From assembly GCA_964516055.1 (NCBI GenBank), contig CAZEYK010000003.1, positions 1-45,174 on the forward strand: DNA of 45,174 nucleotides, in the 5' to 3' direction. Origin of the DNA: an uncultured Gammaproteobacteria bacterium. Its GTDB lineage: Bacteria > Patescibacteriota > Patescibacteriia > Magasanikbacterales > UBA922. Every line of letters starts with the position of its first letter. Positions within the stretch are counted from its first letter, which is position 1. This document shows, in pieces, positions 1 to 45,174 of the stretch. The position numbers and the translations under genes are program-made. The notes below the pieces were generated by a model that was not told the origin of the DNA, ran no database searches, and saw nothing but the letters and a program-made list of their open reading frames with translations.

Positions 1-52
1 GTAACATTCTCATAATTATTCAGTTTTATGTTTTTTTGCAGATAATTATAAT

Positions 53-325
53 TTGGATGCAGATGGAAATGAAAATGTTTGTATATTTACCCGGTTTCCT
101 TCAGGTATGACGTCTTCGGAAAAAGACAGTAGTTGTTTACAATTTTGTAATGGAAACAGTGACATCACTCGTGCATTTGGTGCCGCACGTAATGAGGGGT
201 TAGATGCTCAGGTTGTTATTGAATCAATCAATACATATTCTGATAATGATATTAATAGAGCAATTTCAGATTCGGAAAATATTTGTGGTCCATATATTGA
301 TAAAACTAGGGTATCGAGTCAGTAG
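53..325 (+). CDS. Cys-containing exported-type protein fragment at window edge (start uncertain)
   Basis: Three spaced Cys, co-oriented with the pilin cluster; frame closed by TAA at 2-4, so true start or a frameshift is unclear. Confidence 0.35.
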   Translation: MDADGNENVCIFTRFPSGMTSSEKDSSCLQFCNGNSDITRAFGAARNEGLDAQVVIESINTYSDNDINRAISDSENICGPYIDKTRVSSQ

Positions 326-335
326 TGGAAATTTT

Positions 336-707
336 ATGAATAAATTTTGTGTTCAGCTTTGGATGGTGGTGGTAAGTTCATTTTTTTGTGTTCCTTCTGT
401 TGTGCGGGCAAAGAAAACTATTGCTGATGCGTCTGGAGTTCTTAATCAGTCACTTGTAGGTACTGGCGTTTCTCAGGGTGATATTGCTTCTACGGTAGGA
501 GTAATCATTCAAGGTGTGCTTACTGCTTCGGGTTTAGTTTTCTTTGGGCTTATCTTTTACGGAGGATTTACGTGGCTTTTGGCTCGTGGAAATGAAGAAC
601 ATATTGCAACGGCAAAAAAGACTATTATTGCCGCAGTGATTGGACTTATCGTTGTTGTTTCTTCTTATGCGATTACTAATTTTATTACTTCTCGATTTAC
701 AGGATAA
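336..707 (+). CDS. VirB2/TrbC-like (T4SS-type) pilin 1
   Basis: Signal peptide, two hydrophobic helices, motif GGFTWLLARGNEEHIATAKKTIIAAVIGLIVVVSSYAI; ATG 336 preferred to the track start 204. Confidence 0.8.
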   Translation: MNKFCVQLWMVVVSSFFCVPSVVRAKKTIADASGVLNQSLVGTGVSQGDIASTVGVIIQGVLTASGLVFFGLIFYGGFTWLLARGNEEHIATAKKTIIAAVIGLIVVVSSYAITNFITSRFTG

Positions 708-710
708 CGT

Positions 711-1079
711 ATGAAAAAATATTTTGTTTCTTTCGTCATTATTTGCAGCGTGTTTTTGCCTTCCCTTGTTTTTGGCCAGGGATTAGGAAATGCTGCTGGA
801 AATTTACAGAATACGGCAGGTCGAGCTGGAGTTGGTTCTGGTAATACCGCAGACATTCAAACAATTGTTGGTACAGCAATCAATGCAGCACTTACGTTGG
901 TTGGGCTCGTATTTTTGGTATTAATGGTATATGCCGGATTTTTATGGATGACTGCCCGCGGTGATGAACCAACAGTAGAAAAATCTAAAAAGATTATCAG
1001 TGCGGCAGTTATTGGATTGGTACTGATTATGAGTGCGTATGCAGTTACCTTTTTTATCACTTCTCGCTTTGGCGGCTAG
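711..1079 (+). CDS. VirB2/TrbC-like pilin 2
   Basis: Motif YAGFLWMTARGDEPTVEKSKKIISAAVIGLVLIMSAYAV. Confidence 0.85.
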   Translation: MKKYFVSFVIICSVFLPSLVFGQGLGNAAGNLQNTAGRAGVGSGNTADIQTIVGTAINAALTLVGLVFLVLMVYAGFLWMTARGDEPTVEKSKKIISAAVIGLVLIMSAYAVTFFITSRFGG

Positions 1080-1088
1080 AATATTTTT

Positions 1089-1691
1089 ATGAAAAAACGT
1101 ATTTTATTTTTTGTTGTTTTTGCCTTGGTTGTTTTTGTTCTTCCTGTTTCTGTCCGTGCTATAAATTTGGGTGGAGATCTTGTTACTGGTGCGGCAACTA
1201 AGGCTGGATATTCTAGTCAGACATCAGAAACAACACTTGCAGAAATTATTGGTCAGGTGATTCGTGTAGCATTGTCTTTTGTGGGAATTATTTTTACAGC
1301 GTTGACAGTGTATGCCGGATTTTTATGGATGACTGCTCGTGGAGATGAGTCGATGGTTGATAAGTCAAAGAAAACGTTAACAACGGCTGTTGTTGGTCTT
1401 ATTATTACTCTTGGTTCTTATAGCATTACGGCATTTATTCTTCCTCGAATACTTGAAAGAACAACGGGAGATGGTGGAGCACAGCCTGGTATTGGTGGCC
1501 CTCCAGTTTCATGTTGTGAAGTGTGTATTGTAAATGGTCAGCTCAATCGAGCAGATGCCTGTCATCGTGTGCCAATTTTTTCTTCAAATCAAACATCTGA
1601 TACACAAGCTTGTCAGTTTGAGTGTGTGACAAATCCTGGCGGACAAACGTGTACCTTTTTGGGTGAAATTCCTCGTGGACAGTGTAATTAA
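1089..1691 (+). CDS. VirB2/TrbC-like pilin 3 with Cys-rich C-terminal extension
   Basis: Same pilin motif plus a tail with 8 Cys. Confidence 0.85.
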   Translation: MKKRILFFVVFALVVFVLPVSVRAINLGGDLVTGAATKAGYSSQTSETTLAEIIGQVIRVALSFVGIIFTALTVYAGFLWMTARGDESMVDKSKKTLTTAVVGLIITLGSYSITAFILPRILERTTGDGGAQPGIGGPPVSCCEVCIVNGQLNRADACHRVPIFSSNQTSDTQACQFECVTNPGGQTCTFLGEIPRGQCN

Positions 1692-1701
1692 TTTGTTGTA
1701 T

Positions 1702-2175
1702 ATGTTACGTTTTTTTCTCTTTTTGTTTTTTGTCATGGGGTTGATTGTCCCTCAGGCTTCTTTCGCTCAATCGCTTGAGAGTCAAATTTTGAATCAAGTA
1801 GATATGGGGGCGGTGAATGCACAGCTAAAGGCAGATTATAATCAAGATAGCATAGATCCTCGGCAAGTTATTGCTACCACAATTCAGGTTATTTTAAGTT
1901 TGCTGGGGACGGTATTTTTGGTTTTGGTTGCCTCTGGTGGGTATATTTATCTTACTGCTGGAGGAGATGAATCTCGGGTTACAAAGGCAAAATCAACCAT
2001 TACCAATGGAGTTATTGGTCTTGTGATTGTGCTGGGAGCATATAGTATTACGCTGTTTGTTATCCGTGGGTTTGACACTGCTGTTTCTGATGGTCAACCG
2101 GTCAATCGTTCGGATGTTCAACAAAACCCTGATTTACTTAATGAACGGTTAAACCAAGGAAATTTTTTTCGATAA
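1702..2175 (+). CDS. VirB2/TrbC-like pilin 4
   Basis: Motif GGYIYLTAGGDESRVTKAKSTITNGVIGLVIVLGAYSI; ATG 1702. Confidence 0.85.
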   Translation: MLRFFLFLFFVMGLIVPQASFAQSLESQILNQVDMGAVNAQLKADYNQDSIDPRQVIATTIQVILSLLGTVFLVLVASGGYIYLTAGGDESRVTKAKSTITNGVIGLVIVLGAYSITLFVIRGFDTAVSDGQPVNRSDVQQNPDLLNERLNQGNFFR

Positions 2176-2178
2176 TAT

Positions 2179-2703
2179 ATGACCATGTTTACTCGCGTAA
2201 CAATATGTTTTGCGTTGATTGCGGCATCAGCTGTTTTATTTTTTTCTGCAAAACCGGTGTTTGCTCAAGGAAGTTTGGCTGAAACGATTAATTCTCAATC
2301 AGAGGCATTTGGTGATGAACGAGGAGCAGGATTTGGGCAATTACGTAATCAAAGTGACCCTCGGGCCGTTGCTGCTCGGGCTATTAATGTGCTTCTTGGA
2401 TTGCTTGGCACGTTGTTTGTGGTGTATTTGGTTTATGGTGGAGCACTTATTTTTCTTGCCTCAGGGTCAGAAGATGCTATTAGTAAAGGAAAACAGGTCA
2501 TTACTCGTGCTATTATTGGAATCATTATTATTGCCGCTTCGTATAGTATTACGCTTGCTATCAGTAAGATTGCAGAAGGTGCATCTCTTGGAGAGCCTCA
2601 GAGTGATTGTGTGTATGATGATCAAACAGGCAATTGGTATACGAGGGCATCTATTAATACCAATGATATGGTATTTTGCCCGAACCCACCATCTGGTTTG
2701 TAA
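2179..2703 (+). CDS. VirB2/TrbC-like pilin 5
   Basis: Motif GGALIFLASGSEDAISKGKQVITRAIIGIIIIAASYSI; two-Cys tail. Confidence 0.8.
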   Translation: MTMFTRVTICFALIAASAVLFFSAKPVFAQGSLAETINSQSEAFGDERGAGFGQLRNQSDPRAVAARAINVLLGLLGTLFVVYLVYGGALIFLASGSEDAISKGKQVITRAIIGIIIIAASYSITLAISKIAEGASLGEPQSDCVYDDQTGNWYTRASINTNDMVFCPNPPSGL

Positions 2704-2735
2704 GTAATTTTTTATACATAAAAAGATAACGGGAT

Positions 2736-3821
2736 TTACTCGTTATCTTTTTTTTGTAATATGGTCTGGAGTATTATTTCTCCTGATTTTTGTATTTTTT
2801 TTGTTGTTATTTGAAGTTTCTTTGCTTGTTGGATGAGTTGGGGAAGGTCTGTTATGGATTTGGCAACAAGTCCATAGCCATGTTTTTCTATATATTGTGC
2901 ATTTGCTTCTTCTTGGCCGGGAATAGGGTTTATGGCGATGAGTGGTTTGCCAAGGGTTATACATTCTGTTGTGGTAAGGCCGCCTGGTTTTGAAATAATG
3001 ATGTCTGCTCGTCTCATGTATTGTTCTATGTTGTTTGTCCACCCAATGACGGTGATGTTTGGATTATTTTGTTTTTTCAATTTTTTTTGTAGTTTTTTGT
3101 TTTTTCCTGTTATCGCTGTGATTGTATAGGGGAAGGAAAGCGTTTTGGTGAGTGATTTTACAATTTTTTCTACTTGACCGAGTCCTTGTCCGCCCGACAT
3201 GACAAGAATGTTTGTGTCCGTCTGTTTTTTTTGTGGTGGTATATTTTGATAGAACACTGGATCTATTGGTATGCCAGAAACCGTAATTGTCTGTTTGTCT
3301 ATGCCACGTTCAATCATTTGTGTTTTTATTTGTTCTGTGGGGACAAAATAGTGATCGGTATTGTCGACAAGCCATAATTCATGGAGGCGATAGTCGGTGA
3401 TGACTGTTGATATAGGTGCATTGCAGCTATGTTTTTCTTTTCCTGAAAGATAAATGTCTGTACAGAAAAAATGTGTGGAAATGATATAATTAGGTTGATA
3501 TTCTTGAAGATATTTATGGAGCTTTTTTGTGTTAAAGTTTTTTATTTTTTTACTATATTTATTAGTAATATTTAGGAATGTTGCATTATTGCTGTGTTTG
3601 TATAGGATCCCCCATAGTTCGGGGCTTGTTTTGATAAGTAGGTCGTATGCGTCTACGGTGGCACGTTTGAATGGATTTGATAGATAGTGCAACATATCAA
3701 TGTGTTCTACATTGATATGTGGATATTGTTGGAGGATGGTTTTTTTTATGGCTTCGGCTGCTCGAGTGTGGCCGGATCCTGTTGAAAGGGAAAGGATGAG
3801 GATTTTTTTATTTTTGATCAT
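2736..3821 (-). CDS. MGDG synthase/UgtP-like glycosyltransferase (GT28)
   Basis: GSGHTRAA, TVITDY..H..W, GIPI, KPGGLTTTE, PIPGQEEAN motifs. Confidence 0.9.
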   Translation of the reverse strand: MIKNKKILILSLSTGSGHTRAAEAIKKTILQQYPHINVEHIDMLHYLSNPFKRATVDAYDLLIKTSPELWGILYKHSNNATFLNITNKYSKKIKNFNTKKLHKYLQEYQPNYIISTHFFCTDIYLSGKEKHSCNAPISTVITDYRLHELWLVDNTDHYFVPTEQIKTQMIERGIDKQTITVSGIPIDPVFYQNIPPQKKQTDTNILVMSGGQGLGQVEKIVKSLTKTLSFPYTITAITGKNKKLQKKLKKQNNPNITVIGWTNNIEQYMRRADIIISKPGGLTTTECITLGKPLIAINPIPGQEEANAQYIEKHGYGLVAKSITDLPQLIQQAKKLQITTKKIQKSGEIILQTILQKKDNE

Positions 3822-4031
3822 ATATAGTATATTCTATCTAAAAATGGATAAAAAAAGAAATATATGTCAGAATTTCATAAACAAGATAGAGAATTTTCAT
3901 ATATAGAGTCACCACCTGAAATAGAAAATGGATCAATTGAACATGAATATATTGAATCAATGGTTAGAGAGAGTCATCGTTCAGCATCTTTGGAGGATAT
4001 TTTATTGTTGCGTACTCTTGATAATACCGGG

Positions 4032-4835
4032 TCATGTATTGAATACGGTTACGTCTGAGTTGTTTTCTCCAATTTCTTTTGGTGATAACACTCGTTTTGT
4101 AGCCTGATGCCAAAGGAATTGAAAGAGAATGCGAAAGTTGTGAGCAATGATTGGGTCTTCTATCATGATGGCGATAGCACTTTCTTTTTTGAGCGTGACG
4201 AAGAGTAACGTATTTTTACAAATTTTTATATCCATCTCAAAGGGGAATTCTGTTACTTTAATAGTTCTTGTTTCACGAAGTTCTTTTCTGCTGGTGATAT
4301 TTATTTCGTTTGTGGAGGGAGCGATGACGCGGTTGAATATTTCTCTTGATATCCGTTTTTTTATGAATTTTTTTAAGTAGTCTGAAATAAATTTTCCCAT
4401 TTCTCCTTTGTCTTCGATACTGTCTATTGGTTCGCGAATGTCGAGGAGTTTTTCATAGGCGTTTATAATTCCTTGCTTTCCTTCAAAATATTGTACTCCT
4501 TGTTTGTGGTAACTGAGGTTATACATTGACGTAAGATTTCCGAGAACATCCTGTAGGGTGTTTTTTTGTTGTTCAAGTTCTTGGTGTTGTCTTTGTATGA
4601 TGTCTTCAAGTTTGCTGGGGTGTTTGGCTGTGTAGGTTTTCTTTTTGTCTGTTTCTTTTTTTTCTATGAGATCCCATTCTTCTAGGCTGGTGATGATGTT
4701 ATATAAGTCACCGCGTTTGTAGGGGACGGCATCAAGGATGGTTTGTATTGTTGACGGGCCAATTTTTAGGAGGGTTTGGTATACTTCGGCATCTTTTTCT
4801 GAGAGGCCGAGGTGTTCGAGGGCTTCGAAGTGCAT
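4032..4835 (-). CDS. TrmB-family transcriptional regulator
   Basis: LGLSEKDAEVYQTLL HTH start and YFEGKQGI linker typical of CPR TrmB proteins. Confidence 0.85.
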   Translation of the reverse strand: MHFEALEHLGLSEKDAEVYQTLLKIGPSTIQTILDAVPYKRGDLYNIITSLEEWDLIEKKETDKKKTYTAKHPSKLEDIIQRQHQELEQQKNTLQDVLGNLTSMYNLSYHKQGVQYFEGKQGIINAYEKLLDIREPIDSIEDKGEMGKFISDYLKKFIKKRISREIFNRVIAPSTNEINITSRKELRETRTIKVTEFPFEMDIKICKNTLLFVTLKKESAIAIMIEDPIIAHNFRILFQFLWHQATKRVLSPKEIGENNSDVTVFNT

Positions 4836-4887
4836 AGTAAGAGGGGTTAGTGGTATGATGTAGTAGTGAGTAGTGGGGGGAGTATTG

Positions 4888-4922
4888 TGTCATCCTGAGC
4901 TATCGTTTCGCTCAGGATGACA
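4888..4922. repeat. REP-like palindrome TGTCATCCTGAGC-N9-GCTCAGGATGACA
   Basis: Perfect 13-bp inverted repeat; related copy at 5837-5971. Confidence 0.7.
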
Positions 4923-5144
4923 GATATAGTGCTTATTTTAGCCAAATTTTTGTATTTTGTGTATCTTTTTGGGTGATTTTTTTGTGATGTTCTGACAGTT
5001 TTTTTGGCTAGGTTATGCCTACTATAGCATATTTGTTTTTGTTTGTCAAGATATTTTGACACTAAGATATTATTTTATTATAAAATATATTTTGCTACAT
5101 TAAGCTAAACTTTGTTAAAAATATAAAAATAGTGCCACGTAGCA

Positions 5145-5173
5145 TTGACAAAAGTGACTGAATAGGTTATAAT
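5145..5173 (+). promoter_or_regulatory. Consensus sigma70 promoter
   Basis: TTGACA (5145-5150), 17 bp spacer, TATAAT (5168-5173). Confidence 0.85.
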
Positions 5174-5179
5174 GCGATG

Positions 5180-5382
5180 TTATGATAAAGAAAAGGAAAG
5201 AGAAACGGAAGACCTAAGTAACTTACAAATTATCTATCTGAGGAAGGAGAGAGCCAAGGATAGTATATAGCGCCATAGTTTTACCCGTTGGGTGATCAGC
5301 TAAAAGTTGACACATCCGGTAGGTTTGGAATGAGGCAGACACAAAATATTTATTACAACTCTCTCCACCAAGAGAGTTTTTT
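5180..5382 (+). ncRNA. Candidate ~200-nt small RNA or attenuator leader
   Basis: Bracketed by the consensus promoter and a terminator; only an 11-codon ORF from ATG 5182 inside. Confidence 0.45.
5357..5382 (+). terminator. Intrinsic terminator
   Basis: AACTCTCT-ccacca-AGAGAGTT followed by a T tract. Confidence 0.7.
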
Positions 5383-5516
5383 GTATGGTATTTATACAGT
5401 ATTTATTTTCCTTAGTGTGGTTTAGAAAAAGATGATTATTTGGAAAAGTGTATAAAAAAAGTTCATTAAATAAGAAAAAGCAACACGAAATAGAGATGTT
5501 CTGCTATAGTGGCACA

Positions 5517-5790
5517 TCAATGAGTTGTTTTGAGAAGTAAGGAAGAGTTTTTTCCCTGGAATCGTTTCATGCTTGACGGTGATGATGGGGAATGGAATTC
5601 TTCTCTACTTGTCGGAATAATTCTGACTGGGTATGGAGATTGTAGTTTGATAGGCCGAAAGGTTTTGATAACTCTCTCATGATACCTTTATCTAGATAAT
5701 ACCGAGTGCGTTCCGTTTTCATAGCGTCGAAAGATGAAATGGAAGCTGGGACATTCTGTATTAGGCAGAATAAGTAGTACGTTTTTTACA
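5517..5790 (+). ncRNA. Candidate ~270-nt structured ncRNA
   Basis: Extended -10 TGCTATAGT (5502-5510); long hairpin 5535-5610, hairpin 5611-5627, two GAAA-capped stems. Confidence 0.45.
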
Positions 5791-5836
5791 AGTTATACTT
5801 TTTCAGAATTTGGGAGCAAAGTGTTTGGTAACAAAG

Positions 5837-5971
5837 ATGTTATCCTGAGGAGTCCGGAGGGCGATGTGAGGATTTCGTTGTTAAACGATCCACATGGTTC
5901 ATTGAGATCCCTCGACGCCCCGGCTATTGCCGTGGTTGCTTCCGCCAAAGGCGGACACGGCGGGATGACAT
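5837..5971. repeat. Composite REP-like palindrome containing TCCGCCAAAGGCGGA
   Basis: Ends ATGTTATCCTG / CGGGATGACAT resemble 4888-4922; internal hairpin 5941-5955. Confidence 0.6.
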
Positions 5972-6137
5972 ACTCGTTCTATATACTTTGCTCTCCGGTT
6001 CTGGAAGCTGAGGTTCGTCAATTCCTCAACAATAAAATATTGACTTTCGCGGACGAGAACAACCTTGCCCTGTAAAACATGGGCACTCCTGTCACTGAAA
6101 AGTGAGTCCGCTAGGAGAAGATACGGAGAAAAACAAA

Positions 6138-6473
6138 ATGGCGACCTACAACGTCAACGCCCGCATCGTCACCGTCAACGCCAACTCCGCCACCCTGCTG
6201 AAGATCGGTTTCGCCGACCCGGCCCAGAACGACCAGATCGTGCGTGACGCCGTCGCGGGCCTCGAGGCCTGCGGCGAGCTGAACGGCGAGCTGGTCCTGT
6301 TCAACGGCCCGGCCAGCCTCCCGGTCGCGTGCGCCCTCGCCCACGGCGTGGCGCACAAGTACGGCGCGGTGGCCTGCTTCGACCCGAAGCTCTCGGGGTA
6401 CGTGGTGTGCATCACCCACAACCCCAGCTTCCAGCTCGGGCAGGTCATCCCGGCCTCCGAGGTGACGGAGTAG
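6138..6473 (+). CDS. csx3: Csx3/Crn3-like cyclic oligoadenylate ring nuclease
   Basis: 111 aa with NGPASLPVACALAH and AVACFDPKLSGYVVCITH, matching the Csx3 pattern (G-x-x-P...H...DP[RK]L...V...H); GGAG upstream. Confidence 0.75.
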   Translation: MATYNVNARIVTVNANSATLLKIGFADPAQNDQIVRDAVAGLEACGELNGELVLFNGPASLPVACALAHGVAHKYGAVACFDPKLSGYVVCITHNPSFQLGQVIPASEVTE

Positions 6474-6590
6474 TCGCTCAAACGTGAGCAAACCTCCCCA
6501 GCGTCAAGGGGTACGCTAGATCGGAGGGAAATCAACCCCAACAACGCCCGAACACTCGGGCAACTCGGTAGCAACTGCTGCCAACTGCAT

Positions 6591-6673
6591 CTCGGGTTCG
6601 ATGATGAGACTAGCACTCAACTCATCGTTCCCCTTTAGTTCTTAATCTTTCTTGATTGAGGAGTGAAGGGGAA
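6591..6673 (+). repeat. Two-hairpin TAGCACTC element, copy 1
   Basis: GATGAG-acTAGCACTCaa-CTCATC, then a 20-bp stem 6628-6673. Confidence 0.85.
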
Positions 6674-6702
6674 TTTCCTAAAACTACAAAAAAGGAGGAA
6701 CA

Positions 6703-7284
6703 ATGAAAGTTGTCCTCATGGGCCCACCGCGCAGTGGAAAAAGCTGCTTGCGGCAGGGTCTGAAAGATGCGGTGCGGCGCGTTCCTGGAGCGCCGTATCC
6801 GTTCGTTATCACTGCGTGCCCTGACGGGGAGGGCGCGTGGTTCCAGGAGACGGTGAACGTGGATCCCGAAAAGGCAGCTGAACTGAAGGCTGCTTACAAA
6901 TCCACGTTCACCACTGAATTCGTCCAGCGGGTGGCGGATTCGGTGAAAAATTGTACCCTCCCGCTCACGCTCGTGGATATTGGCGGTATCCCGAGCGAAG
7001 AAAATCGGCGCATTTGCGCCACCGCCACCCATGCCGTCCTCCTCGCGGGCGACATGGGACGTCTGCCCGAGTGGCGTGCATTTTGCGAGGAACTGAACAT
7101 CACTATCCTGGCGGAGGTGTTCAGTGATTATCACGGTCAGGAAGATATTGTCCTCGTTCTCGGCGAGGACAATATCTATCGCGGATCTGTGCACCATCTG
7201 GAGCGCGGTGAAGCGGTGGGAGAGCGCCCCACGATCAAAGCGCTCGCCGAGATCCTCGCGGACATGGCCAACCGCGGGGAGTGA
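6703..7284 (+). CDS. P-loop NTPase of the type found fused to or beside Csx3
   Basis: Walker A GPPRSGKS, ACPDGEGAW, LVDIGG and THAVLL motifs; AAGGAGG RBS. Confidence 0.7.
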   Translation: MKVVLMGPPRSGKSCLRQGLKDAVRRVPGAPYPFVITACPDGEGAWFQETVNVDPEKAAELKAAYKSTFTTEFVQRVADSVKNCTLPLTLVDIGGIPSEENRRICATATHAVLLAGDMGRLPEWRAFCEELNITILAEVFSDYHGQEDIVLVLGEDNIYRGSVHHLERGEAVGERPTIKALAEILADMANRGE

Positions 7285-7790
7285 AACTGGCCAGCATGGA
7301 GGAAACATGCGACTTGTTCTTGAGCGCCACCGGCATAAGGCGTGATGACAAAATACCGGCATATGGCTCCCGTATGAGCTTATCATCGACTCCGACTTGG
7401 ATAATACGGTATCTAAGCGGACGGTTGATCCACGCACGGATTGAGCGCATGACTGATTTCATGCAACACCCTTTGGAGGTACCCAGCCAATGGGCACTCC
7501 GAGCGCCACTCTATAAGGCGCAGACAGCTCTGTATGAGCTCAAATATTATAGAGCGTCGCCGTTACGACGTATCTTGCACCCACTGATTGTTTCGGCAAA
7601 ATGTGGGCAGCTGGTCCCTGGCAGGACTGAGCGGATGACTGAAATCATCCATTGCAGAATAGGAGCAAAGACTTGCTCATTGCAATTGTCAGGCGGGGTT
7701 AATCTTCCTCCCGCCGAAGAAGCTGCAAAATCCTTTTGTGCAGGTAAGAGCAAGAGGTGCGGTTGTCTTGGCCCGCAGAAGCCAGACACA
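7285..7790 (+). ncRNA. ~500-nt densely structured RNA region (3' UTR or ncRNA)
   Basis: More than 12 consecutive hairpins, complementary loops 7370-7375/7404-7409, pseudoknot 7758-7788. Confidence 0.55.
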
Positions 7791-7873
7791 CTCGGGATTC
7801 ATCATCGACATAGCACTCGATCGATGATTCCCCTTGAGTCCTTAATCTGTATTGATTGAGATCTGAAGGGGAA
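7791..7873 (+). repeat. Two-hairpin TAGCACTC element, copy 2
   Basis: ATCATCGA-caTAGCACTCga-TCGATGAT, then stem 7828-7873; 61/83 identical to copy 1 without gaps. Confidence 0.85.
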
Positions 7874-8014
7874 TAACATCCTTTATCTCGTTTGTCTGCA
7901 TTGTTGCAGATAAGGTAACTCATGGTGAGCGAGATAATCTTTTACCATAAGAAAAGAGATAATGGGGAATACCAAGGTAGCTTGGAAATAACCTGTTGTC
8001 TCAAGGAGAAGCAC

Positions 8015-8458
8015 TTGAGTAAAATCAAGGTGCTTCGCGGCCTCCCCGGTGCGGGGAAGAGTACGTTTGTCAAGGGGAATTTCCCCGAGGCAACCGTGCT
8101 CTCCGCCGACGATTATTTCGTCGGTGAGGACGATGTCTACCGGTTCAATCCGGCCGACATCGGACTCGCGCACGGCCGCTGTTTTCGTCTCGTCATCGAG
8201 GCGTTGCAGCGGGGGGATGAGCTGGTAGTGGTGGACAACACCGCTACCACAATTGCCGAGGTTGCTCCGTACATGCTTGCAGCGCAAGCGTACGGATATG
8301 ACGCAGAGATCATTACTTTGCGTTGCGACCCGGCGATTGCCGCCTCCAGGAACATTCATGGTGTTCCGGAGCCTCTGGTCATGAAAATGGCCGAGGCTCT
8401 TGAGGCGGGCTCTCAGGCTTTGATGCCGTGGTGGCAACACTGCGTCGTCGAGGTCTGA
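8015..8458 (+). CDS. AAA_33 / N4BP2-like P-loop kinase (polynucleotide-kinase-like)
   Basis: RGLPGAGKST, SADDYF, VVVDNT, RNIHGVP motifs; TTG start after AAGGAG. Confidence 0.8.
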   Translation: MSKIKVLRGLPGAGKSTFVKGNFPEATVLSADDYFVGEDDVYRFNPADIGLAHGRCFRLVIEALQRGDELVVVDNTATTIAEVAPYMLAAQAYGYDAEIITLRCDPAIAASRNIHGVPEPLVMKMAEALEAGSQALMPWWQHCVVEV

Positions 8459-8580
8459 GATACCCAGGCCGCGATTAACCGTACCGGCGGTAAACCGGGA
8501 CAGACACTTAGGTGTTTGCGTGTTACACGCTAGAGTAGGAAATTCCAAGCGACCTTGGGATGAGACTACAGTAACAACCA

Positions 8581-8662
8581 CTCGGATCGATGACGAGACT
8601 AGCACTCAACTCGTCGATCCACTTGGATTCATAATTTAGAAAAATTGTGGATTGAAGTGGAT
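8581..8662 (+). repeat. Two-hairpin TAGCACTC element, copy 3
   Basis: GACGAG-acTAGCACTCaa-CTCGTC, then a 21-bp stem 8617-8662. Confidence 0.85.
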
Positions 8663-8681
8663 AGTAGTTTTCTTTACAAAT

Positions 8682-8710
8682 AAAAAACAACCCTCTACAG
8701 AGAGTTGTTT
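8682..8710 (-). terminator. Terminator of the 8724-9044 gene
   Basis: Hairpin followed by a T tract on the minus strand. Confidence 0.55.
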
Positions 8711-8723
8711 ACAAGGCGACAGG

Positions 8724-9044
8724 TTAGACCAGATCAAGGTTGAGATGTTTGATGATTTTTTCTACTTTCTTGTCGGTACGTTTTTGGTGCATTGCCATAG
8801 CGGCTATTTCTACTTCTTGCTTGCGATGGAGTCCGATGAAGCCATCAACGTGATCGATCATTTCGTTTCTGGTTTGTTGGATACTTTGTTCCAAATCGGT
8901 TTGGGTTTGTTGCAGTTCATCACGGACCTCTTTGATTTCTTGCTTGAATTCTGTACGAACGTCTTGCAGGTCTTGCTTGGTTGCACCGTTATCCTTAATA
9001 AAGGTGACGATCTCTAGGATGTCTTGTAGTTTTTGTTCCTCCAT
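8724..9044 (-). CDS. Small coiled-coil hypothetical protein (AT-rich, CPR-type)
   Basis: ATKQDL motif and heptad pattern; host-like codon usage. Confidence 0.75.
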   Translation of the reverse strand: MEEQKLQDILEIVTFIKDNGATKQDLQDVRTEFKQEIKEVRDELQQTQTDLEQSIQQTRNEMIDHVDGFIGLHRKQEVEIAAMAMHQKRTDKKVEKIIKHLNLDLV

Positions 9045-9411
9045 ACAAAAATAGATAAAAAGTAAGTATAGGAAGTATAAAGGGGTGTGACGCTTGTGTC
9101 AATGTGTGAAAATATAAAACAATTTAGCATAATGTGTTATCACTAATCGTTTAGAGAGAGGCGATAAGGTGGTAGCCAGATAGGTGTATTTCTCTCTCGG
9201 GAGAAATTTTTTGTTTGAGCAGGTAACGCGAGTTGTATGTTTAGACAAGAAATTGATGTAGATCTTTTTCTTGATCTCTCTAGTGTATTTTGATCATTAC
9301 AAATGAAAACATGAACTGGCTGCAATACAAGGAATATGCTTGTTTTTTGTATTGTGGTCAGTTCGAAAAAACAACGATCTAAAAAATGGATCAAAAAAAG
9401 GGAGTCTACCC

Positions 9412-12400
9412 ATGGCTAACAAGATGCTTGGTTTCTGGAAAATGGCCCTCGAGATCACTGCCGCGATCCTGTTTGGGAAGGGCATTCTGTCGTTCCCGAC
9501 GGGGACCGGCAAGACCACGCAGTGCCCGCAGCTGGTCTATGACTGGTTGCGAAAAAAAAATGATAATGGTTTGATTCTTGTCTCTGTCCCGCGTCGCGTG
9601 CTGGCTATCGAGCTGGCGCGACGTGTGGCGGAGGAGATGGGCTCCACCCTCGGGGAGCTCGTCGGTTACAAGATCCGAGGGGAAGAGGAGAAGTCGGAAA
9701 AAACTCGAATCCTTTTCGTGACCGAGGGCATGCTTCGTGCGTTGATCCAGAGCAACCCGTCCCTCGACGGGGTGAGCATGATCCTGTTCGACGAGTTTCA
9801 CCAGCGTTCGCTCATGAACGACTTCAATGTCGCTCTTGTCGAGCGGGCGCAACAGGAAGGCTCAAAGGTCAAGTTCCTCCTGATGTCTGCGACGATCGAT
9901 GCTTCGTCTTTGGCGGAGCACTTCGGTTGTTCTGTCGTTGATGGAACCGTTTTCGGGACGCAATTCGCGATCGAGGAGCGCTATCTCGATCGCGATCCGT
10001 CGGACCTCGTAGAGGCGGCGGTGGAGCATGTGCAGCAGCTCGTCAGCGAGCAGCGTGGAAACGGCCTCGTGTTCATGCCCGGCAAGGGCGAGATCATGCA
10101 GGTCGTGAACGAGCTCAAGCTGGTGGGCTTGCCGAGCGACGTCACGGTCTTGCCGCTTCACGGTGGCTTGATCGGTGATGATCGCTCGGCACCGTTTCGT
10201 TCTCGTAAGGGACGGACGGTGATCATCGCGACCGACATCGTCGAAACCGGTGCCACGTTGCCGGACATCACGTGGGTCGTAGACTCCGGGCTTGCTCGGG
10301 AGGTTCGCTACGATGTAATCTCGGATATCGGTGGGCTTCGGCTCGCCGAGGTGGCGAAGGATCGGTTGAAGCAGCGACGGGGACGGTGTGGTCGTGTGCA
10401 GGCTGGCGTGTATGTTGGACTTTTCACCGAGTTCAACAAAAACGCTCGGCAGGCGCAGACCACTCCGGAGATTTTCCGGAAACCGCTTCGCGAGGTCATT
10501 TTGACCATCAAGTCCATCGGGCTCTCCAGGGAAGGAGAGCCCATTCGGCTGCTCGACAGTCCGCCCAAGGCCAACTGGAAGCATGCGAAAGCCCAGCTTC
10601 AGGCCTTGGGGTTCGTGGCGACCGACAAGGACGCCAACATCACGCCGCTCGGCCGCAAGGCTGCGCGGATGGGGTGCGACCCCCGTGAGGCGGCGATGCT
10701 CCTCAAGGCTGAGGAGCTCGGCTGTCTTCAGGAAATGGCGTGGGCGGTTGCCGAGATGCAAACCTCCAAGAACCTCCTCGACACGTCCAAGGGGCAGTCG
10801 TGGGAGGCGGAGGCTGCTCACGCGCAGTTTCGCAGTGTCAAAACCTGCGATGCGTGGGCGGTCGTGGAGGTTTGTCGGCAGGTTGCTAGCCCGCCGAAGG
10901 GTCTGTCGCTTGGCAATTGGTGCCGTCAGAACTTTGTGAGCCATGAGGCTCTGAAGGAAGTGAAATCTGGTGCCGAGCAGCTGCTCAAGCGGTTCAAGGG
11001 CGACGCCAAGAAGGCGCGCCCGGTGACCGAGAGCACGCTGCGCCAGGCGATTCTGGCAGGTTTGCCTGATCGGATCTTCCAACACGACCACCGGGATCGA
11101 TACACCAATGTCGATTCCGGCGACTCCCTGATCCTTGGGAGGGAGTCGGTCGTTCGTAGCACCACTACGAACATGATCGTTGCGTCGTGGGAAGCTCGGG
11201 AAATCCAAACTCGCGCTGGTGGGACGCTTCGGCTGATCACCAGCGCTATCACTATCGAGCAGGATGCTCAGTGGCTGCGAGCGGCTCTCCCTCATCTCGT
11301 TGAGGTCGAGGAAGGTATCGACCCTCGTTACGAGATGGAACTGGATTTGGTCACTTCGGTGACGCGGGTTCGGTTCAAGGGTGAGTTGGTCTCGGCGGAA
11401 GAGCGGGTGAAGAACCCGCATCACCCCAAGGCGGCGCAGGTTTTTGCGCAGTACCTTGCCGAAGCCAGGGATGGCTCGGTGTCGGTGCTGTTCGAGAATC
11501 AGGCGCAGGTCGCGCGAGCCAAAGCGTTCAATCTTCGCGCCGGGGAAGAGGTCTTCGAGGTCACCAACCTCGTTGATTTTTACATCGGTGTTTGTGCTGG
11601 AGCGAGGAACGTCGGTGAGCTGAGTAAGCATATCTGCTCGCTCGATGACTTGCGTCTGCCTGTGCTCGATAGAGAACTCATCGAGCTCGTGGAGCAGGAG
11701 GCTCCCGAGTCCCTCGAGATCCTCGGCAGTTTGCTGCCGGTTGAGTACAGTGACGGCAAGGCTGACCCTCGGGTGAAGCTCTCCAAGGAGATGGTGACGG
11801 CGAATAGCTGGATCCAGCTCCCGGACGACGGAGTGCGTCTCCCAGGCGGTCGCTCGGTGGAGGTGGTGGTGAGCTTCGGCTACTACACCACCCTCGCTGA
11901 CACCAACATCTCGCAGCTCAAGGCGAAGGTGCGCGAGCACCTGAACTGCGAGCAGTGGGATGCGTGGTGTGATGATCGTCCCGAAATTGCTTTGCCCAAC
12001 GTGTCCGACGATGAGTCGGTGATCCCGTTTGTCACGGCTTCCTACGGGAAGTGCGTGGTGACGGGGGAGCCTCTCATGGCGTATGGAACCGTTGTTTGGG
12101 ATTCTTGGTACGCCAAGTTTTCCGTGAAATGGTTGTTCCGCAACGTCGACGACGGTCAACGCGCTGCCAACGAGGCGGCCGTGAAGCTCGAGTCACTCCG
12201 TGAGGAGGCTCGGATGAAACGGCTCGCCGAGAAGGCGCGTGAAGAGGCTGAGGCCGTCAAAGCCGTGCTCTACGCCCTCCAGTCCCACAAGGATTGGTAT
12301 GGCTTGGAGTACGAGTTTCGTCGGGCCGCCGAGTTCCGTGGCGGTTACGGTTGCTCCATTCCTTCCGACGACGTCGACGAAGCCCGCGCTTGGACCGTCG

Positions 12401-12978
12401 AGACCAAGGCCATGACGGCCGAGGTTAAGACGGCTTTGTCCAATCTCGCGTGTAAACGCGAGGAGGAAGAGCAGCGGAAGGTCGAGGAGAAGGCTGTTGC
12501 CGAGCAGCGGCGGAAGGACGAGAATGAAGCATATTCTCGGCTCGAGCTGGGGCTTAGCTCTGCGGTGAAGCGCTTGCGCTTTTTCCGTGGACAGCCGCAG
12601 TTCACGGTTTCTTTCGTGGCTGGGTCCGATGGCCAGTGGATCAACGAGCAGGACATCAACGGTTCTATCTGGGACTGGGCCCGCTCCGGCGGTGCTTGGG
12701 ACCAGAAGGTCCGCCGCAATGATGCGGCTGTTGTTGATTTCGCGTTCGTGGCTAATGGTCGTCTCGAGGTGCTCGCGTACTACGAGCATCGCAATGACCG
12801 TCCGTCCTTTGTCCTTCGGTGGACGTGGACGGGTGATTCTGAGCAGCCCACTGCCCCCAAGAAAACGGCTAAGCCAAAGAAGGTGGTCAAAGTCGTTGCT
12901 TCGCAGCAGTCTTCATCAACTCCTCCTTCGGAGGATGCAATGGCCGTGCTGCTCGGCAAATGGGGCAAAAAGCGCTGA
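9412..12978 (+). CDS. HrpA/HrpB-like DEAH-box RNA helicase with long C-terminal extension
   Basis: PTGTGKTTQ, PRRVLA, TEGML, DEFH, MSAT, FMPG, LHG, ATDIVETGAT, QRRGRCGR; GGGAG RBS before ATG 9412. Confidence 0.9.
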   Translation: MANKMLGFWKMALEITAAILFGKGILSFPTGTGKTTQCPQLVYDWLRKKNDNGLILVSVPRRVLAIELARRVAEEMGSTLGELVGYKIRGEEEKSEKTRILFVTEGMLRALIQSNPSLDGVSMILFDEFHQRSLMNDFNVALVERAQQEGSKVKFLLMSATIDASSLAEHFGCSVVDGTVFGTQFAIEERYLDRDPSDLVEAAVEHVQQLVSEQRGNGLVFMPGKGEIMQVVNELKLVGLPSDVTVLPLHGGLIGDDRSAPFRSRKGRTVIIATDIVETGATLPDITWVVDSGLAREVRYDVISDIGGLRLAEVAKDRLKQRRGRCGRVQAGVYVGLFTEFNKNARQAQTTPEIFRKPLREVILTIKSIGLSREGEPIRLLDSPPKANWKHAKAQLQALGFVATDKDANITPLGRKAARMGCDPREAAMLLKAEELGCLQEMAWAVAEMQTSKNLLDTSKGQSWEAEAAHAQFRSVKTCDAWAVVEVCRQVASPPKGLSLGNWCRQNFVSHEALKEVKSGAEQLLKRFKGDAKKARPVTESTLRQAILAGLPDRIFQHDHRDRYTNVDSGDSLILGRESVVRSTTTNMIVASWEAREIQTRAGGTLRLITSAITIEQDAQWLRAALPHLVEVEEGIDPRYEMELDLVTSVTRVRFKGELVSAEERVKNPHHPKAAQVFAQYLAEARDGSVSVLFENQAQVARAKAFNLRAGEEVFEVTNLVDFYIGVCAGARNVGELSKHICSLDDLRLPVLDRELIELVEQEAPESLEILGSLLPVEYSDGKADPRVKLSKEMVTANSWIQLPDDGVRLPGGRSVEVVVSFGYYTTLADTNISQLKAKVREHLNCEQWDAWCDDRPEIALPNVSDDESVIPFVTASYGKCVVTGEPLMAYGTVVWDSWYAKFSVKWLFRNVDDGQRAANEAAVKLESLREEARMKRLAEKAREEAEAVKAVLYALQSHKDWYGLEYEFRRAAEFRGGYGCSIPSDDVDEARAWTVETKAMTAEVKTALSNLACKREEEEQRKVEEKAVAEQRRKDENEAYSRLELGLSSAVKRLRFFRGQPQFTVSFVAGSDGQWINEQDINGSIWDWARSGGAWDQKVRRNDAAVVDFAFVANGRLEVLAYYEHRNDRPSFVLRWTWTGDSEQPTAPKKTAKPKKVVKVVASQQSSSTPPSEDAMAVLLGKWGKKR

Positions 12979-13140
12979 CACACCAACCGACCAAACATAA
13001 AGAAGTAATGTCGTTATAAACTCTGCTTCTTGCCTCTTCTCACAGAGGTTCGCATGGCGCGAAGTTAGTGAGATGGATACACACTCAGACATCCATTCCT
13101 GATTCCTACGGGATGATGGAGAACGTCTGTTTTTATATAG

Positions 13141-13219
13141 CACTTGGTTTGACGAGAAGATTAGCACTCATCTCGTCAGCCACCTTGAGTTTTTAATAAT
13201 AATTGAAGACTTAAGGTGG
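13141..13219 (+). repeat. Two-hairpin TAGCACTC element, copy 4
   Basis: TGACGAGA-agatTAGCACTCa-TCTCGTCA, then an 18-bp stem 13180-13219. Confidence 0.85.
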
Positions 13220-13498
13220 AAGGTGTTCTACCATCGTTTCTTTCCGCGATGTAAAAGAAGTGAATTTTGACAATATAAAAAGGAGTGTCTCCATGTGGAT
13301 TTCGGCACTCCAGTTCCTGGCACGTTCGCATAACCTCTTGCTTCGAGGTGAGCGTGCACTTCAGCCGTACGATGACGTGCGGCAAAAACTGTTTTTCTCG
13401 GCTGACTGTACATCATTTGCCATTCCGACTGTTCTATTAACCAATCGTGGTTGATGGAATTGAGGATTTACTCAAAACTTTTTCGGAGAAACAAAATC

Positions 13499-13921
13499 AT
13501 GAACGATAACACTACTCGGCTGTTTTTCGTGAACGAGGATCGTTGTGTTTTTTTGACGAACGCGGGTCGCAAGACTTGCGTTCGTGATATCATCGCGGCG
13601 CTGGCGGAGGAGGGGATCGAGATTTCTCGTTCTTCTATTTGGCGTTTGCAGACGGGGCGGGCGGAGTTTTTCCAGCCCGATTATCGTGAGTCGTTTCCTT
13701 CGTTGTCTCCGTATGCTATCGCTTTTGTCGAGCTCACGGAGGAGGACCGTGAGCTCTCTGAGCGTTTGAACCTCACCGAGTTCGCTCGGGGGTTTGGTAT
13801 CTCTCGGAAGACCGCCCGTAGTTTTCTCGAGCGCGGGTGGTTTGAAGTGAATCCGCGCAACGAAGTGAAGGTCCGGGTGGTTCTCGACCCTGGGCGGATT
13901 CGTCCGCCTGATGAGTTTTGA
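13499..13921 (+). CDS. GC-rich hypothetical protein with two HTH-like segments
   Basis: ISRSSIWRLQTG and NLTEFARGFGISRKTARSFLERG; GGAG upstream. Confidence 0.65.
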   Translation: MNDNTTRLFFVNEDRCVFLTNAGRKTCVRDIIAALAEEGIEISRSSIWRLQTGRAEFFQPDYRESFPSLSPYAIAFVELTEEDRELSERLNLTEFARGFGISRKTARSFLERGWFEVNPRNEVKVRVVLDPGRIRPPDEF

Positions 13922-14040
13922 TTTTTTTCGTTCTTTTTTGGGGAATCGTTTTTCCGCGATTCCCGTTCATCCAAAATGGTTTAGTCTTTAGACAGTTTTG
14001 TATGGGTATGATATAAATAATAACTTGTGATTGTTTGTAT

Positions 14041-14124
14041 ACAAAAATCCCTCGGTTTGTCCTTCCTATAAGCGTCTCTCTCCATTTGCTTGTAGGTTGG
14101 GTGTATAAACCGAGGGATTTTTGT
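14041..14124 (+). other. Long hairpin at the right edge of the island
   Basis: ACAAAAATCCCTCGGTTT / AAACCGAGGGATTTTTGT plus an inner stem with G-T pairs. Confidence 0.6.
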
Positions 14125-14250
14125 TTTTCACTCATGAGGACTATATCATGCTTTGTCTCGTTGATGTTGTAAATTTATTGCAACTGTATTATTATTATAC
14201 ATAATAATCTTTTTGCTCCTTGTTTATCTTTTTTATTATTGTATTTTTTT

Positions 14251-14970
14251 ATGACAAATCCACTAATTCATCTTGGGTTATCCAAAAAAGAGGTCACTAT
14301 TTATCAGGTGCTCATGGAGTTTGGACGGTTGTCTATTGCAGACATTGTGAAACACACCCATTTGCATCGGCATGATGTCTATGCCGTGTTACCAGACATG
14401 CTTGAAAAAGGATTACTCACGACTATTGATGAAGGAAAGCGAACGTTTTATCGTGCTGCGCCGCCATCTCAGTTGCAGCACTTATTTGCTGTTGTCCAAG
14501 AGCAAGTTGGTGATGAAATTCGACGTCTTACAGAGGCATTTTCTCCCGATGCTGTGCAGCCAGCGTTTCGTTTTTTGGAAGGGAAAAAGGGAATTCGTTT
14601 TGTGTTTCATGATTTAGTACACAGTCTTAATAAAGGAGAAATTTTTTATAAATATAGTTCAAGAAAATCAACAAAACTTCCTGATGATTGTTTGCCAAAA
14701 GGATATCGAGCACTTCGAGATAAAAAACAACTTGAACGTTTTGTAATCACCAGTGAACAATTAAAGAGTATAAAAAAGAAACGTCTTGAGCGTTCTATAA
14801 AAACGATTCCTACTGATTTTGATTTATTTGAATATGATATCACGCAACTTATTTATAAAAACAAGATTGCTTTTATTGATTATTCATCAATGACGGCCAT
14901 TTTAATTGAGAGCCCACTTTTGGCTTCGTTTCAAAAACGGTTATTTCAGTTGCTATATAAATTGTTGTAG
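14251..14970 (+). CDS. TrmB-family transcriptional regulator
   Basis: LGLSKKEVTIYQVL HTH, FLEGKKGI, IYKNKIAFI. Confidence 0.85.
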   Translation: MTNPLIHLGLSKKEVTIYQVLMEFGRLSIADIVKHTHLHRHDVYAVLPDMLEKGLLTTIDEGKRTFYRAAPPSQLQHLFAVVQEQVGDEIRRLTEAFSPDAVQPAFRFLEGKKGIRFVFHDLVHSLNKGEIFYKYSSRKSTKLPDDCLPKGYRALRDKKQLERFVITSEQLKSIKKKRLERSIKTIPTDFDLFEYDITQLIYKNKIAFIDYSSMTAILIESPLLASFQKRLFQLLYKLL

Positions 14971-15090
14971 CATAAGTTTGGTAATGTATTATTTTTAATC
15001 ATGTTCGTAGGAGGTGTTTTGATTTTTTTTGTTTCGCTAAAAAACATTTTGTATACTATACAACTATTACTCAATCTATCTAGTAGTCAT

Positions 15091-15930
15091 ATGACCACAT
15101 CTCGTTTACCAGAATTTCGTACCGCATCTTTTTTTGACTCATTTCATTCTCTTAATACACCTGATCATCCGGCTTCTTGGCAGGAGGAAGCATTTCAATC
15201 TGGTTGGAAAAATAAACCGGATTTTTTTGATACGCTCCATAGATTTTCTTTTGGCACGATGTCTATTGGGGATACTGTTGTGAATATGACCGTTCTTGGA
15301 ACAGAAGATCTTGCTCATCAGTCATGGAAACAGTGTGTTACTCAAGAGGTTATTCAGGATATTGATGGTACATTGCAGCATATTGCCAAGCAATGTGCCA
15401 GTATACATGCACTGCGGGAAATATCATTTTGTATGAGTCAACCAATTAATCCAGAGAATAAACAGCCTGCCAATGGGTACGCTCCAGTATCTATTTCACA
15501 AGATCACGAAACAGGACAGTCATTCGAGACTCCGTCAGGTGTTATTATTCTTTTTCCTCATGTTGTTGATGCAGTGCATGCGCATGAACCGTATCGGGGT
15601 GTTATTCCCGAATTGTCCCATATACAGGGGATTGTTACCCATGAGTGGGTACACCAATTTATGGCAGCGGAAGGCACCTCGTTTTGTGATGAATGGTTAT
15701 CTTTTGTTCCCGGATGGGAATATATACAAGGAAAATATGTTTACACAGCGGAAGAATCATTGCCAACTCCGTATTGTTCCCATAATCCGGTGGATGATTT
15801 TGTGGAGTGTATGACGATATATCTTTGGCAACCAGAACTTTTAGAGGTTAATCATCCTGAACGATTTTTTTTCTGTAAAGAATTTGTATCTTTTTTACAA
15901 GAATCGGCAGGTGTTGAAGAACATGCGTAA
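15091..15930 (+). CDS. Putative zincin metallopeptidase
   Basis: HEWVH plus downstream Y...NPVDDFVE. Confidence 0.6.
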   Translation: MTTSRLPEFRTASFFDSFHSLNTPDHPASWQEEAFQSGWKNKPDFFDTLHRFSFGTMSIGDTVVNMTVLGTEDLAHQSWKQCVTQEVIQDIDGTLQHIAKQCASIHALREISFCMSQPINPENKQPANGYAPVSISQDHETGQSFETPSGVIILFPHVVDAVHAHEPYRGVIPELSHIQGIVTHEWVHQFMAAEGTSFCDEWLSFVPGWEYIQGKYVYTAEESLPTPYCSHNPVDDFVECMTIYLWQPELLEVNHPERFFFCKEFVSFLQESAGVEEHA

Positions 15931-15965
15931 TGTGTGGTTTTTGCATCAGATTATTCTGTGAGTGG

Positions 15966-16121
15966 TTAATACATATCAATAATATTTCTCAATTTTTCTT
16001 GAGCAAAGTTGGTGGTATCTGTGGCTGTTTTTTTTATTTCTCCAAATCCGTTTGTTATTTTTCCTAGTATTCCTGTGGATTCAGTATCTTCATCTTTTTT
16101 TTGTCCTTGTGTGTGGGACAT
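15966..16121 (-). CDS. Small hypothetical protein
   Basis: 51-aa ORF from ATG 16121, just downstream of the DUF3179 gene. Confidence 0.4.
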   Translation of the reverse strand: MSHTQGQKKDEDTESTGILGKITNGFGEIKKTATDTTNFAQEKLRNIIDMY

Positions 16122-16132
16122 AATACATAGAG

Positions 16133-17269
16133 TTAGTTTGCGGTATATACCGCAATATCTGGATATACACTGACAAATGAAAACCAAAATCCGTAAATAG
16201 GAATAAGTTTTTCTTGCGTGTTATCTTGTATGAATAGTGGTATTTTGGTTTCTTTGTTATACGTGATTGATACCTTTTTTCCTGCAATGGTATCTGAAAA
16301 TTCTTCAGGACTTTGTTCGAGTTCTTCGAGTGGGTAGGCCTTCATTTCGTCATTGATAGTAACAACATAGGTTGGCATTTTGGGGTGGTAGCGGTTGTCT
16401 GTGTAATCTACTGGAAAAAAGAGAGACGTATCGTTTGCATAATTACCATATGGCGACGTTGTATAGTCCCGAGTAAATCCAGTATCTGTGCTAAGTACTT
16501 CTCCATTGGGATATGTCTGTTTCCAATCGTGGTAGCGCATGATTTGGTAGGGGAGTACGGTGAGTATTTTTCCTGTTTGTTTGCCGACTATTGCTTCTCC
16601 TAGTATTTGAGACCAATATGAATTTGTTTGTGTATCATACATAACAAGATTTGACTGATAGAGTTTTCCGCTGGTACCAAATGTTGTATATGTTCCATTT
16701 ACTTTGGGATCAAACACTATTCCGGTTCCGCCGAGTGGGCAGTAGGTAACAAGTATGTGCTGATCTTCAATAACATCATTTACTATTTCGTGCCATACCA
16801 GAATTTGAAATGGATAAAAACGGTATGTGTCTCCTACGGAAATGGCAATGCCCATACCATCGTCTTGTATGTCCGTTGCTTTTTTTATTGAGGTGAACGT
16901 TGGGTTATCGAGAGAAGGAATACCATCTTTTTCTGGACCTCCTGCAAGAATTTTTTCTAAAGGAACAGTATGTGTTATGCCATTTGTTATTTGATAGGAG
17001 GCATCTTCTTCTCCCGCGTTTGTTGTGCTTGCTGTATTGGTTGATGATATATCTCTTGCTATGCCCATGGCAAAAGAAATGTTTGTAGTATTTTTTTCTG
17101 AAGAGGTTGGAGTCACCGGTATTTCTTTTTCAATAATTTTTTCTACAATTTCTTTTTTTTCAATAATTATTGGTTTTGATGTTGTTAATACAAACAATAC
17201 TACTCCTGCAGCGCCAATACCGACGACCAAAATAAGAATTAAAAATGTCACGTGATTTCCTTGCCGCAT
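16133..17269 (-). CDS. DUF3179-family membrane-anchored protein
   Basis: GGPEKDGIPSLDNP, WHEIVND, VTYCPL, SGKLYQSNLVMYD, SYWSQ. Confidence 0.85.
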   Translation of the reverse strand: MRQGNHVTFLILILVVGIGAAGVVLFVLTTSKPIIIEKKEIVEKIIEKEIPVTPTSSEKNTTNISFAMGIARDISSTNTASTTNAGEEDASYQITNGITHTVPLEKILAGGPEKDGIPSLDNPTFTSIKKATDIQDDGMGIAISVGDTYRFYPFQILVWHEIVNDVIEDQHILVTYCPLGGTGIVFDPKVNGTYTTFGTSGKLYQSNLVMYDTQTNSYWSQILGEAIVGKQTGKILTVLPYQIMRYHDWKQTYPNGEVLSTDTGFTRDYTTSPYGNYANDTSLFFPVDYTDNRYHPKMPTYVVTINDEMKAYPLEELEQSPEEFSDTIAGKKVSITYNKETKIPLFIQDNTQEKLIPIYGFWFSFVSVYPDIAVYTAN

Positions 17270-17405
17270 ACGGTTGTAATTATATTTTTCAAAGTTCTTA
17301 GTTGGTGGTGATCTTCGTATTTTTTTCGGGGTGAATCAAATGTATTGTTGATATATAGTGTGAGGATGAATACTGTTGGTGTATTCATCCCGGCAGTAGA
17401 TATCA

Positions 17406-17822
17406 TTATGTGGTTTTTTTCTTTGGTGTTCGTGATTTTTTCTTTGGTGTTGGCATTGGTTGGGGTTGTATCATCATGTATAGGCGAAGGGGCATTAGCA
17501 AGAGGGCAAACAATATCCCAATAAGTACAATACATATTCCGGTAAGAATTTTTCCTACTCCAATAAGTTTCATGCTCATTAATGATGATGGATAATTTTG
17601 AATCATTGTAAGTTGTTTGGTAAGCATGGAGTTTGTTGGAGCTTCATCGCGTACCTGTTTTTCTATGGAGTAATATTGTGTTTGTAGCTCATGAAATTGC
17701 ATTTCTTCACGGACTACTTTTTTGTGTAAATCCATTCCTTGGAGGACAAAAATTCCTCCAAATATGATAACCACAACCATAATGGTTACCATGCCAACGT
17801 GCATTGTCTCGTTTTGTTGCAT
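17406..17822 (-). CDS. Two-TM hypothetical membrane protein
   Basis: Two hydrophobic segments; operon-like spacing after the ArsR gene. Confidence 0.7.
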   Translation of the reverse strand: MQQNETMHVGMVTIMVVVIIFGGIFVLQGMDLHKKVVREEMQFHELQTQYYSIEKQVRDEAPTNSMLTKQLTMIQNYPSSLMSMKLIGVGKILTGICIVLIGILFALLLMPLRLYMMIQPQPMPTPKKKSRTPKKKTT

Positions 17823-17864
17823 AGTGTTTGTTCTATTAAATAAATGACAGGCAATAATGCATAC

Positions 17865-18191
17865 CTATTTTTTTGAATGTTTTTTTATCAATTTTATGAT
17901 GGCATTTCCTACTGGATTTTTTTTGTTTATTCGATAACAAGTCATTTGTCCCATGCGTTGTTTGTGTACTAGTTCGTTTGTTTCCAAAATTTTTAATTGT
18001 TGTGATGCTGCGGGAACAGAAATGTCGAAAATGTGTGCAATGTCTGTGACGCAAAGGTCTTTGTATTTTTGTAATACACGAAATATTTGGTAGCGTACGG
18101 TATCGCTTAGAGCATCAAAAATATCAGGGAGTACACCGTTATGTTTGAGGAATTCTTTTTGTATTTTTTGAAGATCTTTTTTATCAAGCAT
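17865..18191 (-). CDS. ArsR/SmtB-family regulator
   Basis: FDALSDTVRYQI, LCVTDIA, SVPAASQQLKIL. Confidence 0.9.
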   Translation of the reverse strand: MLDKKDLQKIQKEFLKHNGVLPDIFDALSDTVRYQIFRVLQKYKDLCVTDIAHIFDISVPAASQQLKILETNELVHKQRMGQMTCYRINKKNPVGNAIIKLIKKHSKK

Positions 18192-18339
18192 AACGGTATG
18201 TAGTATACAATATTTTTTTTGTTTGGAAAAATATTTTTAATTTTTTTCGTGAATAGTATGATACAAAAAAGCCGCAGTTGCTGCGGCGTATGAGTGTTTA
18301 TGTTTGTGTGATATTTTTTTGAAAATAAAAAACCCCCAC

Positions 18340-18414
18340 TGGGGTGACTAACGGGGATCGAACCCGTGATAAGGGCACCACAAGCCCCTGTGTTACCACT
18401 ACACCATAGTCACC
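18340..18414 (-). tRNA. tRNA-His (GTG)
   Basis: Cloverleaf GTGACTA/TAGTCAC, anticodon loop TTGTGGT, TTCGATC T-loop, G-1 and encoded CCA. Confidence 0.95.
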
Positions 18415-18488
18415 CCACTAAGGATTTTTTATTTTGTACGCGGCTTAGTGTAGCGTACTTATTTTTGTTTGTCAAGAATATATAAAAC

Positions 18489-18514
18489 AAAAAACCGCGA
18501 TGATGCGGTTTTTT
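18489..18514. terminator. Bidirectional intrinsic terminator
   Basis: AAAAAACCGC-gatgat-GCGGTTTTTT. Confidence 0.75.
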
Positions 18515-18529
18515 GTGAGGATATTTTTG

Positions 18530-19273
18530 TTATTTTCCGATTCGTTCCATCGCTCTTAAAACCTCTAATGGTACGGCAAAGATAACGGTGTTTGACTGAT
18601 CAGAACTTAAATCGTTAAGCGTATTAAGTGTACGAAGGTGAAGTGCGCCAGGTTGAGCAGCAAGCATTTTTGCCGCGTCAGCAAGATTTTGTGCGGCTGA
18701 TTTTTCTCCTTCGGATTTAATGATAACGGCACGACGTTCTCGTTCTGCTTCTGCTTGTTTTGCAATTGTGCGTTGCATGTTTTCTGGAAGAATAACGTCT
18801 TTTAATTCTACACTGTCAATTTTAATTCCCCATGGATCTGTGGCGCTATCAACGATATCTTTGATTCTTTTTGCGGCTTGATCTCTGTTTGCAAGAAGTT
18901 CGTCAAGTTCCAATTCTCCTGCAACGTTTCTCATTGTTGTTTGTGCCAGTTGGCTTACTGCAAAACGAAAGTTTTCTACTTCTAGTATGGCTTTTGCGGC
19001 ATCAGATACTTTGTAATAAATGACGGCATTGATTTTTGCGGTTACATTGTCTTTTGTGATGGCTTCTTGAAATGGCACATCTACCGCTTTTACTCGGATA
19101 TCTACTTTGGTCATTCCCTGTATTACAGGAAGGATAATTCGCCATCCCGGTTGGACAATTTTGGTATATTTACCAAATTGAAATTTTACTCCGCGTTGGT
19201 ATTCGTTTACTTGGCGAATACTTACAAGAATGATTGCTCCAAAGACAAAAATGAAAAATGTGATAACTCCCAT
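18530..19273 (-). CDS. SPFH/band-7 (stomatin-like) protein
   Basis: ITKDNV, AQTTMRNVAG, DPWGIKI, QAEAERERRA. Confidence 0.92.
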   Translation of the reverse strand: MGVITFFIFVFGAIILVSIRQVNEYQRGVKFQFGKYTKIVQPGWRIILPVIQGMTKVDIRVKAVDVPFQEAITKDNVTAKINAVIYYKVSDAAKAILEVENFRFAVSQLAQTTMRNVAGELELDELLANRDQAAKRIKDIVDSATDPWGIKIDSVELKDVILPENMQRTIAKQAEAERERRAVIIKSEGEKSAAQNLADAAKMLAAQPGALHLRTLNTLNDLSSDQSNTVIFAVPLEVLRAMERIGK

Positions 19274-19365
19274 ATAGATATGATTATATAGCGTAATGTG
19301 TGTACTGTAGCCTAGATAAAGAGGTTTGGCAAGAAATAGTTGTAGAATTGCTTTATCTTTTATTG

Positions 19366-19437
19366 TGTCCCTGCCAGGAATCGAACCTAGAACCGAAGCT
19401 TAGAAGGCTTCTGTTATATCCATTTAACTACAGGGAC
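19366..19437 (-). tRNA. tRNA-Arg (TCT)
   Basis: GTCCCTG/CAGGGAC acceptor stem, anticodon loop CTTCTAA, TTCGATT T-loop. Confidence 0.95.
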
Positions 19438-19499
19438 GTAAGCCTTTGGCATAGATTGCAAAGGTTCCTCTTTGTTAGGCTTTGTCGAGCAAACACATA

Positions 19500-20525
19500 T
19501 TAGGTGTTTTTGTTCTTTTTGTCAATCGATTTTGGTTCGGTAACTTCTTTTTTTCGATGAAATTTTTTATGTACTTTTTGGAGTCCCTTATCGGTAATGT
19601 GGGTATATATTTGTGTTGTTGTGATTGACGAATGACCAAGCATTGCCTGAACACTTCTAATATCAGCCCCATTTTGGAGGAGGTCTGTGGCGTATGAATG
19701 ACGAAGGGTGTGAGGGGTTACAGGTTTGGTAATTCCCGATATTTTTGCATATTTGTTGACCATTCTTTGCACGGATCGTGGGGTAAGCGGTTCATCTTCT
19801 GTTTGGGGTTTCCCTTCGGTGGTCATTTTTACTTGTTTTTGTGATCCTTGTCTTTTGTCATGGCTTACAAAGAGATATGGGTTCATGTCTTTTCTTATAT
19901 CAAGATATTGTTTAATCCAAAATTTTGCTTGTTCTGATAAAAAAATAATTCGGGATTTTCCGCCTTTCCCTTGGATGGTGAATTCATCTTTTTTGAGGTT
20001 TACGTCTTCTTTTTTGAGTTTTGTGAGTTCTGATACTCGAAGGCCAGAACAAAATAATAATTCCAATATGGCTTTGTCTCTTTGTTTGATAAATGGGGAG
20101 GCTGCGCTATTTGTGTGATTATGTTTGTTGAGTGGGGCTTTTAGTAGTTTTTCAACGTCTGATGGTTCTAGGTGGTCGATGTGTCGATCGGGCATTTTCA
20201 TGAGTTCAATTTTTTCTGCGGCTAGGGTAAGAATATCACGTCGGGCAAGATATTTTAAAAATGAACGTAGGGCGATAAGATGATAGTTCTGTGTATTTTT
20301 TTTTAATGGATCTCCGTGAACATCAATAAGCCGATTGAGCCATAAACGGAATTTTCGTACATCGTCGGCAGTTAGTTGGTTTGGTTTTTTTTGTTTTCCA
20401 AACAATTCGGTAAAACGGGAAAGATAAAAATGATAATTTTGGATAGTTTTTTGGCTGCGATTCTTTTCTATTTCAAGATATTCAAGGAATTCTTTGATAT
20501 ATGTGTTTAATGACGTAGAGGACAT
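19500..20525 (-). CDS. XerC/XerD-type tyrosine recombinase
   Basis: SGLRVSEL, GKGGKSR, HTLRHSYAT, LGHSSITTTQIYTH. Confidence 0.92.
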   Translation of the reverse strand: MSSTSLNTYIKEFLEYLEIEKNRSQKTIQNYHFYLSRFTELFGKQKKPNQLTADDVRKFRLWLNRLIDVHGDPLKKNTQNYHLIALRSFLKYLARRDILTLAAEKIELMKMPDRHIDHLEPSDVEKLLKAPLNKHNHTNSAASPFIKQRDKAILELLFCSGLRVSELTKLKKEDVNLKKDEFTIQGKGGKSRIIFLSEQAKFWIKQYLDIRKDMNPYLFVSHDKRQGSQKQVKMTTEGKPQTEDEPLTPRSVQRMVNKYAKISGITKPVTPHTLRHSYATDLLQNGADIRSVQAMLGHSSITTTQIYTHITDKGLQKVHKKFHRKKEVTEPKSIDKKNKNT

Positions 20526-20663
20526 AAAGTAGTAGGTATGTTTTGATAATTCTATTGTACTTGAGGGTTGACAACTGGTCAATTTTTTGCTATACTAATA
20601 GTGTTGTTAGTACAAAAAATAAAAAAGCTAACAGCGGCAAAAACAAAAATAAATACAAAACGT

Positions 20664-20792
20664 ATGCAAAAGCACACATGGTCTTCAGACACCACAAAGT
20701 CTGAGTATTCTTTGGTATATTATTATTTGCTAGCAGGAATCGCTCTCGTGGTTGCTGTTTTTTTATTTTTACCTCGTGTTTCTATGAGTTAA
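20664..20792 (+). CDS. Small single-TM peptide
   Basis: 42-aa ORF with a hydrophobic helix, downstream of TGCTATACT. Confidence 0.35.
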   Translation: MQKHTWSSDTTKSEYSLVYYYLLAGIALVVAVFLFLPRVSMS

Positions 20793-20889
20793 TATAGGGA
20801 TAAATAATATTTATATATACTTATAGATAAAAAACGTGTATACTTTCATTGTGAAATATACACGTTTATTTTTTAATTTTATTAAGAAT

Positions 20890-22101
20890 ATGTTATCTAT
20901 ACGGAGATTTTTTCTTTTTTGTGGTGTGTTCCTTTGTTCATTCTTTATTTTTTCAACAGTATTAGCGCAAGAAGTATTTAGTGACACCACTGTTTCTGAG
21001 GATATTTTGATTAATGATGATGTTGATGTTGATGAAGAAACTGGTGAGGCGCTTGATATTTCATTGGAAAATATTGGATCTTCTGTGATTGAAGAAGTCC
21101 CGAGTTCATTTGGGTTATTTTTTCGGGGTATTCGAGAACGTATTTCTTTGATGACTACTTTTAATCCAGTAAAGAAAGCAGAAAAACGACTTCAATATGC
21201 ATTAGAACGAGAAAATATCGCTGAACGGATTCTTGAGGAGTCTCTTGATTTTGCTGCACAAAAAAAGGCACAAGATATGATTGATCGATCACAAGCATTT
21301 ATTGAAAAAGTACATGAGCAACAAGAAAAATGGATGAATGGTCAAGATGATCGTGCACAACAGTTGTTGAAAAATGTTGCAAATTTTGAACTTCGTCGTG
21401 AAAAACTTTTTGATCGTTTAGAAGAGAAGTTATCTGATGAACAACTTATCAAATTTCAAGAAAAAAGAGATGTGATTGAACAAAAAAGTCAGCGATTACT
21501 TAATGCACTAGATAATGAAAATATTCCTGAAGAGATTCGTCTTCATTTACAAAAAGTAAAAGAGCGAGTTGAAGAACATTATGATCAACAACAGGAATAT
21601 AAAGCAGGACTTTTAAAAGCTATTCAATCGGGAGATGCAACTGCAGTAAAAGAACTCCGTGAACAGCGACATGATGAGAACGTTATTCGTTTTGATGAAA
21701 AAAAAGTACAAATACAAGAAAGAAAAGACGTCCTTCGTGAGCGGGCGGAAGATGGAGATATCCAAGCGCAAAAAGAGATTCGATTGTTACATAGTGTTGT
21801 AGAAAATGGGCAAAAGCGTGTAGAAGAAGTGAAAGAACGTGTAGAAGAGCGACGTGAGGACTTGAAAGAGCTTATTGAGTATAAACGAGAGGAAATAAAA
21901 GAACAAAAGGAAACTGTTCGAGAAGAAGTGAAGGGGCGTGTAGAAGAGCGACGTGAATTTATTGATGAACAGGGAGCTCGTGTTGAAATAAGAAGAGAGG
22001 AACGACTTGATTCTGATGGGCAAATTCGTATTGAAGAGCGTGTTCGTGAGGAAGATGTAAATAGCGATGACGATAGCGATGACGATAGCGACCTTGATTA
22101 A
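20890..22101 (+). CDS. Secreted coiled-coil protein, DUF5667-like
   Basis: Signal peptide, PSSFGLFFRGIRERISLMTTFNPVKKAEKRL, E/K/R-rich coil. Confidence 0.75.
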   Translation: MLSIRRFFLFCGVFLCSFFIFSTVLAQEVFSDTTVSEDILINDDVDVDEETGEALDISLENIGSSVIEEVPSSFGLFFRGIRERISLMTTFNPVKKAEKRLQYALERENIAERILEESLDFAAQKKAQDMIDRSQAFIEKVHEQQEKWMNGQDDRAQQLLKNVANFELRREKLFDRLEEKLSDEQLIKFQEKRDVIEQKSQRLLNALDNENIPEEIRLHLQKVKERVEEHYDQQQEYKAGLLKAIQSGDATAVKELREQRHDENVIRFDEKKVQIQERKDVLRERAEDGDIQAQKEIRLLHSVVENGQKRVEEVKERVEERREDLKELIEYKREEIKEQKETVREEVKGRVEERREFIDEQGARVEIRREERLDSDGQIRIEERVREEDVNSDDDSDDDSDLD

Positions 22102-22162
22102 TTTTTCTAATTTATATATAAAACAATCAGGGAAATGACTGATTGTTTTTATTTTTATATAC

Positions 22163-22612
22163 ATGACAGATTTTTACTTACTTTTACCTAATATTCGTTC
22201 TTGTCATAATGTGGGGGCAATGTTTCGTACAGCGGATGCTTTTGGTATTACGAAATTATTTTTGTGTGGGTATACTGCCGTTCCTCCAAAAATTCAAATT
22301 GACAAGGTGGCTCTTGGTGCAGAAACCTGGATTCCTTGGGAACAAAGAGAAGATGTTTCTTCTATAATAAGAGAATTACGTGAACAGGGTGTTTCTATAA
22401 TTGCATTAGAAAAAAATGATACGAGTGTTGATATTTCGATCGTTTCTATTGATGGACCAGTTGCTCTTGTTCTTGGAAATGAAGTTGATGGTGTTTCTGA
22501 TGATATATTAGCACTTTGTGATGTGGTTACGCATATTCCTATGCAAGGGAAAAAAGAAAGTCTGAATGTGAGTATTGCTGCTGGTATTGCGATGTATATG
22601 CTTCAACGATAA
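22163..22612 (+). CDS. TrmH/SpoU RNA methyltransferase
   Basis: NIRSCHNVGAMFRTAD, LGNEVDG, IPMQGKKESLNVS. Confidence 0.92.
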   Translation: MTDFYLLLPNIRSCHNVGAMFRTADAFGITKLFLCGYTAVPPKIQIDKVALGAETWIPWEQREDVSSIIRELREQGVSIIALEKNDTSVDISIVSIDGPVALVLGNEVDGVSDDILALCDVVTHIPMQGKKESLNVSIAAGIAMYMLQR

Positions 22613-22642
22613 GTTTATTATTTATTTTTAAGGAGGGGGCCT

Positions 22643-23335
22643 ATGTCTATTCAAGGGGGGAATACGTTTGTGTTTGATATTGAGACAATTGCTGTGTGTC
22701 TTGATGATTTACCTGATTCTGTTCAGGAATATTTATTACGGTTTTCTGATGGGACAGCGCAAGAAACTGATGCTGTGCAGCATCAAATGGCGCTGTGGGC
22801 GCCGACGAATACCATTATTGCCATTGGTGTGTATTGTGTGGAAACAAAGACGGGTGCGGTGTATTTTCAAGCAGGAGGACAGTCTGTTGATTTTGAAAAG
22901 GAGGGTATTCGATATGTTTCAGGGGATGAAGCGTTTGTGCTTACTCGTTTTTGGCAGGTTATGACTCATGCGGGAAGATTTGTTACCTTTAATGGCAGAG
23001 GGTTTGATTGTCCGGTTTTGCTTCTTCGTTCTGCAATGCTGGGTGTGGCACCAACTATGAATATTATGCCATATCGATATAATTCTTTGTTGCACGTGGA
23101 TTTATTGGAGCAATTTACTTTTTATAATACAACAAGAAAATTTTCTCTTGATTTGTATTGTCGGTCATTTGGTATTCCTTCACCAAAAATAGCCATGAAC
23201 GGACATGATTTGCCTATGTATTTTCGTGAGGGAAAATATGTGGATATTGCCACGTATTGTATGGGAGATGTTTTGGCGACGGTACGTTTGTTTGAATACT
23301 GGCAGAAATACTTATCCTTTCGCACTTTGTCTTGA
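22643..23335 (+). CDS. PolB-like 3'-5' exonuclease (RNase H-like DEDD)
   Basis: FDIET, TFNGRGFDCP, HVDL, YCMGDV. Confidence 0.88.
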   Translation: MSIQGGNTFVFDIETIAVCLDDLPDSVQEYLLRFSDGTAQETDAVQHQMALWAPTNTIIAIGVYCVETKTGAVYFQAGGQSVDFEKEGIRYVSGDEAFVLTRFWQVMTHAGRFVTFNGRGFDCPVLLLRSAMLGVAPTMNIMPYRYNSLLHVDLLEQFTFYNTTRKFSLDLYCRSFGIPSPKIAMNGHDLPMYFREGKYVDIATYCMGDVLATVRLFEYWQKYLSFRTLS

Positions 23336-23369
23336 TTTTGTTATACTATGGATACTTATATTTATTTTT

Positions 23370-24077
23370 ATGCATAATCCCGCAGTACAACATACGCTTA
23401 CTATTTTTGAACGATTGTGTAATTCTCTTCCTCCTCTTGTCCCTGAGACGGTTGTTCAAGATATAGAGGGTGCTTATGAACAAATGCTTCATAATTATTC
23501 ACTGTCACTTGATGATTTGGAACGAACAATGATTGTGTTCGGAAAACAAATTTGGCCATATCGCAGGGCTTTTGATGAATTTTTGTCTTTAGCCGAAGGA
23601 AGAATGGGAGAGGTTTTTTTGCGTGGTATTTTTTCTTCGTCGCTCAAAAAGCGGTATAATGATTTTGCTCTTCATGGAGGCACGTATCGAGATTTGTATG
23701 CAGGTGCTCCCGTTTCTTTTTTTACGTCTGAGGAACGAGTTGAATTATGTGAGGCACTTGTTCTTGTGCGGACGCAATTAGAAGCGCATACGCGGCAAGA
23801 GGTACTCACTACAGAAAAGAAGTGGTATGAACAGCGTATACTTGAATTTCAGGCTATTCTTGATGATATTGAAAAGCGACTTGATACCCTTCGGACGATG
23901 GCAGATAGTGAGCAGGAACATCCAAGTTTGGCAGCAGAAATTCGTCAGCATGTTTTGTCATTTGAATATGGCATTTGTGCTCTTGGTCCACATGTAAAAC
24001 ATGAGGCTGTTTGTGAGGCGGAAGAGTATTTCGTTGGGAGGAAAAAAAATAAACAGTTATTTCAGTTACACGATTAA
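23370..24077 (+). CDS. Helical hypothetical protein (paralog A)
   Basis: Long ORF, ATG after TGTTATACT; similar to the next gene. Confidence 0.75.
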   Translation: MHNPAVQHTLTIFERLCNSLPPLVPETVVQDIEGAYEQMLHNYSLSLDDLERTMIVFGKQIWPYRRAFDEFLSLAEGRMGEVFLRGIFSSSLKKRYNDFALHGGTYRDLYAGAPVSFFTSEERVELCEALVLVRTQLEAHTRQEVLTTEKKWYEQRILEFQAILDDIEKRLDTLRTMADSEQEHPSLAAEIRQHVLSFEYGICALGPHVKHEAVCEAEEYFVGRKKNKQLFQLHD

Positions 24078-24101
24078 TAATCCGTATATAATTTGTCTGA
24101 T

Positions 24102-24785
24102 ATGTTTTCTTATTCTTTGAGATTATTTGATATATTGCTTCATCGAGATTCATCTGGTATACCACAAGAAGCTTTGCGTGAAGCAAAAACTCGTTATGCG
24201 CAGTTTCTTCAGGATGATGTTGTTACGCAAGATGTTATTGATGAGGCGATGATTCACTTTGGTCTTGCTTCTTGGGAGTATTGGGAGGCAGAAGAGGAAT
24301 TTATGGAATTATATGGTAGGGAAAAAGAGAAAGAATTGTTTTTATCTTCTTTGAGTGATTCATTGCGAGATACGTGGCATCAATATGAATCCCAATTACA
24401 TGGTGAGGCTGTGTATGATCATGATGACGCATTTGAAGGAACTTTTTCTGCAGAAGAACATTATGCACTTGAAGAGGCTGTTGTTTTGGCAAAGGAAAAA
24501 GTTATTGGATATGTTCGTTCTCTTGCGAGTGTGGAAAAAGCAGACGAGTATATGCAATTGGTGATTAAATTTCGAAAAGAAAAAGAAGAAATTTTGTCTC
24601 TTCTTGAACAGCTTTCACTGATGAAAGATCAATTACCAGATAATTTTGATGAGGAAATTGATACCTTTGTTCATTATGTAAAACAAGGATTTGCAGAAAT
24701 TGAACAACGGCCTTTGGCTACCGTGGTACAAGGAAATATTGATTTTTATCGGAGTAAACTGGTTAGTTTAGAAACAAATAAATAA
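24102..24785 (+). CDS. Helical hypothetical protein (paralog B)
   Basis: Shares MIxFG...W.Y..A..EF and F..EE...L.EA.V with paralog A. Confidence 0.75.
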   Translation: MFSYSLRLFDILLHRDSSGIPQEALREAKTRYAQFLQDDVVTQDVIDEAMIHFGLASWEYWEAEEEFMELYGREKEKELFLSSLSDSLRDTWHQYESQLHGEAVYDHDDAFEGTFSAEEHYALEEAVVLAKEKVIGYVRSLASVEKADEYMQLVIKFRKEKEEILSLLEQLSLMKDQLPDNFDEEIDTFVHYVKQGFAEIEQRPLATVVQGNIDFYRSKLVSLETNK

Positions 24786-24832
24786 TTTTTTTGTTGAGAT
24801 CAAGTAAAAAAATATAACACGGAATTTTCGTG

Positions 24833-25801
24833 TTATATTTTTTTTGGTATGATTTTTTTCTCGTGTGCTATTATGATATGTAGTTGTTTTTCTGTGAGGA
24901 GCCCTTGTTGTGCGCCAAATTTTTGGATGACGCCACTCGCATTTGCGGTGCCATATTGCATGGCTGTTTGTATATCTTTTCCCTTTATGATGGCGCAGAG
25001 AAAGCCGCTCGTATATGCATCTCCTGCTCCTGTTTTTGCAATGGCTTTTATGCCGTAGGTGGGCATGTGGTAAGTATTTACTCCGTTTGATGCGTATGAT
25101 CCGTTTGTTCCGTCTGTGATTACTACCATGTGTGGGCCAAGTTTGTGGAGTGCAGAGATTGTTGCTTTGATTGATGATTGGTTACCAACAAATTTTTCTG
25201 CTTCTTCTTTGTTTACAAAACATATTGATGCGTATGGAAGGATTTTTTTGAATGTGTTTATACCATGTGTAATTTGATATGATCCTGGGTTTACGGCGAG
25301 TTTGGTGTCTTTGTTTTTTTTGAGGTAGGTAATTATATTTTTTTGTATTTTTTCAAATGATTTTCCAAGAGATGTGTAGTATAGCCATTGTGATTTGGGA
25401 AATGCATGTATGGTATACGGAACGTTTGCGTGTGAGGATAAAATGGTTCGTTCACTTTTGTAGTTTAATACGATGGAATATCTTGTTTCTCTTTTTTTAT
25501 TTATGTGGATATATGATGTATCAATATTTCTTTCTTGTAAGGATTCAACAATAATGTGGCCATTAAAATCATCTCCTATTTCTGATACGATGGTGGCATC
25601 TATTCCTATTTTTTTTGCGCCAACAACAACATTTGAGGCATTGCCTCCTATTGAGTTATGTGTTCCTTCTACACAAATTTTTTCTGCAAAGTTAAGGCAG
25701 AGTTTTGGGTGTGATTTATCGATGCTTTTATTTAGTGTGGCATCGTCGATAATCAAAAATGTGTCCATTGTACAATCGCCGACAGTGACGAGTTCGAACA
25801 T
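24833..25801 (-). CDS. PfkB-family carbohydrate kinase
   Basis: GGNASNV, NPG, NKEEA, TGAGDAYTSG. Confidence 0.92.
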   Translation of the reverse strand: MFELVTVGDCTMDTFLIIDDATLNKSIDKSHPKLCLNFAEKICVEGTHNSIGGNASNVVVGAKKIGIDATIVSEIGDDFNGHIIVESLQERNIDTSYIHINKKRETRYSIVLNYKSERTILSSHANVPYTIHAFPKSQWLYYTSLGKSFEKIQKNIITYLKKNKDTKLAVNPGSYQITHGINTFKKILPYASICFVNKEEAEKFVGNQSSIKATISALHKLGPHMVVITDGTNGSYASNGVNTYHMPTYGIKAIAKTGAGDAYTSGFLCAIIKGKDIQTAMQYGTANASGVIQKFGAQQGLLTEKQLHIIIAHEKKIIPKKI

Positions 25802-25848
25802 ATGACGTATAAATTTCACAATTGGAAAATTTTTCCAATGTGTATGTT

Positions 25849-26157
25849 TTAGTGGAGTTTTTTGTATTTCTTTAAGTCCTCTTTGTTGTGTTTGTGTAAC
25901 CCAAGAAAAATTTCTGTAAATTCTACTGCGGATGCAAGGGCAAGTCCTCCCATGGCAATAATGAAGATGGCATTTTCTATGTAGATTGCATACACACACA
26001 AACAGGTTGCTCCTACGAGTTTCACAAGGTCTTGCCGTCGTTCTTGTTCAAGAAATACTCCATAAGAAAGAAGAATGGCTCCAAGGATAGCAACAATAAT
26101 AACGATAATGTTGATTGGTGTTGTTGGTATGTTTGGTAATAGTGATTCTAGTAGCAT
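25849..26157 (-). CDS. Small membrane protein
   Basis: Three hydrophobic segments, within the operon. Confidence 0.7.
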   Translation of the reverse strand: MLLESLLPNIPTTPINIIVIIVAILGAILLSYGVFLEQERRQDLVKLVGATCLCVYAIYIENAIFIIAMGGLALASAVEFTEIFLGLHKHNKEDLKKYKKLH

Positions 26158-26234
26158 AGAAGATTGATTGTCTATTATTTGATAGTATATCACATTTTTT
26201 TATGAACATAATATCCCGCTGGTGCGGGATATTA

Positions 26235-26459
26235 TTATTTCTTGTTTTTCTTTTTTTTGAGGAAGCAGGTTTTGAGTACAATGGTAGTTTTTCCTTCTTT
26301 GCATTCAACTTCTTCTGGGTTGTCTGTGAGACGAATATTTTTGAATGAGGTGCCTACTTTGAGATTTAGTGGTGAGCCTTTTACTTTAAGATCTTTGGTG
26401 AGTTGTACGGCGTCTCCTTGTTGGAGAATTTCTCCATTACAATCTTTTGTTTCGGTCAT
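26235..26459 (-). CDS. PhnA/YjdM C-terminal-domain protein
   Basis: KDCNGEILQQGDAVQLTKDLKVKG...KNIRL...LKTCFLKK. Confidence 0.88.
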   Translation of the reverse strand: MTETKDCNGEILQQGDAVQLTKDLKVKGSPLNLKVGTSFKNIRLTDNPEEVECKEGKTTIVLKTCFLKKKKNKK

Positions 26460-26476
26460 ATGATGATAGATATTAT

Positions 26477-27436
26477 TTATTCGCTCCATCGATTGATATC
26501 TTCAATGGCAGAAAGTGCAGCGGTAACTCCTTGACCAGCGGCAATAACGATTTGATTATATTGGTTATCGGTTACGTCACCAGCTGCAAATACGCCTTTT
26601 ATATTTGTTTCACAGCGGGTATTTACTTTTATTTGTCCAATTTTGTCTTTTTCTATTTTTTCAACAAATGATGAATTTGGGATAACGCCAATGTGAACCA
26701 TAACGCCGTTTGTTTTTACGGTTGTTTCTTCCCCAGTTTCTTGATTTTTGTAGGTTATTCCTTGGACTACGTTGTCGCCAGTAATTTCTGTGGTGATGGC
26801 ATTGTAAATGATTTCAATATTTTTTTCCTTTTTTACTTTTTCGATGAGAATATTTTCTCCTCGTGGAAATCCACCGTTTGTTTCTTTGCTATCTTTATAC
26901 TTGGTGACAAGATAGGCTTTGCTGGAAATTTTGCTGAGCATGAGCGCTGATTCTAATGCGGCGTTTCCAGCACCAATGGTGGTGGTTATTTTATTTTTGT
27001 ATAGGGGGCCATCACAAACGGTACAGTAGGTTACTCCACGTCCATTGAGTTTTTTTTCTCCTGGAATGTTGAGCTCTCGTGGATGGATTCCTGTAGCAAT
27101 AATGACAGTTTTTGTTCTGTAGATTTTTTCTTCTCCAGAAAAACTTTTTGCATACACAATGTGTGTGTTTCCGTCTTGTTCAATTTTTTCTACGCCAAAT
27201 CCAAGAGCAATTTCTGGATTGTAGCTTTTCATGTGTTTTTCAAAGTCGTTGGCTAGCTGAATTCCTGTGGTGTGTATTATTCCTGGCCAGTTTTCTACTT
27301 CTCCTGACAGTGCGACTTCTCCTCCAATATCTTTGGTGATTACGGCGTATTTTAGTTGTCGACGTGAGGCATAGATGGAGGCAGAACAACCTGCTGCTGC
27401 AGCGCCAATGATAATGAGATCGTAAAGTTCAGACAT
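26477..27436 (-). CDS. trxB: Thioredoxin-disulfide reductase
   Basis: GRGVTYCTVCDG, GAGNAALE, GVFAAGDVT. Confidence 0.88.
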   Translation of the reverse strand: MSELYDLIIIGAAAAGCSASIYASRRQLKYAVITKDIGGEVALSGEVENWPGIIHTTGIQLANDFEKHMKSYNPEIALGFGVEKIEQDGNTHIVYAKSFSGEEKIYRTKTVIIATGIHPRELNIPGEKKLNGRGVTYCTVCDGPLYKNKITTTIGAGNAALESALMLSKISSKAYLVTKYKDSKETNGGFPRGENILIEKVKKEKNIEIIYNAITTEITGDNVVQGITYKNQETGEETTVKTNGVMVHIGVIPNSSFVEKIEKDKIGQIKVNTRCETNIKGVFAAGDVTDNQYNQIVIAAGQGVTAALSAIEDINRWSE

Positions 27437-27487
27437 AGTACTATTCAATTTACAAAATTTACAAATGATCAAACCATTTTATTTTTA

Positions 27488-28150
27488 TCATTGTTTGCTG
27501 GCTTGGTCAATGAGTGTGTACATGTTTTGGATATTTTGTTTTGGACTATTGTTGTTGCCAAAGATTGCACTGCCGGGGCAGACTGCATGGATATGTGTCT
27601 TTGCAATATCGATAATTGTTTGTTCATTTACTGCGCCATCGAGGGAGATAAAGAGGTTGGGATATGTTTTGTGGAGTGTGATTATTTTTTGGAGTGTTTC
27701 TGGAATAAATGATTGTCCTTGTAATCCAGGATTTACTCCCATGAGCATGACGGCGTCTATTTCTTCGTTGTATGTGTCGATAACGGTTATAGGCGTTTCT
27801 GGTTTTAGGACTAGCCCTACTTCCCATCCGTAGGAGTGAATTGCGCCAATGACATGCTCGATGTTAGGGGTAGATTCGTAGTGTATTAATATTCGTTTTA
27901 TTTGATCGACAAATTCGAAGCGACGAGCTTCTTCGAGCGGATTGCTTACCATGAGATGAAGTTCGCAGTCTATTTCTAAATTATCGGTAATGGTATCTGG
28001 GTCTGGGTGCCATGTTGTGTTTGGTACAAATATACCATCGGCGATATCGAGTTGGATCATATTGACGCAGTCGGAAACGGCTGCGCTTTGGGTCAAAAAT
28101 TCTTGTTCTGTTTTGACGAGGATTGAAGGAATGATTTCTATATTGTGCAT
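27488..28150 (-). CDS. rpe: Ribulose-phosphate 3-epimerase
   Basis: DIADGIFVPN, HLMV, MGVNPGLQGQ, DGAV, GSAIF. Confidence 0.92.
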   Translation of the reverse strand: MHNIEIIPSILVKTEQEFLTQSAAVSDCVNMIQLDIADGIFVPNTTWHPDPDTITDNLEIDCELHLMVSNPLEEARRFEFVDQIKRILIHYESTPNIEHVIGAIHSYGWEVGLVLKPETPITVIDTYNEEIDAVMLMGVNPGLQGQSFIPETLQKIITLHKTYPNLFISLDGAVNEQTIIDIAKTHIHAVCPGSAIFGNNNSPKQNIQNMYTLIDQASKQ

Positions 28151-28178
28151 ATATACGGTGTCTTTTCTGATAGGGGTA

Positions 28179-28631
28179 TTATGTTTCTTCTTGGGTTATT
28201 TTGTTTAATCGACGAATGTGTCTTTCTTCTTGACTGAATGATGTTTCTATCCATTTTTTTATAATGGCGAGGGCGTATTCTTCATCAAGATGGTCTGCCG
28301 CAAGCGCAATGATGTTGGTGTTGTCGTGTTGCATCATGCTTTCGGCAACTTGGAGATTATAGCCAATACCGCTTCTGATACCAGAGACTTTATTTACCGC
28401 GATATTTACTCCAATCCCATTACGACAAATTACGATTCCTTTTCCATTTGTTTCTATCACTTTGTGTGCGAGGGGAATGACATAGTCTGGGTAGTCGTCC
28501 GTTTTTTGGTATTCTTCTGGACCAAGGTCTGTTATTTCTTGGTTTAGTTCATTTTGGATGTACCTTATAATTCGTTGTTTGAGGTGAAATCCTCCGTGGT
28601 CGGAGGCAATAAAGAGGGGACCCTTGTACAT
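28179..28631 (-). CDS. rpiB: Ribose-5-phosphate isomerase B
   Basis: ASDHGGF, DYPD, CRNGIG, HDNTN, RHIRR. Confidence 0.92.
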   Translation of the reverse strand: MYKGPLFIASDHGGFHLKQRIIRYIQNELNQEITDLGPEEYQKTDDYPDYVIPLAHKVIETNGKGIVICRNGIGVNIAVNKVSGIRSGIGYNLQVAESMMQHDNTNIIALAADHLDEEYALAIIKKWIETSFSQEERHIRRLNKITQEET

Positions 28632-28863
28632 ATAGTATGTATAATTTTGAATTTTTTAACATTTTTTTATGACAGGAATGAACTATTTAGCTGTCATTTG
28701 TATGAATAGAAACAATAGATACGTAATGCATTTATGTTCTCTTTGTATTCTATCAGGGAATGCGTGAAAGAAACAATAGTGATGTAAACTGTACAAGTAC
28801 TTCCTCCTTGTTGTATTATATGTGTATACACGCATTGTATTTATTTTTTCTCTGCATTTTTAT

Positions 28864-30471
28864 ATGGCAGAAACAACAAAACAGGGAATTCCTGCTGCAG
28901 AGCCTACTGGTATTTTTGCAACACCGCCGGAACCTCATGGAAATAATAGTACAGGAACAGTTGATTTAGATGCGCTTAAAAAACGTCTTGGTTTGGATCG
29001 TGTATTAAATCGAGATGTGCAATCTTCTGTTGGAGAAACCACAAAAGATGATGTCCCTCAAGCAGAGGTTTTTGATGATAGCATTGATTTTTTAGCAGGT
29101 TTTACAAAACTTGATATTCAAGATGATTTTTTGATTCAACAAGGAAAAAATGGGATTCCTATGTGGTTTCCTCTTACGAATCCCATAAAATCCGGACTTA
29201 TTGGAAGTATTTATCGTTTGGACGGAGGAAAAATACTCAAAAGAATGGTAAAGCCTCTTGGTGCGACGGAAGAACAATTTTTGGGAATGGTGAAAGCAGA
29301 ATATAATACGTTACGGCTTACTCAAGATATTCCTCATGCTGCTTCTATTGAAGCCGCGGGTATGGTGTTGTTGCCAAATGGTGAAACGGAATATTATATT
29401 CAAATGCCTGATGGTGGGGAATCGGTGTTTGATTATCAGATTGTGGGTACGCGTTTTTCTGCTTTGATACAAACACTTCGATTACAATATCCTGAACATG
29501 AATGGCTTTTTCAAAGCCTTGATCAACTTGTTGAGGCGCAAATTGCTGTGCAAAACAAAATTGAAAAAATGAAAGCACATTATTTAGGATTGGTTCCTAA
29601 TGATGTCGCTATTGTTGAAAAATCTTTTACTAATTTAGTAGAACAATATTCTGAACAGTTATTGTTGGCGAAGCAATTATTTTACCAACATGTTGGTGAG
29701 TTAATGACTCCTGCTATAGAAGGTACACATGCAATGCATGCGGCGGGGTTGGTGCATGGAGATATAAAGCCAGAAAATTATACGGTAGGATATCACGATA
29801 AAGACGGAAAACATGAAGGAATGGTGATTGATTTTGGTACGGTGACACGAGAGGGAGATCCCTTGCCAGATTTTATGAATGGAACTCCTGCTTATCTTGA
29901 TCCTGCACTATTGTTGCGATCTGTTGATTTGCGTAAAACATTTCATCGGTCGAGTGATTATTATGCTATGATCCGTACGGAGTTTAATGTGTTTTTGCAA
30001 ATTATGGAATTGCCTCCATTGCCAGATCTTTTGTCAATGCAAGATGCCTTTTTTGCAAAGACGGGACAGTATCCTAATGGAAATGAATCAATTGCTCTTC
30101 AGGATGCGATGTTTGATACATTGAAAAAGACTGATTTGCTCTCTCCTTCTTTTTTCCGTTTGCAATATATTGGTAATGCTAACGGATCTGTTGGGGATAT
30201 TTATGATTATCGGTTGAGCGAGGAGGAGTATGCAGCGCTTATGGTGATTGAACGGGATAGAGATGTTTCTTCAGCAGAGGGGATAGCAAGGTATAAACAG
30301 GATCATTCAATTTTGTGGAAACGAAGTTATGATGTTGCTCGTCAAGAATTGCATAAATCATTGTTATCATTGGATGTTGAGGATATGAAGAAATTGAAGC
30401 GTGTTATGAAATATATTACCGATCCACAGTATTATGAATCTTTGGCTCTGGCTTTGTTTGATCAGAGATAA
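28864..30471 (+). CDS. Ser/Thr protein kinase-like protein
   Basis: GLIGSIY, ILK, E in alphaC, HGDIKPEN, IDFG, GTPAY, SDYY. Confidence 0.8.
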   Translation: MAETTKQGIPAAEPTGIFATPPEPHGNNSTGTVDLDALKKRLGLDRVLNRDVQSSVGETTKDDVPQAEVFDDSIDFLAGFTKLDIQDDFLIQQGKNGIPMWFPLTNPIKSGLIGSIYRLDGGKILKRMVKPLGATEEQFLGMVKAEYNTLRLTQDIPHAASIEAAGMVLLPNGETEYYIQMPDGGESVFDYQIVGTRFSALIQTLRLQYPEHEWLFQSLDQLVEAQIAVQNKIEKMKAHYLGLVPNDVAIVEKSFTNLVEQYSEQLLLAKQLFYQHVGELMTPAIEGTHAMHAAGLVHGDIKPENYTVGYHDKDGKHEGMVIDFGTVTREGDPLPDFMNGTPAYLDPALLLRSVDLRKTFHRSSDYYAMIRTEFNVFLQIMELPPLPDLLSMQDAFFAKTGQYPNGNESIALQDAMFDTLKKTDLLSPSFFRLQYIGNANGSVGDIYDYRLSEEEYAALMVIERDRDVSSAEGIARYKQDHSILWKRSYDVARQELHKSLLSLDVEDMKKLKRVMKYITDPQYYESLALALFDQR

Positions 30472-30597
30472 TTTTTGATGTAGTTTGTCCCCATTTTTTT
30501 GCTAAGTAGACTTGACTTTTTGATTATTTTCATATTAGGTATGTATAGAAACAACCAGCCTCAAGGACGAGGCGTTGACAATCAAGGTGAGGAAAAA

Positions 30598-30882
30598 ATG
30601 GAACCATGGAAAAAAATTTTGGAGTCCATGCTTTCGGGGACGTTTTGGACATTTGAACGTGACGGGGACTCCGTCATGTTCTCCCACCCTTCTTGCAAGA
30701 AGGGTGTGGAGGCCAAGTTCTCGGAGAAAAACCCTCTCTCGGAAAGGCGGTTTGGGGGGGTCATTTTCCGCCCGACTCACGGTGGTGAGTTGGGCTGGCT
30801 CGTTTTTGAAGGCCAAAAGTTTTCGGTCGCCCTGGCCAGTCGGCCGGGTCTCCTCCTGTATTTGGAGGATTTCAAAACGTAG
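30598..30882 (+). CDS. GC-rich small hypothetical protein
   Basis: GAGG RBS, GC-rich codons, followed by two strong hairpins (30887-30922, 30928-30959). Confidence 0.55.
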   Translation: MEPWKKILESMLSGTFWTFERDGDSVMFSHPSCKKGVEAKFSEKNPLSERRFGGVIFRPTHGGELGWLVFEGQKFSVALASRPGLLLYLEDFKT

Positions 30883-31277
30883 TCTTTTGGGTTCGCCCTG
30901 CAACCTCTTGCGGGTGAGCCCATACTAAGCGGGGCGTCTATCACATCAGACGCCCCGTTCTTCATTTTTGGAGGGGAGTTGTTATTGTTGAAATAGAAAA
31001 TAGATACAAAAAAACACTACGTGTCTGCGTGGTGTTTTTTTTCGTTTTTTTAAAAATTTATGGTGGATACCTTTTTATTAAGATATACACAATGAATTCC
31101 AGGTGTGTGTTTTTTGTTTCCTTTTTTTGAAAAACACACACCGAGGTGGCTACCTGAGGCAGGGTAGCTTCTCCTTTTTGATCTACAGCTTGCCTCGAGG
31201 CTGCAGAAGTCCTGAGCGGTTACGGTAGTGAATAGGACTACGTTTCACTCCTGTGTTTGTATCACTGACTTGGTTTG

Positions 31278-33569
31278 TCAGTCTTTTTTGTAGGCTGATG
31301 GATCGACGACGATTTTGCTTTCGCCTTCGTCCTCGGGTTCGTTGCCTTTGTCCTCGCTGATCGGTTTGGGCGTGGGCTCGTTGCCTTCATCCTCGGCGAT
31401 CGGTTTGGGCGTGGGGTCGTTGTCTTTGTCTTCGAACCAGTCATCGTCGAGGTCGTCGGGGAGGGGGATCGGCGCTTTGGGCGGTTCCTCTGAGGAGCCG
31501 GCTGTCAGCGTTTTTTCGTTTCCTTTCTTCCATCCCAACGCGATGGCCTGCCGTTCGTCGATCTTCCAGATCGCCCCGGTGTCCGGGGCGAGCAGCTGAT
31601 TGACGTCTTGTGGCAAGTTGGGCTTGGGGAGCCCAGCGCGCTCGATGGCCTCGAGTCCCTCGTGGAACTTTTGGATGGGGTTCATGAGGCGTTTGACGTA
31701 GTTGTCGTACGCAAATGCCTCGAGTTCGGCTCGGTTGATGTTGGGATTTTTTCTCACGAGCTCGGCCACTCCTGCCCGCAAGCGGGCATGGAGACTCTGA
31801 ACCGTTCTCAATTGGCTTCCCAACTCTGACTCCGCCTTGAGCCCCTTGGCCACGATTTCAGCAGGGTCGACCCAGCCGTCCTGGCGGAGTCGGTCAATCG
31901 AGACGTTCCACGGCTCCCGCTGGTTGGCGGGGTCGGGGAATTGCTCGCCGACGAGATCTTTCCAGCTCGGTGCTGACGCGCCGGAGGCTGTGACCTCGCG
32001 GATGCATTTCAAGTAGGCTTCGAGGGCTTGCGCCGCCGAGGCCCTGCCGTCTCCGTTTTGACCATTGACCCACCAGCTGGCCATAGCCAACTGGATTTCG
32101 GGGAGGGGCATGTACCTTGGGTGGGTGTCGCGGATTTGAGCGAGAGACGTGATGAACGCCTCCCGCCGCTGGAGCCACTCGCGGAGGTTGTGGATCGCGT
32201 GCCGCATGCGGTCTGCGATGCCACGGGACTCTCCGTCGCGGGCGTACTCTTTGGCATCCGAGTAGCCCATGCCCTTGACGAGGGCTTGGGCGTCGGCGTT
32301 GCCGCGGAGTGCGGTCTGCCCCAACGAGTAGTATGCCACGATTTCACGCTCCCGCCCTGCGGTGAATTTCCACAGGAACGGGAGCATTTCGAACGCGAAG
32401 AAGAACAGGTGCATGAGGATGACCAGGATCAAGGCGGGGGTCCCACCAGCCTGGACGATCTTCATGCTTTCCGCCAGGTAGCCGGGGAGGGACCGATCTT
32501 CCCTCCACAGCTTGTCGTGGACGCGCGCCAGCGCGTCGAGTTCCTCGGGATCTTTGGTCCTTCGGATCTCGTTGATCTTGCCCCTCTTCTCATCCTTGAG
32601 CTGCTGTACGCGGTTGCCCACCTGCGAGCGGGCCTCGGCGACGTCTTTGTCGCGTTTCTCTTCGAGTTTGACGATTTGACCTGTGGTCTCCTCATCAAAC
32701 TTTTTAAGTTCCGCGTCGCGGTTGGCCCGGGCTTTCTTGAGCTCGCTGGCAAGATCGTCACGAGCTGCCTTGAACTCCTCTTTCCCGTATGGTACGCGAA
32801 CGCGAACGCTCACGAACTTTCCGGGGTTTTTTGGGTCCTGCACCTTGCGGTAGCCGAAACGCTTTGAGGCGTCGAGGTACTCCTGCTGGGCGCGATCGTA
32901 ATCTGCCTGCAGGGGGGCGATGATGCCGTTGTGCCGGTCGACCAGCTCGGCGCGCTCGGTGGCGCGGCGAGCCGTGTAGTCGTCCAGCTTCTTTTTCTTT
33001 TCGTCCTTCACGACGGTGATGCCTGCTGCCTGTTTCTCGGCGCCTGCGATCAGGATGTCGTACTCACGGCTGGTGTCGCTGACCGCCAAGGAGATGAGCT
33101 CCTGAGCGGCAGCGGTTTCCCTCTGCCTGATGTTGTGTTCTGCCATGGTGTAGAACACCATGGTCTCAAGCATGAGCGCTGAGACTGCTGTGAACACGAT
33201 GGCGATCATGATGCGGCCGAGGAGCGGTGCAAAGCTCCTCTTCATTTGGGACGTGTCCATGGTCATGACGCTCCGGTCGAACCAGAGCACGGCCATGCTG
33301 ACGACGAACGAGAGGAACAGACCCGTGGCGACGCCCGGAAGCGTCGCCAACATCCAGTTCCCGAGCACGCTCAGAGCTGTGTAGTAGCTCATCACGTACC
33401 CGGTAAAGAATCAGATGCCGGCGTTCATGAGCAGCTGCAGAAGCAGCAGCCACGCGCCGGGGGCGATGCGGTTGCGGGTGAGGTCGTTCATGGGCCCGTT
33501 GGTATTCAGGCCCAATCTCTCCACGATCCCCGGCTTTCGCGCGGGGGGTGGGGTGATCGTTGTCGACAT
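31278..33569 (-). pseudogene. DUF4407-like membrane/coiled-coil protein interrupted by one in-frame TGA
   Basis: AAGGAG + ATG 33569; frame continues through TGA 33411-33413 into ORF 31278-33395; WFDRS, RIMIAIV, FEMLPFLWK motifs. Confidence 0.65.
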
Positions 33570-33880
33570 AGTCGAGCTCCTTGGTGTGGACTTCCCCTTT
33601 TTAGGCAAGTCCGTTGTTGTTCTCGAGTGGTAGGAAATTCCTACCCGAAAAGACGAAAATTTTGGCCAAAGCACGTAATTTTGTTCTTTTCGAATAGAAA
33701 CAACCTATTGTAAGGTGCCTCAAGTCTTTTACAAGACAAATACCTAGTATCAATTGTTTGCTACTAGGTATATATCCTGCAAGCAGAAGATCCGTTGTAT
33801 TTTTTGCGTCATTTTTGTAACGGAAAAATGTATCATAGATCATCCTTTTTGTCAATGATTTTAGGGCATTTTGGTATATA

Positions 33881-33909
33881 TTGACTTTTTCCTCTTTTTT
33901 CAGTATATT
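33881..33909 (+). promoter_or_regulatory. sigma70 promoter of the ileS leader
   Basis: TTGACT, 17 bp spacer, TATATT. Confidence 0.6.
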
Positions 33910-33929
33910 TGTACATACAATCTATACAA

Positions 33930-34092
33930 GCATTTGACCCGTTATCACCGGGGAGCTAGAGGAATAAATCCATGTTGGAGAGTAGACCCTCTCGGGTAAG
34001 CCCGTTATCGTTTCAATTAAGAAACCAGTTTGGTAAACTCGAGATGGTACCGCCTGTTGCAAGGCTCTCGGGAATAGCAGAGTGGTTTTTTT
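33930..34092 (+). promoter_or_regulatory. T-box riboswitch (Ile, short Stem I)
   Basis: Specifier ATC 33944-33946, AGTA and CCGTTA motifs, antiterminator GAGA-TGGTACC-GCC...GGC-TCTC, T tract from 34086. Confidence 0.9.
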
Positions 34093-34109
34093 ATTTTGAC
34101 AATAGTTAT

Positions 34110-37049
34110 ATGCCATACAATGCCAATACATACGAACAAGAGGTTTTAGATTTTTGGAAAAAAGATAAGACCTTTGAAAAATCAGTACATCAGCGTCCGG
34201 AGAATAAGCCGTACGTATTTTATGATGGGCCGCCGTTTGCAACTGGGTTGCCACATTATGGACACATTTTGGGTTCAGTTGTGAAAGATTTGATTCCTCG
34301 ATACAAAACTATGCAAGGGTATCGTGTTCGACGTCGGTGGGGATGGGATTGTCATGGACTTCCTATTGAACAATTGATTGAAAAAAAATTGGAGATCTCT
34401 GGAAAAAAACAAATTGAAGAAGACATCGGTGTTGAGAAATTTAACAATGCCTGTCATGATGCGGTGCTTGAATATGCGGGGCAATGGAAAACCATGGTAG
34501 ATCGAATGGGGCGCTGGGTTGAATTTGATAATGCATACAAAACCATGGATTCAACGTATATGGAATCTGTGTGGTGGTCGCTGAAGACTATTTGGGATAA
34601 AGGAAAAATTTATGAAGGGTGGAAAGTTTTGCAATATTGTCCACGTTGTGAAACACCAATTTCAAAAGCAGAAACTGCGATGGATAATAGTTATAAAGAT
34701 GTTACGGAAGAGAGCGTTATTATTAAATTTTTGTCTCATGCTGCTGCAAAGAAATTTGCACTCGACGGAGATGTTTTTCTTTTGGCATGGACAACCACTC
34801 CGTGGACATTGCCAGGAAACTTGGCGCTTGCTGTGGGAGAAAACATTGAATATGCCGTGGTAGCTTTTGACGGAGCGTATTATGTTGTGGCAAAAGATTT
34901 GGTTGCGAGTGTATTTGTTGATAAAAACATTGATATTGTCCAAAACGTATTTGGTAAGGATTTGGTGGGGCTTTCTTATGAACCATTTTATGATATGCCT
35001 GCGATGAAAGAAACAGGGAAGAAGGCGTGGTATGTAGCTGCCGCTGATTTTGTGACCACTGAGGATGGAACGGGGATTGTTCACACCGCAGTGATGTATG
35101 GTGAAGACGATTATCAATTAGGAAAATCTTTGGGATTGCCAGAGGTTCCTATGCTTAATGATGCAGGACATTTTACCGATGTGTTTCCTCCTACTCAAGG
35201 ACAATATTTTAAAAAAGCGGAAAAAACGATTAAAGTTGATCTTGAGGAGCGAGGATTACTATTTGCTCGGAAACAATATACGCATTCATATCCACATTGT
35301 TGGCGATGTGGGACGGCATTATTTTATAATGCTATTTCAGCTTGGTTTATTGATATTCAAGGAGAAATTAAAGCACGAATGCTTGAGTTGAACGAACGAA
35401 TTTCATGGTTCCCCGAACATTTGAAACATGGACGGTTTCAGCATATTTTGGAAACAGCCCCTGATTGGAATATTTCTCGGAATCGATATTGGGCAACGGC
35501 ACTTCCGTTTTGGAAATGTGATAGCGAAGATTGTTGTGAAACCGTGTGTGTGGGCTCTGTTGCTGAATTGAAAGAACGAGCTGTAAATTTTTCTGAGGTG
35601 TACGACACTGATGAAGTGACCAAGATGGATTTGCATAAGAACAAAATGGATTTGGTAAAATTGCATTGTTCTTGTGGTTCAGAGATGACTCGTATTCCAG
35701 AAGTTATTGATTGTTGGGTTGAGGCTGCCTCTATGCCGTTTGCGGAATTTCATTATCCGTTTGAAAATGAAGAGGTATTTAAGAAACGATTTCCCGGGCA
35801 GTTTATTGCTGAATACATTGCTCAAACGCGGGCGTGGTTTTATTACATGCATGTCATGTCTACGCTATTATTTGATAGTAATAGTTTTGAAAATGTGGTC
35901 ACTACCGGAACGATTATGAATGATAAGGGGGAGAAGTTATCAAAATCAAAACAAAATTTTACTGATCCTTGGATTATTATTGATCAGTATGGTATGGATG
36001 CGCTTCGGTATTATTTGATGACGAGCGTGGTGATGCAATCTGAGAATCTTAACTTTGTGGATCGAGAAGTGCGGGATGTTTATAACAAGGTTATTAATTT
36101 GCTGTGGAATGTGGTGACGTTTTATCGTATGTTTCAGGATCAAGGAACAACAAAAGATACGGAACAGCCACCAGCGTCGCCATATGTGCTTGATCAGTGG
36201 ATTGTGGCGCGACTCCATGCATTGATTCGGGAAGTGACACTCCACCTTGATGCGTATAATACGGTGAAGGCTGGGCGTCCTATTAAAGAATTTATTGACG
36301 AATTGTCTACATGGTATGTGCGTCGTTCCCGAGCTCGATTTAAGGGAACGGATGAACAAGATAAACAAGCAGCAATTGCAACTCTAGGCTATGTATTGCA
36401 AGAATTATCAAAAGTAATGGCACCGTTTACTCCTTTTATTGCTGAAAAAATTTGGTATGCCGTTACTGGCAAGAGTACGAGTGTTCATTTGGAACTGTGG
36501 CCTACTTGTGAAGAGCCTTCATCAGATGAAGTACAGGTGCTTACGGATATGCCTCAGGTTCTCAAAGTTGTGGAGATGGGGTTGTCTTTGAGAAAAGATA
36601 CGGGGGTTCGTGTACGTCAACCGCTTGCTGAATTTTCTGTGTTTACGACGCAATTTTCAAACAGTCAATATGCAGATATTATTGCTGATGAATTGAATGT
36701 GAAGTATGTGCTTCATACGGTGGTAAGCGGAGATGGTTGGCATATAAAAGAAGATGGTGACATTACCGTTGCGTTGAATACAACGATTACTGATGAGTTG
36801 AAAAAAGAGGGGTTCCTTCGTGAGGTGGTGCGAGCAGTGAATGCAATGCGGAAAGATCAAGGGCTTACTCGAGAACATCGTATTGTGGTTGGGTATCATA
36901 CTGACGATGCATTGCTTAAATCGGTATTTGTAGATTTTGCTGATGAATTGAAAGCACAAGTGCTTGCCGATGATATTGTTGTTTCTTCTGATGGGGAGGT
37001 TGTTGATCTTGAAGGAATAGCCGTTACTCTTTCTGTGGTAAAACAGTAA
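34110..37049 (+). CDS. ileS: Isoleucyl-tRNA synthetase (IleRS2-like)
   Basis: DGPPFATGLPHYGH, GWDCHGLP, WTTTPWTLP, DWNISRNRYW, KLSKS. Confidence 0.97.
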   Translation: MPYNANTYEQEVLDFWKKDKTFEKSVHQRPENKPYVFYDGPPFATGLPHYGHILGSVVKDLIPRYKTMQGYRVRRRWGWDCHGLPIEQLIEKKLEISGKKQIEEDIGVEKFNNACHDAVLEYAGQWKTMVDRMGRWVEFDNAYKTMDSTYMESVWWSLKTIWDKGKIYEGWKVLQYCPRCETPISKAETAMDNSYKDVTEESVIIKFLSHAAAKKFALDGDVFLLAWTTTPWTLPGNLALAVGENIEYAVVAFDGAYYVVAKDLVASVFVDKNIDIVQNVFGKDLVGLSYEPFYDMPAMKETGKKAWYVAAADFVTTEDGTGIVHTAVMYGEDDYQLGKSLGLPEVPMLNDAGHFTDVFPPTQGQYFKKAEKTIKVDLEERGLLFARKQYTHSYPHCWRCGTALFYNAISAWFIDIQGEIKARMLELNERISWFPEHLKHGRFQHILETAPDWNISRNRYWATALPFWKCDSEDCCETVCVGSVAELKERAVNFSEVYDTDEVTKMDLHKNKMDLVKLHCSCGSEMTRIPEVIDCWVEAASMPFAEFHYPFENEEVFKKRFPGQFIAEYIAQTRAWFYYMHVMSTLLFDSNSFENVVTTGTIMNDKGEKLSKSKQNFTDPWIIIDQYGMDALRYYLMTSVVMQSENLNFVDREVRDVYNKVINLLWNVVTFYRMFQDQGTTKDTEQPPASPYVLDQWIVARLHALIREVTLHLDAYNTVKAGRPIKEFIDELSTWYVRRSRARFKGTDEQDKQAAIATLGYVLQELSKVMAPFTPFIAEKIWYAVTGKSTSVHLELWPTCEEPSSDEVQVLTDMPQVLKVVEMGLSLRKDTGVRVRQPLAEFSVFTTQFSNSQYADIIADELNVKYVLHTVVSGDGWHIKEDGDITVALNTTITDELKKEGFLREVVRAVNAMRKDQGLTREHRIVVGYHTDDALLKSVFVDFADELKAQVLADDIVVSSDGEVVDLEGIAVTLSVVKQ

Positions 37050-37111
37050 GAGGAAATGATTGTTACGAGTATTTTGCTCGTTGTCTCTATGTATAATAAA
37101 CAGCTACGGCA

Positions 37112-37651
37112 TTATGCCGTAGCTGTTATTTTTTGGTGGATGAAGGCGAGGTGTTCATTGATGTCTGTTGTGGCAGGGAGTATGTGGCAGGGGATGCTGT
37201 GTTTTTCAATGAGGTTATGTATGATGGTATCAATTTCTTCTCTGAATGTTCCATCTGTTGAACGAACTTTATCGTGAACGGGGTCGATATCAAGTCGGGT
37301 TGTTTTAAATATTGCATGGTATGTTTTCATATGCTGCGCAGCAAGGCGTTCATACATTTGTATTTCGTCTGCGTGAGCGGCTCGGTATAGATAGGCAAAA
37401 TTATCAATAGTGGATCTATCGCATAATAAAAACATACCTGGGCGGTATGTTTGTTTTTCGTTTGAAATTTGTTCATTGAGAATCCATGCTTGTGCGGCGA
37501 CGGTGGTTTGTTCATTGATAGGAAATGGACAGAGGCGGGCAAATTCTGGCAGGTGGGTGACGGTATGTCCTTGTTCTTGTAATTGTTTGGCAAGGGCATT
37601 TTTGAGTGTCGTTTTTCCTGTGGAGTGGGTTCCAATGATAGCTATTTTCAT
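37112..37651 (-). CDS. AAA_28 / NadR-like nucleotide kinase-fold ATPase
   Basis: GTHSTGKTT, LPEFAR, LCDRSTID. Confidence 0.8.
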   Translation of the reverse strand: MKIAIIGTHSTGKTTLKNALAKQLQEQGHTVTHLPEFARLCPFPINEQTTVAAQAWILNEQISNEKQTYRPGMFLLCDRSTIDNFAYLYRAAHADEIQMYERLAAQHMKTYHAIFKTTRLDIDPVHDKVRSTDGTFREEIDTIIHNLIEKHSIPCHILPATTDINEHLAFIHQKITATA

Positions 37652-37821
37652 AATTTTTCTTAGTATATCATGTTTTGTTTGAATGATTGTCCACAGGATA
37701 TTTGTTTGTTGAAAGGGGGTTTTGTTAAAGAGAGGTATAATTGACAACCACTGGGTTATTTGCTTAATATACTCTGTCCGTCTGTAATTTTGCAGGCAGA
37801 CAATAACTAAGGAGTATGACG

Positions 37822-38106
37822 ATGATCACGCACACTGTGTACGAAAAAGGTAAGGTGCAGAGTCTCGGGTTCACTATGCCAGACGGTCGTAAAGCGACGG
37901 TCGGTGTGCTCGAGGCGGGGAGCTATAACTTCGGTGTCGCCAAACGGCGCGAGGAAATCGAAGTTATTACCGGAGAGTTGTCCCTCCCCGGCAGCAATAA
38001 TATGAAATGGCATCCGATGACCAATGATGTTCTCGTGTTCGAGGAAGGTCAGACCATCGAGTTCCTTGCCATCGATGGCACGTCGTACCTCTGCATCTAC
38101 GGCTAG
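37822..38106 (+). CDS. ppnP: Pyrimidine/purine nucleoside phosphorylase (DUF1255)
   Basis: YEKGKVQSLGF, ATVGVLEAGSYNF, EEIEVITGEL, YLCIYG; AAGGAG RBS (alternative ATG 37816). Confidence 0.85.
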   Translation: MITHTVYEKGKVQSLGFTMPDGRKATVGVLEAGSYNFGVAKRREEIEVITGELSLPGSNNMKWHPMTNDVLVFEEGQTIEFLAIDGTSYLCIYG

Positions 38107-38131
38107 AGAGCACGCAGGACGTCTTTCATAC

Positions 38132-38165
38132 AGGCCGGCTTCGCAACTTCGCGAGGCCGGCTTTT
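38132..38165 (+). terminator. Intrinsic terminator after ppnP
   Basis: GCCGGCTTCGC / GCGAGGCCGGC followed by TTTT. Confidence 0.8.
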
Positions 38166-38323
38166 CACTTTTTTGAGAGAAAAAATTGTAAAAAAATGTA
38201 TCAATTAGGAGGATGTATCTTCTTATTTTTTTATGATACAAAAAAGGGCATTGAGTTTGCCGTTGACGGCGAGCGTGTTTTTCCTTACGATAGGGGAAGA
38301 TTATTTATTGTTTCTATTTTTAT

Positions 38324-39847
38324 ATGATTCGTTTTTCTCTTGCACAAGATGCACAAGAAGTGGATGCGATTATTCTTCCACTGTTTGAAGATAAGAAGCC
38401 TGACGTTGTTGCCGACCAGATAGATGAAGTGTTTGAAGGGTTACTCAATGATGTTGTTCGTTTGGAAGATTTTGAAGGAAAAAAAGGACAAACAGCATTG
38501 TTGTATACAAAAGATGCCACTACGCCACGGGTGTTTTTGGTTGGGTTGGGAAAACAAAAAGAATTAACTGTTCGTGGGTGGAAGCAGGCCATTGGTACGG
38601 CAGTTGTGGCTTTGCAAGGGAAGAAAGCAGCGGCTTGTTCGTTGCTTATTCCACAAGTTGTTGTTCATTCTTTTGGGGTAAAAAAGGTTGCCACGGAAAT
38701 AGGCATTGCGATGGAAATGGCGCAGTATTCTTTTGATACGTTCAAAGAAGAAGCAGCAAAAGTTTCTGCATTGATGCATGTACACATAATTTGTTCATTA
38801 GATGCAAAACAGAAAAAAGTTTGGGAACAAGGCATGGAAGAAGGACAACATATTGCCAGCGGGGTATTGTTTACTCGTGAACTTGGTAATACACCCCCAA
38901 GCGTGATGACGCCGGCCTTGCTTGCAAAAAAAGCAGTGGAATTAGCAAAGGGGAATTCCGCATTTACTACTACTGTCTTTGATGAGGCACAGATGAAAAA
39001 ATTAGGAATGGGATGTTTGCTTGGAGTAGCGCAAGGATCGGTGCTTGAACCAAAGTTTATTGTCATGGAATATAAAGGGACGGAAAAAAAAGTAAAACCT
39101 ACGGTGCTTGTTGGGAAAGGAATTACGTTTGATACGGGCGGACTTTCTATTAAGCCAGGAAATTATATGACAGATATGAAGTTTGATATGCTTGGTGCAG
39201 GAACCGTTCTTGGTATTATGAAAGCGGTTATGCAGTTGGGATTAAAGAAACATATTGTTGGTATCGTTCCAACGTGTGAAAATGCTGTGAGCGGCGAGGC
39301 CTATCGTCCAGATGACATCTTAACCGCAATGAATGGAAAAACCGTTGAGGTGCAAAATACTGACGCCGAAGGACGATTGATTCTTGCTGATGCATTGAGT
39401 TATGTTGTAAAAGAATATGCGCATGCAAAAGAAGTCATTGATTTTGCAACACTTACTGGTGCCTGCGTTGTTGCTCTTGGTAATGAACGGTCAGGGTTAT
39501 TTTCTCCCGATGATGGATTGGCACAAAAATTGTATGATCATGCACAAGCTGTTGGAGAACATTTGTGGCGACTTCCTGTGGGGGAAGAGTATAGTGATGC
39601 TATAAAAAGTCTTGTTGCTGATGTGAAAAATGTGGGAGGTGTTGGTGGAGATCGCTATGCGGGTGCTTCTACTGCTGCCGCCTTTTTGCAATATTTTACC
39701 AAAGATCATGAATCAGGGGAGACGCCATTTCCATGGGCACATATTGATTTGTCTTGTTCATATTATAGTGGCAAGGGACAAGCGTGGATTCGTCATGGTG
39801 CAAATGGGTTTGGTGTGCAAGCAATTGTTGATTATTTGCGTGGGTAG
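38324..39847 (+). CDS. pepA: Leucyl aminopeptidase (M17)
   Basis: VGKGITFDTGG, MKFDM, NTDAEGRL, ATLTGA. Confidence 0.95.
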   Translation: MIRFSLAQDAQEVDAIILPLFEDKKPDVVADQIDEVFEGLLNDVVRLEDFEGKKGQTALLYTKDATTPRVFLVGLGKQKELTVRGWKQAIGTAVVALQGKKAAACSLLIPQVVVHSFGVKKVATEIGIAMEMAQYSFDTFKEEAAKVSALMHVHIICSLDAKQKKVWEQGMEEGQHIASGVLFTRELGNTPPSVMTPALLAKKAVELAKGNSAFTTTVFDEAQMKKLGMGCLLGVAQGSVLEPKFIVMEYKGTEKKVKPTVLVGKGITFDTGGLSIKPGNYMTDMKFDMLGAGTVLGIMKAVMQLGLKKHIVGIVPTCENAVSGEAYRPDDILTAMNGKTVEVQNTDAEGRLILADALSYVVKEYAHAKEVIDFATLTGACVVALGNERSGLFSPDDGLAQKLYDHAQAVGEHLWRLPVGEEYSDAIKSLVADVKNVGGVGGDRYAGASTAAAFLQYFTKDHESGETPFPWAHIDLSCSYYSGKGQAWIRHGANGFGVQAIVDYLRG

Positions 39848-39904
39848 AGATGGGGTTACTGCTTAGCGTCTAAGCCTAAGAAGTACAATATAAAACGTAT
39901 TTGT

Positions 39905-40486
39905 ATGATTTCATTGTTGGCGGGAAAAATTGTTTTAAAAACAAATGATGCTGTGGTGCTGCTTACGTCAGGTGGTGTTGGGTATGAGGTGAGAGTTTCT
40001 TCTTCTTTTTTGGGAATATTGATTGTTGATCAAGAAGTGCATATGTATACGTATCTTCGGGTGACGGATAGTGATTTGTCTTTATTTGGGTTTCGGTCTG
40101 TTGATGAACGATCTTTTTTTGAGTTGTTGCTGAGTGTTTCTGGGGTTGGTCCGAAGAGTGCTATGAATGTATTGAATTTGGGTTCTATTGGTGATATTCA
40201 ATCAGCTATTGCCAGAAGTGATGTAAAATATTTAACTGCGGTGCAAGGAATGGGAAAGAAGACTGCTGAACGTGTTGTGCTTGAATTACGATCAAAGATG
40301 GGAGCCTCACCAATGGTTTCTGAAGAACAACCCTCTGGACAAGTTTTGAGTGATGTTATTGATGGACTTATTGCCATGGGGTATGAAAAACAAGATGCAA
40401 TTGCGACTGCAAGGCATTTAGTTGTTGGAGAAAAAACGGCGGAAGTATTGCTTAGAGAAGCACTGGGTATGATGAGTAAACGATAA
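39905..40486 (+). CDS. ruvA: Holliday junction branch migration protein RuvA
   Basis: GGVGYEV, LFGF, VSGVGPKSA, GMGKKTAERVVLEL. Confidence 0.95.
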   Translation: MISLLAGKIVLKTNDAVVLLTSGGVGYEVRVSSSFLGILIVDQEVHMYTYLRVTDSDLSLFGFRSVDERSFFELLLSVSGVGPKSAMNVLNLGSIGDIQSAIARSDVKYLTAVQGMGKKTAERVVLELRSKMGASPMVSEEQPSGQVLSDVIDGLIAMGYEKQDAIATARHLVVGEKTAEVLLREALGMMSKR

Positions 40487-40508
40487 TTTGTTGTTGTATT
40501 ATAAAAAC

Positions 40509-40538
40509 AAAAATAACGGCATGAGCCGTTATTTTTTT
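40509..40538. terminator. Bidirectional terminator between ruvA and gyrA
   Basis: AAAAATAACGGC-atga-GCCGTTATTTTT. Confidence 0.8.
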
Positions 40539-40551
40539 GTATGTTATTTTT

Positions 40552-43041
40552 TTAGAGGAGAGCAATACTGACTACTTTATCTCCTGCGGCTTTGAAGCGC
40601 ATTACGCGTACTCCTTGTGTTGCGCGTCCGAGAGTTGAAATTGATTTGAGTGGGGTACGGATAACTTGTCCTTTTGCCGAAATCATCATGATGTCTTGCT
40701 CTTCTTCTTCCGTATTGATGATACGTGCGCTAACAATTTTACCTGTTTTGCTAGTAACCGCCATCGTTTTGATACCGCTTCCACCACGTCCTTGTACTTT
40801 GTATTCTCTGAGTTCTGTGCGTTTTCCTAATCCATTTTCAGAGATGACGAGTAATTCAATAACGCCTTTTTTTATGAGTTCGGTACTGATGACTTCCATG
40901 CCTATCACAACGTCGCTTGATTTGAGTTTCATGCCACGTACGCCACTTGCGGCTCTTCCCATTGCTCGTACGCCACTTTCTTTAAACCGAATAGCTTGTC
41001 CTTCTTTGGTAATAATCATGATTTCATCTTTTCCACTTGTTGGGCGAATCCATTCAAGGTAATCATCTTCTTTGAGTTTGATTGCAATGAGTCCGGATTG
41101 ACGAACATTTGTGAAATCTTCCAACTTTGTTTTTTTGATATTTCCTTTGCTGGTGACCATGACAAGATGTTTGTATTTACTCATGTCATCCGTTGAAAGA
41201 ATTGCCGATACTTTTTCATGTGATGAAAGTTGGAGGAAGTTTACGAGTGCTTGTCCTTTTGCCGTACGACTCCCTAAAGGAACATCATAGACGCGTAGTT
41301 GGAATACCCGTCCACGTGTTGTGAAGAAAAGAAGGTTGTCATGTGTATTTGTGGAAATGAGTTGTTCAACAGCATCTTCCGCTTTGGTAGATAATCCTTT
41401 GACGCCCTTTCCTCCGCGGTGTTGTGTTTTGAAGGTATCTTCTGGAAGGCGTTTAATGTATCCAGCTTGTGTTACCATGACGAGGGTTTGTTCATTTGGA
41501 ATGAGGTCTTCCATGTTGAACTGTTGAATGCCATGTGCCACAATTTTTGTTCGTCTTGGAATGGCAAATTTATTTCTGATGTACAGTACTTCTTCTTTTA
41601 TAATATTTTTTACTTTTGTTTCACTTGCAAGGATAGATTCTAACTCTTTGATAATAGCAAGTTTTTCTTTTAATTCTTCAATAATTTTTTGGCTTTCAAG
41701 GTTGGCAAGCTGCTGTAACCGCATTTCCAAAATTGCTTGCGCTTGGCGATCAGAAAATTTGAATTGTTTAATAAGGTTTTCTTTTGCTTGTTCTTTGTCT
41801 TTTGATTTTCGAATAAGAGCAATAATGGCATCTATTTTGTCTAAGGCCATTTTTAATCCTTCGAGGATGTGTGCTCGATCTTTGGCTTTTTCAAGATCAA
41901 ATTCAGTTCGACGTCTGATTACTTCTTTTCGATGTTTGAGGTATTCTTCTAAGACAGATTTGAGATTGAGTACTCGCGGTTGAATACCATCAACGAGGGC
42001 AATCATGTTTACGTGAAATTTTGTTTGGAGATTGGTGAGTTTGAATAATCGGTTGAGAATTTTCTTTGGGTAGGCATCTTTTTTGATTTCGATAACGATG
42101 CGTACGCCGTCTTTGTTTGATTCATCTCGAAGGTCTTTGATGCCTTCAATTTTTTTCTCTTGTACGAGTTCAGCAATTTTTTCAATGAGTTTTGCTTTGT
42201 TTGTTTGGTAGGCAACTTCAGTAATAAGAATTCTAAATCTATCTGGTTGAAATTCTTCAATTTCAGTTTTTGCTCGAAGACTAATTCCTCCACGACCCGT
42301 TGCATAGGTTGCGGTAATGTTTTCTTTATTATAAATAATTCCTCCGGTTGGAAAATCTGGACCTTTAATAAATTCAGTAAGTTCATCTATATTCGTTTTT
42401 GGGTTGGCAATGAGGTGCATGATTCCATCACAGAGTTCCCCGAGATTGTGTGGTGGAATGTTTGTTGCCATTCCTACTGCAATTCCCATGCTTCCGTTGA
42501 GGAGAAGATTTGGCAGTTTGCTAGGGAGTACACTTGGTTCTTTTTGTGAACCATCGTAGTTTGGGGTGAAGTTTACGGTTTCTTTTTCAATATCATTGAG
42601 CATTTCTTCTGCAATTGCTTGCAGTTTTGCTTCAGTGTATCTCATTGCTGCGGCACTATCTCCGTCCATTGACCCAAAGTTTCCTTGTCCAAATACAAGC
42701 GGATATCCCATAGAAAAATCTTGGGCCATTCTTACGAGTGAGTCGTAGATAGCTGCATCACCATGCGGGTGATATTTTCCCATTACATCTCCAACAACAC
42801 GAGCAGATTTGAGGAATTTTGATGTGTGTTTTAGTCCAAGTTTCCACATGGCGTAGAGAATTCTGCGGTGTACTGGTTTTAGTCCATCTCTAACATCGGG
42901 GAGTGCACGAGCGACAATAACACTCATGGCGTAATCGAGGTACGATTTTTTCATTTCGTCTACGAGCTCAATTGGTTCAACTTTTCCAATTGCTCCTATT
43001 TCTCGTTGTTCTGTTGATTCTGTTGTTGTCTTTTTTGGCAT
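40552..43041 (-). CDS. gyrA: DNA gyrase subunit A
   Basis: [13 protein letters not shown], GyrA-box QHRGGKG. Confidence 0.98.
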
Positions 43042-43126
43042 ATGTAAGTTCATGGTTCTGCGTTCATGGTTTAGAAAGAGTGCGTTACGGCTATTCTTTG
43101 TTGAAAACTATGAGCGTTCTTTGTAT

Positions 43127-43654
43127 TTAAAGTGTTGAGGTGCTGATTATTGTACTGGTATTTGTGGTTGTGTCAATTGTGGATGTTGTGCTGCTTGTTA
43201 TTTGTACGGCGTTTACTTTTTCGGCGTTTGAAATTGCGAGGACAAGATTTTGTAGTGTTGATTTTATGCCGTCTTCTGAATCAGTTTTATCTATGAGTTT
43301 GGTAAATTTGTCAGGTCCTTGTAATACGCTATTTTTTCCGGAAAGGATATCTTTGATTTGTTCTGATCCTTCGGCAATAAGTTGTTTTTCTGTGGATGGT
43401 GCCTGTAATACATTTTTTGCGAGTGACGATATATTGAGTGCCCATAATGCCGCTATAAGAACAACAATAATGGAAACGCCCACCCAGACAAGTTGTTTTT
43501 TTGTTCGTTGTGCTCGGTGGTACTGATCATTTATAAAATCATGTGGTGTTTTGGGGCGTGATGATCGTTTTTTTGTATTGGTAAATAACGACGGCAGGTT
43601 GTTGACTGCTTGCCGTATTTCTTGTTGAAGGTCGTGTTGAGAGCTCATAGCCAA
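43127..43654 (-). CDS. Single-TM hypothetical protein
   Basis: One TM helix, Thr-rich tail. Confidence 0.7.
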   Translation of the reverse strand: MAMSSQHDLQQEIRQAVNNLPSLFTNTKKRSSRPKTPHDFINDQYHRAQRTKKQLVWVGVSIIVVLIAALWALNISSLAKNVLQAPSTEKQLIAEGSEQIKDILSGKNSVLQGPDKFTKLIDKTDSEDGIKSTLQNLVLAISNAEKVNAVQITSSTTSTIDTTTNTSTIISTSTL

Positions 43655-43695
43655 TAGTTCATGGCCATGTTGGGTACATGGCTAATAGATAAATA

Positions 43696-44310
43696 TTATT
43701 CTTTGGCAAGAACAATAATTTGGGTATCTTCTTGGGGAAGATCTTTTTTTCGTAGGATTACCTTCTTTTCTGGTTCATCAGCTTTGAGTCCTATTGCTTT
43801 GAGAAAGGTAGACACATCTGCTGCTGTTGGTTCGTTGTCGCTTTTGAATCCAAGTGGAATAATTATTCGCGGTTCAATACTATTTACCGTTTTTACAGCT
43901 TGGTCAGCATCGTAGCCTTCGCCTCCTCCAACGGGAAGACATAAAATATCAACGCCATTTACTATATCGAGTTGCTCATTGGTAAGTTGTTTATTCGTTA
44001 TGCCAAGGTGGGCAATACTCATATTTTCGCTATCGATTCGGATAATTATTTTTTCTGGATCGTGCCCAAGTGCTGCGGTAATAAGCACTCCTTTTGTTTC
44101 AATTTCTCCTGGAGAATTAAAGATAAAGGGTTCTCCTGAAAGCGTGAAGGTTTCTTTTTTGGTGTCAGAAATAATGGCAATATTTGGGGCAAGGCTTCTT
44201 GGTGTGGTTCCTGTTTCTTGTTTGTAGGGGTCGATAATGATGGTTATGTCTTGTTCACCAGGTTTTGTCTGGATTTTAAGAGCAGTCGATCCGAGCCAGG
44301 TAATATGCAT
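43696..44310 (-). CDS. MBL-fold (Lactamase_B_3-like) protein
   Basis: ITWLG, IIDPY, PGEIE, AHLG, VDILCLPVGG, IEPRIIIP. Confidence 0.8.
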   Translation of the reverse strand: MHITWLGSTALKIQTKPGEQDITIIIDPYKQETGTTPRSLAPNIAIISDTKKETFTLSGEPFIFNSPGEIETKGVLITAALGHDPEKIIIRIDSENMSIAHLGITNKQLTNEQLDIVNGVDILCLPVGGGEGYDADQAVKTVNSIEPRIIIPLGFKSDNEPTAADVSTFLKAIGLKADEPEKKVILRKKDLPQEDTQIIVLAKE

Positions 44311-44679
44311 ATCAACAATTTACAGTTAATTATTAACAATTAACAGCTCCTAAATTCATGTGAGGAGCAATTATGTATCATGAGTGAACGTTTTTGCATG
44401 ACTAGTATACGGGATTTGTCATTTTTGGGCAAGAGTGGCTGGTATTTTTTTTGATGAGATAGATGAGGATAACATGGTACTTCTCAGTGTGTTTTATACA
44501 TAAATTTTGTTTATTTTTAGCAAAAAAAATTGGTTGCCCCTATTTTTTAGCTGGTATTTTGGGGGTCTTGCTTTTTTGTTTACGGTATGGTACATTAATC
44601 CAGCTTTATTTATCCCCGTTGGGGACCTGAATTTTGAGGGTAATCGTCTCCTCGTTTGGGTAATGTATTAATTTTTAAT

Positions 44680-45174
44680 ATGCAACAAGACGAAAAACAA
44701 ACAAGTGCATTTGGAAAACTCCTCAAGGATTATTTTTCAAAATTGCCAAAAGTAGGAGAATTAGTAAAAGGGAAGGTTATTTCTATTGACAAAGGTGCTG
44801 TGCGCATTGATGTTGATGGTGTCCTTACTGGTATTGTTCGTGGTCCTGAACTTTTTACCGCTTCTAACGAATATTCAAATATTAAAGTAGGGGATGATGT
44901 AGAAGCTACGGTTATCGAACAAGAAAATGAAACAGGTGAAATGGAATTGTCATTTCTTGCTGCAGGATACCTTCGTGTTTGGGAGAGAATGTCTGAATAT
45001 TCAAAAGATGGTACCATTATTTCTGCAAAAGTATTAAAAGCAAATAAAGGTGGATTGATGATGCAAGTTGATGCACTTACTGGATTTATGCCTGTATCTC
45101 AACTTAGTCCTGATCACTATCCACGTGTTCCTGGTGGAGACAAAAATCGTATTTTAGAAGTATTAAAAGGATAT
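44680..45174 (+). CDS. rpsA: 30S ribosomal protein S1 (partial, runs off window)
   Basis: Translated by hand from ATG 44680: PKVGELVKGKVISI..., IKVGDDVEATV, KVLKANKGGL, GFMPVSQL S1 repeats. Confidence 0.88.
   Translation, partial: MQQDEKQTSAFGKLLKDYFSKLPKVGELVKGKVISIDKGAVRIDVDGVLTGIVRGPELFTASNEYSNIKVGDDVEATVIEQENETGEMELSFLAAGYLRVWERMSEYSKDGTIISAKVLKANKGGLMMQVDALTGFMPVSQLSPDHYPRVPGGDKNRILEVLKGY

What the first reader, a model, noticed from the sequence alone, without database searches (positions are those of the whole stretch)
6138..13219. Candidate new system: foreign-codon genes each capped by a conserved two-hairpin TAGCACTC element
Seen: four unrelated ORFs are each followed, after a ~120-500 nt structured region, by the same ~80-nt element (6591, 7791, 8581, 13141). 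Each element has a CTYGG box, then hairpin 1 whose stem covaries (GATGAG/CTCATC, CATCGA/TCGATG, GACGAG/CTCGTC twice) around a 12-13 nt loop with invariant TAGCACTC. Hairpin 2 follows, 18-21 bp, with fixed geometry CTT-N7-TAAT-loop-ATTG-N7-AAG in all four copies. The TAAT/ATTG pairing needs a U-G wobble in every copy, so the structure works single-stranded on the + strand. The base of hairpin 1 overlaps the 5' arm of hairpin 2. No integrase, reverse transcriptase or transposase is in the region. Inference A: hairpin 2 is an RNase III-type processing stem that releases monocistronic mRNAs, each ending in a protein-bound tag, perhaps for packaging or delivery into the host cell. Inference B: these are ssDNA recombination or HUH-nicking sites of an integron-like cassette array.
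Basis: partly seen in the sequence, partly recalled or inferred. Interest (0 to 1): 0.95.

Follow-up and report, generated by a model that had tools for sequence, protein, structure and literature searches.

The report
Structured RNA tags on gene cassettes
Each gene of a GC-rich accessory gene array in a tiny groundwater bacterium ends with the same folded ~85-base RNA signal, and the array's leader carries the exact complement of part of that signal, which together look like a gene-array system that has not been described before.

Summary
Four ~85-nt elements (6588-6676, 7787-7876, 8577-8665, 13139-13223, + strand) share a CACTCGG-type box, hairpin 1 with a GCAC(TC) loop, and an 18-21-bp hairpin 2. 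Both helices covary, folding favours the sense strand, and no Rfam family matches.

The system is larger than reported. Related copies occur in at least 13 genomes of the same CPR family. Every copy checked lies 3' of a same-strand ORF with high GC3 (0.6-0.98; genome GC 39%).

Where the contig allows, the arrays lie downstream of a conserved platform. It consists of a divergent TrmBL2-like DNA-binding gene and a structured leader RNA (window 5670-5780). The leader holds an invariant 11-mer containing the complement of the box. It occurs once per genome in 27 of 107 family genomes, including all 10 with elements. It was found in 0 of 150 other genomes of the class.

No integrase, reverse transcriptase or HUH transposase is consistently linked. 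Metatranscriptome contigs cover the island but hardly its flanks, and they break at the elements.

Best reading (about 0.45): a sense-strand RNA punctuation module that processes and stabilises cassette transcripts, RNase III-like and possibly leader-guided. An integron-like recombination site remains a rival (about 0.2). Function is untested.

The parts
4032..4835 (-). Platform gene: TrmBL2-like winged-helix DNA-binding protein (267 aa, native GC), divergent from the array
   Evidence: Pfam TrmB N-terminal domain, E 4e-13. A profile of 7 orthologues matches PDB TrmBL2 over its full length, E 2e-9. Foldseek best hit is TrmBL2, E 5e-15. Orthologues lie divergently beside 7 arrays.
5145..5385 (+). 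Candidate ~200-nt small RNA between platform gene and leader: consensus promoter 5145-5173, terminator 5357-5378
   Evidence: The promoter matches 12 of 12 consensus positions and a terminator-like hairpin follows. RNA-library contig at 5196-5376. The terminator block is 96% identical in the leaders of two other genera.
5670..5780 (+). Leader RNA 'block C'. Invariant TACCGAGTGCG at 5700-5710 contains the complement of the box CACTCGG. It is predicted to pair internally with a box-like ACA(C/T)TCTG about 60 nt downstream.
   Evidence: The 11-mer is invariant in 7 leaders of 6 genomes. Consensus fold: 10 of 26 pairs have compensatory change. Model R3 hits 27 of 107 family genomes, once per genome except one with two, and 0 of 150 others in the class.
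6138..6473 (+). Cassette 1 ORF: Csx3 (111 aa), GC3 0.98
   Evidence: PF09620, E 6e-9; GC3.
6474..6587 (+). Structured 3' UTR of cassette 1 (hairpin plus pseudoknot-like module)
   Evidence: The same module follows the stop codon in L053, in L055 (twice) and in L067. This was read by eye, not modelled.
6588..6676 (+). Element 1 (box, hairpin 1, hairpin 2)
   Evidence: R1 100 bits; fold -36.6 kcal/mol.
6703..7284 (+). Cassette 2 ORF: P-loop protein (193 aa), the conserved partner of Csx3
   Evidence: No Pfam family. 59-74% identical homologues lie next to Csx3 in other loci.
7285..7786 (+). Long non-coding 3' region of cassette 2
   Evidence: RNA-library contigs at 7289-7635 and 7328-7726. No Pfam family for the overlapping frame 7281-7859.
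7787..7876 (+). Element 2
   Evidence: R1 94 bits; fold -34.4 kcal/mol.
7922..8458 (+). Cassette 3 ORF: AAA_33 / polynucleotide-kinase-like P-loop kinase (178 aa)
   Evidence: PF13671, E 2e-14; weak Pnkp matches.
8577..8665 (+). Element 3
   Evidence: R1 99 bits; fold -32.2 kcal/mol.
9412..12978 (+). Cassette 4 ORF: HrpA/HrpB-like DEAH helicase (1188 aa), GC3 0.72
   Evidence: Below the curated cut-off for HrpB/HrpA, E 1e-92. Only 5 relatives at about 50% identity, then HrpB at 31-36%.
13139..13223 (+). Element 4
   Evidence: R1 85 bits; fold -36.1 kcal/mol.
14239..14970 (+). Second TrmB-like paralogue on the far side of the island
   Evidence: PF01978, E 8e-12.

Best explanation
The element is the terminal module of a structured 3' UTR. 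It acts as RNA on the sense strand and closes every cistron of a GC-rich accessory-gene array. The array is driven from a conserved platform: a divergent TrmBL2-like regulator gene and a leader RNA. Proposed mechanism (inferred, not shown): the array is transcribed through the leader. The long hairpin 2 then serves as an RNase III-type processing and 3'-end-protecting stem that separates the cistrons. The single-stranded box and the hairpin-1 loop, which share the core CACTC within a GCAC-type motif, are recognition sites for one trans factor. The only candidate visible in the sequence is the leader's invariant anti-box, which could pair with 7-11 nt at each box, much as an anti-repeat pairs with a repeat. 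A protein is equally possible. Shown: structure, strand bias, position, co-occurrence with the leader, and presence in RNA libraries. Inferred: cleavage, stabilisation, and box:anti-box pairing in trans.
For: Structure: on 15 copies from 6 genomes aligned by MAFFT, 90.7% of cells pair and 16 of 19 pairs show compensatory change. 0 of 500 shuffles reach this, and slid registers give at most 56%. Strand: the sense fold is as stable or more stable in 21 of 23 unique copies. In helix 2 the cells are WC 251, G-U 34, A-C 8. Position: all 20 of 20 model hits lie 3-643 nt after a same-strand open frame of GC 0.55 or more. Those ORFs have GC3 0.6-0.98 against 0.2-0.55 for neighbours. Leader: the 11-mer holding the box complement is invariant in 7 of 7 leaders. 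The leader model hits 27 of 107 family genomes, including 10 of 10 with elements. Elements lie downstream on the same strand and contig in 8 of those 10. Expression: in three RNA libraries, contigs cover 6003-8591 and 11340-13119, while the flanks have depth 0-0.8. Contigs stop at 6592 and resume at 6691 (element 1), resume at 7880 or 7905 (after element 2), and stop at 8591 and 13119 (elements 3 and 4). Enzyme: RNase III is encoded at C17:5633-6019. Hairpin 2 is 18-21 bp with internal mismatches. No T-run terminator was found at any element.
Against: No RNA end was mapped. The RNA runs exist here only as low-depth contigs (2-12x). Contigs cannot show ends or strand, and they also break at other places, for example 7067 to 7289. 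A stable hairpin may simply drop out of cDNA. G-T pairs also form in single-stranded DNA, so the strand bias does not exclude sense-strand DNA. In G046, native genes and a tRNA on the other strand sit between cassettes, so a single polycistronic precursor cannot be general. Last cassettes carry the element too. The anti-box is predicted to be paired inside the leader, and it never varies, so there is no covariation evidence for trans pairing. Window copies 1-3 offer only 6-7 complementary bases. My census model R2 had helix 1 slid by one column, so counts of genomes are lower bounds.
Confidence: 0.45

Rival explanations
1. Integron-like cassette system at the DNA level. The element is a folded recombination site (attC analogue) carried by each cassette. 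The leader block C, which holds both the box-like motif and its complement in one stem, is the attI analogue. An unlinked or unrecognised recombinase moves the cassettes.
For: Co-oriented arrays of diverse ORFs: 5 of 27 scanned have any Pfam family. Among 45 GC-rich ORFs, only one inter-genome pair exceeds 60% identity. Each ORF ends in an imperfect hairpin whose tip varies in length, with insertions of 20-60 nt in three copies. A platform gene lies divergently beside 7 arrays. The order of the Csx3 and P-loop genes differs between genomes. Intergenic modules are repeated at 83-94% identity within a genome while the ORFs differ. Many platform loci end at contig ends, as hypervariable arrays often do.
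Against: The platform protein is a TrmBL2-like DNA binder whose PLD-like C-terminal domain has no invariant histidine in the alignment. Tyrosine recombinases number 2-3 per genome and lie far from arrays in 4 of 5 genomes. RT was found in 1 of 5 genomes. Y1 HUH is absent in 2 of 5. The folded strand is the sense strand, whereas in integrons, as I recall, the bottom strand is the recombined one. No cassette polymorphism was seen between a genome and three metagenome contigs of the same organism at 99.6-100% identity.
Confidence: 0.2
2. Transcription-level control. The elements act on RNA polymerase as reiterated anti-termination RNAs of the two-hairpin put type. Alternatively, the box, the loop motif and the leader 11-mer are double-stranded operator sites for the TrmBL2-like protein, which silences or licenses the GC-rich array.
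For: Each element sits 27-46 nt before the next cistron in the window. The same short motif recurs in the leader and twice per element. A DNA-binding protein of a chromatin-protein family is the constant neighbour.
Against: Rho was not found in this 95.6%-complete genome, so there is less need for anti-termination. Compensatory changes and the G-U excess point to a folded single strand, not to double-stranded operator sites. Elements also follow last cassettes that face convergent native genes.
Confidence: 0.12
3. Export tag. The cassettes are kept at a GC-rich host's codon usage, and the 3' module marks their mRNAs (or DNA) for packaging or delivery into the host cell.
For: GC3 stays at 0.90-0.98 in three Csx3 orthologues whose four-fold sites are only 37-58% identical. 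The same genes have GC3 0.40-0.64 in four genomes without elements. Passages of a 2026 preprint (10.64898/2026.06.21.733656) state that known hosts of this phylum are GC-rich and that these bacteria have low expression potential for GC-rich genes. Cargo has a conflict-system flavour: Csx3, SAVED, MoxR.
Against: No export machinery is linked. There is no evidence that the RNA leaves the cell. Recombination-driven GC-biased gene conversion could raise GC3 without any host. Proteins could be delivered as proteins.
Confidence: 0.06
4. Inert repeat: a MITE- or REP-like selfish or decaying sequence with no role in the array.
For: It is a short imperfect palindrome found in several copies.
Against: There are only 4 copies in the genome, all in one locus and one orientation. 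The structure is kept through compensatory change across genera. Position relative to ORFs is fixed in 20 of 20 hits. It co-occurs strictly with the leader.
Confidence: 0.03

Closest known systems
Intercistronic RNase III processing hairpins of the phage T7 early region (recalled from textbook knowledge, not from a call)
   Same: Irregular hairpins of about two helical turns on the sense RNA between successive co-oriented genes. They are thought to cut a long transcript into units and leave a protective 3' stem.
   Different: Here a conserved box and a second hairpin with a conserved loop precede the long stem. A leader carries the complement of the box. The genes have extreme GC3. Cleavage is not shown.
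Integron (intI, attI, cassettes with attC)
   Same: A platform gene divergent from an array of co-oriented, diverse, mostly orphan ORFs. Each ORF ends in an imperfect hairpin with a variable tip. Codon usage is foreign to the host.
   Different: There is no integron integrase. The platform gene is TrmBL2-like. No attC core sites are visible. The sense strand is the folded one. Long structured 3' UTRs and 5' leaders lie between ORFs.
CRISPR leader-repeat arrays with tracrRNA and RNase III processing
   Same: A leader is followed by a reiterated structured repeat. A leader-side RNA carries a sequence complementary to part of every repeat.
   Different: The units between repeats are whole genes of 0.3-3.6 kb with their own ribosome-binding sites. 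There are no cas genes in the platform; Csx3 is only one of the cargo genes. Complementarity is 7-11 nt.
REP/BIME elements of enterobacteria
   Same: Imperfect palindromes at 3' ends of genes that can stabilise upstream mRNA.
   Different: REPs are dispersed in hundreds of copies and linked to RAYT (Y1 HUH) genes. Here there are 1-6 copies, confined to one array, and no consistent Y1 gene.
TrmBL2, archaeal chromatin protein (PDB 5bpd, 5box)
   Same: The platform protein matches it over the whole length by sequence profile and by predicted fold.
   Different: Bacterial, 18-19% identity. It is one member of a multi-copy paralogue family (1-17 per genome in 100 of 107 genomes). Its DNA binding has not been tested.

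Membership tests
Any Rfam family | Score at or above the family's gathering threshold | tested here: not met
   Only two tRNAs in the window at gathering thresholds. In 5900-13400 the best lenient match has E 0.46 and is not at an element; the two matches that overlap an element have E above 4.
Integron attC | Integron integrase (tyrosine recombinase) adjacent to the array | tested here: not met
   PF00589 gives 2-3 hits per genome in 5 genomes. The hits lie on other contigs or at least 120 kb from the arrays in 4 of the 5. In the window one lies 6 kb beyond the last element, beside tRNAs.
Integron attC | Conserved inverse core sites at the two ends of the hairpin (consensus recalled, letters not given) | tested here: not met
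   Reading the four copies and their reverse complements, a core-like heptamer appears in 2 of 4 hairpin-1 loops only. The base of hairpin 2 differs between genomes.
Integron attC | Folded, recombined strand is the bottom strand relative to the cassette ORF (recalled) | tested here: not met
   The sense strand folds as well or better in 21 of 23 copies; G-U 34 against A-C 8.
Integron attC | Array of co-oriented, varied cassettes each ending in the site | tested here: met
Intrinsic terminator | G+C-rich hairpin followed by a T-run | tested here: not met
   The terminator scan of 4800-9500 lists none at elements 1-3. The tails read GGGGAATTTCC, GGGGAATAACA, GTGGATAGTAG and GGTGGAAGGTG.
RNase III processing site (T7 type) | Double-stranded stem of about 20 bp between cistrons, and RNase III in the cell | tested here: met
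   Hairpin 2 is 18-21 bp. PF14622 hit at E 2e-38 in the genome.
RNase III processing site (T7 type) | Cleavage within the stem | not testable with these tools
   Only contigs of RNA libraries were available. They break at all four elements, which is a weak hint.
MITE / REP-BIME | Many dispersed copies in both orientations; associated transposase or RAYT | tested here: not met
   4 copies, one locus, one strand. Y1_Tnp is absent in 2 of 5 element-bearing genomes.
Retron or other RT-dependent element | Reverse transcriptase gene | tested here: not met
   PF00078 found in 1 of 5 element-bearing genomes, not in this one.
TrmB/TrmBL2 family (platform protein) | N-terminal winged helix, long coiled helix and C-terminal alpha/beta domain, matching over the full length | tested here: met
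   PF01978, E 4e-13. PDB TrmBL2 residues 13-263, E 2e-9. Model pLDDT 77. Foldseek TrmBL2, E 5e-15.

The most novel reading that the evidence does not exclude
A self-contained gene-array platform of CPR bacteria that is neither an integron nor a CRISPR array. A leader RNA uses its invariant anti-box to guide processing (or recombination) at the box that ends every cassette. The cassettes' synonymous sites are actively held at extreme GC, either to be read by a GC-rich host's translation machinery or as the footprint of very frequent cassette recombination.
Probability: 0.18. Interest if true: 0.95.

Novelty: categorically new. Interest (0 to 1): 0.85.

Why it matters
CPR/Patescibacteria make up a large share of bacterial diversity, yet how they regulate and exchange accessory genes is almost unknown. 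This locus offers a conserved architecture that can be tested directly: a regulator, a leader RNA, and reiterated 3' RNA modules.

It also carries a sharp evolutionary puzzle. Orthologous genes sit at GC3 0.9-0.98 inside these arrays and at 0.4-0.64 outside them, in genomes of about 39% GC. The high GC3 persists even though synonymous sites are saturated.

If the leader guides processing or recombination, this would be a new RNA-guided way to organise gene cassettes. If GC3 is kept for use in GC-rich hosts, it would bear on how these epibionts manipulate their hosts. Even in the most ordinary reading, it adds two RNA motif families that are absent from Rfam.

Tried and rejected
Known RNA families: Rfam gave nothing at gathering thresholds or in lenient mode.

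Strict 22-base pattern in genome contigs: 0 hits. The pattern was too narrow, since most relatives' copies would not match it either.

Looser pattern in metagenome contigs: 31 stretches. Only 6 carry true elements by R2. Five of these are the organisms already held (L102, L097, L104, L106, L105), and one is new (L085). The other 25 look like chance matches.

Insertion boundaries from the same-genus genome G001: it is only about 70% identical and synteny is broken, so this gave nothing.

Cassette polymorphism: metagenome contigs of the G046 organism and of this organism are 99.6-100% identical across the arrays. No variant was seen, so this says nothing either way.

A GC-rich donor: the helicase has 5 relatives at 48-54% identity (unnamed, or labelled only 'bacterium'), then HrpB at 31-36%. 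Csx3's nearest relative is 73% identical, and named relatives are Patescibacteria and cyanobacteria. No GC-rich donor lineage appeared.

A DNA-run joint 5093 to 14229 (skips 9135 bases, side 21 letters) might be an island-free variant. It rests on about 45 matching letters flanked by unlike sequence, so I do not count it.

The parts of the island without RNA contigs (8600-11300) are not interpreted.

The TrmB-like gene as a system-specific marker: rejected, because the family is multi-copy in 100 of 107 genomes. Only the orthologue next to the leader is specific.

Rho-dependent polarity as the rationale for the elements: weakened, because Rho was not found.

G201 (class sample, E 6e-4) was not examined.

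No supplementary files were read.

Literature: four full-text searches listed nothing on such arrays or elements; I saw the listings only. For preprint 10.64898/2026.06.21.733656 I saw four passages.

Full report
**1. The observation.**

- TAGCACTC occurs 5 times in the window against 0.75 expected.
- The whole fixed geometry, 22 specified bases, occurs exactly four times against none in 100 shuffles.
- The full 1.17-Mb, 103-contig genome (GC 38.7%) has 24 TAGCACTC sites, but only these four have the context.
- A covariance model built from the four (R1) finds them at E 1e-15 to 4e-19 and nothing comparable elsewhere in the genome.
- As RNA, the + strand folds at -32 to -37 kcal/mol with z-scores of -4.3 to -6.6. 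The - strand gives -22 to -27.
- Hairpins 1 and 2 abut rather than overlap. Hairpin 1 has two possible registers, because the sequence after the loop is partly duplicated.
- No Rfam family matches, either at gathering thresholds or in lenient mode over 5900-13400.

**2. The genes.**

The island 6100-13000 has 57-62% GC in a window whose other parts are 30-43%. Its ORFs are:
- Csx3 (PF09620).
- A 193-aa P-loop protein without a family.
- An AAA_33 / polynucleotide-kinase-like kinase.
- A 1188-aa HrpA/B-like DEAH helicase.

They are not an arbitrary set. The P-loop gene is next to Csx3 in 12 of 15 loci recovered from other species, including cyanobacteria. A helicase 53% identical lies 2.2 kb from Csx3 in one of these loci.

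A low-GC ORF on the other strand (8724-9044) separates cassette 3 from cassette 4.

**3. The family.**

R1 and a second model (R2, from 15 copies) find related copies in 10 of 107 genomes of the same family, in 9 of 56 genera. With filters off, three more genomes appear (G015, G043, G118). In a sample of 150 genomes from about 90 other families of the class, there was only one weak, unexamined hit.

I later saw that R2 had been given helix 1 slid by one column, so these are lower bounds.

On the MAFFT alignment of 15 copies with the correct register:
- 90.7% of cells pair.
- 16 of 19 pairs show changes on both sides.
- No shuffle out of 500 reaches the observed values.
- Slid registers give at most 56%.

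Other features:
- Only GCAC in the loop is nearly invariant across genomes. The box is mostly CACTCGG, with variants.
- Hairpin 2 keeps its shape while its sequence changes. In three copies it carries insertions of 20-60 nt at the tip.
- The sense strand folds as well or better in 21 of 23 unique copies.
- In helix 2 there are 34 G-U cells against 8 A-C cells. So the sense strand is the folded one.

**4. Position and cargo.**

All 20 model hits that were examined lie 3-643 nt downstream of a same-strand open frame of GC 0.55-0.69. With frames chosen by codon-position GC, these ORFs have GC3 0.6-0.97, against 0.2-0.55 for neighbouring native genes.

Of 27 GC-rich array ORFs scanned, 5 have a Pfam family: Csx3, AAA_33, helicase, SAVED and MoxR-type AAA. 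Among 45 such ORFs, only one pair from different genomes exceeds 60% identity.

The stretch between stop codon and element is itself structured and modular. A hairpin-plus-pseudoknot-like module follows the stop codon in the window's Csx3 cassette, in L053, twice in L055, and in L067. Other modules are shared by other cassettes. Whole intergenic modules of 240-575 nt recur within a genome at 83-94% identity, while the ORFs beside them differ.

**5. The platform.**

Seven arrays in six genomes start 1.0-1.9 kb from the start codon of a divergently oriented, native-GC gene of 260-270 aa. Its profile matches the archaeal chromatin protein TrmBL2 over the full length (E 2e-9). A model (pLDDT 77) has TrmBL2 as its best structural match (E 5e-15). 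The C-terminal domain has a PLD-like fold, but the alignment has no invariant histidine there. The wider TrmB-like family is multi-copy in 100 of 107 genomes, so only this orthologue is specific to the arrays.

Between the gene and the array, the leaders share collinear conserved blocks:
- In the window, one block is the terminator of a candidate ~200-nt small RNA. It has a perfect consensus promoter at 5145-5173, and an RNA-library contig covers 5196-5376.
- The next block, 'block C' (window 5670-5780), has an 11-mer that is invariant in all seven leaders: TACCGAGTGCG (window 5700-5710). It contains the exact complement of the box CACTCGG and of the loop core GCACTC.
- In the consensus fold, this stretch pairs with a box-like ACA(C/T)TCTG about 60 nt downstream, around a hairpin that covaries. 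10 of 26 pairs show compensatory change, and G-U again outnumbers A-C.
- Complementarity between the leader and individual boxes is 6-7 nt for window copies 1-3, 9 nt with one wobble for copy 4, and 10-11 nt for some G046 copies. This comes from my reading.

**6. Co-occurrence.**

A model of block C (R3) hits 27 of 107 family genomes, in 21 of 56 genera. There is one hit per genome, except two in G033, which has two arrays. The 27 include all 10 genomes with R2 elements.
- In 8 of those 10 genomes the elements lie downstream on the same contig and strand. In the other two, the leader and the elements are on different contigs that end nearby.
- In 18 of the 27 genomes the hit lies 0.7-2.3 kb from a TrmB-like match on the same contig listed, usually that genome's best one.
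- In all six further loci inspected, segments of 55-75% GC begin 200-800 nt after block C.
- None of 150 genomes from other families of the class has block C.
- A MAG labelled only as a Patescibacteria group bacterium (L067) shows a partial block C, then a small GC-rich ORF with the pseudoknot-like module and a diverged element.

These genomes are relatives, so the counts are not independent trials.

**7. What is not there.**

- Tyrosine recombinases number 2-3 per genome and are far from the arrays in 4 of 5 element-bearing genomes. In the window one lies at 19500-20582(-), beside two tRNAs.
- Reverse transcriptase is found in 1 of 5 of these genomes.
- Y1 HUH transposase is absent in 2 of 5.
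- Rho was not found in this 95.6%-complete genome.
- RNase III is present.

**8. Expression.**

The stretch is held by 24 aquifer or groundwater runs, three of them RNA libraries. These are kept only as contigs. Laid on window 2000-16000, the RNA contigs cover 6003-8591 and 11340-13119, while the native flanks have depth 0-0.8. The DNA run is even at 5-15. DNA carry-over therefore does not explain the pattern.

The contigs behave as follows:
- They begin at 6003, 6003 and 6006 in the three runs.
- They stop at 6592 and resume at 6691, around element 1.
- They resume at 7880 or 7905, after element 2.
- They stop at 8591 (in element 3) and at 13119 (20 nt before element 4).

Contigs of 2-12x depth also break elsewhere, and they cannot show true ends. 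This is a weak hint that RNA ends lie in the elements, or that the hairpins drop out of cDNA.

**9. The GC puzzle.**

Csx3 in the window, L066 and L067 is 60-69% identical in protein. Four-fold degenerate sites under identical residues agree in only 37-58% of cases, which is about what two G/C-only sequences give by chance. Yet GC3 is 0.98, 0.90 and 0.91.

The same two genes in four genomes without elements (L077-L080) have GC3 0.40-0.64, at similar protein distances. Cyanobacterial Csx3 has GC3 0.44-0.55. No GC-rich donor lineage appears among the nearest relatives of Csx3 or the helicase.

High GC3 is therefore either kept up inside the arrays or comes from an unsampled source. It starts at the start codon and falls to about 50% after the stop.

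The genome has about 25 further GC3-rich genes, most without the element. One is a DUF4407 gene at 31278-33395(-), which ends in an ordinary terminator.

**10. Interpretation.**

The data fit best a sense-strand RNA module that marks the end of each cistron in a dedicated array. I commit to processing and 3'-end protection at hairpin 2 by RNase III or a similar enzyme. The box and loop would be recognition sites for a trans factor, for which the leader's anti-box is the visible candidate (confidence about 0.45).

This works like the RNase III sites between phage T7 early genes, which I recall rather than tested. In its leader-to-repeat complementarity it works like tracrRNA-guided processing. 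It is a member of neither.

The integron-like reading (about 0.2) is kept alive by the cassette architecture, the shuffled gene order and the repeated junction modules. It lacks a recombinase and has the wrong strand. Transcription control through the TrmBL2-like protein or anti-termination (about 0.12) and an export tag (about 0.06) remain possible.

No family tested accepts the element (see the membership table). Four literature searches found no description. I therefore rate the system as new in kind. The caveats are that its function is inferred and that the library searched is not the whole literature.

Noticed in passing
window 5145-5385 (+): Candidate ~200-nt small RNA. It has a 12-of-12 consensus promoter, a terminator hairpin, and an RNA-library contig at 5196-5376. 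The terminator block is 96% identical in the leaders of G040 and G046. No Rfam match.
   Followed up: partly
window 6474-6545; L053 about 5689-5620(-); L055 8037-8110 and 9142-9215; L067 4049-4105: A shared module directly after the stop codon: a small hairpin, then AACCTCTCC, a stem-loop with a G-rich loop, the complement of the CT-rich stretch, and a downstream C-run that could pair with the loop (pseudoknot-like). This looks like a second unregistered RNA motif.
   Followed up: partly
window 6138-6473 and loci L066, L067, L077-L080: Orthologous Csx3 and P-loop genes have GC3 0.68-0.98 in element-bearing arrays and 0.40-0.64 elsewhere. Synonymous sites are saturated between the GC-rich copies.
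   Followed up: partly
window 31278-33395 (-), and about 25 ORFs on other contigs of the genome (C1, C4, C5, C6, C13, C14, C16, C21, C22, C27, C32, C38, C39, C61): Further GC3-rich genes (GC3 0.62-0.91) without the full element. The DUF4407 gene ends in an ordinary terminator. C13 and C38 have box-like motifs downstream, and C32 has a loop-like AGCACTC motif.
   Followed up: partly
window 18343-20582: A tyrosine recombinase gene (19500-20582, -) flanked by two tRNA genes (18343-18413 and 19366-19437, both -), 6 kb beyond the last element. The layout recalls an integrative element, but its link to the island is unknown.
   Followed up: no
L048 7884-10544, L051 3932-6601, L055 2441-5077, L050 17338-19683(-), L056 11740-14232: A large protein (780-890 aa; split into 610- and 209-aa ORFs in L056) with a C-terminal GNAT domain lies beyond the TrmBL2-like gene in five arrays. 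No homologue was seen at this place in the window.
   Followed up: no
G040, many contig ends: 27 fragments of a Y1 (IS200/IS605-type) transposase gene, mostly at contig ends. This is an expanded insertion sequence unrelated to the arrays.
   Followed up: no
window 5093 / 14229 in DNA run X2: One contig joins these two places and skips 9135 bases, which is the whole island between the two TrmB-like genes. It rests on only about 21 letters per side, so it may be a chance likeness.
   Followed up: no
L079 and L080 after Csx3; L051 about 9190-9260; L055 about 8330-8400: Another short conserved 3'-UTR block (GTGAGCC, a few bases, GGAAGCAGAT, CC) is shared between genomes with and without the element.
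   Followed up: no
window 6489-6540 in DNA run X2: A separate 8710-nt contig of the same sample matches this 52-nt piece of the Csx3 3' UTR with 3 differences. The UTR module therefore also exists at another locus or in another organism of the community.
   Followed up: no

Follow-up and report, generated by a model that had tools for sequence, protein, structure and literature searches.

GC-rich, Shine–Dalgarno-led genes among AT-rich native genes in a Magasanikbacterales genome

The window (the whole stretch of DNA analysed here, 45,174 nucleotides) carries genes rich in G and C, many of them behind Shine–Dalgarno (SD) motifs, among AT-rich genes that mostly lack such motifs, which raises the question of which ribosome translates them and how they came to be there. 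An earlier note on this DNA read them as adapted to translation by a high-GC partner, whose ribosome and tRNAs they would suit. The genome, that of a groundwater bacterium, is a metagenome assembly of 103 contigs and 1.17 Mb. The features of the window are as follows.

4032..4835, minus strand: TrmBL2-like winged-helix regulator gene, 267 aa (Pfam TrmB 4e-13), in the AT-rich native style, divergent from the array
5734..6075, plus strand: ORF of intermediate GC (0.45), no Pfam match, flat codon-position GC (0.47/0.42/0.49), coding status uncertain
6138..6473, plus strand: csx3-family gene, GC3 0.98, SD GGAG 9 nt before the ATG (Pfam Cas_csx3 6e-9)
6588..6678, plus strand: structured element e1, made of two hairpins with the loop motif TAGCACTC, z −4.45 on the plus strand against −1.9 on the minus strand
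6703..7284, plus strand: P-loop NTPase gene, 193 aa, SD AAGGAGG 4 nt before the start
7285..7787, plus strand: stretch of GC 0.50, periodicity amplitude 0.01, present in RNA-library contigs
7788..7878, plus strand: structured element e2, z −4.73
7922..8458, plus strand: AAA_33 kinase-like P-loop gene (Pfam AAA_33 2e-14)
8576..8667, plus strand: structured element e3, z −4.72
9412..12978, plus strand: DEAH/HrpA-HrpB-like helicase gene, GC3 0.72 (Pfam DEAD and Helicase_C), longest ORF from TTG 9340
13139..13225, plus strand: structured element e4, more diverged (model R1, built from e1–e3, E 6e-8; model R2, 78 bits)
13451..13921, plus strand: GC-rich ORF orf13451, 156 aa, GC3 0.61, no family in the Pfam search
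14239..14970, plus strand: second TrmBL2-like gene, at the far array end (Pfam TrmB 8e-12), 27% identical to the first (BLASTP 2e-18)
19500–20582: tyrosine recombinase gene, the nearest to the array, about 6 kb beyond it
22643..23335, plus strand: AT-rich PolB-exonuclease-like gene, GC3 0.33 (Pfam DNA_pol_B_exo2), strong SD AAGGAGGGGG upstream
30598..30882, plus strand: GC-rich ORF orf30598, 94 aa, GC3 0.66, SD GAGG 5 nt before the start, no family
31278..33569, minus strand: DUF4407-family gene, GC3 0.78–0.79 (Pfam DUF4407 7e-13)
37816..38106, plus strand: ppnP-family gene, GC3 0.69 (Pfam Ppnp 4e-14; NCBIfam below cut-off)

The GC content of these segments agrees with the GC-richness that the earlier note had ascribed to them (0.52–0.69): in island 1 (6.1–13.9 kb) it is 0.69 for csx3, 0.60 for the P-loop gene, 0.55 for the AAA_33 gene, 0.60 for the helicase gene and 0.52 for orf13451, and elsewhere 0.53 for orf30598, 0.61 for the DUF4407 gene and 0.53 for ppnP. 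Native genes flanking the islands have values of 0.36–0.42 and spacers inside the islands 0.33–0.49, so the GC shift follows the ORF boundaries roughly, as claimed, but not sharply. As counted earlier, 109 of the 111 sense codons of csx3 end in G or C (71 C and 38 G). Composition and codon use of the islands are atypical against the host genome, as in genomic islands. SD motifs of the GGAG/GAGG type, formerly credited to all the named GC-rich ORFs, are present at csx3, the P-loop gene, orf30598, the DUF4407 gene (AAGGAG, 7 nt before ATG 33569) and ppnP (TAAGGAG, 7 nt before ATG 37822; the start proposed earlier, 37816, is only 1 nt past the motif), but the helicase and AAA_33 genes do not conform. 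The helicase leader has AAGGA only, before a TTG, and the sole SD of the AAA_33 gene (AAGGAG) lies 6 nt before an internal TTG at 8015 (codon 32), which may be its SD-led start.

The csx3 product belongs to Cas_csx3 (PF09620; 36 bits, curated cut-off 21) and has 754 database relatives, many of them called Csx3 by their sources. The P-loop NTPase gene has no match in Pfam or NCBIfam; among its look-alikes in the ESM Atlas are clusters (score 0.89–0.99) that bear the name Csx3 or contain Cas_csx3, and as a lead only, its product is probably a partner of Csx3. The helicase falls below the cut-off of the NCBIfam HrpB and HrpA models and has a long, lineage-restricted C-terminal part. Between the P-loop and AAA_33 genes, the ORF at 7281–7859 has flat codon-position GC, and the stretch at 7285..7787 may be non-coding or a decayed gene.

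Start signals of the two gene classes

Our own simple gene caller, which is crude and leaves start sites uncertain, gave 888 genes covering 75% of the bases. Thirty of these form a GC-rich accessory class (GC3 0.5–0.98; about 3% of called genes) and the remaining 858 an AT-rich native class (about 97%). The scatter over several separate loci seen in the window extends to the genome, where GC-rich genes occupy about 18 loci over 17 contigs. An SD of at least 4 nt stands before the 5′-most start in 16 of the 30 GC-rich genes and in 44 of the 858 in the AT-rich class (Fisher P = 2e-12), and before any candidate start in 26 of 30 and 161 of 858 (P = 7e-15), against a background at internal in-frame start-like codons of 12.7% in GC-rich and 9.6% in AT-rich genes. 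The GC-rich class thus shows the enriched motif 4–9 nt before the start by which SD-dependent initiation is recognised. The genome-wide split between GC3 and SD expected by the earlier note is borne out by the candidate-start counts, and so is its remark that most housekeeping leaders lack an SD, with the gene at 22643 as an exception (its SD is confirmed).

The native class carries a signal of its own. A T directly precedes the ATG (T(−1)) at 543 of 642 native starts vs 2 of 23 GC-rich starts (internal ATG codons, 30%), so that 85% of native ATG starts genome-wide have U(−1) in the mRNA. Folding energies around the start average −12.2 kcal/mol in 29 GC-rich genes vs −5.6 kcal/mol in 292 native genes. 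In a closed genome of the same family (G021, 984 kb), T(−1) is found at 542 of 671 ATG starts, and four of four GC-rich genes are SD-led. Two gene classes with distinct start signals are present across the whole genome. The GC-rich class comprises defence-like, envelope and metabolic genes, with lipid and sugar enzymes, a Csx3 set, one recombinase (a large serine recombinase on contig C6) and a second, bacterial-type ProRS adjoining the native archaeal-type ProRS.

The 16S gene is absent from this assembly, and the anti-SD, which the earlier note had proposed to check, was read from relatives: the 16S 3′ end GGATCACCTCCTTT, with the canonical CCTCC, is found in all four examined (same-genus G049, same-family G021, G139 and G045). 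The lineage's own ribosome is predicted to be able to pair with an SD, because the 16S of its relatives ends canonically. The genome encodes 35 tRNAs, including G34 and several C34 species, by which all codon families were found readable, and an initiator tRNA with A37. Canonical anti-SDs in the relatives and an adequate tRNA set in the genome itself leave the proposed tuning to a high-GC partner unsupported. Leucine codon use in the GC-rich class (CTC 0.49 vs CTG 0.25) is as in GC-richer relatives of the order; a preference for CTC over CTG would set the class apart from typical high-GC phyla. The codons favoured by native highly expressed genes end in C, or in A rather than G (G/(G+A) 0.03–0.12). 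The GC-rich class also uses G-ending codons for Lys, Glu and Gln (median 0.60), so that optimisation for the native tRNA pool does not by itself describe it. GC-richer relatives from the candidate phyla radiation (CPR) were considered as donors that use SDs; in 20-kb samples of 20 genomes, a size too small for a decision, SD use was low or moderate.

The gene array of island 1 and its two-hairpin element

Island 1 is an array of co-oriented genes between two TrmBL2-like genes. A profile of nine homologues matched PDB TrmBL2 (5bpd) over positions 11–253 of 268 (E 1.2e-8), covering the winged helix and the C-terminal domain. TrmBL2-like homologues stand at array heads in six other genomes, and the array neighbours in seven relatives include TrmB-like and GNAT-containing genes. 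Arrays usually start beside a TrmBL2-like gene, and TrmBL2-like proteins may regulate them. No recombinase adjoins the arrays in the window or among these neighbours. The DNA region of the tyrosine recombinase beyond the array matches same-genus G049, a genome without the helicase.

Island 1 has four copies of a structured element of about 90 nt, each 3′ of a GC-rich gene, and one weak copy was found on contig C21, immediately after a GC-rich gene. The base pairs of the element covary: two-sided changes occur in 19 of 22 pairs, and the share of paired cells is 90.8%, vs 70.3% after shuffling, with none of 500 shuffles reaching the observed value. No match at gathering score was obtained in the window with Rfam 15, and those at 6480–8720 are at chance level (E 0.14–8). 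Outside this genome, the element was detected in 10 of 149 genomes from the order, 12 of 106 from the family and 2 of 150 from the class; it appears to be previously undescribed and is largely confined to this order (about 20 related genomes). The 450 nt upstream have a GC content of at least 0.5 for 32 of 35 copies, and the coding phase lies on the strand of the element for 31 of 35, including 18 of the 18 where periodicity is strong. Arrays of two or three copies are found in G079, G091, G129, G059, G073, G541 and G095. Elements in relatives follow non-homologous GC-rich genes: the 40 cargo ORFs of 11 array loci contain one weak homologous pair. In the aligned copies, judged by eye and unquantified, elements look more alike within than between genomes.

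The GC-rich class is heterogeneous as to the element, because it is detectable after only 5 of about 30 GC-rich genes of this genome and the helicase island of the closed relative has none. Model searches found no copy in island 2 (with the DUF4407 gene), at ppnP or in the islands on contigs C1 and C16, and a search for a second repeat family behind other GC-rich genes gave none. Element e1 sits between csx3 and the P-loop gene that resembles its functional partner; therefore the element need not delimit separately captured units. It most likely works as RNA (in termination, processing or stabilisation), its many G–U pairs suggesting folding of the sense-strand RNA, and is less likely a recombination site. 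Contigs from RNA libraries of two runs cover 6003–8591 and, within it, 7289–7635 and 7328–7726; these are assembled contigs in which strand, transcript ends and expression level are invisible and DNA carry-over is possible. The helicase gene and most native flanks are not covered by them, which says nothing of silence.

Origin of the GC-rich genes

The GC-rich genes are patchily distributed. Among other genomes, ppnP turned up in 1 of 150 from the order and csx3 in 7 of 400 from the phylum; in G049, the helicase and ppnP genes were not found (the ppnP position is a contig break) and island 2 is missing from the syntenic site. The G049 contigs also break at the region syntenic to island 1. Near-identical copies in a high-GC donor, which the earlier note had named as grounds against its reading, were not found. 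The helicase, csx3 and ppnP were searched against 5.8 billion clustered proteins and DUF4407 against 1.8 billion representatives, aquifer samples included, and the best identities were 54% for the helicase (next 49%), 73% for csx3, 71% for ppnP and 63% for DUF4407 (next 26%). Among 185,579 species genomes no match to the helicase core exceeded 40%, the profile drawing mostly generic HrpA/HrpB cores; a single-protein helicase scan of the species genomes gave no relatives, and a metagenome scan the near-identical contig only. The MAGs with the closest full-length relatives belong to other CPR bacteria or are unclassified, and the GC of these relatives is 0.1–0.2 above that of their hosts. Patchiness among close relatives is thus as in genomic islands, and an identifiable donor lineage is missing. 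The repeated gene-sized capture suggested earlier fits the patchy occurrence, the absences in G049 and the element behind unrelated genes, and the GC-rich genes probably turn over by lateral exchange.

We consider the best explanation, with a probability of about 0.55, to be a variable, laterally acquired accessory pool that brings expression signals of its own and is translated on the ribosomes of this cell; the retention of GC-richness lies outside it. Both classes would start translation on the same ribosome by separate routes. Native mRNAs would use AU-rich, weakly folded, SD-less leaders, in which the initiator tRNA can pair through its A37 with the U before AUG; the GC-rich genes would begin with an SD 4–9 nt before the ATG, which may be needed because GC-rich 5′ ends are too folded for SD-independent initiation, so that the SD would compensate for mRNA structure. 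The accessory genes would be fast-turning-over occupants of variable slots, and in island 1 each array gene would be closed by the element, acting at the RNA level or, less likely, as a recombination site. A point against this reading is that a pool confined to hosts of 32–55% GC should drift to AT. As a counterpart of the integron that lacks an integron integrase, the arrays might further constitute an order-specific cassette platform, with a TrmBL2-like head gene, unrelated GC-rich SD-led cargo, an element serving RNA punctuation and also capture or shuffling, and separate translational control of the accessory set; this is a tentative possibility and rather doubtful.

Two other readings are very improbable. 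A chimeric assembly or binning error joining high-GC DNA to the genome would be conceivable in a metagenome assembly of 103 contigs, and the cross-sample checks are confined to island 1. Yet each island is embedded in a contig that continues into native DNA to its left and right, island 1 is bridged at both borders by contigs from two other samples (3072–8665, 34–7117 and 12220–18368), a separate 4.3-kb contig is 99.9% identical over 7704–12015 across two GC shifts, at least half of the sampled words of 5001–15000 are present in twelve runs, and the closed relative has a GC-rich, SD-led helicase island of its own. Assembly breaks at the GC shifts, another ground that the earlier note gave for giving up its reading, were looked for at the borders of island 1 and none was seen. 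On the basis of island 1, the GC-rich DNA is not an assembly artefact, and such an error is the least probable of all the readings. Hardly more credible is translation on the host side, by which the genes would be tuned to, and expressed in, a high-GC host cell. Life attached to a host is the usual assumption for CPR bacteria, and SDs with G/C-ending codons would suit many high-GC bacteria. However, the lineage appears to have the canonical anti-SD and has tRNAs for all codon families, the second ProRS, the lipid and sugar enzymes and the Csx3 set act within the encoding cell, the preference for CTC over CTG is that of GC-richer CPR relatives, and no export signal or mechanism is visible.

The readings that remain differ in the age of the GC-rich genes. 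Ordinary recent, unameliorated transfers from high-GC, SD-using donors, with no lineage-specific system, would explain the patchy distribution and the absences from the same-genus genome, the GC-rich serine recombinase, the bacterial-type ProRS beside the archaeal-type one and the lack of the element at most GC-rich genes. The GC1/GC2/GC3 values of the helicase gene (0.63/0.42/0.72) are also mutually consistent with a donor of about 57–62% GC (presumably, from published relations between genome GC and codon positions), with GC3 undecayed. On the other hand, the best database identities are 54–73%, the closest full-length relatives are themselves GC-rich against CPR or unclassified hosts, and the 3′ element is largely restricted to this order; we regard recent transfer as unlikely. 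A long-resident native class, in which G/C-ending codons and SDs are kept by selection (for stable mRNA or for a distinct mode of translation) or, in genes that recombine often, by GC-biased gene conversion, would account for that GC-richness among distant homologues: helicase relatives in other genera and families of the order, at 28–38% identity, are still mostly GC-rich against their hosts, csx3 relatives at 57–60% identity retain GC3 of 0.89–0.93 and an SD, and in genus g64 a cargo gene with 44% protein identity has GC3 of 0.76 and 0.87 beside an element 86% identical. The GC3 of csx3 (0.98) is, moreover, higher than predicted from its own GC1 and GC2. Long residence sits poorly, however, with the absence of the window's genes from the same-genus genome, the differing genomic contexts of the G000 and G021 helicase islands, G-ending codon use unlike that of native highly expressed genes and the gain of the native T(−1) by just 2 of 23 genes, and we think it improbable to about the same degree as recent transfer.

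Relation to known systems and the in-frame TGA of the DUF4407 gene

Integron arrays, including sedentary chromosomal ones with species-specific attC sites, resemble the arrays described here in their co-oriented, short, unrelated and mostly single-gene units with their own ribosome-binding sites and a structured repeat after each, in a divergent conserved head gene, in the same slot with differing cargo between genomes and in repeats that look, by eye, more alike within a genome. A co-oriented array of ORFs and repeats with variable cargo is thus found in both. They differ in that the head gene here is TrmBL2-like, no integron integrase was seen beside the array among the neighbour families, and one element copy lies between two genes with a probable functional link. 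The attC boxes R″/L″ and L′/R′ read RYYYAAC ... GTTRRRY. An attC site is one imperfect hairpin, whereas the element consists of two adjacent hairpins, and R″/R′ core boxes were not seen in it by inspection. The amelioration model of Lawrence and Ochman reportedly describes compositionally atypical transferred islands, and the present islands share with these the atypical GC and codons, the patchiness, the accessory functions and one recombinase gene. The polarity is reversed, with GC-rich DNA in an AT-rich host and no donor found, and distant CPR relatives that are GC-rich, start signals unlike the host's and a lineage-specific 3′ element set the present case apart. Phage morons are self-contained gene units, and REP/BIME repeats are structured 3′ repeats that can stabilise or end transcripts. 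The arrays likewise combine self-contained units, each bringing its signals along, with a structured repeat close behind the gene, but differ in having no prophage context, four to five copies per genome and a restriction to GC-rich arrays.

As to translation, Bacteroidota keep the anti-SD while most of their genes are SD-less, with few SD-led exceptions such as rpsU. The canonical anti-SD (here in the 16S of relatives), the mostly AU-rich SD-less leaders and the SD-led minority are alike, but the minority here is a GC-rich accessory class and not a ribosomal protein gene, and native U(−1) is nearly fixed. CPR bacteria represent a large share of bacterial diversity, and to our knowledge almost nothing is known of their gene expression or exchange. 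Hollerer and Jeschek (2023; PMC10018350) describe a quadruplet pairing of U(−1) with the initiator tRNA at its A37, a modest enhancer in E. coli reporter libraries; here, too, the initiator tRNA has A37, and U(−1) is found at 85% of native ATG starts genome-wide. Our literature searches, which took in PMC9297842, returned no paper that describes a GC-rich, SD-led class beside SD-less translation in CPR bacteria, and none on arrays resembling integrons there, though supplements may contain anti-SD tables by lineage. The two-hairpin element and its link to the regulator are new here.

These features provide three handles: a genome-wide U-before-AUG signal of SD-less initiation beside a retained anti-SD; a compositionally fresh, donorless accessory class with GC-rich CPR relatives, for which the standard logic of horizontal transfer falls short; and a new structured element that, with a regulator family, flags slots of GC-rich genes. 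Gene gain and control in reduced symbionts thereby become testable by sequence searches, metatranscriptomes and reporter assays. If the cassette platform were real, translation of the accessory set could be controlled apart from the core genes. For annotation, SD-based prediction will misplace starts in such genomes.

The DUF4407 gene contains an in-frame TGA at 33413–33411, and a restart at GTG 33395 is possible; relatives begin about 50–100 residues before the start of the 705-aa form. Genetic codes 4 and 25, considered on account of this TGA, were rejected and code 11 stands. With code 11, ORFs of 150 aa or more already total 372,565 residues in the 1.17-Mb genome, and TGA serves as terminator in 22 of 300 genes in the native class and in 10 of 30 in the GC-rich one.

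Two gene classes with different start signals

Genetic code 11 suits the genome of the window (1.17 Mb, 103 contigs, 38.7% GC; 95.6% complete, 0.73% contaminated). The high-GC genes noticed earlier among the AT-rich genes of the window were borne out: GC content is 0.52-0.69 in csx3, the P-loop, AAA_33 and DEAH helicase genes, orf13451, orf30598, the DUF4407 gene and ppnP, while it is 0.36-0.42 in native genes, and 109 of the 111 csx3 codons end in G or C. Pfam backs the csx3, AAA_33, helicase, DUF4407 and ppnP assignments. The GC shift tracks gene borders roughly but not sharply, because spacers within the two islands (6.1-13.9 kb, csx3 to orf13451; 30.5-33.6 kb, orf30598 and the DUF4407 gene) have a GC content of 0.33-0.49. 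The DUF4407 ORF of the earlier note (31278-33569) contains an in-frame TGA (33413-33411), 52 codons downstream of an SD-led ATG. Since DUF4407 relatives start about 50-100 residues ahead of the 705-aa form, and so possess the N-terminal part, the TGA breaks an ancestrally longer gene, barring assembly error; it could represent truncation with restart, a gene in decay or such an error.

Genome-wide, our two-model codon caller yielded 888 genes covering 75% of bases, with uncertain starts; 30 of them, at about 18 loci on 17 contigs, form the GC-rich class. An SD motif (at least 4 nt, 3-12 nt ahead of the start) was found at the 5'-most start of 16/30 GC-rich and 44/858 AT-rich genes, and at any candidate start of 26/30 and 161/858, respectively. 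As internal in-frame start-like codons carry SD at 12.7% in GC-rich and 9.6% in AT-rich genes, native genes are SD-poor, if anything depleted. Among genes whose 5'-most start is ATG, a T directly precedes it in 543 of 642 native genes versus 2 of 23 GC-rich genes (background at internal ATG codons, 30%). This T(-1) is a second native start signal, beyond the earlier note, whose "two dialects" is a fair description and stronger than its author knew. The initiator tRNA of the genome carries A37, and U(-1)-A37 pairing is documented as an enhancer in E. coli (PMC10018350). Mean start-region folding energy is -12.2 kcal/mol in GC-rich versus -5.6 kcal/mol in native genes. Stronger start folding would be a plain reason for the SD need of GC-rich genes, while the usual route of the cell would depend on open AU-rich leaders.

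The initiator tRNA (G000:C9:29837-29911) is mismatched at C1-A72, and three G-C pairs adjoin its loop. Its loop reads CC-CAU-AA by ARAGORN anticodon placement, which, with positions read by hand, would place C at position 33 instead of the usual U.

Assembly, decoding and origin of the GC-rich class

The two classes are not an assembly artefact. In two other samples, Logan contigs span 34-7117, 3072-8665 and 12220-18368 with few differences, so that the borders of island 1, the one bridged by these contigs, show no breakpoint at the GC shifts; over 7704-12015, a separate metagenome contig of 4.3 kb agrees at 99.9% identity, and twelve runs contain half or more of the words sampled from 5001-15000. 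In the closed same-family genome G021 (984,181 bp, 32% GC), T(-1) occurs at 542 of 671 ATG starts, and its four GC-rich genes, the helicase island among them, are all SD-led.

The earlier note proposed that these genes are tuned to the ribosome and tRNAs of a high-GC partner, which the decoding data do not support. The 16S gene is absent from the assembly; in relatives (same-genus G049 and same-family G021, G139 and G045) all four 3' ends read GGATCACCTCCTTT, with a canonical anti-SD. A published survey describes the anti-SD as rarer in one Parcubacteria subgroup (PMC9297842); the family of G021, G139 and G045 is not among such reduced cases. Among the 35 tRNAs found, G34 species cover C-ending codons and C34 species exist for Gln, Glu, Lys, Leu(UUG), Thr and Arg; no Leu-CAG tRNA was found, and GC-rich genes use CTC (0.49) over CTG (0.25). 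C-ending codons are favoured over G-ending ones throughout the class, as in GC-richer members of the order. Native genes were also ranked by C-over-T use at two-fold pyrimidine-ending codons; those at the top, which we take by eye to be mostly ribosomal proteins and one cold-shock protein, avoid the G-ending Lys, Glu and Gln codons that the GC-rich class uses. In this way, the class is broadly GC-shifted, neither demonstrably tuned to foreign tRNAs nor simply native-optimised.

Recent transfer from a high-GC donor predicts near-identical copies, and none were found: among 5.8 billion clusters the best identity is 54% to the helicase, 73% to csx3 and 71% to ppnP, and the closest to DUF4407 in 1.8 billion representatives is 63%, the next 26%. 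In 185,579 species genomes searched with a profile, matches reached 40% at most and only in the helicase core; those of full length came from two Saccharibacteria MAGs and a third MAG, labelled Gammaproteobacteria. Of 150 other genomes of the order, 16 have helicase homologues (28-38% identity), most with GC 0.05-0.22 above their host and three not; csx3 was found in 7 of 400 other genomes of the phylum, the two closest (57-60% identity) having GC3 of 0.93 and 0.89 and SD, and ppnP in 1 of 150 other genomes of the order. Neither helicase nor ppnP was found in G049, where the site syntenic to island 2 is about 1.5 kb long versus 5.3 kb, island included, in the window. The GC-rich genes look compositionally fresh, show no visible donor, turn over within a genus and have distant, likewise GC-rich relatives in other CPR hosts, a combination of four features that none of the standard models explains on its own. 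Gene-sized capture agrees in part, with patchy genes and unrelated cargo. The class is heterogeneous, as only 5 of its about 30 genes carry the structured element described below, and the islands on C1 and C16 terminate in ordinary hairpins.

A two-hairpin element and its arrays

Repeat search of the window revealed three 84-nt copies of an element, after csx3 and on both sides of AAA_33, which fold on the sense strand as two hairpins (z -4.5 to -4.7 versus -1.5 to -2.2 on the opposite strand). A model of these detected a fourth copy after the helicase and no further match in the genome; a broader model picked up one more, weak copy on contig C21, which begins 2 nt beyond another GC-rich gene. 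The element is new, and Rfam gave no match. It was found in 10/149 other genomes of the order, 12/106 of the family and 2/150 of the class. RNAalifold on 15 copies recovered the same fold, with 19 of 22 pairs changed on both sides; 90.8% of cells pair versus 70.3% in shuffles (0/500 reached the observed value) and 36-54% when partners were slid by 1-3 columns. About thirty G-U cells point to the sense strand as the folded one. In 32/35 copies the upstream 450 nt have a GC of 0.5 or more, as does the downstream side in 16/34, and coding phase lies on the strand of the element in 31/35 (18/18 where periodicity is strong). Among held-out matches (E at most 0.0011, outside model building), 13/14 follow, at a distance of 2-285 nt, an ORF whose GC3 is 0.64 or more. 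In genus g64 the element is the best-conserved part of the locus (86% versus 64-72% for the gene).

An array-head gene of 259-274 aa lies on the opposite strand in G079, G129 (two arrays), G073, G091, G095 and G059, as in the window (4032-4835, to which all are homologous at 24-56% identity). The profile of these proteins matches archaeal TrmBL2, described as an abundant DNA-coating protein (PMC4877046), over its full length. Of six TrmBL2-like paralogues in the genome, four adjoin GC-rich SD-led genes (two on the window contig, one each on C44 and C14):

14239-14970, second paralogue, far end of the window's array
G000:C44:3285-4983, divergent from GC-richer SD-led genes
G000:C14:4468-5561, divergent from GC-richer SD-led genes

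The element probably acts at the RNA level (probability about 0.6), as its G-U pairs suggest. RNA-library contigs ending at 6592 and 8591 and beginning at 6691, 7880 and 7905, near element edges, hint weakly at the same, and a lead comes from the first copy, which separates csx3 from a P-loop gene; in the Atlas, look-alikes of this P-loop gene are clusters named Csx3 or containing it. Action as a recombination site is a less likely alternative, to which the array layout, the copies looking by eye more alike within than between genomes, and the unrelated cargo (one weak homologous pair among 40 GC-rich ORFs of 11 array loci) point.

Other islands and neighbouring loci

GC-rich loci of the genome other than the arrays include:

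C1, kinase-TPR-FGE operon, island without the element
G000:C16:2658-9122, proline-themed SD-led island without the element
G000:C6:63-1274, large serine recombinase gene, GC 0.55, at the contig start

No mobility gene other than this recombinase was seen in the class. The C16 island encodes a bacterial-type ProRS (TIGR00409) and a prolyl aminopeptidase (TIGR01249), both above cut-off, a DAO-family oxidase and a P5C-dehydrogenase-like aldehyde dehydrogenase. A native archaeal-type proS (TIGR00408, above cut-off; C16:621-2117) directly adjoins it, and the genome therefore has two ProRS of differing types.

In several relatives the array-head gene is accompanied by a conserved gene of 780-900 aa, whose GNAT match is weak and which the window lacks:

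L265:2441-5077
L266:1931-4600
L271:13338-15683
L264:4383-7043

Identical element copies in G129, at C4:59270-59352 (L266:7270-7352, +) and 104439-104521 (L267:7439-7521, -), lie 45 kb apart in opposite orientation, each pointing away from its own TrmBL2-like gene and array. In the window, contigs from two other samples match up to 4652, 5382 and 5679, one contig for each place, and then continue in unlike sequence; these loose ends fall between the TrmBL2-like gene and the first cassette, and may reflect co-occurring strains with different cargo at the slot. About 500 nt between the P-loop gene and the second element copy (7285-7787, GC 0.50) lack coding periodicity and are represented in RNA-library contigs from two runs. 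Of five small genes in tandem at 204-2703, immediately upstream of the array region, three match the T4SS pilin family at or near cut-off.
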